Of a stretch of DNA of 64,000 bases, positions 1 to 64,000 are shown piece by piece. This DNA is from Macrostomum lignano (lineage: Eukaryota), in NCBI GenBank assembly GCA_002269645.1, contig NIVC01000647.1, forward strand, positions 124,001 to 188,000, given 5' to 3'. A program made the position numbers and the translations under genes. The notes beneath the pieces are model-generated. The model had not been told where the DNA came from. It did no database searches and saw only the letters and a program-made list of their open reading frames with translations. How positions within the stretch are numbered: the stretch's first letter is position 1; the number at the start of each line of letters is the position of its first letter.

Positions 1-968
1 CATGTTTATTGTTTAAGTTGGTCGTAGTTAAAGTATGTTAATGCACGGGACTTTCGGATTTTTTAAGCACACTTTTAAACAAAAGCATTGTACATTTTTC
101 AACTTCAATTCTATTGTAAAAGAAATTAGACGCTGTAAATTTATCTTTTAAAATTACAAGTAGCTCATTGTCTAAACTTTGAAGAAACGCTTGAAAAAAT
201 CACACGAATATCCACTGTACATCTGCTGCGCAATTTTAAATCCCATACAATTAAACTGTTGACTTATCCATTGTCACCGCGCCACTTATTTATTTATTTG
301 CTCGTAAGCTATCGCAAGTTGGTTTTAACACTCGGGTAAGTTTGTCTTAATAAAAAACTTAACCTAATAGCTTGCTTTTTTAGCCATTTAAGAAATATCG
401 GTTGATTTTTTAATCTAATTTATGTAATAAGACCAGTCGAAATAAGCACAATTTTTCAACCTACCAAACCAATTAAAAATAAATAATGAGCTGGTTTTAT
501 TGATTCAGTAGTTGATTTTGTCAATGTAATCAAATAGTTTTTATATCAAAATGCATTCAGTTTAAATTTGTTTTCAAATATTGAAACTGAAAGTTACAAA
601 ATATTATACATTATAATAGTACAAATTATTAATCATATTAATAAATGATTCTGGTTATTTTAGATTCTGCTTGGTAAAAATGTAATGTAGTTCCCACTTC
701 GATCTAACGCATCTAGGCTATTTATCACATTTTATTCAGAAACAAAGAAAAGTAGTAGTGCTAGTGGTATTATTGTAAAATTTGAATTTTTTTTAATTTG
801 AAAATTTGAATTTGAAATATTTGCATAGTTTTGTTAAATTTTAAGTGGCATTTATTTTATAGGATTCTCTTTCATCTTAAACCTAGACTTCCCATTAATA
901 GTTATAAGAGCCTTCAAGTTTGATGGATTTTCATAAAAACACTTGAACGTGATGAACTGACTTTCAGA

Positions 969-3900
969 ATGAGCAGCACTAACAATCAGCAGCAGAAGGA
1001 TGCAAGCAGCAGCAACAGCACGCAGCCCTCGCTGTCCAGCGCAGCCTCGGGTAGCAACAACTGCGCCAAGACGGAGGACAAGGCCAGCCAAGGCAAGAAG
1101 CCTCGCGGTCCCCGTGCTGGGAGCAAGCGGCACCAGCACGAAGCTGGTCAGAGACAGCAGCAGCGACAGCTGATCCGCTACAACCGGGACACGCTCCTGC
1201 AGATGCGCGACTCCCGCCTGTCATCAGCCTGGCCCAGGGCTCTGAACAGAGCGTACGTGGGCGACGGAGGCCTGTGGGACCCGGTGAAACTCTTCGAGGG
1301 AGAGCGGAAGAGCGCCTTCGAGAGCAAGACGAAGATTGAGCGAGTCAGGAACGGTGAGACTTTCTGCCATTTTTCTCCCATCTTGCCTGATAATTAATTC
1401 TATGTTGATGCTGCAACTCCCTGATCATCGTCGCACCAAACTGAACTTTCAGTTCGTGGTGCCGCCATGGTGCAGCCATCTTACAGCAGCGGGCCCAGCG
1501 CCGAAGACAGCCAGTCGTTTGGAAGGTCATCGAGACGAAGAAGTGAGTTGCTGGCTGCTGCAAATAAAATTTCGTATGGATCATCAATTAATTTTTTATG
1601 TAGGCTCTTCTGTCATCACTTGTGCTAGCGTTACTTCTAACCCACATTCCGTACTAGTTCGAAAAGAAATTGTTTTTACACCAATTTTTTATTTGAAATT
1701 ATCCAAAAAACTTTGCGTCATAGCAAGTGCTTCCATGTGCTATGATGCCTTTCCTATTACTGAGTATTTTAGCTGTGAGAGAGGGGCTTAAGCCAGTTTG
1801 CTGAATCAGGAGAGGTGTGAACAGTTTGCCTGATGCGTAAACCCCCTTTCCCTTAAAAACTGCCCCAGAACTGCCGATTGGTTATAAGTGCAGCCACTTT
1901 GACTTTTTATTATCGATTGTTGAATGTACATATACAAATGTACATTTGTCAGGCTGAACGGTTTGAATTTGGGGGGAGGGGTTGTAGAGGGGGTAAGAAA
2001 AACTGCGTTGGTCCGCCTGGACCTGGACCTAGCCAATCGATTAGATTAGTCTCCTGCTGTGCCTGCGGCTCGCCTACGCTTTTACGAGACCCTCCCTCTC
2101 TTTTCTCTCTGGGTCTGCAATAAAACTATTATAGTTCTACGACCATGACATTCGCGATTACATAATGACATCAAACTCAGTTAAGTTGACCATTGGCGGT
2201 CTGCAGTACACAATTTAAGGCTCGCTTTCTCGCAATCATCTGAATGTGCGCGATTCAAATCTTTGCCGCGATCGCTTAAAATATACTCAACAACATTAAA
2301 AAGTCGCCACCTTAGTGCGCAGTAAATTCTAGCTCAGTATTGACTTTTGAGTGGCGCATTTTGCACGACGCGACGCAGAGTTTTGGGCTGGGTGAGGAGG
2401 GATTGGGAAGAGCGGAGGGCAAAAATTGGACGGATTGAAGCTTCCTCCCGGTTTTCACTGTTTTTTCCTAGCATTTTTTTATATCAAAATGATTGGCCAG
2501 GTAATAGAAAGACTGTTCACTAGGACAGAGTGGCGACTTTTCCATTTTGCTGAGTATAATTTTAAGCTTAGCCAGAAACCTACAAGGACAAGCGGAAGGA
2601 TCAAGCAAAACTTTATGTAACTGATGACAATTTTTTTCATTCATTTATCAAGAAATCAAGGAAAGTGAGATCCAAAAGGACTTAATAGACTCACTAAAAA
2701 GTCCTAACAACCATCTAAACCGCTGTAACTCCGCAGAACGCACCAAAGAGGAGGCGGCGTCTCCCGCGGCGTCTTCAACGCAAAGACAGCGCGGGTGGCC
2801 GCCTGGCAGCGCAGCGGAGACCCAGCAGGCGGCCAAGTCTGCAGAACCGGCGGCGGACGGCAGGAAGGAGCCGCGGGACGACGTCGCCAGAGGCTTCGGA
2901 CCGTCTCGGCTTGGCGGCGGAGGCTCCGCCGGAGGCTTCGTTCGCCGGTCCGACCGGCCAGCGACCGCTGGGGGCGTCGGCGGAGGCGGCTTCGGCAGCG
3001 GCCGAGGAGGTCCGGGCGTCTCCGGCCGGTGGGAGCGAAGCCAAGGCCTACGCGATCCTCAAGGCCTCCGCGGCGGCTTCCAGCCTCCGCGACATCGGCC
3101 CGCCGAGGAGGAGGAGCTGCCCGCCTGGTTCGATGAGGGACCGCTGGACAAGATGGAGAAGCTGGAGTTGACGGGCCTCCCCGAAGACATGGAGGCGGCC
3201 GAGGGCGACGGCGGCTCCAAGAAGACGGAGGCCACCCAGCAGCAGCAGCAGAAGCAGCAGCCTCTCGACGGACTCGGTCTAGGCAGCAGCAGCTTCGAGA
3301 GCGGCGGCGGTTCCTCGTCGCGCTTCGCCAAGTGGCTGGCAGTGGACGAGCCGTCGCAGCCGCAGCCGCAGCCGCCTGCAGCAGAGGCTGGGCAGCGAGA
3401 TGGCGCTCAGCAGCAGCTTGAGCGAATCTTCCAGGACATTCGCGGCAGGCACGGACATGAGACCAAGCAGCAGCCGCAGACTGCACCGAACGTTGGACCG
3501 TCGCTGATGCACCTGCTCTGCCCGCCGCAGCCGCCGCCGCCTCCGCCGCCACATAGGCCGCTGCACGCTCAGGAGGTCGAGGCGAACCTCAAGTCGATGC
3601 TGTTCGGCTCTGAGGCGGCCGCTCCGCCACCACCGCCGCCCGCCGCAGTCGCCGCTGCATCTTCTGAAGGCTCCGCCATGCCGGTTCTGCCGCCGAACGG
3701 GCAGGCGCGGACGCTCGAAGAAATCGAGAGCAGCCTGGGCGCAGCTTCCAGCGGCTCGGACCGCAGCTCCCGAGGCAGCAAGGACAGCCGTGCTATCTAC
3801 AAGCTGATTGGCGACCTGCAGGTGCAAATGCACGACGCTGCTTCCGCCAGTTCTGCCGGAGGTCGCCAGGCCTCGGTGCCGCCTCTGCTTCCGGGCGGCC

Positions 3901-6840
3901 GCCAGGCCCCGCCGCAACATCAGCAGCCGCCGCAGCCGCCGCAGCCACCGCAGCAGCCACCGCAGTCAAAGCCGCTTCAGCCCACAGCTGCCCCCTTCAT
4001 CGCTCAGCATCCGCTTCCGCCTCGTTCGCAGCCTCCGCCACAGCCGCAAAAGCAGCAGCCGCCGACGGCTCAGCCCATGTTCTCCTCTGGAGCTTCGTCG
4101 CAGGCAGCCGCCGCCGCCGCTGCCGCAGCCGCTCAGCGCCGTCTGCCGATGCCCATGCAGGCTCAGCAGCTGCAGCAACTGCAGGCCATGCTGCTGTCGA
4201 ATCTGCAGATGCAGGCTCAGATGATGCACAGCAGCCAGATTTCTGGAGGGCCAGGAAACAAGGCTCACACGCTCAACAAGCTTCTGCCTCAGGTTTGAGC
4301 ACTCTTGCCTTTTTGGTTCTCTGTTGTTGTCACTTGAGTGTTTTGCACCATTTCTTAGTGTTTGCTGTGGCATGAGTCTGCTGTGGCATGAGTGTGTCTG
4401 CTGTGACATGAGTGTGTCTGCTGTGACATGAGTGTGTCTGCTGTGGCATGAGTGTGTCTGCTGTGACATGAGTGTGTCTGCTGAGACATAAGTGTGTCTG
4501 TTGTGACATGAGTGTGTCTGCTGAGACATAAGTGTGTCTGTTGTGACATGAGTGTGTCTGCTGTGGCATGAGTCTGCTGTGGCATGAGTGTGTCTGCTGA
4601 GACATGAGTGTGTCTGCTGAGACATGAGTGTGTCTGCTGTGGCATAAGTGTGTCTGCTGTGACATGAGTGTGTCTCATGTAGTGTCTGCCTTGCAGTGTC
4701 TGCCTTGCAGTGTCTGCCTTGCAGTGTCTGCCTTGCAGTGTCTGCCTTGCAGTGTCTGCCTTCCAGTGTCTGCCTTGCAGTGTCTGCCTTGCAGTGTCTG
4801 CCTTGCAGTGTCTGCCTTGCAGTGTCTGCCTTGCAGTGTCTGCCTTGCAGTGTCTGCCTTGCAGTGTCTGCCTTGCAGTGTCTGCCTTGCAGTGTCTGCC
4901 TTGCAGTGTCTGCCTTGCAGTGTCTGCCTTGCAGTGTCTGCCTTGCAGTGTCTGCCTTGCAGTGTCTGCCTTGCAGTGTCTGCCTTGCAGTGTCTGCCTT
5001 GCAGTGTCTGCCTTGCAGTGTCTGCCTTGCAGTGTCTGCCTTGCAGTGTCTGCCTTGCAGTGTCTGCTTTGCTGTGTCTGCCTTGCAGTGTCTGCCTTCC
5101 AGTGTCTGCCTTCCAGTGTCTGCCTTCCAGTGTCTGCCTTGCAGTGTCTGCTTTGCAGTGTCTGCCTTGCAGTGTCTGCCTTCCAGTGTCTGCCTTCCAG
5201 TGTCTGCCTTCCAGTGTCTGCCTTGCAGTGTCTGCTTTGCAGTGTCTGCCTTGCACTGTCTGCACCATACCTTGCAGTGTCTGCACCATACCTTGCAGTG
5301 TCTGCACCATACCTTGCAGTGTCTGCATAATGCCTTGCAGTGTTCTCACCGTTAGCTCATCAGCTACCATTTGCACCCATTGTGGAAATCTCAAATCGCA
5401 GTTCAGAATCCCTCACTGCATCAGAGTATCCAGCACTTCATCAGCTCCCCACTCGGCAATTTCAGCAGCTGTTTCACAGACCGCCCCATCCGTACCTGCT
5501 CAGAGTAAGTCCGGCAAGCACCCAGAGCTACAGCTTGCCGATGGATTTTAATCCAGCCATTTTAATCCTGAGCGGGAAATGATTTTGTGCCTCCTGCCGC
5601 ACCATCTGGAAAAAATGCGTGTTGTTCAGCTTCTGCAATGTTTTTTTCCACTCCTCCTTAACCCATTGCAGACATTTCGCTGGTACAGAGCCATGGTATG
5701 TGAGGCTGCTGATGCCAGCAGTTTTTCTGGCTGTTCGGCTGCCTTTGAATTTGTTTTTGTTTTTGTTTTTCTCTTTCTGTTAATTGGGTACAAAAAAAGC
5801 TTGGGATGCAGTAAATTCAGAAAAATTCAAGTCGTTGGTTGAAGTTTTGATTTGAGTTTTTTCGTTTTTTATGCTGCGCCAACCACAGAACATTCCTGTG
5901 CACCTGGTTGACTTGCCTGCGCTACACGTCTCGACTTTAGCATTGTATCTGTACCAAAACCCACAGTTACTGTACTCAAACCCGCAGTTACTGTACTCAA
6001 ACCCGCAGTTACTGTACTCAAACCCGCAGTTACTGTACTCAAACCCGCAGTTACTGTACTCAAACCCGCAGTTACTGTACTCAAACCCACAGTTACTGTA
6101 CTCAAACCCGCAGTTACTGTACTCAAACCCGCAGTTACTGTACTCAAACCCACAGCCCCTGTACTCAAACCCGCAGTTACTGTACTCAAACCCACAGCCC
6201 CTGTACTCAAACCCACAGCCACTGTACTCAAACCCACAGTTACTGTACTCAAACCCGCAGTTACTGTACTCAAACCCACAGTTACTGTACTCAAACCCAC
6301 AGCCCCTGTACTCAAACCCACAGCCCCTGTACTCAAACCCAGCCTCCCTGCCGCATCTCGCAGAACAACGCCCTGCAAGGCACCCGGCTACTCAACCAGC
6401 ACTTCAACCAGGCCGGAGCTGCTGCCGACTTTGCCGGACTCGAGACTGCTGCCGGTGCCGACGCCGCCTTCCGCCGCCCGGCAACCTCTGCGGCCGCCGC
6501 CGCCGCCTCGGCGAACTTGTCGACGAGCTCCGCCAGCCAGCAGGCGATCGCCCAGCCCGCGATGCCCATCGTGCCGCCGATGCTGCTGCCGCCAAAGACT
6601 TCGTCGGCGGCGACCTCGGCCAGCGCGGCCGCTGCGGGTCTCCAGGGCTGGGGCGGCGCCCACAACTCGCAGCTCAGCGCCATGCTGTGGAACGCCACCA
6701 GACTCGCCGCCAGCGTCAAGTCGGCCAACACCTCGACTGGCTGGTCGTCTCTGCACCGCAGTCCGCCCGTTGACTCCGGGGTCGGACAGCCGCACCGGCC
6801 TCCGACCAAGCAGCCGGTGGACGAGATGCCGTCCGCTTGA
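969..6840 (+). CDS. EIF4ENIF1: eIF4E transporter (4E-T / Cup-like), copy A. Exons 969-1353, 1453-1542, 2737-4292, (possible 5364-5504), 6343-6840; about 842 aa without the optional exon
   Basis: YNRDTLLQMR...GLWDPVKL matches the 4E-T YxxxxL-phi motif plus the downstream WDP non-canonical eIF4E motif. EEEELPAWFDEGP..KLELTGL matches the Cup-homology (DDX6-binding) motif. GT/AG junctions are phase-compatible (1,1,0). Q/P-rich C-terminal half. The join to the last exon (CAG|GTTTGA to CCCAG|CCT) is inferred. Confidence 0.85.
4364..5340. repeat. Composite intronic minisatellite: 20-bp (TGTGTCTGCTGTGACATGAG), then 14-bp (AGTGTCTGCCTTGC), then 21-bp (AGTGTCTGCACCATACCTTGC)
   Basis: Tandem units read directly; all share a GTGTCTG core. 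Confidence 0.95.
5955..6342. repeat. 21-bp minisatellite (TTACTGTACTCAAACCCGCAG) ending at the splice acceptor
   Basis: Direct tandem units, the source of the LLYSNPQ pseudo-ORF. The mirror array at 18666-19010 has two fewer units (300 vs 286 aa ORFs). Confidence 0.95.
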
Positions 6841-8564
6841 CCTCTTGAGCACTGCTCAGCTGAGCTCACTCGGCCCACAGACACTGCCGAACTCGTAAAT
6901 GCCCCAGTTGTTGCTAGCGACTTTCCAGCACCCCGAGTTTCCTCTCCGACTGACCTTGAATTGTCCCCGCCTTCTCGCCTGCTGCCGTCTCGCTGTCTCC
7001 CTCTTGTCTGCGGTGTTTTTGCAGTTGCAGTCCGCGCCAATTGGCTTTTGGAATTCGAACTCTCGTTTACTTTTCTCCGTCATTGAGCAATATTTTAGTT
7101 CTCTCCTGTTTTAGAGTGCACTCCTGGTGACAGATTATCCCAGCAACTCGATGATGTCGCTGGAATTTCATTTCGCTTTGATCATTTAATTTTCTCTCTT
7201 TGATTTTCCTGTAAATTTTGGCCCTCCGCCCGTTCAGCGCAATGATTTTCTTTGCCTCTTCGACTTTGCGACTTTGCATTGTGAGCAGCTTTGGTTCCAA
7301 CTCTATTTTTGCTAGGCTTTCTCGCTAAGGCTTTTGGGAATTTTTTTCGCATTTTGCTTTGTCCGCCTGCCCGTGAGCTGTGGGATCGCTAATCCCAGCT
7401 CATCAGGGGGAGTTTATGCCATAGCTTTATCCCGTCAGTCTTTGTTGAGCTTTGTAGAAGCAGTTTAGTTACTCGCACCGCAGCAGCACCTCCTCCTTTT
7501 GGAGTCTCATTTTCCAGCGTGCTTTTTTCTGTCACTTTCTGTACTGAGTCTGCAGCACAGACTCCACCGCTCTCCATCTGAGCCATGCGCTTCGATCTTC
7601 AGCATGCCGGCCGGCGCTCCCTGATGAAGTGTCCCGGCCATGCAGGCTGCTCTTCCTTTCCCGGTTGATTTTTGCACAATGTTCTTCCTGTCTACTTTTT
7701 GTCAGTAGTTATCCCGCTCGTGCAGCAGACTCAAGCGCTCAACTAAGATTTGCATTGCGGTTCCACAGTTTCCAGCTTACAGCAGCAGCTCCGGTCTCTT
7801 CCGCATGAATTTGTTGTCACCTGTGCGAGCTGCCGTCTCCCTACCTGCACCGGCGCCCCTCATCAGTACTTCTCTAAGCCAGACCGTATCGCTACTTTCT
7901 CTGTCTCTCCCCCCACGCACCTTCCAGACAGTCTGAAATACATCGAATATGCAGACTTGCAGTTGGCCGAAATTCTGCCTGTTCCTTTCAACCGCACTTT
8001 GCTGTCCGTGTTCGATGTGCTTTCGTTTTGCTTTCAGATCTATCTGTTGTTTACGAGTATCTAGCTGTTTAGAGCAGCGTCCTGAGACTCCACAGAAGCT
8101 AGGGCGCAATGCAAGTTATAAGGCTATCTAAAAAATAAGCATTAGAAGAAGCGTTGTAGCGGAACAAGCGACAGAGCCCACCAGAAAGTCCCCCCAGTGC
8201 TAAAATTACAATAAGATCAGGTTGGCATCTAGCTTGGGAAAGCCTAGGAAGAAAAATTAATTTGGCGCTGGCGTGGCGTGGCTGGGAAAACAATGAGTAC
8301 AACATTTAAATGGATAGCAACTTATAAAGCTGCTTCAAAGGACTGAGAAACGCGTGTATTTGCATGTATTTCGTTTAGTTAAACTCCACCCAGTCGTCGC
8401 TCGTATCACGCCGAACTCATGCAAAGACTACTAACGTTTTTTAAAAGTTAAGGAGGCTGGTTCTTGCCGAAAAAAACATTACAGAGATAGGAAGTTTTCA
8501 TTTTTAGCGCAAAAATTGTTATTGCTTTCGATAGGAGGCAGACTCAATCAATGCTCATTTTTGA

Positions 8565-8959
8565 AGTGGCGGAGCTAGGATTTTGAAACGGGGAGGGGAT
8601 AACTTTTAGGGACAAAATTATAGACTAATAAAATAGTTTTATTGAATTTTTTGCTTAAAATATGCATTTAAAAGTATCAAAATCATGTTTTTTAGGCTAT
8701 AAAAACTTTACTTTGTTAAAATCAGAATAAAGCCGGCAGACGTCTGTCCTGATTAGAGCATTTTAGGAACTAGGGATTCGCGAAAATATCGTTTAAAACT
8801 TTTTATTAGTAATTTACGAGTGAAATAGGCCAATTTTCGGCAATTTCGCTAAGTCTGAGCCGCTTTATTTTGCTTTTTTAAAAAAAACCTCATTTTCGTT
8901 TCCTATAAATCATCCAAATGGGGGGATATATCCCCGTATCCCCCCTAGCTACGCTACTG
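8565..8959. mobile_element. Possible non-autonomous DNA transposon (MITE-like)
   Basis: Imperfect terminal inverted repeats AGTGGCGGAGCTAGG (8565) and CCTAGCTACGCTACT (8944-8958), 13/15 match, around an AT-rich core. No target-site duplication found. Confidence 0.35.
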
Positions 8960-9402
8960 GTTGTGCCTTTCTTATAGCTCTATTGATATTTATAAAGCTT
9001 TTCATTCAGAAGTTCAGAGGCCAATAACCCTGGATCGAATTTGTGGTTTGTTAAAAAATCCAGCGTCATTATTGACATCTACAGTGTACCTCTGAATAAG
9101 AAGGAGCATTGGCAGAGGCTATATCTAATGGTTTTGCAGAAGATAGCAGTCAAGTGACTCAAGACATAAGCATTGAGCCAAGAAGGATACAAGGCGGAAC
9201 AGCTGCACAGCCATCATGAGAAAATAATTTGAGTGCAGAAGTAAAAACCAAGGACTACTAGACTAGATATATCGAAGTGTTCCTAGTGGTCCTTGGTATA
9301 AAAACGACGCCAAACACCGCTAATATCATGCCTAAATGATCACTTAAAATTATCGTATTCAGACTTAAATCACGCTTGAACTTTGCCCAGTCCTCGCTCA
9401 CA

Positions 9403-10136
9403 TCACGCTGAACTTCGCCCAGTCCAGTCCTCGCCGTTCTCGATCTCCGACTCGACCTGAGCGTCGGTGAACAACAGCAGGCGGCACAGCTTCGACCTCC
9501 TGTTGTACAGCGCGCGTCTGCAGTTTTTGTCTCGGCCAGCCGCCGCTACGCAGCTCACAGAGCTCGGCATCCCGGTCAGGTCTTTGTAGCAGTACTCGGT
9601 GCTCGGGTTGTAGCTGGTCCGCTTGAACTCCACTCGCGTCCAGGCGGCCGACCGCAGCTTTGTGGTAGGTCGTCGCCGGCCGGAACTCGAACAGGTAGCC
9701 GCGAGGCCTTTTGCACAGCGAATTGGCGAGGCTGCCAGGATCAGCTCTGCTCAACATTCTCAAGCAGTCTTGCACTTCTGTGCTCGGCTGGCCCACAAGT
9801 CAGAGCGAGTCGTCCTCTGGCAGGTCGCCGTTGTCGTTGAGTCGCTGCCAGCCCGACCTGCTGCGGTTTCGCTCATCGGCCAGGTCGGACACACCGCGAG
9901 CCACAGGTCCGCACCCGAGGCCAGCCTCTTGATGGAGCTGCGGCTGTTCGCCAGCTCGCCTCCGAGCGCCGCGCACTGCAGGTTGGCCTCGCACCAGGAG
10001 AAGCTTTGGTTGGCGTTCCTGAGCAGGCACGGGCCGGACGAATTGGAGAACGGACTCGGGCACAGCGGCTGGGCCTGGGCTGAGCTCAGCCACAGAAGCA
10101 GCAGAAGCAGCAACACGGTCTCAGCTGTGGGTCCAT
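9403..10136 (-). pseudogene. Secreted C-type lectin-like plus PAN/apple-like domain protein, disrupted
   Basis: Leu-rich signal peptide; WCEANLQCAALGGELA (CTL-like); GQP...DC...LC; C-terminal FKRTSY..YC..SC..CRRALYN..LCRLLLFTDA (PAN-like). Frameshifts near 10117, 9891 and about 9650, plus an in-frame TGA at 9800-9802 where Trp is expected. Confidence 0.7.
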
Positions 10137-10207
10137 CTGCAGACCCCCCTATCCGCTTTCATTCTCCGTGCCCGAGCCTCTATTTATGCAATGAAACACA
10201 TAAAAGC

Positions 10208-10221
10208 GTTGCTATGGCAAC
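10208..10221. promoter_or_regulatory. RFX X-box
   Basis: GTTGCTATGGCAAC, a consensus X-box about 70 nt upstream of the lectin ATG (10136). Confidence 0.55.
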
Positions 10222-10699
10222 TTGAGAAACCGAGTGAGACCTGACGGGTCTGAGGTTTTGTGATTCAGAAAACTGATGGGCGTTTGCACGGGCATCAGCG
10301 GAGGGCTGCTGTTTGCTTTGCATCAGAGTCACGCATGAAAAACACCTCACCAGCAACTGTGAGCGAAGAAGCAAACTAAAAACGAAAGTCAAACGGGAGA
10401 TTCTGGGGACAGAAGCTGAAACACTTTCTTGAATGAGCGCCCTTAGTTCTGGTTCAGAAAATCTTTCTTCAGCTGCAAGCGAGGATCAAAAAGCCAAAGT
10501 GTCTACTTAAAGTTCTACTTACGGTGTTTTTGCAGACTTAGCTGCACAACGAGAAGTTCGGACTCACCCCGAAATCTCTTTGACAATCCCCCTTGTACGA
10601 GTGCGAGCTGACCAAGCTGAGAGAACCCGCAGTCACAGCCACAGACTCATCCAGAGAGAAGAAAAAGTCATTTAAATTTATAAAGTATTTAATATTGCC

Positions 10700-10985
10700 G
10701 AAATTGTTATTCTATTGTTTATTTGTTGCACCTGCTCTAATGGGCAGATGTGCAACCGACAGCTCAGCCGCAGCTCATCTGAAGGCTGCGTGCGGCTGTT
10801 CGCCACACACACCCTCAATTACCCCAGCTAATGCTGGCACCCATTTTACAGCTGGGGTGAACTGAAGCAATGCAGATTTAAGTGTCTTCTTGCTTAAGGA
10901 CACAAATTGTTCAGAGTGAATCGGGAATCGAACCCCATGACCGTTCAGTCGTGAGTCAAAGGCTCTAACCATTAGGCTACAATCC
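10700..10985 (-). mobile_element. tRNA-derived SINE with a CORE-like central domain
   Basis: On the minus strand: A-box TAGCCTAATGG, B-box GGTTCGATTCC, then GTGTCCTTAAGCAAG..ACACTTAA..CTTCAGTTCACCCCAGCTGTAAAATGGG (resembles the CORE consensus), and an A-rich tail. Confidence 0.75.
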
Positions 10986-11730
10986 TTATTGTCGCAATCA
11001 AAATATAATATCTGAATTCTTCATGAAGTTTAGCGGAAGAGAAATTTTTTTAATGAAATGTATTGTTTCAAAAAATAGCAAGCACAAAATTGAGAGCCAA
11101 ACATGGTGCAGCTATAATGTAAAATTACAGCGTACCTGGATACAAAAACTGATTGGGTCCAAAGCGCTCTAGGCCTAGGTTGGGCAATGTGCGTGCCTAT
11201 GGCGTACACCAGAGTCTGAGTAAAAATATAGAACAAAGCCAAACAGGCTAAGCCAAAGCCAAAGCCAAAGCCAAAGCCAAACAGGCCAAACAGCCATGCA
11301 GTCCAACACAGCAGTGAAAAAATTCGGCGACATAAAAAACTTTTCAGTAGTGTGAACGCGCATCATTGCTATGATTTGTTAGGATCCATGAGTCAATATG
11401 GTTCGATAAGATGTACATGTTTAAATTTATAATCAAAGTTTGTTCGACATCTAAACAGCTGGTTTATCAGTGCAAAATTAGACTTGAATAATAATAAAAA
11501 ATTTATTTTGAGTTTAATACACAAATAAATTTTAAAAGTTGTTTTCTTTTATAGTGCATAAAATTCAATTATTATAATAATTAACGAAGTTTATATAGCA
11601 TTTCTATATAAGGATTTCTAGAGTATGCACGTACACTAAATAAGAAGTATTTTATAGTGAAAGTTCCCAGAATAATTTAGAGCCTCACTCAGTACTGCGT
11701 TCGCACACTGCAGTCACAGACAAAAGCAAA

Positions 11731-14700
11731 CTACATGTTGCTGGCAGCCTTCCCCTGCAGCATTGAGTTGGCAGCGGCCAGCACCGCATCAGCATCTGGA
11801 CAGGCCGCCTTCACGAAGTCCATGGCCTTCTGGACCATCAGCTCCCACTGACTCTGCTGAGCTTTGAGACTGTGGCTGAGATGGGCGCAAACTAGAGCTG
11901 TGACCCAAACCGACTCGGACTGCAATGCGATTATGTGATACTGGTTAGAGTTCTGTGATAGAATCTTCACGGTGTGATCTTGATGGTGTGATCTCTGTGA
12001 TGTGATCTCTGTGGTGTGATCTTGATGGTGTGATCTCTGTGATGTGATCTCTGTGGTGTGATCTTGATGGTGTGATCTCTGTGATGTGATCTCTGTGGTG
12101 TGATCGCTATGGTGTAATCTCTATGGTGCAATCTCTATGGTGTGATCTCTATGGTGTGATCTCTATGGTGTGATCTCTATGGTGCGATCTCTATGGTGCG
12201 ATCTCTATGGTGTGATCTCTATGGTGTGATCTCTATGGTGTGATCTCTATGGTGTGATCTCTATGGTGTGATCTCTATGGTGTGATCTCTATGGTGTGAT
12301 CTCTATGGTGTGATCTCTATGGTGTGATCTCTATGGTGTGATCTCTATGGTGTGATCTCTATGGTGTGATCTCTCACTGGGATAGTTTCTGTTGTGTGTG
12401 GCTTGTGTGTACTTATAGTATCGCTTTCTATCGACTCCGTAGTTTCGTGCACTTCATGCAGTGTACACTGCCGGCACTCTACCGGGTATGTACATTGGTG
12501 TTTCGATAATATATATTGGCTTGATTACCCAGACTCTGGGTGTACGAGTTTTCGTAGCTTTAAACACATGACTTGGCTTTATCATAACAGTTTCGGTTAT
12601 GGCACAATTTTAAATTACAGGTGAGTAGCCAATCAGGATACTGCTTACAACTCCCTTCGGTGCGGACTTTGCGATCTCAACCAGGCTGATGCCCAGAAGG
12701 TCGGCAATGCTGTCGCTCGCGTCCCAGCGACCATCGAATTGCTGGGCCCCTGCGATCAGCATGACTGGATCGCTGCTGACATCGCGAGCTGTTGAAGCGC
12801 AAGACGAATTCGCTTTCAGTTTACGCTTGTTCTTGGCAGCGCGGCTGTCATCCAGCGGTGATGCAAGCCATTCCGTTTGCAAATCATCCGAATTTTCATC
12901 CGATTCATCCATAGCGATTGCGCCATAGCTCTCCTCCATAGCTGCCATATCCATCGTACAAAAACTCGGTGCAGCCATTTGCTGCTCTTCCTCGCATCGA
13001 ACTCCTCTAGAGAACGTCGAAGCTTCCTTTTTCTTACCAGCACCTGCCTTTTCCTTCTTGCTACCTGCACTTCTACTAAACAGAGAGGAAAGCGATGGAA
13101 GTCCGAACGACATGCCCTTCTTTTTCGGCTTACTCCGTGCATAAGAGTAGTACTGGTTGCCCTGGTCGGGCATCATGGACCCAACCGCACCCTCACCGTC
13201 CCAGCAGTCTTCAATAGACGGATCGTAGCAATTCGGCGATGCGGCTTGTCGCCTTTTCCCCTGCCGCTTCAGCCTTCGCTCCTCCCGCTTCAGCTCTTCA
13301 TTGGCCACAGAAACTGGCCTCTTTGTCGTCCTGTCGATGCCAACGAAGGCGGTGTACGCGGAGGCCAAGTTGGCGGCCAGGCTCAGTTCGATGATGCTCC
13401 TTGTGTGCTCTCCGCCACTGTTCGAGTCGCTCCACTCCTTCAACTGCAGCCAAGCGGCCGCTCTGCGCAGCAGCTGCGACGCCTCGCCAGACACTCCATC
13501 GCGGACGCACTCGATCTCAAAGTCTCTACCAGCAACGGAGAACTTCGCTACAGCCCGAATCGTCATTGAATTCGCTTCTGGAGATAACAGCAAAAATCGA
13601 CTCAGCCGAGCTGTTATCGGAACAGCTCCACCAGGTGGTTGCGGGTCGGTTGGCACGGTTCCAAGAAGCACCGACTTGCCGTCAAGTGTGGTTGCGTCAA
13701 TTCTCAGGTTCTCTACAGCTGCCGACTGAGCAGTTTTCAGCTGAGCGACCACGGCGCTCCTCAGCTGCTCGGCGACTCCGTCACGGACAAAGTCCGCGCG
13801 ACCTCCGCCGACTCGAGCAACGCCTTTTACCAGCGCCGTGGAGGCTCCGTGTCCGATCCCGATGGCTGACAGTCGGCAGTCGGAGCCAGCAGCCCCGCAC
13901 TTGCTCAGGACGAGGTCCTTCACTTGATCGGTGTTTGAGACCTCACCATCAGTCAGTAGGAACAGCCTCAGCTGACAAGTCGGGTCCCGATTGTCAAACG
14001 ACCATCTCAGCGCAGGCAAAATCTCTGTGCCACCCATGTCCGCTCGCATGGCCTCCTGCAGTCGAACAGCCTCAGCCAGGGACTGTTGAGAGTAATTCTG
14101 GCTGCTGCTGAACAGCTGGGTGAAGCTTGAGCCGAAGCTGACGACATTGAACTTGCAGCCGGAAGGAAGCGATTTGAGGAACAGCAGGAGCGCCTCCTGT
14201 GCTGAACGAATGTTCCGGCCGCTCATCGAGCCGCTCCTGTCGACAACGATGATGAACTCCTTCTGTGTCGAGTCCTTTGTCTGGGACTCGTCTAGGAATG
14301 CCGTGAACTGCGCGATCTCCTGCTGAAGAAAGGCGGATTCGGACCCGGCGGAGCCAGTCTCCCTCGTCATTACCGCGCCTGAGACGGGCGGCTCAAACTC
14401 GGCCACGAGCTCAATATCGCAGTCGCTGCCTAGCTGCTCCACCTCGAATTCAGATCGCTCTGACAGCCACTTCAACTGTCCTTGGTTGCACTTGACATTG
14501 CGCAAGTTTGGAAGGCCGTTCACCTTTCCCCGAAGTTTGAGTCCCGACAGCCATGGTTGAGCCGCGGTCTGCGAAGGTCCCGAACTCGCGAACTTGTCAA
14601 GCCGACTCTCCTCAGGCTCGTATCGCGGCACGAGAACCCTTGGGATTGTGAGGCTCACTTTATCTACGCTCAGCGTATCCAGCTCGACCACGCTGCTCAT

Positions 14701-15084
14701 TTCGATTTTCACCTTGGCCCCGGCAGCCACATTGCCGAGGTAGCACTCCATGAGGTCGGCCGAGCCGTCCACCTCGGAGGCGAGCGCGGCCGAGTACCCC
14801 GCATCGACAGCCGCTCTGTAGGCGGCCTTGGCCTCGGTCTTCTCGCGGCACTCGCACTCGACGGTGCGATCGTTCAACTCGGCAACCAGTCGGTACACCG
14901 AGGACGACTCGTCAACAGGAAACTTGAATGTAACGTTGCTCAGGACATCGGAGCTTCTATTGTGGTACAGGAGCGAGTAGGACACGTCAGCGTTCCAACC
15001 GATGATGCTGACCTGCACCGAGGACTCGATCAGGCTCAGGGCCGCCGATTTGCTTGCGTTGCCGTCGTAACAAAGCCAGTCCAT
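11731..15084 (-). CDS. VWA5A: VIT + vWA domain protein (VWA5A/PARP4-VIT-like). Exons about 15084-12649 and 11919-11731
   Basis: VIT-like N-terminus (FKFPVDESSSVYRLVAEL...EKTEAKAAYRAAV); vWA with MIDAS DRSGS and LFLLTDG. C-terminal VWVTALV...WELMVQKA matches the VWA5A C-terminus. Phase-0 GTAAGC/TTGCAG intron. The ORF is open up to 15396, so the start is uncertain. Confidence 0.85.
11972..12374. repeat. 14-bp intronic minisatellite (GGTGTGATCTCTAT)
   Basis: Direct tandem units inside the VWA5A intron. Confidence 0.95.
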
Positions 15085-16015
15085 CTTGAGCTCTGCCAGC
15101 AAAGAGCCTTGATAGCAAACAGTTGTTGACGAGCGAGAGCGAGAGGTTGGAATAGAGAGGGGGTTGCAATGAGCTTTATATAATGCATGCAGGGCTTGTG
15201 AGAGGTTTGGGGTGGGCTTTGAGTGTACAGTCAAACATTTTCCTGCCCTTGTTGCAATCTGTCGCTCTACTAAAGTACTTTTGCTACATGCAAGGTCGTA
15301 TGGGTGAGAAACATAAATGTCATTCATCCCTGTAAAACTGTGCATTGCAACTGAGCTCATAAAAACGTGAACAGGCCTTTGCAATTTGCAACACACATCA
15401 TCTCAACTTGGGTATATTATTCCACACTAGCAGCGTACGCAGGTTTCTATTTTTAGAAACATGAGTCGCGGCCTTGAAACTGAACGTACGCTCGTACACC
15501 GACCAGGGACTGTACTTATTATGATACTAACATGCACTCAATTTTAGGCAACTTTTCTTAACGAGAATTGCTTTTTCCATGCCGAATACTGCGCCACGCT
15601 ACTGTTACTAGACAACCATTGCCCTTCTAGGGAAAAATCCTCAGTGAGGAATGCCCATTCTACCTCTTTGGTGTTGAGAATGCGAAGCACTTTATCTGCG
15701 AATGACCCAGCCTTTGCTCAGGACAGGCTCACCTATCCAAGCCCAAACCCGGATATTTAAGGATTTTGGTGTTATCAGGAGGTGTTAACTGCTGATACAG
15801 CTAGATCTTACCATAGTGACAGAAGCGTTTGTCCTTACAGGTACTTATTTAAAAAGTGAGCCCAATAAGCCTAGTGAGCCCTATTGTATTAATTTTCTTG
15901 TCTAAAACAGAACTCCTTCTCCACATCTCTATGTTACCAGATGGCAAGCAATGCATGCCATTGTTTAGCAATTTGACGATCATTATTAGCATTTTTTATG
16001 CAGAACAATACATGA

Positions 16016-16447
16016 CTACAAACAATGCATTAATGGAATCAAAATTGGCATCAACTGGGGTTCGTTCGCCACGGCCCTCTTGTTGTTGGGCTGGCAGACG
16101 GCGCACTTCTGAACGTAACCTTGCGCAGATTTTGTCATGCCATTCCAATGAAATCGCCCCTGCAACTTCGATAGGGTGGACTTTATCCCCTGATGAGCTC
16201 CTCCAGTCGCAGAGGTGTGATATTCTTGAATTAATCGACTCCGTTCTTCTTGATCTTCCACCTCCAGGCGACGCTCCCTTGACCGATGGCGCTTCTTCTG
16301 ACTATCATCCCTAGCTGAGAGCTGATAGAACAGCTGCAGGCCCTTGTACCTGAAGTTGCGCGCCTTTTGCCGAACCTTGCTTTTGAAGTTGTTCTTCTCC
16401 TTAGTTGTTGTCAATGACGCAGGGACGTCGTATGCGCTACTAAGCAA
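16016..16447 (-). mobile_element. Gypsy/Ginger-type integrase N-terminal (H2C2 zinc-binding) fragment
   Basis: EYHTSATGGAHQGIKSTLSKLQGRFHWNGMTKSAQGYVQKCAVCQ is a classic integrase H-H-C-C domain. No DDE core follows. Confidence 0.8.
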
Positions 16448-18665
16448 GTAAAGTTTAGATTTTGATGTACTGAAAGTCAGAGGACATTAAAATTTTGTCA
16501 ACAGACTTACGGCAAAGAATGCGTGGCTATAAAAACTTCGACAGTATTCATGTGACATGTATAGGTGATATCAGATCACGGCTTAAACTGTGATTATTGA
16601 CAGGTTTTTAATCTCGTAAACCCCAGAGAGAAATCAGCCTAGGAGTGCGCTTGGCATGACTCGGCATGTCGTATTCACTCTGGGCCCAGATAAAATAACG
16701 CATCCAAAGTTATTCAGCCGAATACTTTTCTGCCTAGGATAATGGTTGGCATAAAACCGGGAAGGCCAGCGCAGAGTGCGCAGCGAAGCTGTAAATTAGA
16801 CTGAACATTTGTCCATGAAGTTACCCAGTTTAGTTTGTACCATTAAGTAGACCCCAGCCACCCCAAAGTGGCAAGAAGCTTCTCGCGTGCCGTATTTTTA
16901 GTTGCGTCACTCACAACAAGTGAGAAAAGTTCATCTCGCTTGGAGGGTGGAACTTTTGACTGTTGCCAAACTTTTGTTGCAAAACGAAAGCACATCGAAC
17001 ACGGACAGCAAAGTGCGGTTGAAAGGAACAGGCAGAATTTCGGCCAACTGCAAGTCTGCATATTCGATGTATTTCAGACTGTCTGGAAGGTGCGTGGGGG
17101 GAGAGACAGAGAAAGTAGCGATACGGTCTGGCTTAGAGAAGTACTGATGAGGGGCGCCGGTGCAGGTAGGGAGACGGCAGCTCGCACAGGTGACAACAAA
17201 TTCATGCGGAAGAGACCGGAGCTGCTGCTGTAAGCTGGAAACTGTGGAACCGCAATGCAAATCTTAGTTGAGCGCTTGAGTCTGCTGCACGAGCGGGATA
17301 ACTACTGACAAAAAGTAGACAGGAAGAACATTGTGCAAAAATCAACCGGGGAAAGGAAGAGCAGCCTGCATGGCCGGGACACTTCATCAGGGAGCGCCGG
17401 CCGGCATGCTGAAGATCGAAGCGCATGGCTCAGATGGAGAGCGGTGGAGTCTGTGCTGCAGACTCAGTACAGAAAGTGACAGAAAAAAGCACGCTGGAAA
17501 ATGAGACTCCAAAAGGAGGAGGTGCTGCTGCGGTGCGAGTAACTAAACTGCTTCTGCAAAGCTCAACAAAGACTGACGGGATAAAGCTACGGCATATTCT
17601 CCACCCAATGAGCTGGGATTAGCGATCCCACAGCTCACGGGCAGGCGGACAAAGCAAAATGCGAAAAAAATTCCCAAAAGCCTTAGCGACAAAGCCTAGC
17701 AAAAATAGAGTTGGAACCAAAGCTGCTCACAATGCAAAGTCGCAAAGTCGAAGAGGCAAAGAAAATCATTGCGCTGAACGGGCGGAGGGCCAAAATTTAC
17801 AGGAAATCAAAGAGAAAATTAAATGATCAAAGCGAAATGAAATTCCAGCGACATCATCGAGTTGCTGGGATAATCTGTCACCAGGAGTGCACTCTAAAAC
17901 AGGAGAGAACTAAAATATTGCTCAATGACGGAGAAAAGTAAACGAGAGTTCGAATTCCAAAAGCCAATTGGCGCGGACTGCAACTGCAAAAACACCGCAG
18001 ACAAGAGGGAGACAGCGAGACGGCAGCAGGCGAGAAGGCGGGGACAATTCAAGGTCAGTCGGAGAGGAAACTCGGGGTGCTGGAAAGTCGCTAGCAACAA
18101 CTGGGGCATTTACGAGTTCGGCAGTGTCTGTGGGCCGAGTGAGCTCAGCTGAGCAGTGCTCAAGAGGTCAAGCGGACGGCATCTCGTCCACCGGCTGCTT
18201 GGTCGGAGGCCGGTGCGGCTGTCCGACCCCGGAGTCAACGGGCGGACTGCGGTGCAGAGACGACCAGCCAGTCGAGGTGTTGGCCGACTTGACGCTGGCG
18301 GCGAGTCTGGTGGCGTTCCACAGCATGGCGCTGAGCTGCGAGTTGTGGGCGCCGCCCCAGCCCTGGAGACCCGCAGCGGCCGCGCTGGCCGAGGTCGCCG
18401 CCGACGAAGTCTTTGGCGGCAGCAGCATCGGCGGCACGATGGGCATCGCGGGCTGGGCGATCGCCTGCTGGCTGGCGGAGCTCATCGACAAGTTCGCCGA
18501 GGCGGCGGCGGCGGCCGCAGAGGTTGCCGGGCGGCGGAAGGCGGCGTCGGCACCGGCAGCAGTCTCGAGTCCGGCAAAGTCGGCAGCAGCTCCGGCCTGG
18601 TTGAAGTGCTGGTTGAGTAGCCGGGTGCCTTGCAGGGCGTTGTTCTGCGAGATGCGGCAGGGAGG

Positions 18666-19010
18666 CTGGGTTTGAGTACAGGGGCTGTGGGTTTGAGTAC
18701 AGGGGCTGTGGGTTTGAGTACAGTAACTGTGGGTTTGAGTACAGTAACTGCGGGTTTGAGTACAGTAACTGTGGGTTTGAGTACAGTGGCTGTGGGTTTG
18801 AGTACAGGGGCTGTGGGTTTGAGTACAGTAACTGCGGGTTTGAGTACAGGGTCTGTGGGTTTGAGTACAGTAACTGCGGGTTTGAGTACAGTAACTGCGG
18901 GTTTGAGTACAGTAACTGTGGGTTTGAGTACAGTAACTGCGGGTTTGAGTACAGTAACTGCGGGTTTGAGTAGAGTAACTGCGGGTTTGAGTACAGTAAC
19001 TGTGGGTTTT
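18666..19010. repeat. 21-bp minisatellite, mirror of 5955-6342
   Basis: GGGTTTGAGTACAGTAACTGC tandem units. Confidence 0.95.
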
Positions 19011-19619
19011 GGTACAGATACAATGCTAAAGTCGAGACGTGTAGCGCAGGCAAGTCAACCAGGTGCATAGGAATGTTCTGTGGTTGGTGCAGCATAAAAA
19101 ACGAAAAAACTCAAATCAAAACTTCAACCAACGACTTGAATTTTTCTGAAATTACTGCATCCCAAGCTTTTTTTGTACCCAATTAACAGAAAGAGAAAAA
19201 CAAAAACAAAAACAAATTCAAAGGCAGCCGAACAGCCAGAAAAACTGCTGGCATCAGCAGCCTCACATACCATGGCTCTGTACCAGCGAAATGTCTGCAA
19301 TGGGTTAAGGAGGAGTGGAAAAAACATTGCAGAAGCTGGACAACACGCATCTTTTTCAGATGGTGCAGCAGGAGGCACAAAATCATTTCCCGCTCAGGAT
19401 TAAAATGGCTGGATTAAAATCCATCGGCAAGCTGTAGCTCTGGGTGCTTGCCGGACTTACTCTGAGCAGGTACGGATGGGGCGGTCTGTGAAACAGCTGC
19501 TGAAATTGCCGAGTGGGGAGCTGATGAAGTGCTGGATACTCTGATGCAGTGAAGGATTCTGAACTGCGATTTGAGATTTCCACAATGGGTGCAAATAGTA
19601 GCTGATGAGCTAACGGTGA

Positions 19620-20545
19620 GAACACTGCAAGGCATTATGCAGACACTGCAAGGTATGGTGCAGACACTGCAAGGTATGGTGCAGACAGTGCAAGGCAGAC
19701 ACTGCAAAGCAGACACTGCAAGGCATTATGCAGACACTACAAGGCATTATGCAGACACTGCAAGGCATTATGCAGACACTGCAAGGCATTATGCAGACAC
19801 TGCAAGGCATTATGCAGACACTGCAAGGCATTATGCAGACACTGCAAGGCATTATGCAGACACTGCAAGGCATGGTGCAGACACACTTATGTCACAGCAG
19901 ACACACTCATGCCTCAGCAAACACACTGCAAGGTATGGTGCAGACACTGCAAGGCAGACACTGCAAGGTATGGTGCAGACACTGCAAGGTATGATGCAGA
20001 CAGTGCAAGGCAGACACTGCAAGGCAGACACTGCAAGGCAGACACTGCAAGGCAGACACTGCAAAGCAGACACTGCAAGGCCGACGCTGCAAGGCCGACG
20101 CTGCAAGGCAGACGCTGCAAGGCATGGTGCAGACACACTCATGTCACAGCAGACACACTCATGTCACAGCAGACACACTCATGTCACAGCAGACACACTC
20201 ATGTCACAGCAGACACACTCATGTCACAGCAGACACACTCATGTCTCAGCAGACACACTCATGTCACAGCAGACACACTCATGTCTCAGCAGACACACTC
20301 ATGTCTCAGCAGACACACTCATGCCACAGCAGACTCATGCCACAGCAGACACACTCATGTCACAACAGACACACTTATGTCTCAGCAGACACACTCATGT
20401 CACAACAGACACACTTATGTCTCAGCAGACACACTCATGTCACAGCAGACACACTCATGCCACAGCAGACACACTCATGTCACAGCAGACACACTCATGT
20501 CACAGCAGACACACTCATGCCACAGCAGACTCATGCCACAGCAAA
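19620..20545. repeat. Composite 21/14/20-bp minisatellite, mirror of 4364-5340 with different composition
   Basis: The GCAAGGCATTATGCAGACACT 21-mer is expanded and the 14-mer much reduced relative to the left arm. Confidence 0.9.
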
Positions 20546-23500
20546 CACTAAGAAATGGTGCAAAACACTCAAGTGACAACAACAGAGAACCAAAAAGGCA
20601 AGAGTGCTCAAACCTGAGGCAGAAGCTTGTTGAGCGTGTGAGCCTTGTTTCCTGGCCCTCCAGAAATCTGGCTGCTGTGCATCATCTGAGCCTGCATCTG
20701 CAGATTCGACAGCAGCATGGCCTGCAGTTGCTGCAGCTGCTGAGCCTGCATGGGCATCGGCAGACGGCGCTGAGCGGCTGCGGCAGCGGCGGCGGCGGCT
20801 GCCTGCGACGAAGCTCCAGAGGAGAACATGGGCTGAGCCGTCGGCGGCTGCTGCTTTTGCGGCTGTGGCGGAGGCTGCGAACGAGGCGGAAGCGGATGCT
20901 GAGCGATGAAGGGGGCAGCTGTGGGCTGAAGCGGCTTTGACTGCGGTGGCTGCTGCGGTGGCTGCGGCGGCTGCGGCGGCTGCTGATGTTGCGGCGGGGC
21001 CTGGCGGCCGCCCGGAAGCAGAGGCGGCACCGAGGCCTGGCGACCTCCGGCAGAACTGGCGGAAGCAGCGTCGTGCATTTGCACCTGCAGGTCGCCAATC
21101 AGCTTGTAGATAGCACGGCTGTCCTTGCTGCCTCGGGAGCTGCGGTCCGAGCCGCTGGAAGCTGCGCCCAGGCTGCTCTCGATTTCTTCGAGCGTCCGCG
21201 CCTGCCCGTTCGGCGGCAGAACCGGCATGGCGGAGCCTTCAGAAGATGCAGCGGCGACTGCGGCGGGCGGCGGTGGTGGCGGAGCGGCCGCCTCAGAGCC
21301 GAACAGCATCGACTTGAGGTTCGCCTCGACCTCCTGAGCGTGCAGCGGCCTATGTGGCGGCGGAGGCGGCGGCGGCTGCGGCGGGCGGAGCAGGTGCATC
21401 AGCGACGGTCCAACGTTCGGTGCAGTCTGCGGCTGCTGCTTGGTCTCATGTCCGTGCCTGCCGCGAATGTCCTGGAAGATTCGCTCAAGCTGCTGCTGAG
21501 CGCCATCTCGCTGCCCAGCCTCTGCTGCAGGCGGCTGCGGCTGCGGCTGCGACGGCTCGTCCACTGCCAGCCACTTGGCGAAGCGCGACGAGGAACCGCC
21601 GCCGCTCTCGAAGCTGCTGCTGCCTAGACCGAGTCCGTCGAGAGGCTGCTGCTTCTGCTGCTGCTGCTGGGTGGCCTCCGTCTTCTTGGAGCCGCCGTCG
21701 CCCTCGGCCGCCTCCATGTCTTCGGGAGGCCCGTCAACTCCAGCTTCTCCATCTTGTCCAGCGGTCCCTCATCGAACCAGGCGGGCAGCTCCTCCTCCTC
21801 GGCGGGCCGATGTCGCGGAGGCTGGAAGCCGCCGCGGAGGCCTTGAGGATCGCGTAGGCCTTGGCTTCGCTCCCACCGGCCGGAGACGCCCGGACCTCTT
21901 CGGCCGCTGCCGAAGCCGCCTCCGCCGACGCCCCCAGCGGTCGCTGGCCGGTCGGACCGGCGAACGAAGCCACCGGCGGAGCCTCCGCCGCCAAGCCGAG
22001 ACGATCCGAAGCCTCTGGCGACGTCGTCCCGCGGCTCCTTCCTGCCGTCCGGCTCTGTAGACTTGGCCGCCTGCTGGGTCTCCGCTGCGCTGCCAGGCGG
22101 CCACCCGCGCTGCCTTTGCGTTGAAGACGCCGCGGGAGACGCCGCCTCCTCTTTGGTGCGTTCTACGAGTTAGACAGGTGGTATTTGAGATTTTTTGAAC
22201 TTTTATCAAACTTTTTACGACTCGTGGTGCTGTTTTGGCCTCGGGAGACACTCTATCCCACTAATACTCGTAGGATGCCATAATATTTAACTTCTTATAA
22301 TACACTTGCTCAACACGCATCAGATTACTTTGGCGTGCACTGCATCGTTAGGAAGCTAAACCATGCATAACCAAGTAAATTATATCATTTTCTTGGATCC
22401 ACATGTACATGTGGGTTCGTGAAAAATAAAAAACGAAGGCTGTCGTGCATGGTCAGGGTAACACAAAGTGTATATGGCCATAAACAAAGCTTTGATCGTG
22501 ATAGAGACAAAGTGCATGCATGGATGAAGGAATAGAAGCTTTGGCTTCTGAGCGATAAAACTGTCTATGGCATGTAGTTCTGCCTCTGACTTTGGCTTCC
22601 CGTCATCAGTCATCTAAAAACACTTCCGGGCCATAGACGGTTTTAATCATGGGCCTCATTTGCTATTCAGTCTCTTCAAGTTGGTCTGAACACGAAGTCC
22701 AGTTATTTCGTTTGCACTCCATAGTATTGTTTGCATTTTTGCGTGTTTAAAACTAGCCCGCAGTTTTTTTTCTTAATTTTTGTGATTTGTACTTTGCTCA
22801 ATTTATCTATTAGTAGTCATCAGCTGACCTAAACCCAGCCTAGCTATCGCATTATCTATAAGCAACAGCATTACCCTTTTGTACCCTCCAAGTCGCATGG
22901 TGGTATGAGTCAGCATGTCACATGACTGGTGCCAAAGGGCAGTCTGATTGGCCCAGCCAACATAATAAATTAGCGATGGAAACATCAATATCGGACTCAC
23001 CCTCTGCCAACTATTATTAACCAAACGGGGTGTACATTAAGTCCAAAAAATTGTCAGAACGGCCGCCCACCACCCCTCTTCTCGATTTGCAATTAACTAG
23101 TTGAATTAATTTCACAACGCCTAGCTTACAATTTATAAGTATTAAATCGTTGTAACACAAATAACACTGCACGTACTAATGCATGAATGTGGACTGCAAA
23201 CATTAGAATGGTCACTTCAATCAAGAAAAACAAAATAACTCACTTCTTCGTCTCGATGACCTTCCAAACGACTGGCTGTCTTCGGCGCTGGGCCCGCTGC
23301 TGTAAGATGGCTGCATCATGGCGGCACCACGAACTGAAAGTTCAGTTTGGTGCGATGATGATCAGGGAGTTGCAGCATCAGCATAGTATTAATTATCAGG
23401 CAAGATGGGAGAAAAATGACAGAAAGTCTCACCGTTCCTGACTCGCTCAATCTTCGTCTTGCCATCGAAGGCGCTCTTCCGCTCTCCCTCGAAGAGTTTC

Positions 23501-26500
23501 ACCGGGTCCCAAAGGCCTCCGTCGCCCACGTACGCTCTGTTCAGAGCCCTGGGCCAGGCTGAAGACAGGCGGGAGTCGCGCATCTGCAGGAGCGTGTCCC
23601 GGTTGTAGCGGATCAGCTGTCGCTGCTGCTGTCTCTGACCAGCTTCGTGCTGGTGCCGCTTGCTCCCAGCTCGGGGACCGCGAGGCTTCTTGCCTTGGCT
23701 GGCCTTGTCCTCCGTCTTGGCGCAGTTGTTGCTACCCGAGGCTGCGCTGGACAGCGAGGGCTGCGTGCTGTTGCTGCTGCTTGCATCCTGCTGCTGATTG
23801 TTAGTGCTGCTCATTCTGAACGGTTAGATGGTTAGATGTTGGACGCACAGAGAATATGTTTACAAAAATTAAAACACTAGTTGAGTTAATTGCTCTCGCG
23901 CGTTTGTCCAGAAATAGGATTGAACTTAAGTTTCTATGAGATTCTGAGTATCGAAGAGTTTTACATATACTTAGCCAGTAAACGCTACAGCGCAATGTCT
24001 CCAATATTCTTTAGAGGCGTTGAAGGTATGGATGAAGTGCTAAATTATCAAGAGATTTAGAGATTAAATTAGAAACTATAAGAGGCATTTTGAAAACCCA
24101 TGTCGAACATTTTAAATGGAGAATACTTCCAGCACCCGAATATCGTCATCGGTAGTCCATCAGTAGTGTGGACTATAAAAGGCAGTCGCGAAACATGGTT
24201 TTGCTTAATTCTATTGATTACAAAAAGAAACTGTTCCCGTGCTATGAACTAGTAAAAATTGAATGAGCAGACAAAAAGCAACACAAAAATTAAATTACCT
24301 TGATGGCTTTAAGACTTGAACTCCCTGGAAATAAAAGGCCCAAAGTTAACGATGCACGAAGCGTAGAGTTAACTTAAAAAAGGATATTATATATGTACAG
24401 TGAAAATTTAGTGCAAAGAAAAATTTTCTGCTTTATTATAAAGTATTTCTAATAATAAAACACTAGTTTTTTTTACAAATAATTGGGAATAAAAATGGTT
24501 TTAACAGCAAGCTGTGTTTCACTTGTTAAACACCGTAAAATAATAGACTAAAGATTCTCAAAAGCAGTTTATGCTGTTTTAGTGTAATTATATTTGTAAA
24601 AACGAATGCTGCATGCAAACTCTGCTAAAATACTTTTTATTGTTTTTTTGTTGTTATGTCACTAGAGTTACCTAAATGATGGAGAATGCTTATAAGCGTG
24701 AAATCTATTACTGTTATTTATTATCAACGTTTTTTATATATTGGTTTCGAAAATTGTGATTCGTAGAAATTGGCGGAATTCAATGAAAAAAGCAGGGAAG
24801 CTAACCTTTGCGAGGCTTTGCCATAGCAATGTTAGCATAGCTTGAGTACCCAATTTAAAATTATTTAGATTTGCAGGCTACTATTTAATGATTTGTAGGT
24901 CTTATTCTATGCATAAATTAACGTAAATCATTAGCCTGGTGGTCTATTAGTATAAAATGCATCGTGATCGTGTATGACAAAAAAATTAGGCTTCTTCTGT
25001 CACATGTGATGATCATGTGTAGATGTGCCAATTCAATGCAATTGTTATTTCTTTAATACTAGGCTCATACCATTATTAGGCCTAACAATAACTTTGACAA
25101 AGCAAAATATGATATATATAAAACTTAAAAGTTGAAAAATCTTGGCATGAGGCTGAGTCTTTAATCCTTTTTTTATTTTATCAATTAAAACCTGACATTA
25201 ACTGTCATTCAAAATTACAAAACTGAATTCATAATGTATAACAAAAACCATCTTCCAATTTGATCCACATGGATCTGTGTCAATAATTTCTAGCTTATCC
25301 CCAAAAGATGGTTTTTGAACAGATTCATTTTAAGGTTATTTATTCCAATAAGCTACCATGGGGATAGGCTAAAAATTATTGACATGGATTTGTGTGGATA
25401 AAATTGGAATTATTGATATTGCCTATATAGACTTGAATGGTGGCAGCTATATTTCAATAAGTTGCTATGGGGATAGGCCCCTAAGCTGGAAATTATTGAC
25501 ACGGATCTGTATGGATAAAATTGGAATTATCCGTATGGAACCATGGGGATAAGCACTTCCATATAAGTAACTATAAACTATGTATAATTAATAATCCTGA
25601 TAATCCTGAACATTAAGCCAAAGAAAATTTAAGAAATGTAGTATGAATTTTGAAAATGCTATTTTAAAATACAATTTTAGTTTATTGAAAGATGGAAGAT
25701 TTTTTAATAGCTTTGGTTTCTTGCTCCAAATTAATTTTCCAAAGTTCTAGATTATTTTTAAAATTTTTAGTCAATTCAAATTAATTTTTTTAATAATAAA
25801 GAAAGCAATAGCTAGTATACCATGCCATGCTATAGTCATTGTACAATGATTCTCTAGGGACACTAAAACTAGATGGCTAGAAACAATGATAAAGGAGGTC
25901 CCTATCTTGTTTCTAATATTCTAAGGTTTCTGTATTGATAATGATAGAAAAAAGTATTAGATTAGACTATAGACTGATAATTTGTTTTTGACTTTGGGTC
26001 ATATTAGTATATCTAAGTCTTATTGCCTCTAACAATGTCAACTAGCTTCTTTGATGCTTTTTAACAATTTTTTAGCATTTTTATACTAGTCTATCTTAAC
26101 CAATCTCTGCTCATATGATAGCAAATATAGTATTTATTAAGTATATAGATTCCAAAGACTTAGATAGGCCCTATTGCAATCTATAATCCCAAAGATGCTA
26201 GGTCCTAGGCAGTCTAGTACTATATGCATGGCATGTATCAATAAGTTAGAAAAGTTATTTTGGCAAGCTTTGCACAGCAATAGTATGGCATATAAAAAGT
26301 AAAAAAATGCATAGCACCATAGTTAGAGCTATCTAGTAGCTGGGCCACAGAAATTTTTAGTCTTTTTACTAAAAAGATATGATACATGTCACTTTTGAAG
26401 TGAGTATTATATATTAATGGTTGTTATTGTATGCACAGTGCATAGGGTTGCGCAATAGTTATAATTTATACATAGTCAATTAAGATAAACTCATTGGGAA

Positions 26501-27880
26501 AAGGTGTTGCAAGCTAAGAAAAACATTTTGCTAGTTTCAGATTGTACTTGAAATAATAGTGGATAATTGTAAGAAAATTGCAATTTTTTAAGCTCTATGA
26601 CTTTTAGCATAGGGTTTATGCTAATTAGACTCTAAATAAATCAGAGTTGGCTAAGTAGATGGCAACAAGACTTAACAAAGACTTGGTTTATATATTGCAT
26701 AGGAGTAGTTAGATCATATTTGCATTATATGCATCAATAGACCAAATTGATAGGCAGGTCTAGTGGATAAATTTGGAAGGAATCATATAATTTCAATATT
26801 AGTTTTTTTATTATATATTTGCAATTGATAGATCATATTATTATCATTGTCATTAAAACTTACTTAGTTCCTATGTTCCTATGTTCCTAAGTTCCTATGT
26901 AAGTTCCTAATTCCTATGTAGTACTATGGCATTTATAGTAATATATATAGTTATATGCCAAAAAATCTTGGTCTGATCTTTAAATCTTCCTAGATAAAAT
27001 TAAACAAGTCTAATTATAATTATATGCAAATTCAATCAAAGCTAAATTGATTAGCTATATTGCTTATTTAAATATATATAACAATTTTTCTTAAATTCCA
27101 AGTCAACATATATGTATCTTATAATGTAACATATTTTTTCTTTTGTATAGAGTCTATATTTTTTAGTTCACATTGATTTAAACATTTTTTCATAAAATAG
27201 ATATTATTATTAGCTAGGATAGTTGAAAATATATATTGTAACCCCCTATTCCTTGGACTAAATAGCCATATATAGGCTTTAGATACACTATAATAATTGT
27301 AGCAAAGATATCATTTGCATATCTAGTCATTAGGATGTTTTTTTTCTTGTTTTATTCATTTTTGTATTTCTGTCCTATGCAACCACTTAATTTTTTTATG
27401 ATTTTCTAAGTTTATTGCAGACAAAAAATAGATTGTTTGTCTATAATGACTATTCTCTCATGACAGTCTAATATTGAGTATAAAAGTTCAAGGATTATAA
27501 TCCAAAGTGAATAGTAGCAATTAAAATTAATGTATTTAAAAACATTGTACATTGCAACTTTTAAGTATTCAAAGTCTATTAGATAATAGTAGACTATAAG
27601 CACACAATGGACACATTGATTTTAACCCTTTTTTCATTAGGGTAAATCCCTACTTATAGCAATAATTTGCATTGCTATAAGCCATAACTTTGCAAATAGG
27701 AAAATTTCTGCTTAGTTGCAAGGATGTTGATCAAATGATATGCTTTAATATATAACTATAATCTTGACTTTTTTAATAAAAAATGTAATGTTTAATAAGT
27801 TTTGAAAAATCAGAACTACTACTAGTATGGGAAAATGAAACACTGTGAATCAAGTGAGAGCATGTAGTGTTAGCATATAT

Positions 27881-28036
27881 GCGCAACCTTGGGAATCACT
27901 TAGTCATTTCTATTGGCAACACACACATGTAAGTTGCTATTGGCTGAGAGCAGTCACGTGACTACTATTCCATCCAATAGCAACTTACACGTGTGTGTTG
28001 CCAATAGAAATGGCTGGGTGAATCCCTAGGTTGTGC
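27881..28036. repeat. About 155-bp imperfect palindrome (hairpin; MITE-like or regulatory)
   Basis: GCAACCTTGGGAATCAC..CATTTCTATTGGCAACACACACATGTAAGTTGCTATTGG is mirrored by CCAATAGCAACTTACACGTGTGTGTTGCCAATAGAAATG..GTGAATCCCTAGGTTG. The loop contains AGTCACGTGACT. Confidence 0.85.
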
Positions 28037-28593
28037 CCAAGCATGAGTGTTAGAGTTTAAGCATTTGATAATTTAAAATTTATACAAAAAAGACAATCAT
28101 TACATTTATGAATAGTATAAGCAAAACAAATCTGAATTTAGTGTGGCACCATTATAGTTAAAATTAAATATTGCCCTAATTTGAGTTTCTTTTAAGCCCA
28201 CCTTTAGCCAGTGATAAGACTATAGTTAAAGTATTGAATTCTTCAGTTTTAAATCTATATATAAAAAGTAGGTTTCATATAAAGATTCTCTTTTATCTAT
28301 GTTATGCCAAGCTTGGCAGTGAATAAAAACACTAGTAGAGCTAGTTGAATAAATAAATGTTGCTTTTTACGCTCATACTACTGAACAGAGAGTAGTTTTG
28401 TTATAAATATAGTTAAGTGAACCATTCAGCGTACTTTGTATCTGTGCCAGTAACCAGTGGCTTGATGAAATTGCCCCCGCTCCCAGTTGGTACTTGCTAG
28501 CTAATTGTTTCGTCTATGGGCAGAAGTGCAAGTTATCTCTAAAGCCAACTATGCAATGCTTATTTATCTATCTGAGCCCGTGTCAATCTTCAG

Positions 28594-31500
28594 TCTGATG
28601 CTATCTCCGTTCAGCGGCGTCAGTCCGCACTTGTGGAAGACGATAACCGGACAGAAGCCGATTCCGGGTGTCCGAAAGCGGACGACCCAGTGTCCGAGAC
28701 TGTCCGAGCTGACTCGGAGGAGTCGTGTTTAGTTGAAGGCGAAGAACTATCTAGCGAGTCGAGACAGCAGCAGTTTGCTAATCCACTGTTCGATTCGGAT
28801 AGCGAGGGCGAAGATTCCGGCGGATTGGACGAGTTCGACGAGGAGATTCGAGCTGCTGTTGCTGCCGCCGCTGATCAGCCTGCTGAAGGTGAGCTGTCCT
28901 AATCCCATGGGGTGGGGGCTGAAAGTGATCTGTCTTTTTTAATCCCATGGGGTGGCTGTCCTAATCCCATGAGTGGCTGTCCTAATCCCATGGGGTGGCT
29001 GTCCTAATCCCATGGGGTGGGGGCTGAAAGTGATCTGTCTTTTTTAATCCCATGGGGTGGCTGTCCTAATCCCATGAGTGGCTGTCCTAATCCCATGGGG
29101 TGGCTGTCCTAATCCCATGGGGTGGGGGCTGAAAGTGATCTGTCTTTTTTAATCCCATGGGGTGGCTGTCCTAATCCCATGGGGTAGGGGCTGAAAGTGA
29201 TCTGTCTTTTTTAATCCCATGGGGTGGCTGTCCTAATCCAATCGGATGGCTGCCTTAATCCAATCGGATGGCTGTCTTAATCCCATAGGGTGGCTGTCTT
29301 AATCCAATCGGATGGCTGTCTTAATCCCATAGGGTGGCTGTCTTAATCCCATAGGGTGGCTGTCTTAATCCCATAGGGTGGCTGTCTTAATCCCATCGGG
29401 TGGCTGTCTTAATCCCATGGGGTGGCTGTCTTAATCCCATGGGGTGGCTGTCTTAATCCCATGGGGGTGGCTGTCTTAATCCCATAGGGTGGCTGTCTTA
29501 ATCCCATGGGGGTGGCTGTCTTAATCCCATCGGGTGGCTGTCTTAATCCCATGGGGTGGCTGTCTTAATCCCATGGGGTGGCTGTCTTAATCCCATGGGG
29601 GTGGCTGTCTTAATCCCATAGGGTGGCTGTCTTAATCCCATAGGGTGGCTGTCTTAATCCCATAGGGTGGCTGTCTTAATCCCATAGGGTGGCTGTCTTA
29701 ATCCCATCGGGTGGCTGTCTTAATCCCATGGGGTGGCTTTCTTAATCCCATGGGGTGGCTGTCTTAATCCCATGGGGGTGGCTGTCTTAATCCCATGGGG
29801 GTGGCTGTCTTAATCCCATAGGGTGGCTGTCTTAATCCCATGGGGGTGGCTGTCTTAATCCCATCGGGTGGCTGTCTTAATCCCATGGGGTGGCTGTCTT
29901 AATCCCATGGGGTGGCTGTCTTAATCCCATGGGGGTGGCTGTCTTAATCCCATAGGGTGGCTGTCTTAATCCCATAGGGTGGCTGTCTTAATCCCATCGG
30001 GTGGCTGTCTTAATCCCATGAGGGTGGCTGTCTTAATCCCACGGGGGTGGCTGTTTTGATCCCATAGGATGGCTGTCTTAATCCCACGGGGTGGCTGTTT
30101 TGATCCCATGGAGAGCAGCTTGTGTGTGCTCAGCAGTCAGCGGAATGGGCAGAATCGCTTCAGCGCTGGTCGTGAGGAATGTCGCCAAAGGCGTTGCGCC
30201 AGGGTGCGCGCAGCCTTCCCCCGAATATTTAATATTTGACTCCCACAATTCCAAGTGTCGCAAGTTCAAATCCCTGTATTACCTGAACTCGTACTGTCTA
30301 TAATTTAGATTGCAATCCACCATCAAGTCTGCCCGGAGAATCGGACCCAGCTTTCGATAGCAAAGTTGTTAGTACCAAGCACGCAGACGCTCCAGCGGCC
30401 TCCGTTGCCTGCACTCAATACAGAGTGGATTCGGGAGCAGTGGACCAGGCGGCGGTGGATCGCAGCGGTTCGCCGCTGTACCGCCACCCGAATCACCGGG
30501 AGATGCTGTCGGCCATAGAGCTTGAGCTGGCTAACAATGACGAGCGAAACCTATGGCAGGACGCTTATAGACGATTGAGCCTGGCCTCGGGTTCGGACGG
30601 AGCTTCGTCTGCTCCGCTGAGCACGGCAGCTGCCAGGCATCCGGATAATCGGCTGCTCAACCGGTACCGCGACGTGCTGCCCTACGACCATAGCCGGGTA
30701 AAACTGGCTTCAATATATTCTTGAATGCTGGCAATGATCTTGAATCCCCAGAATTGACTGCTTATGAATTAGATAATTTGATCAATCCTGACTGATCCCC
30801 GACTTCCATAAGTCCCCAAATTATTTCCAAATCCCATAATTCCCCAACAAGAACAGAACAACATAAATCCCCAAATTAATCCCAAATCCCATAAATCCCC
30901 GACAACAACAGAACAACATAAATCCCCAAATTATTCCCAAATCCCATAAATCCCCAAATGATCCCTAAATCCCATTAATCCCCGAATGACCCCCAAATCC
31001 CATTAATCCCCAAATCCCCAAATCCTCAAATGACCCCCAAATTTCATAAATCCCCAAATGATCCTCGGATCCCATCTACCAAAAGAGCTTCACATTCATA
31101 ATCCCTAAATAATACCCACATCATCTAATCTCCCAAATGATTCCAATTCCAGAATCCCCCAAATTATCCCAATTTCATAATCCCCCAAATTATCTCAAAT
31201 ACCATAGTCTCCCAAATTTTCTAAATTATCCACAAATCCGATAATCCCCAAATGATCCCCACATCCGATTATCCCCGCATCCCATGATTTCCTAAATGAT
31301 CCCTAAATCCCATAATCTCACAAATTATCCAAAAATCCCATCATTTCCCTAATGATCTCCAAAATCTATAATGTCCTAAATGATATTTACTCTGTAGGTG
31401 CGGCTCTCCCCGATCAGCCGGTCGCACGCCAGCAGCCTGGGCCTGAGCGGGGATTACATCAATGCCAGCATAGTTCGAGCCGAGCACGCCGGCCGGGTGT

Positions 31501-32579
31501 TCGCCATGGCCCAGGGCCCTCTGCCGGCCACGGTCGGCCACTTCTGGCTGATGGTGTGGCAGCTGCGCAGTCGCGGAGTCGTCATGCTCAATCGAGTATT
31601 TGAAAAAGGCGCCCTCAAATGTCATCCGTATTTTCCGGACGAGCGAACGAAACGAGTCGATTGTCCGGACGTTGGCCTGCGAGTCGAGCTGGTCTCTTCC
31701 GAATCATTAGGCTATTACATTGTTCGCGGCTTCCGGTTGTCGTTGCTAAGCAATAAAACCAGCGATCCGGAGCCGGCGTCCGCAGTTCGAGACCTGCTGC
31801 ACTATCAGTACTTGACTTGGCCGGATTTCGGGGTGCCGCAGACTCCGGGCGCTTTCCTGAACTTCCTGATGGCTGTCCGCCGTTCGGGCCTCCTGTCTGA
31901 CCCGGACAGGCCGCCGGTTGTCCACTGCTCGGCCGGGATTGGCCGGACAGGCAGCCTGGCCGTCATAGACGTCTGCCTGGCTTTGATCGCCCGTCGTGGC
32001 AGCCTCTACGGAGTTGACCTGCCCGGCGAGATCCGGCGCCTCCGCCGCGACCGCATGGGCCTGGTGCAGACGCCGGACCAGCTGCGGTTCTGCTACCAGG
32101 CCGTTGTCATGGGCGGCCGGGCGATACTGGCTAACGGAGTCGATCGGGCCGACAGTTTGTCGTTTAGCATCGACGAGGCCGACAGGCGACAATTCGGCAT
32201 GGCTAATAACAGCTTCGCCGAGGCCGGCGACTCTGATGACGAATCTTCTTCTAGTAGCAGCGGCGGCAGCAATCATTCTTCAGCAATAAACGATAACGCT
32301 TATAGTCTGTTGCGGGGTAACCTGGACAGGCAGAGGACCACCTGGCTGAGCTGCCAGCACAGGCTTAGCGGCGGTGGCGGCGGCGGCGTTCCATTTCCGC
32401 TGTACAATGAGGAAGACGAAGCTGCCGACGACAAGAGGGCAGCAGCTGCGGGCGTCGATGCTGCTGAAGCCGCCTTCAAGCCGATTCCAACGCCTGTCGT
32501 TCGTCTGCGCGACCTGGCCTGGATCTCGCTGCTGACTGCCCTGGGCGCCTACCTGGTTTATCAGATGGGAGCAGCTTGA
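28594..32579 (+). CDS. PTPN1: Non-receptor tyrosine phosphatase, PTP1B/TC-PTP (PTPN1/PTPN2/Ptp61F) type. Exons (28594-28888 probable), 30309-30697, 31398-32579; could start at ATG 30503
   Basis: NRYRDVLPYDHSR, DYINAS, WPDFGVP, VVHCSAGIGRTG and QTPDQLRF motifs, plus a hydrophobic C-terminal tail (LAWISLLTALGAYLVY). Phase-0 join CGG|GTAAAA..TGTAG|GTG. The upstream acidic exon joins in phase 1 (GAAG|GTGAGC..TTTAG|ATTGC). The family call is firm; the 5' structure is not. Confidence 0.85.
28889..30110. repeat. 20-22-bp intronic minisatellite (GTGGCTGTCTTAATCCCATGG[G])
   Basis: Tandem units; the first unit begins at the GT donor (GTGAGCTGTCCTAATCCCATGGG). Confidence 0.95.
30780..31345. repeat. Degenerate CCCAAAT/AATCCCC-rich intronic repeat
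   Basis: Recurrent ATCCCCAAAT-like motifs filling the PTP intron. Confidence 0.7.
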
Positions 32580-32819
32580 CTCTCTGCCAGCTGGTCGCTT
32601 TCACTCATTTTGAACATGTATCATTTTTTCGTTGATTTATAATATCAACTCGAGGTGTGCGCGCGTCTGTGTATGACTTTTTCCTCGGATCAAAAGATAC
32701 TTGCATGTTTTTCAATGTTCTGTATGATAAATATAAGCGAAAGTAGCCATAGAAACAACTCGATAAATTTATTGATTATTATTTCAGAATTTTAAGATGT
32801 GGGGACTTTAACCTTGCCT

Positions 32820-32965
32820 TGTGTGGTTGCTATGCGGTATTACGGTTACTATGCGGTTGCTATGCGGTTGCTATGCGGTTGCTACGCTGTTGCTATGCGG
32901 TTGCTACGCGGTTGCTACGCTGTTGCAATGCGGTTGCTATGCGGTTGCTACGCAGTTGCTATGCA
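32820..32965. repeat. 11-bp repeat (TATGCGGTTGC)
   Basis: Tandem units downstream of the PTP stop. Confidence 0.9.
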
Positions 32966-33624
32966 ATTAAAATCTGTAATAAAATATTCTATGGCTTGGA
33001 TGATGAGCTGGAATTTTATTAGACGGTGTACGGCAAATCTCTGATATTAATGCCTGTCTTTTCTATGGTCTAAATACAATCTCTGCTTGGAATAATCATA
33101 TTTATTATTGCTGTAATTTTAATTTTAATTTCCTTTCTGGTCATCCGCAGTTGCCGGATCTCTCTAGCCAGGTAAATAAAAAACTCACAAATAGTATTAA
33201 TTTTGTAAATAATTATAAAATCCAGCGTCTTCTTGTGTGTCAGCCTGGAGCTTTTTCATATAGTCTTGCGACTAACGACCAATCAATCAATTTCTCTGCT
33301 TGTTGATGAATCTCTGTAATAAAAATACCAGACCACATTTTTAGTATCGCTTTTCGTAACCCTGCTTTTGTAGCCCTTTTTTGTCTTGTATACAGTTTTG
33401 TTTTAATAAGCAGATCTTTTTTTCAAACTCTAGCGAAAATTTGCGTCGTACTTTCGTTTGACTTTGTGTTTTTTTTAATGAAGTTGGAAATTAATACCGC
33501 GCTTGAGTCTTCTGCTATCGGAATTCTGTTTATTAATCTCATTTCTCGATGAGGATACAAGTCTTGGAGCTTCATTGCTTTTAACGGTTGTAATATCCAC
33601 TCTTGCTGTAAATCCTTCCTTGCA

Positions 33625-34590
33625 TTTCCCCCATCTGTCTCTTGTCTTGCATCTCCCCTCCCCTCCATCTGTCTCTTATCTTGCATCTCCCCTCCCTCCA
33701 TCTGTCTCTTATCTTGCATCCCCTCCCCTCCATCTGTCTCTTATCTTGCATCTCCCCTCCCTCCATCTGTCTCTTATCTTGCATCTCCCCTCCCTCCATC
33801 TGTCTCTTATCTTGCATCCCCTCCCCTCCATCTGTCTCTTATCTTGCATCCCCTCCCCTCCATCTGTCTCTTATCTTGCATCCCTCCCCTCCATCTGTCT
33901 CTTATCTTGCATCCCCTCCCCTCCATCTGTCTCTTATCTTGCATCTCCCCTCCCTCCATCTGTCTCTTATCTTGCATCCCCTCCCCTCCATCTGTCTCTT
34001 ATCTTGCATCCCCTCCCCTCCATCTGTCTCTTATCTTGCATCCCCTCCCCTCCATCTGTCTCTTATCTTGCATCTCCCCTCCCTCCATCTGTCTCTTATC
34101 TTGCATCCCCTCCCCTCCATCTGTCTCTTATCTTGCATCCCCTCCCCTCCATCTGTCTCTTATCTTGCATCCCCTCCCCTCCATCTGTCTCTTATCTTGC
34201 ATCCCCTCCCCTCCATCTGTCTCTTATCTTGCATCCCCTCCCCTCCATCTGTCTCTTATCTTGCATCCCCTCCCCTCCATCTGTCTCTTATCTTGCATCT
34301 CCCCTCCCTCCATCTGTCTCTTATCTTGCATCCCCTCCCCTCCATCTGTCTCTTATCTTGCATCCCCTCCCCTCCATCTGTCTCTTATCTTGCATCCCCT
34401 CCCCTCCATCTGTCTCTTATCTTGCATCCCCTCCCCTCCATCTGTCTCTTATCTTGCATCCCCTCCCCTCCATCTGTCTCTTATCTTGCATCCCCTCCAT
34501 CTGTCTCTTATCTTGCATCCCCTCCCCTCCATCTGTCTCTTATCTTGCATCCCCTCCATCTGTCTCTTACCTTGCATCTCCCCTCCATCT
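33625..34590. repeat. 32/33-bp pyrimidine-rich minisatellite (CTCCATCTGTCTCTTATCTTGCATCCCCTCCC)
   Basis: About 30 tandem units; the source of the overlapping LSLILH pseudo-ORFs. Confidence 0.95.
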
Positions 34591-34706
34591 CTTGTGTTGC
34601 ACCTCTCAGGTCGCATATAAATTGTCTTTGATCTAGAGTATTAGTGCCTACTAAAAGTAGAGTGCGCGTACATGTGTCAGTCACTCGCACACACTTCAGC
34701 AGAAGC

Positions 34707-34988
34707 ATGTCTACCCCAGAAGAGGCCTCGCCGGCAGCCTTCGAAGAAGAGTCCGCAGAGCCTGACGCCGATCCAGCACAATGGACTCCAGCTGGCGCAG
34801 AAATCCGGCGCAGAAGCAAATCGGAGCGGTTGCGCCGAACCCAGGAACAGATCGATCGGATGCGAGCCAACATGAAGAACTGGGAGGTGAAACGGTGGCG
34901 AAAGCGGTGGTCAACTAGAATCGGTATTGCTGCGGCTATGCTGCTGTTTTCCGCTGGCTGCTACTACTTGTACTTTTACTACAGGTAG
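34707..34988 (+). CDS. Small tail-anchored protein or alternative PTP terminal exon (basic coiled coil plus C-terminal transmembrane segment)
   Basis: MSTPEEASP...IRRRSKSERLRRTQEQIDRMRANMKNWEVKRWRKRW followed by IGIAAAMLLFSAGCYYLYFYYR. GC-rich coding-like composition; CAGCAG acceptor 4 nt before the ATG. Confidence 0.65.
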   Translation: MSTPEEASPAAFEEESAEPDADPAQWTPAGAEIRRRSKSERLRRTQEQIDRMRANMKNWEVKRWRKRWSTRIGIAAAMLLFSAGCYYLYFYYR

Positions 34989-35584
34989 TTGCGCGTTCCA
35001 GTGCTGGTGCGTTGTGTCCGTCAGCTAAGTGGTAGTAGATAAAAGAGTATTCGATATTTTTTGCGTACGCGATATTAAAAAAGGCGCTCCTCCATGTTGC
35101 GCAAATACCGCTGCATTGGAAACAATCTGCTGCTGCCGTTATGTATTGTAGTAATTGTTATGGCCCTGAGTTTCGACACTACTTGTATATTGATTTTTCT
35201 CTCTCTTTCTGGAGTGGCTGCTGTCTGTATTTTCTATTAATTTTTAGTGTACTGTTCTTGAAATATAATTGAGTGTAGGCCAATTAGAAACTGTTTGCTT
35301 TAGTTTTTCATGTATTGCTAGTGTTGATTTTCTTTTTTGTTTTACTGCCAAGTTTACTGCTGAGAGTACGAGTATACTTTAGAAAAAAGTACTATAGAGT
35401 CTAGGATTAAATAGAGACTCAATGGAAATATGACTGTAGAAGATCCATTCTGTCCATTCTAGAAGCCAAGGAGAATCCCAGTAGGAACTCGAGGGAATCC
35501 TAGGAAAAACCCGATGAGAATCCCAGTAGAAACTCGAGGGAATCCTATGTGAAACCCGATCAGAATCCCAGAGGGAATCCTAAG

Positions 35585-35940
35585 AGAATCCCAGGGGCAA
35601 CCCGTGGAGAATCCCAGGGGCAACCCGTGGAGAATCCCAGGGGCAACCCGTGGAGAATCCCAGGGGCAACCCGTGAGAATCCCAGGGGCAACCCGTGGAG
35701 AATCCCAGGGGCAACCCGTGGAGAATCCCAGGGGCAACCCGTGGAGAATCCCAGGGGCAACCCGTGGAGAATCCCAGGGGCAACCCGTGGAGAATCCCAG
35801 GGGCAACCCGTGGAGAATCCCAGGGGCAACCCGTGGAGAATCCCAGGGGCAACCCGTGGAGAATCCCAGGGGCAACCCGTGGAGAATCCCAGGGGCAACC
35901 CGTGGAGAATCCCAGGGGCAACCCGTGGAGAATCCCAGGT
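35585..35940. repeat. 23-bp minisatellite (GAGAATCCCAGGGGCAACCCGTG) within degenerate GAATCC-rich flanks
   Basis: Tandem units. Confidence 0.95.
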
Positions 35941-36263
35941 GGAACCCAGGAAGAAACCCAAGGCGAATCCCTGTATAACCCAAATAGAATCCCAGTGAGA
36001 ACTCAAGGAGAATCCTAGTTGTAACTCTACGGAATACCAGGGGAAATTCGAGGAGAATCCCAAGGAAAGCCAGAGGAGATTTCATGGGAACCCGGGGAAA
36101 ATCCCAGTGGAATCCAAAGTGCATTCAAAGGAAACCGGAGAAAATGCAAGGAAATCCGCCGATAATCTTAAGCGCAATTCTAGGAAATCCGAGAAAAATC
36201 TCAGGGGAATCCGGGGGTGACCTATAATATGATCCCTGAGTTCCTGTCCCCTATTGCAGCGCC

Positions 36264-38312
36264 ATGGCCTCAGCACTGAAGGTGGCCGTAGTGACCGGCT
36301 CTAACAAGGGCATCGGGTTCGCCATTGTGGAGCAGCTCTGCAAGCAGCTGGGCTCCAGCTGGGCCGTCTATGTGACCTCGCGCGATGAAGCTCGCGGCGC
36401 CGATGCACTGAGCCAGTTGAAGCAGCGCGGAGTCGAGCCGCGATTTCACCAGCTGGACATCGACAGTCAGGAGAGCGTGGACCGCCTCGCCGCCTACCTT
36501 AAAGGCACCTACGGAGGCCTCGACATTCTCGTTAACAATGCTGGCATTGCCTATAAGGGCGACTCGACCGCGCCGTTCGCCGAGCAAGCAGAGGTCACCA
36601 TAGCAACCAACTTTTGGAGCACTCTGCGTGTCTGTGATGCGCTGTTCCCCCTGCTGAAGCCGCACGCTCGGGTTGTGCACCTGTGCAGCAGCGTTAGCGA
36701 TATGGCACTCAACAAGGCTTCTCCGGAGTTGCAGAAGAAGCTCACGCAGCCCATGAGTCTGGATGAGGTTAAGTGCTGTCTTTGAAGTGATGTGCAACAC
36801 TTTACTGTAACTTTAAGACTTACAGGCATAACTAGTCATGTATGCTCCCGACAGTGTTTACCATAGACATAACCAATTTTATAGGCTCTGGACAGTGTCT
36901 ACCATAGACATAACCAATCTTATAGGCCGCCGACAGTGTTTACCATAGACATAACCAAAGCTGTAGGCTGCGGACAGTGTTTACCATAGACATAACCAAA
37001 GCTGTAGGCTGCGGACAGTGTTTACCATAGACACAAACCAAAGCTGTAGGCTGCGGACAGTGTTTACCATAGACATAACCAAAGCTGTAGGCTGCGGACA
37101 GTGTTTACCATAGACATAACCAAAGCTGTAGGCTCCGGACAGTGTTTAACATAGACAACCAATCTTATAGGCTGCGGACAGTGTTTACCATAGACATAAC
37201 CAATCTTATAGGCTGCGGACAGTGTTTACCATAGACATAACCAAAGCTGTAGGCTCCAGACAGTGTTTACCATAGACATAACCAAAGCTGTAGGCTGCGG
37301 ACAGTGTTTACCATAGACATAATCAAAGCTGTAGGCTGCGGACAGTGTTTACCATAGACACAAACCAAAGCTGTAGGCTGCGGACAGTGTTTACCATAGA
37401 CATAACCAAAGCTGTAGGCTGCGGACAGTGTTTACCATAGACATAACCAAAGCTGTAGGCTGCGGACAGTGTTTACCATAGACATAATCAAAGCTGTAGG
37501 CTGCGGACAGTGTTTACCATAGACACAAACCAAAGCTGTAGGCTGCGGACAGTGTTTACCATAGACATAACCAAAGCTGTAGGCTGCGGACAGTGTTTAC
37601 CATAGACATAAACAAAGCTGTAGGCTGCGGACAGTGTTTACCATAGACATAACCAAAGCTGTAGGCTACGGACAGTGTTTAACATAGACAACCAATCTTA
37701 TAGGCTGCGGACAGTGTTTACCCTAGACGTAACCAATCCTGTAGGCTGCGGACAGTGTTTACCATAGACATAACCAAAGCTGTAGGCTCCGGACAGTGTT
37801 TAACATAGACAACCAATCTTATAGGCTGCGGACAGTGTTTACCATAGACATAACCAATCTTATAGGCTGCGGACAGTGTTTACCATAGACATAACCAAAG
37901 CTGTAGGCTGCGGACAGTGTTTACCATAGACATAACCAAATCAACCCCCCCTCCTCAACCGCAGGTGAAGCAGCTCATGTCGGATTTCGTGGCCCGAGCT
38001 AAGGCCGGCACAGTGCAGGAGGCCGGCTGGCCGCAGACCGCCTACGGCGTCTCCAAGGTGGGCGTCCGTCTCATGACCTACGCCCAGGCCAGGGATGTCA
38101 AGGGAGACGACATTGTGATCAACTGCTGCTGTCCCGGCTATGTGGACACGGATATGACCAGCCACAAAGGACCCAAGACTATCTATGAAGGTGCTGACAC
38201 ACCTGTGTACTTGGCGACCCTGCCTCCCGGCATCAAGCAGCCAATAGGAGAGCACCTGTACGAGCGCAAGGTCGTGCCGTGGGCTGTGAAGCCCGACTTT
38301 AAATTTGTGTGA
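36264..38312 (+). CDS. CBR1: Carbonyl reductase (NADPH), SDR family, copy 1. Exons 36264-36767 and 37965-38312 (283 aa)
   Basis: VAVVTGSNKGIG, LDILVNNAGI, YGVSK catalytic motif, CCPGYVDTDM..EGADTPVYLA. Phase-0 GT-AG intron. Confidence 0.92.
36848..37940. repeat. 41-bp intronic minisatellite (GACAGTGTTTACCATAGACATAACCAAAGCTGTAGGCTGCG), about 27 units
   Basis: Tandem units; the same array has about 7 units in copy 2 (40340-40617). Confidence 0.95.
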
Positions 38313-38754
38313 CATCTGGTAGATTTTCAATCCGAGACTTTATTAAACAGTAGTTATACATTTTATTAAATAATTAGCTTTTTGATAAATTAAGTAAGTA
38401 GGCATTAACTTTTTATAATCTTTATTTTATCTATTTTTCTTTATTCTAATTTTCTATTTATCTACGAGCGTAGGTGCGAGGTTGCTGAACCATTCTAAAT
38501 GATATCTTTTACATCTTTTGTCTTCATGATTGGCAATTTTATTTCTATATCATGCTGCTTTCACATGTTCGTAGACTGTAGTGTAGTAATTGAAATTTAT
38601 ATATACTAAGCTATTTCTGACTCTTTTATAGTAATTTTTCATGATAAAATATCCATGATCTTCTGTAGTGTTTTAACATTGATGCCAAAATATTTGTAAC
38701 GTCTTTTAGTTAGTTTCATAATAACTACTGTTTAGCTGTTAATTCAACTCTGTA

Positions 38755-39545
38755 TATGCCCCAGATGGGTAAGCCTAGAGTGCCTTAAGTAGGGAATCCT
38801 AGAGTACCCCAGATAGGGAATCCTAGAGTACCCCAGATAGGGAATCCTAGAGTACCCCAGATAGGGAATCCTAGACTACCCCAGATAGGGAATCCTAGAG
38901 TACCCCAGATAGGGAATCCTAGAGTACCCCAGATAGGGAATCCTAGAGTGCCCCAGATAGGGAATCCTAGAGTACCCCAGATAGGGAATCCTAGAGTACC
39001 CCAGATAGGGAATCCTAGAGTACCCCAGATAGGGAATCCTAGAGTACCCCAGATAGGGAATCCTAGAGTACCCCAGATAGGGAATCCTAGAGTACCCCAG
39101 ATAGGGAATCCTAGAGTACCCCAGATAGGGAATCCTAGAGTACCCCAGATAGGGAATCCTAGAGTACCCCAGATAGGGAATCCTAGAGTACCCCAGATAG
39201 GGAATCCTAGAGTACCCCAGATAGGGAATCCTAGACTACCCCAGATAGGGAATCCTAGAGTGCCCCAGATAGGGAATCCTAGACTAGCCCAGATAGGGAA
39301 TCCTAGAGTGCCTTAGGTAGGGAATCCTAGAGTACCCCAGATAGGGAATCCTAGAGTACCCCAGATAGGGAATCCTAGAGTGCCCAGATAGGGAATCCTA
39401 GACTACCCCAGATAGGGAATCCTAGACTACCCCAGATAGGGAATCCTAGAGTGCCTTAGGTAGGGAATCCTAGACTACCCCAGATAGGGAATCCTAGAGT
39501 GCCTTAGGTAGGGAATCCTAGAGTACCCCAGATAGGGAATCCTAG
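38755..39545. repeat. 24-bp minisatellite (GTACCCCAGATAGGGAATCCTAGA)
   Basis: Tandem units; the source of the PQIGNPRV pseudo-ORF. Confidence 0.95.
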
Positions 39546-39755
39546 ATTACCTCCGATAAGAATTTTGGGAAATCTTAAACAGCATTAGAGTGTTTTAGAA
39601 ACAAAGGAAGAAATTCCTGGGAACCCCAAGGGGAATCTGAAGGTAATCCTTCCGAATCGCAGAGGAATTTTTGGGAAGACTTCGTGGCACTCCTTCAGAG
39701 CCAATACCCCAACCCCAAGTGAGTCTCAACAGTTCCTGTCCCCTATTGCAGCGCC

Positions 39756-40991
39756 ATGGCCTCAGCACTGAAGGTGGCCGTAGTGACCGGCTCTAACAAG
39801 GGCATCGGGTTCGCCATTGTGGAGCAGCTCTGCAAGCAGCTGGGCTCCAGCTGGGCCGTCTATGTGACCTCGCGCGATGAAGCTCGCGGCGCCGATGCAC
39901 TGAGCCAGTTGAAGCAGCGCGGAGTCGAGCCGCGATTTCACCAGCTGGACATCGACAGTCAGGAGAGCGTGGACCGCCTCGCCGCCTACCTTAAAGGCAC
40001 CTACGGAGGCCTCGATATTCTCGTTAACAATGCTGCCATTGCCTACAAGGGCGACTCGACCGCGCCGTTCGCCGAGCAAGCAGAGGTCACCATAGCAACC
40101 AACTTTTGGAACACTCTGCGTGTCTGTGATGCGCTGTTCCCTCTGCTGAAGCCGCACGCTCGGGTTGTGCACCTGTGCAGCAGCGTTAGCGATATGGCAC
40201 TCAACAAGGCTTCTCCGGAGTTGCAGAAGAAGCTCACGCAGCCCATGAGTCTGGATGAGGTTAAGTGCTGTCTTTGAAGTGATGTGCAACACTTTACTGT
40301 AACTTTAAGACTTACAGGCATAACTAGTCATGTATGCTCCCGACAGTGTTTACCATAGACATAACCAATTTTATAGGCTCTGGACAGTGTCTACCATAGA
40401 CATAACCAATCTTATAGGCCGCCGACAGTGTTTACCATAGACATAACCAAAGCTGTAGGCTGCGGACAGTGTTTACCATAGACACAAACCAAAGCTGTAG
40501 GCTGCGGACAGTGTTTACCATAGACATAATCAAAGCTGTAGGCTCCGGACAGTGTTTACCATAGACATAACCAAAGCTGTAGGCTCCAGACAGTGTTTAC
40601 CATAGACATAACCAAATCAACCCCCCCCCCTCCTCAACCGCAGGTTAAGCAGCTCATGTCGGATTTCGTGGCCCGAGCCAAGGCCGGCACAGTGCAGGAG
40701 GCCGGCTGGCCGCAGACCGCCTACGGCGTCTCCAAGGTGGGCGTCCGCCTCATGACCTACGCCCAGGCCAGGGATGTCAAGGGAGACGACATTGTGATCA
40801 ATTGCTGCTGTCCCGGCTATGTGGACACGGATATGACCAGCCACAAAGGACCAAAGACTATCTATGAAGGTGCTGACACACCTGTGTACCTGGCGACCCT
40901 GCCTCCCGGCATCAAGGAGCCAATAGGAGAGCACCTGTACGAGCGCAAGGTCGTGCCGTGGGCTGTGAAGCCCGGATTCACCATCGCTTGA
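39756..40991 (+). CDS. CBR1: Carbonyl reductase copy 2 (tandem duplicate). Exons 39756-40259 and 40644-40991 (283 aa)
   Basis: Near-identical to copy 1, with NNAG to NNAA, S to N, Q to E, and a different last five codons (GFTIA vs DFKFV). Confidence 0.92.
40340..40617. repeat. 41-bp intronic minisatellite, short version
   Basis: Same unit as 36848-37940. Confidence 0.95.
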
Positions 40992-41510
40992 AGCTCTGTT
41001 CGATCGTAGGACTTTTGGTTTCTGATTGAAATGGTTAAGCAACGTTTGTACTCGAATTTTCTTTCTAGGTAGCGGCTTCATATTAGCCATCTATCCCTGT
41101 CTGTGCGTGGCTCGATTCTTTGTTATTTAGCTTGACTGTTCTTTTCAATTTTTCACTATTGATAATATTTAATCAAGTTAGATTAATTCAAAATACACAC
41201 CGACGACGGCTGTTTTTCTTTCTGTCCTTTTTATAATCAATGTTAGTCTTGAAGTTATTTTTATCAAATATGATTTAGGAAGTCAGTTCCCACTAGCTAG
41301 ACGTAAAATTACCCAAATTAGTCATGAACTTCGCAAATGACGACGGTTTCACCTGTAGAGTTTTTAACAATCAATTTTTAACAATTTTCCTAAGGAAACG
41401 TCTTAAAAGCTACGGAATCGGGTCGGTTTCCTTGCCTACTGTGGCTCCAGCTGTATTTGAAGGATTTTGAAAGACGCCAGCAACGTGATTTGGCAAACAG
41501 ATGAAAAAAG

Positions 41511-42116
41511 TCAAGAAGACGTCTTTGAATATCCGGTCCTTTGTCGCCCAGCCGCCGAGGTTGCCGCAGTTGTAGATCTTGAAGCTGCCCGACTCTTCGC
41601 GCTTGACGCCGACAGCAGCCTTACGAAGCTCATATCCCGATCGCTGTTCTCCTCGAAGGTCATCATCCGTCGGAAGTCGTCCCAGTTGACTACGCCGTCC
41701 CTGTCGTGATCGGCGTGCCGCAGCATCTCGTCGATGTCTTCGTCGGTTAGAGGCTCGTCTAGTAGCAGCAGCATTGTCCGTTTGAGCTCCTCGTGCGTCA
41801 CGTGAATTCCATTGGAGCCGCGGCTCAGCACGAAGAAGGCTTCGCGAATCTCCGCCTCGTCGTCCACGTCGGCGCCGCGCATTTTGAGCACCAGGATGGC
41901 GCAGAGGGAGTTAAAATCGATGCGCGGCTTCGCGTCCGGGTCGGCGCCCAGTTTGATGAGGAATTTGCGCAGATCCGAGTCGCTCAGCTGGTGCCCGACT
42001 TTGCGCATGATTGTTGACACCCCGGCCATGGTGACGCTGCCCTCCGAGGTGCGGTCGTTCTCTTCGAATGCTTCTTTCAGGTCCTTGAGCATGGCCTCCT
42101 CCAGTATTTCTGCCAT
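41511..42116 (-). CDS. Divergent calmodulin/centrin-like EF-hand protein (single exon, 201 aa)
   Basis: LKEAFEEND.., EIREAF.., LTDEDIDEMLRHADHDRDGVVNWDDFRRMM follow the calmodulin four-EF-hand layout. Confidence 0.85.
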   Translation of the reverse strand: MAEILEEAMLKDLKEAFEENDRTSEGSVTMAGVSTIMRKVGHQLSDSDLRKFLIKLGADPDAKPRIDFNSLCAILVLKMRGADVDDEAEIREAFFVLSRGSNGIHVTHEELKRTMLLLLDEPLTDEDIDEMLRHADHDRDGVVNWDDFRRMMTFEENSDRDMSFVRLLSASSAKSRAASRSTTAATSAAGRQRTGYSKTSS

Positions 42117-42639
42117 TGCTGCTATGTAGGAGCGGTAGCTCTGGTCGGTATGCCTGGCTCTGGTACTGGCCGAGGGACAGATGGTTTGAATAGAGAAAAG
42201 CGTCTTAAAATCCGCTCCTTTGGCCTCTTGGCCGTGCCATTTTTCTCAAATTAAAGAGGGCAAGGAGTTTAAGGTTGCTGCGCGTATTGTGTGCTGCGCT
42301 GCACAGCTAGAACCCTTCGCCATCTCTCTCTCTCTCTCTCTCTTGCTCCTCACCCTTCCACCTGTCTCTCTGCTTATAGCACATTCTACTGCAGTGCTCT
42401 TTACTCCATTGCGATTCCCCGTGGCCATGGTTTCACCCTCAATAAAGTGGCCGTTGTGCGATGCGGTCTTCCGCTCTTACCCCCCCTTTCCAGTGCCCCT
42501 CTCTGGCACAGGCCAGTTTACTCTTAAGCTTTTTATACGTCGTATAGCTCGTACATATGGCTTAGTGCTTGACTTTTCTTAGTTGTCATTGGCTTACACT
42601 TGACTTCCAATATCAATTGCATATATAATACAACCAGCT

Positions 42640-43700
42640 TGGACTCCCCGTGAAACCATGCTTGGATTCCCCGTAAAACCATGCTTGAATTCCCCGTGAA
42701 ACCATGCTTGAATTCCCCGTGAAACCATGCTAAAATTCCCCGTGAAACCATGCTTAAATTCCCCGTGAAACCATGCTTGAATTCCCCGTGAAACCATGCT
42801 TAAATTCCCCGTGAAACCATGCTTGAATTCCCCGTAAAACCATGCTTGAATTCCCCGTGAAACCATGCTTGAATTCCCCGTGAAACCATGCTTGAATTCC
42901 CCGTGAAACCATGCTTGAATTCCCCGTGAAATCATGCTTGAATTCCCCGTGAAACCATGCTTGAATTCCCCGTAAAACCATGCTTGAATTCCCCGTGAAA
43001 CCATGCTTGAATTCCCCGTAAAACCATGCTTGAATTCCCCGTGAAACCATGCTTAAATTCCCCGTGAAACCATGCTTGAATTCCCCGTGAAACCATGCTT
43101 AAATTCCCCGTGAAACCATGCTTGAATTCCCCGTGTAGCCGGCCTGAATTTCTTGTGAAATCAACTTGAATTTCCCATGAAACCAGCTTGAATTCCCCGT
43201 GAAACCATGACTGAATTCCCCATAAAACTGACTGAATTCCCCATAAAACTATAACTTAATTACCCATAAAACCATGACTGAATTCCCCGTGAAGCCGGCT
43301 CGAATTTCTTGTGAAATCAACTTGAATTCCCCATGAAACCAGCTTGAATTCCCCGTGAAACCATGACTGAATTCTCCCTGAAGCCGGCCTGAATGAATTT
43401 CTTGTGAAATCAACTTTAATTCCCCATGAAACCAGCTTGAATTCCCCATAAAACCATAACTGAATTCCCCGTGAAACGATGACTGAATTCCCCGTGAGAC
43501 CATGACTGAATTCCCCGTAAAACCATGACTGAATTCCCCGTAAAACCATGACTGAATTCTCCGTGAGACCATGACTGAATTCCCCGTAAAACCATGACTG
43601 AATTCCCCGTGAGACCATGACTGAATTCCCCGTAAAACCATGACTGAATTCCCCGTGAAACCATGACTGAATTCCCCGTAAAACCATAACTGAATTCCTG
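42640..43700. repeat. Two 23-bp sub-arrays (TTCCCCGTGAAACCATGCTTGAA and TTCCCCGTAAAACCATGACTGAA) in the probable 5'-UTR intron of AF10
   Basis: Tandem units; the array ends at GAATTCCTGTTGCAG (acceptor about 43706). Confidence 0.9.
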
Positions 43701-43838
43701 TTGCAGGCTGTCGCCACGCCGCCGCAACCTGCTGCTTTGCTGAGAGCCGCCACAGCAGCCTTTCCATAGCAGCAATCAATCAATCGGCGGCAGGCGGAGC
43801 TGTCAATCAATCAAAGCCATAATATAGGGGGTTAAAAT

Positions 43839-44482
43839 ATGAAAGAGATGATCGGCGGCTGCTGCGTCTGCTCAGAGGAACGCGGCTGGTCGGACAATCC
43901 GCTGGTGTACTGCGACGGGGCTCAGTGCAGCGTGGCAGTGCACCAGGCCTGCTACGGCATCCCCATTATCCCCGATGGCTCCTGGTACTGCCGCAAGTGC
44001 GAGAGCAACGAGCGAGTCGCCAGGGTCCGCTGCGAGCTCTGCCCGAGCAGGTCCGGCGCTTTGAAACGCACCGATCGAGGCACCTGGTGTCACGTGATCT
44101 GCGCCCTGTTCATCCCCGAGGTGGACTTTGGCGACAAGGCGCTGATGGAGCCGGTGCTGCTGGAACGAGTGCCAGCCGAGAAGTTCAACAGGCTGTGCTA
44201 CATCTGCGAGTCCCGCGGCCAGTCTGAGAGGGCGGTGGCCGGCGCCTGCATGCAGTGCAACAAGTCCGGCTGCAGGCTATGCTTTCATGTCACCTGCGCC
44301 CAGACACTCGGCCTGCTGTGCGAAGAGAGCGAAGCCAATGGCTCTGTGCGATTCTGCGGCTACTGTCAGGTGAGCTGGTTGGTTAGTTAGTTAGTTAGTT
44401 AGTTAGTTACTTAGATAGTTAGTTAGTTAGTTAGTTAGTTAGTTGGTTAGTTAGTTAGTTAGTTAGTTAGTTGGTTAGTTAG

Positions 44483-44545
<63 letters not shown>

Positions 44546-44608
44546 ATAGTTAGTTAGATAGTTCGATAGTTAGTTAGTAGTTAGTTAGATAGTTAGTTAT
44601 TTAGTTAG

Positions 44609-44652
<44 letters not shown>

Positions 44653-44668
44653 ATAGGTAGTTAGTTAG

Positions 44669-44706
<38 letters not shown>

Positions 44707-45003
44707 GGTTAGTTAGTTAGATAGTTAGTAGTTAGTTAGTTAGTTAGTTAGTTAGATAGTTAGTTAGTTAGATAGTTAGTAGTTAGTTAGTTAGTTAGTT
44801 AGTTAGATAGTTAGTTAGTTAGTTAGTCAGTTAGTTAGTTAGTTAGTCAGTTAGTTAGTTAGTTAGTTAGATAGTTAGTTAGTTAGTTAGATAGTTAGTT
44901 AGTAGTTAGTTAGATAGTTAGTTATTTAGTTAGTTAGTTAGTTAGTTAGATAGTTAGTTAGTCAGTTAGTTAGTAAGTTAGTTAGTTAGTCTGTCGGGTT
45001 AGG

Positions 45004-45034
<31 letters not shown>

Positions 45035-45094
45035 ATAGTTAGTTAGTTAGATAGTTAGTTAGTTAGTTAGTCAGTTAGTTAGTTAGTTAGTTAG

Positions 45095-45154
<60 letters not shown>

Positions 45155-45239
45155 ATAGTCAGTTGGGTTAGGTAGTTAGTTAGATAGTTAGTTAGTTAGT
45201 TAGTTAGTTAGTTTGTTAGTTAGTTAGTTAGATAGTTAG

Positions 45240-45278
<39 letters not shown>

Positions 45279-45389
45279 ATAGTTAGTTAGTTAGTTAGTT
45301 AGTTAGTCAGTTAGTTAGTTAGTTAGTTAGTTAGTCAGTTGGGTTAGGTAGTTAGTTAGTTAGTTAGTTATTTAGTTAGTTAGTTAGTC

Positions 45390-45467
<78 letters not shown>

Positions 45468-45483
45468 ATAGGTAGTTAGTTAG

Positions 45484-45521
<38 letters not shown>

Positions 45522-45543
45522 GGTTAGTTAGTTAGATAGTTAG

Positions 45544-45574
<31 letters not shown>

Positions 45575-45726
45575 ATAGTTAGTTAGTTAGATAGTTAGTA
45601 GTTAGTTAGTTAGTTAGTTACTTAGTTAGTTAGTTAGTTAGATAGTTAGTTAGTTAGTTAGTCAGTTAGTTAGTTAGTTAGTTAGTTAGTCTGTCGGGTT
45701 AGGTAGTTAGTTATTTAGTTAGTTAT

Positions 45727-45762
<36 letters not shown>

Positions 45763-45803
45763 ATAGTCAGTTGGGTTAGGTAGTTAGTTAGTTAGTTAGT
45801 TAG

Positions 45804-45841
<38 letters not shown>

Positions 45842-45863
45842 GGTTAGTTAGTTAGATAGTTAG

Positions 45864-45908
<45 letters not shown>

Positions 45909-46175
45909 GGTTAGTTAGTTAGATAGTTAGTAGTTAGTTAGTTAGTTAGTTAGATAGTTAGTTAGTTAGTTAGTCAGTTAGTTAGTTAGTTAGTTAGTTA
46001 GTCTGTCGGGTTAGGTAGTTAGTTAGTTAGTTAGTTAGTTAGATAGTTAGTTAGTTAGTTAGATAGTTAGTTAGTAGTTAGTTAGATAGTTAGTTATTTA
46101 GTTAGTTAGTTAGTTAGTTAGATAGTTAGTTAGTCAGTTAGTTAGTAAGTTAGTTAGTTAGTCTGTCGGGTTAGG

Positions 46176-46206
<31 letters not shown>

Positions 46207-46266
46207 ATAGTTAGTTAGTTAGATAGTTAGTTAGTTAGTTAGTCAGTTAGTTAGTTAGTTAGTTAG

Positions 46267-46314
<48 letters not shown>

Positions 46315-46332
46315 ATAGTCAGTTGGGTTAGG

Positions 46333-46370
<38 letters not shown>

Positions 46371-46387
46371 GTTAGTTAGTTAGTTAG

Positions 46388-46431
<44 letters not shown>

Positions 46432-46542
46432 ATAGTTAGTTAGTTAGTTAGTTAGTTAGTCAGTTAGTTAGTTAGTTAGTTAGTTAGTCAGTTCGGTTAG
46501 GTAGTTAGTTAGTTAGTTAGTTATTTAGTTAGTTAGTTAGTC

Positions 46543-46580
<38 letters not shown>

Positions 46581-46624
46581 ATAGTTAGTTAGTTAGTTAG
46601 TTAGTTAGATAGGTAGTTAGTTAG

Positions 46625-46662
<38 letters not shown>

Positions 46663-46684
46663 GGTTAGTTAGTTAGATAGTTAG

Positions 46685-46715
<31 letters not shown>

Positions 46716-46739
46716 ATAGTTAGTTAGTTAGATAGTTAG

Positions 46740-46774
<35 letters not shown>

Positions 46775-46859
46775 ATAGTTAGTTAGTTAGTTAGTCAGTT
46801 AGTTAGTTAGTTAGTTAGTTAGTCTGTCGGGTTAGGTAGTTAGTTATTTAGTTAGTTAT

Positions 46860-46892
<33 letters not shown>

Positions 46893-46935
46893 CAGTTAGT
46901 TAGTTAGTTAGTCAGTTAGTTAGTTAGTTAGTTAG

Positions 46936-46979
<44 letters not shown>

Positions 46980-47093
46980 ATAGTCAGTTGGGTTAGGTAG
47001 TTAGTTAGTTAGTTAGTTAGTTAGTTTGTTTGTTTGTTAGTTAGTTAGTTAGATAGTTAGTAGTTAGTTAGTTAGATAGTCAGTTGGGTTAGG

Positions 47094-47132
<39 letters not shown>

Positions 47133-47213
47133 GTGGGTAGTTAGTTAGTTAGTTAGTTAGTTAGACAGTTAGTTAGTTAGTTAGTCAGTTAGTTAGTTAG
47201 TTAGTTAGTTAGG

Positions 47214-47253
<40 letters not shown>

Positions 47254-47254
47254 C

Positions 47255-47285
<31 letters not shown>

Positions 47286-47339
47286 CAGTTGGGTTAGGTA
47301 GTTAGTTAGTTAGTTAGTTCTTTAGTTAGTTAGTTAGTC

Positions 47340-47390
<51 letters not shown>

Positions 47391-47419
47391 CAGTCAGTTA
47401 GTTAGTCAGTTGGGTTAGG

Positions 47420-47455
<36 letters not shown>

Positions 47456-47537
47456 CAGTTAGTTAGTTAGTTAGTTAGTTAGTCAGTTGGGTTAGGTAGT
47501 TAGTTAGTTAGTTAGTTATTTAGTTAGTTAGTTAGTC

Positions 47538-47607
<70 letters not shown>

Positions 47608-47623
47608 ATAGGTAGTTAGTTAG

Positions 47624-47665
<42 letters not shown>

Positions 47666-47687
47666 GGTTAGTTAGTTAGATAGTTAG

Positions 47688-47722
<35 letters not shown>

Positions 47723-47862
47723 ATAGTTAGTTAGTTAGATAGTTAGTAGTTAGTTAGTTAGTTAGTTACTTAGTTAGTTAGTTAGTTAGATAGTTAGTTA
47801 GTTAGTTAGTCAGTTAGTTAGTTAGTTAGTTAGTTAGTCTGTCGGGTTAGGTAGTTAGTTAT

Positions 47863-47894
<32 letters not shown>

Positions 47895-47962
47895 ATAGTT
47901 AGTTAGTTAGTTAGTTAGATAGTTAGTTAGTTAGTTAGTCAGTTAGTTAGTTAGTTAGTTAG

Positions 47963-48002
<40 letters not shown>

Positions 48003-48043
48003 ATAGTCAGTTGGGTTAGGTAGTTAGTTAGTTAGTTAGTTAG

Positions 48044-48085
<42 letters not shown>

Positions 48086-48107
48086 GGTTAGTTAGTTAGA
48101 TAGTTAG

Positions 48108-48142
<35 letters not shown>

Positions 48143-48196
48143 ATAGTTAGTTAGTCAGTTAGTTAGTAAGTTAGTTAGTTAGTCTGTCGGGTTAGG

Positions 48197-48227
<31 letters not shown>

Positions 48228-48287
48228 ATAGTTAGTTAGTTAGATAGTTAGTTAGTTAGTTAGTCAGTTAGTTAGTTAGTTAGTTAG

Positions 48288-48334
<47 letters not shown>

Positions 48335-48359
48335 GTTAGTTAGTTAGTTAGATAGTTAG

Positions 48360-48398
<39 letters not shown>

Positions 48399-64000: not shown

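What the first reader, a model, noticed from the sequence alone, without database searches (positions are those of the whole stretch)
963..23820. 23-kb inverted duplication placing two 4E-T genes tail-to-tail around a captured 8.9-kb cassette
Seen: arms of about 7.1 and 6.8 kb, each with a 4E-T gene plus about 1.2 kb of near-identical 3' flank. They converge on a spacer holding VWA5A-like, a lectin pseudogene, a SINE and an integrase fragment. Known: 4E-T is an eIF4E/DDX6-binding mRNA repressor of P-bodies and germline, and large palindromes promote arm-to-arm gene conversion and spacer inversion. Inference: the spacer could be an invertible polymorphic segment, and read-through transcripts could fold into long dsRNA that feeds small-RNA pathways against 4E-T itself.
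Basis: partly seen in the sequence, partly recalled or inferred. Interest (0 to 1): 0.72.

Follow-up and report, generated by a model that had tools for sequence, protein, structure and literature searches.

The report
Ancient palindrome of two 4E-T-like genes
In the flatworm Macrostomum lignano, two tail-to-tail copies of a translation-repressor-like gene form a real 23-kb palindrome that is present in all three copies of its triplicated genome, keeps its arms alike by copying between them, and has its middle segment flipped in one copy: a clean example of known palindrome behaviour, not a new kind of system.

Summary
The inverted duplication is real and lies at the stated coordinates: arms 963-8031 (+) and 23820-16979 (-), spacer 8032-16978. 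The window is Macrostomum lignano Mlig_3_7 scaffold NIVC01000647.1. The same arrangement (4E-T-like gene, VWA5A-like gene, 4E-T-like gene, convergent) occurs at two further loci on other scaffolds, with identical arm boundaries and the same two non-homologous intron-2 types. It therefore predates the split of the three subgenomes and is not a fold-back or mis-join. Outside intron 2, no site groups arms by side, while 81 sites unite the two arms of this locus. That is concerted evolution by arm-to-arm gene conversion. Relative to the outer flanks and intron-2 types, the spacer here is inverted compared with both other loci. The spacer is ancestral, not a captured cassette: VWA5A-like and a C-type lectin gene are shared by all loci, and the lectin is broken only here. 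The right copy's frameshift is probably an assembly error. 4E-T membership rests on motifs only; Pfam is sub-threshold. The dsRNA/small-RNA idea is untested and unlikely.

The parts
963..8031 (+). Left arm of the palindrome (7,069 nt): 4E-T-like gene plus 1,191 nt of 3' flank
   Evidence: the same boundaries occur in loci B and CD
16979..23820 (-). Right arm of the palindrome (6,842 nt): second 4E-T-like gene plus 3' flank
8032..16978 (.). Unique spacer (8,947 nt). It is colinear with the spacers of loci B and CD but in the opposite orientation relative to the outer flanks.
969..6840 (+). Left 4E-T-like gene. Exons are 969-1353, 1453-1542, 2737-4292, an alternative small exon (5466-5504 or 5672-5695) and 6364-6840. 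It is annotated as PAA79191 / BOX15_Mlig000607g5 (P0001, 843 aa).
18168..23814 (-). Right 4E-T-like gene. The exon structure is the same. The reading frame is broken in this assembly by a 1-nt deletion in a C run. It is annotated only as a 529-aa 3' part (P0125, BOX15_Mlig003831g1).
21725..21729 (-). Frameshift site of the right copy: CCCC on the left arm (ending at 3179) against CCC on the right arm. It is probably a long-read homopolymer error. A protein model from the other DV1 assembly that carries the right copy's diagnostic residues (P0130) is intact here.
1176..1196 (+). Canonical eIF4E-binding motif YNRDTLL (YxxxxL-phi), residues 70-76
   Evidence: the only PDB matches are eIF4E-bound peptides of Mextli and eIF4G
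3108..3179 (+). Cup-homology-domain-like motif EEELPAWFDEGPLDKMEKLELTGL. It aligns to the DDX6-binding peptide of human 4E-T.
   Evidence: 5anr_C, E = 0.11; a sub-threshold Pfam EIF4E-T hit covers this region
1543..2736 (+). Intron 2, L-type. It cannot be aligned to the right arm's intron 2 but is 95-97% identical to the left-arm intron 2 of loci B and CD.
22163..23243 (-). Intron 2, R-type. It is orthologous to the right-arm intron 2 of loci B and CD.
4376..6341 (+). Intronic minisatellites of the left arm: a 20-mer, 14-mer and 21-mer array at 4376-5343 and a 21-mer array at 5949-6341. The right arm has counterparts at 18667-19017 and 19622-20530. Copy numbers differ between arms and loci.
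12610..15396 (-). VWA5A-like gene (VIT + VWA domains, open 928-codon frame; annotated as PAA79192, 891 aa)
9400..10120 (-). C-type lectin pseudogene. It has a frameshift after ...GADLW and a W-to-stop change. The orthologous 204-codon ORF is intact in loci B and CD.
15975..16978 (-). Segment specific to this locus, next to the right arm. It contains a retroelement integrase zinc-finger fragment (ORF 16016-16447).
11971..12374 (.). 14-nt minisatellite downstream of the VWA5A-like gene, also present in loci B and CD

Best explanation
This is one of three paralogous copies (probably subgenomes S, L1 and L2) of an old genomic palindrome in Macrostomum lignano. Two convergent, complete copies of a 4E-T-like eIF4E-binding-protein gene flank a unique centre that carries a VWA5A-like gene and a C-type lectin gene. 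Shown: the inverted duplication arose before the three subgenomes diverged. Since then the arms have been kept alike by repeated arm-to-arm gene conversion. The exceptions are intron 2 and everything upstream of the splice acceptor 6 nt before the ATG; these are heterologous between arms and have evolved independently on each side. Shown in the assembled sequences, inferred as biology: at least one crossover between the inverted arms flipped the spacer. In this locus the 5' end of the VWA5A-like gene faces the R-type arm, while in the other two loci it faces the L-type arm. Five of the six gene copies have intact ORFs evolving under purifying selection. The frameshift in the right copy here is most likely an assembly error. 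The structure therefore behaves as a two-copy gene family maintained by conversion, not as a hairpin-RNA locus.
For: Source and paralogs: searches identify M. lignano scaffold NIVC01000647.1. On this scaffold the accessions PAA79191, PAA79192 and PAA79193 are consecutive (4E-T-like, VWA, 4E-T-like), and scaffold NIVC01002079.1 has the same triplet, PAA61016-61018. Searches show locus B as CRAL_TRIO | 4E-T(+) | VWA(+) | 4E-T(-) | phosphatase. One search shows that scaffolds NIVC01000328.1 and NIVC01000975.1 overlap end to end (14.7 kb, 99.84%) and together form a third palindromic locus, CD. One search shows that arm boundaries in B and CD match those here. Concerted evolution: 339 sites in intron 2 group arms by side, whereas outside intron 2 there are 0 such sites and 81 sites unite A_L with A_R. 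In one search, A_L vs A_R differ at 1/1169 sites in exon 3b, against 19-27 for comparisons with other loci. Inversion: the outer flanks and outer arms of A and B are colinear (B 4166-13749 with A -7957..4675; B 33250-46935 with A 20129..33122), but the spacer is reversed (B 21067-27988 with A 15490..8832; B 28575-30856 with A 8210..5949). One search shows the same result against CD. Coding integrity: five of six copies have 848-854 intact codons and synonymous changes outnumber nonsynonymous about 2:1. One search shows that P0130, from the other assembly, is right-copy-like and intact at the frameshift site. Context: PMC10733133 reports three subgenomes in Mlig_3_7, with L-S divergence greater than L1-L2. 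This matches A being more distant from B and CD than they are from each other.
Against: The spacer orientation rests on assembled long-read contigs only. The inner 2 kb of this locus's arms are 99% identical, and an assembler can mis-orient a palindrome's centre if few reads reach the distinguishing minisatellites (2-3.5 kb in) or intron 2 (5.3 kb in). PMC10733133 reports that 36% of the assembly length lies in chimeric scaffolds. There is no outgroup, so the ancestral orientation is unknown. No breakpoint can be placed, because all A_L/A_R differences are private to one arm. 4E-T identity is sub-threshold in Pfam (20.2 bits against 28.5), and a scan of 1.8 billion representative proteins found no canonical 4E-T. 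No expression data were available.
Confidence: 0.8

Rival explanations
1. Assembly artefact: a fold-back chimeric read or a haplotype/subgenome mis-join created a false second copy.
For: Mlig_3_7 is a long-read assembly of a neopolyploid, with many chimeric scaffolds (PMC10733133). The right copy carries a homopolymer frameshift.
Against: The same convergent arrangement, with the same arm boundaries and the same two intron-2 types, is assembled independently on scaffold NIVC01002079.1 and across NIVC01000328.1/NIVC01000975.1. The arms enclose a 9-kb unique spacer, and each arm has its own flank that is colinear with the matching flank of the other loci. A protein matching the right copy also exists in the other DV1 assembly (P0130).
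Confidence: 0.03
2. The palindrome is real, but the apparent spacer inversion in this locus is a mis-orientation by the assembler inside near-identical arms. The true orientation would then be the same at all three loci.
For: This locus has the most homogenised arms: 99.1% over the inner 2 kb, plus exact runs of 1.2 and 1.5 kb. It is therefore the locus most prone to such an error. The third locus was left split into two overlapping contigs at the palindrome, which shows the assembler struggled here.
Against: The arms differ by a 42-nt indel 2 kb from the boundary. They also differ by very different minisatellite arrays 2.7-3.6 kb in, and by clusters of substitutions 0.6-0.8 kb in. Reads of ordinary long-read length could therefore anchor the orientation. 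The contig is continuous for tens of kb on both sides.
Confidence: 0.2
3. A young inverted duplication: high arm identity reflects recent origin rather than gene conversion.
For: There are long exact runs between the arms.
Against: Both arms, both boundaries and both intron-2 types are shared by three loci that differ by 2-5%. The duplication is therefore older than the divergence of those loci. Yet arms within this locus are far more alike than orthologous arms are (81 sites against 0). Only later homogenisation explains this.
Confidence: 0.03
4. Hairpin-RNA locus: read-through across the spacer yields a long dsRNA that is processed into small RNAs targeting the 4E-T-like gene itself.
For: The arms are convergent and highly complementary. 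No canonical AATAAA/ATTAAA signal was found in the left 3' flank, although signal usage in this species is not known to me. Inverted duplicates of genes do give hairpin RNAs in Drosophila (my own knowledge).
Against: A hairpin transcript would have to cross about 9 kb that includes another gene, plus a complete antisense gene. Both arms keep complete ORFs with an excess of synonymous change. This is expected for protein-coding duplicates rather than for a hairpin-RNA arm, which would be free to decay. No RNA data were available.
Confidence: 0.05

Closest known systems
Large palindromes of primate Y and X chromosomes (e.g. human P6; X palindromes conserved in human, chimpanzee and macaque)
   Same: Inverted arms hold protein-coding genes around a unique spacer. 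Arm-to-arm gene conversion keeps the arms more alike than orthologous arms are. The spacer is occasionally inverted by crossover between arms (PMC3723533, PMC8327919). Minisatellites within the arms vary in length.
   Different: The arms here are shorter (7 kb). They are less uniform (95-100%) and are interrupted by a 1.1-1.2-kb heterologous intron that has escaped conversion. The locus is autosomal, in a hermaphrodite without sex chromosomes. It is present three times because of a recent genome duplication, so the comparison here is between paralogous loci and not between species or individuals.
4E-T (EIF4ENIF1) / Cup family of eIF4E-binding translational repressors
   Same: There is an N-terminal YxxxxL-phi eIF4E-binding motif. 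About 210 residues later there is an LPxWF..GP....(I/L)ELTG(F/L) motif that aligns to the DDX6-binding peptide of human 4E-T in 5ANR. A long Q/P-rich tail follows. An environmental homolog keeps the same motif order.
   Different: Pfam EIF4E-T does not reach its gathering score. An exhaustive HMMER scan found no canonical 4E-T. UniProt names the models from the other assembly 'BAT2_N domain-containing', and no BAT2_N match appeared in the Pfam scan here.
Drosophila hairpin-RNA (hpRNA) loci derived from inverted gene duplicates (my own knowledge, not tested here)
   Same: Inverted copies of a protein-coding gene could, if co-transcribed, base-pair and target the parent gene.
   Different: hpRNA loci have short loops, form one transcription unit and have arms with decayed coding capacity. 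Here each arm is a complete conserved gene and the loop is 9-22 kb containing other genes.
Recombination between inverted repeats that flips the intervening segment (plastid inverted-repeat isomers; human F8 intron-22 inversion; my own knowledge)
   Same: Homologous crossover between inverted repeats inverts what lies between them.
   Different: In those cases both isomers are seen within cells or as recurrent new mutations. Here only one orientation per locus is seen, fixed in each assembled paralog.

Membership tests
Genomic palindrome maintained by gene conversion | Two long arms in inverted orientation around a unique spacer | tested here: met
   Arms 963-8031 and 23820-16979, spacer 8,947 nt. 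The same layout occurs at loci B and CD.
Genomic palindrome maintained by gene conversion | Arms within a locus are more alike than orthologous arms at related loci (concerted evolution) | tested here: met
   Outside intron 2, 81 sites unite A_L with A_R and 0 sites group arms by side. In intron 2, 339 sites group arms by side.
Genomic palindrome maintained by gene conversion | Arm identity above 99% over arms longer than 8 kb (the criterion I recall from the primate sex-chromosome studies; not checked in those papers here) | tested here: not met
   The arms are 7 kb. Identity is 97.8-100% in blocks, about 95% counting minisatellite indels, and nil in intron 2.
Genomic palindrome maintained by gene conversion | Spacer found in both orientations (inversion by arm-to-arm crossover) | tested here: met
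   The spacer is reversed in locus A relative to loci B and CD, while the flanks are colinear. This rests on assembled contigs only; no reads were examined.
4E-T / Cup family | Canonical eIF4E-binding motif YxxxxL-phi near the N-terminus | tested here: met
   YNRDTLL at residues 70-76. A profile of this region matches only eIF4E-bound peptides in the PDB (Mextli E = 0.032, eIF4G E = 0.07).
4E-T / Cup family | Cup homology domain that binds DDX6 | tested here: inconclusive
   Residues 275-306 align to the human 4E-T peptide of 5ANR chain C. The motif is strongly conserved, but E = 0.11. Binding was not tested.
4E-T / Cup family | Pfam EIF4E-T (PF10477) at or above its gathering score | tested here: not met
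   The best score is 20.2 bits (E = 3.3e-4) for P0002, against a cut-off of 28.5. P0127 gives E = 3 and P0001 gives no hit.
4E-T / Cup family | Localisation to P-bodies and repression of bound mRNAs | not testable with these tools
   This needs experiments.
VWA5A-like (VIT-VWA) proteins | An N-terminal VIT domain followed by a VWA domain | tested here: met
   VIT 4.3e-20 and VWA_3 2.7e-22. The protein is 30-36% identical to annotated VWA5A-like proteins of molluscs, cnidarians and chordates.
Hairpin-RNA / endo-siRNA locus | A single transcript spans both arms, and small RNAs of both polarities map to them | not testable with these tools
   No RNA data were available. The structural features argue against it (9-kb spacer with a gene; intact ORFs).

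The most novel reading that the evidence does not exclude
The palindrome is an actively flip-flopping segment. Recurrent crossovers and cross-arm conversions (including between the two large-chromosome variants, as suggested by B_R being nearly identical to CD_L over exon 3) would keep changing its orientation. Orientation would then differ among the three subgenomes and perhaps among individuals, adding locally to the rearrangement-based barrier that keeps the subgenomes of this neopolyploid apart. A further possibility is that convergent transcription of the two arms yields antisense or small RNAs that tune the dosage of a germline translational repressor.
Probability: 0.1. Interest if true: 0.6.

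Novelty: new member of a known kind. Interest (0 to 1): 0.36.

Why it matters
This is a clear autosomal, invertebrate example of a gene-bearing palindrome whose history can be read from three paralogous copies within one genome. The duplication came first. Genome triplication followed, then continued arm-to-arm conversion, with one intron acting as a block to conversion, and at least one flip of the spacer. For M. lignano it gives a concrete, sequence-level case of the intrachromosomal rearrangements proposed to differentiate the S, L1 and L2 subgenomes (PMC10733133). For users of Mlig_3_7 it flags three annotation problems. The right copy is truncated by a likely homopolymer error. One locus is split over two overlapping scaffolds. 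CD_R, annotated as 454 aa, is full-length in the exon model used here. It does not reveal a new mechanism.

Tried and rejected
(1) Fold-back or mis-join artefact: rejected after the same structure was found on other scaffolds. (2) Captured cassette: rejected because the whole spacer, apart from 15975-16978, is shared with loci B and CD. (3) Right copy as a pseudogene: the frameshift is a single C missing from a C4 run, and a right-copy-type protein from the other assembly is intact there, so it is probably an error. (4) Locating the inversion breakpoints from diagnostic sites: this failed because every A_L/A_R difference is private to one arm and the inner arms of B and CD are homogenised. (5) Confirming 4E-T by remote homology: Pfam is sub-threshold. 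The exhaustive HMMER scan returned only a repeat-protein false positive (P0133, a LAP1-type protein) and one short true homolog (P0134). (6) SINE: no tRNA-like gene, no Rfam hit and no dispersed copy. (7) Relation of the integrase fragment to the LTR element in locus CD: none detectable. (8) Poly(A) signals to define transcript ends: none found in the left 3' flank, which is uninformative. (9) GC content as a sign of biased conversion: the 3' flank inside the arm is 50% GC, against 38% in the adjacent spacer and 40-42% in intron 2. This is suggestive but confounded by UTR composition. (10) Literature: no paper mentions this gene or palindromes in M. lignano. The supplement of PMC10733133 held as text does not list these scaffolds.
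Full report
OBSERVATION. The left arm is 963-8031 (7,069 nt). The right arm is 23820-16979 on the reverse strand (6,842 nt). The spacer is 8032-16978 (8,947 nt). Homology comes in two blocks. Block one is 963-1549 vs 23820-23237 (97.8%). Block two is 2726-8031 vs 22172-16979, about 95% when minisatellite length differences are counted. Block two includes exact runs of 1,501 nt (3180-4680) and 1,207 nt (5991-7197). The 1.1-1.2 kb between the blocks cannot be aligned.

GENES IN THE ARMS. Splice-site reading and translation give the left gene the exons 969-1353, 1453-1542 and 2737-4292, an alternative small exon (5466-5504 or 5672-5695), and 6364-6840. The non-alignable stretch is intron 2. The arm begins 6 nt upstream of the ATG, at a TTCAG acceptor that is identical in both arms. 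It ends 1,191 nt after the stop codon. The product matches GenBank PAA79191 (BOX15_Mlig000607g5) of Macrostomum lignano at 99%. The window is therefore scaffold NIVC01000647.1 of assembly Mlig_3_7, starting near base 124,001.

IS THE GENE A 4E-T? The protein has an N-terminal YNRDTLL motif. The only PDB matches to it are eIF4E-bound peptides of Mextli and eIF4G. About 210 residues further on is the motif EEELPAWFDEGPLDKMEKLELTGL. It aligns to the DDX6-binding peptide of human 4E-T in 5ANR (E = 0.11). Pfam EIF4E-T gives only sub-threshold, colinear hits: 20.2 bits against a cut-off of 28.5. An exhaustive HMMER scan of 1.8 billion representatives found one spurious repeat protein and one short homolog. 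The contig of that homolog keeps the same order of motifs. I therefore call the gene 4E-T-like. It works like a 4E-T on motif evidence, but formal family membership is not established.

SPACER. The spacer carries three features. One is an open 928-codon VIT+VWA frame at 12610-15396(-), related to VWA5A-like proteins of many animals. One is a C-type lectin pseudogene at about 9400-10120(-), with one frameshift and one W-to-stop change. One is an integrase zinc-finger fragment at 16016-16447(-). I could not confirm a SINE.

ARTEFACT OR REAL? The protein cluster of PAA79191 revealed further copies. Fetching their contigs gave two more loci. Locus B is on NIVC01002079.1 and reads CRAL_TRIO gene | 4E-T-like (+) | VWA5A-like (+) | 4E-T-like (-) | phosphatase gene. 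Scaffolds NIVC01000328.1 and NIVC01000975.1 each end inside the structure. They overlap by 14.7 kb at 99.84%. Together they form a third palindromic locus, CD, whose spacer also carries an 8.7-kb LTR retroelement. Both outer and inner arm boundaries are the same in all three loci. Each locus has one L-type and one R-type intron 2. A fold-back read or mis-join cannot produce the same structure three times on diverged sequence. This count of three fits the report that Mlig_3_7 contains three subgenomes, S, L1 and L2, with L-S divergence larger than L1-L2 (PMC10733133). Locus A is the most divergent of the three. I infer that A is the S copy and that B and CD are L1 and L2. This assignment was not tested.

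CONCERTED EVOLUTION. I aligned the six arms and counted site patterns. In intron 2, 339 sites group arms by side (L-type vs R-type). Everywhere else no site does so, while 81 sites unite the two arms of locus A against all four arms of B and CD. In exon 3b, A_L and A_R differ at 1 of 1,169 sites, whereas comparisons between loci differ at 19-27 sites. The duplication is thus older than the split of the loci, and the arms were homogenised afterwards. This is arm-to-arm gene conversion. Intron 2 and the upstream region act as heterologous blocks that conversion has not crossed. Among B and CD there is also cross-arm sharing: B_R and CD_L differ at 2 of 1,186 sites in exon 3b. This points to exchange between opposite arms of different loci. 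All differences between A_L and A_R are private to one arm. They are therefore new mutations that arose after the last homogenisation.

INVERSION. With the outer flanks and intron-2 types as fixed markers, locus A and locus B are colinear through the left flank and outer left arm (B 4166-13749 with A -7957..4675). They are also colinear through the outer right arm and right flank (B 33250-46935 with A 20129..33122). The spacer, however, runs in the opposite direction (B 21067-27988 with A 15490..8832). In addition, the spacer end that adjoins A's left arm adjoins B's right arm (B 28575-30856 with A 8210..5949). CD has the orientation of B. The simplest explanation is at least one crossover between the inverted arms since the loci diverged. 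The breakpoints lie somewhere between exon 3 and the inner arm ends.

CAVEAT ON THE INVERSION. The evidence is assembled contigs only. The arms of locus A are the most similar of the three, and the assembly is known to contain errors. I put the chance that the inversion is an assembly mis-orientation at about 0.2. Distinguishing markers do exist 0.6-3.6 kb from the boundary, so ordinary long reads should have resolved the orientation.

THE SPACER IS NOT A CAPTURED CASSETTE. All of it except 15975-16978 is shared with loci B and CD. The VWA5A-like gene is intact in all three loci. The lectin is an intact 204-codon ORF with a Lectin_C domain in B and CD and is broken only in A.

CODING STATE. 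Under one exon model, five of the six copies have intact ORFs of 848-854 codons. Synonymous differences outnumber nonsynonymous about 2:1 between loci, which indicates purifying selection. The right copy in this window lacks one C of a C4 run inside the motif-coding region, and its annotation was truncated to 529 aa. A protein from the other DV1 assembly (A0A1I8HLX1, P0130) carries the right copy's diagnostic residues and is intact there. The frameshift is therefore probably a homopolymer error.

FUNCTIONAL INFERENCES. The dsRNA/small-RNA idea could not be tested. It is structurally unlikely, because the two units are complete, conserved genes separated by 9-22 kb containing other genes. I give it about 0.05.

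COMPARISON AND VERDICT. The closest known systems are the gene-bearing palindromes of primate sex chromosomes. Their arm-to-arm conversion and rare spacer inversions are documented (PMC3723533, PMC8327919). This locus behaves the same way. It differs in having shorter, less uniform arms, in being autosomal in a hermaphrodite, and in being triplicated by recent polyploidy. It is a new member of a known kind. Its interest is moderate, mainly as a well-resolved example and as a concrete rearrangement distinguishing M. lignano subgenomes.

A NOTE ON HANDLING. The LTR retroelement in locus CD was noted only by coordinates and Pfam domains of the annotated product. I did not extract, print or reconstruct it.

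Noticed in passing
window 21725-21729 (right copy) vs 3176-3179 (left copy): A single C is missing from a C4 run and truncates the annotated right copy to 529 aa (P0125). A right-copy-type protein from the other DV1 assembly (P0130) is intact there, so this looks like a homopolymer error in Mlig_3_7.
   Followed up: partly
L002/L008 (NIVC01000328.1, bases 1-36486) and L004/L005 (NIVC01000975.1, bases 363078-396614): Two scaffolds end inside the third copy of the palindrome. They overlap by 14.7 kb at 99.84% (6 mismatches, 17 gap positions). They are one locus that the assembler left unjoined.
   Followed up: yes
L002 about 14539-23240 (locus CD spacer): An 8.7-kb LTR retroelement is inserted at the point equivalent to window 11059/11060. 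Its roughly 835-nt terminal repeats are 99.5-99.6% identical, so the insertion is recent and specific to this paralog. It was noted by coordinates only.
   Followed up: partly
window 963-968 and 23815-23820: Arm homology starts exactly at a TTCAG acceptor 6 nt before the ATG in all six copies. The upstream sequence is unrelated between arms. This may be a trans-splice or 5'-UTR intron acceptor, which would give the two copies different promoters.
   Followed up: partly
loci B and CD, exon 3b and the segment equivalent to window 5344-5948: The right arm of B and the left arm of CD are nearly identical (2 differences in 1,186 sites), while each differs from its own partner arm at about 19 sites. 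This suggests sequence exchange between opposite arms of different paralogous loci.
   Followed up: partly
locus B 26400-27500 and the equivalent region in CD; window about 9400-10120: An unannotated, intact single-exon ORF for a secreted C-type lectin (204 codons) exists in loci B and CD. Only the copy in this window is a pseudogene.
   Followed up: yes
window 44378-49414: A 5-kb (GTTA)n microsatellite of about 1,260 copies, with extreme GC skew.
   Followed up: no
window 57691-60311: A 2.6-kb array of a 20-nt unit, one of many minisatellite arrays in the window. Others lie at 28939-30111, 33631-34590, 36839-37940, 38759-39558, 42632-43698, 50695-51698, 52929-53689 and 62395-63191.
   Followed up: no
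window 36239-37124 and 39731-40616: A direct repeat of 887 nt at 98.5% identity, flanking minisatellite arrays. It may be a local duplication or the ends of an element.
   Followed up: no
P0002-P0004, P0130 (UniProt entries from the other M. lignano assembly): These models are named 'BAT2_N domain-containing protein'. No BAT2_N match appears in the Pfam scan here, and the only family with any signal is EIF4E-T, below threshold.
   Followed up: partly
L009 (ENA ERZ25070786 contig ctg94721l, 7,161 nt): An environmental contig encodes a diverged homolog with the same motif order: the eIF4E-binding motif, then LPEW..GP..ELQ.LP, then RTLEEIES. It is the only relative found outside M. lignano, and its organism is unknown.
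   Followed up: partly
P0129 (PAA74168, locus CD right copy): It is annotated as 454 aa, but under the exon model used here this copy has an intact 848-codon ORF, so the annotation is probably truncated.
   Followed up: partly
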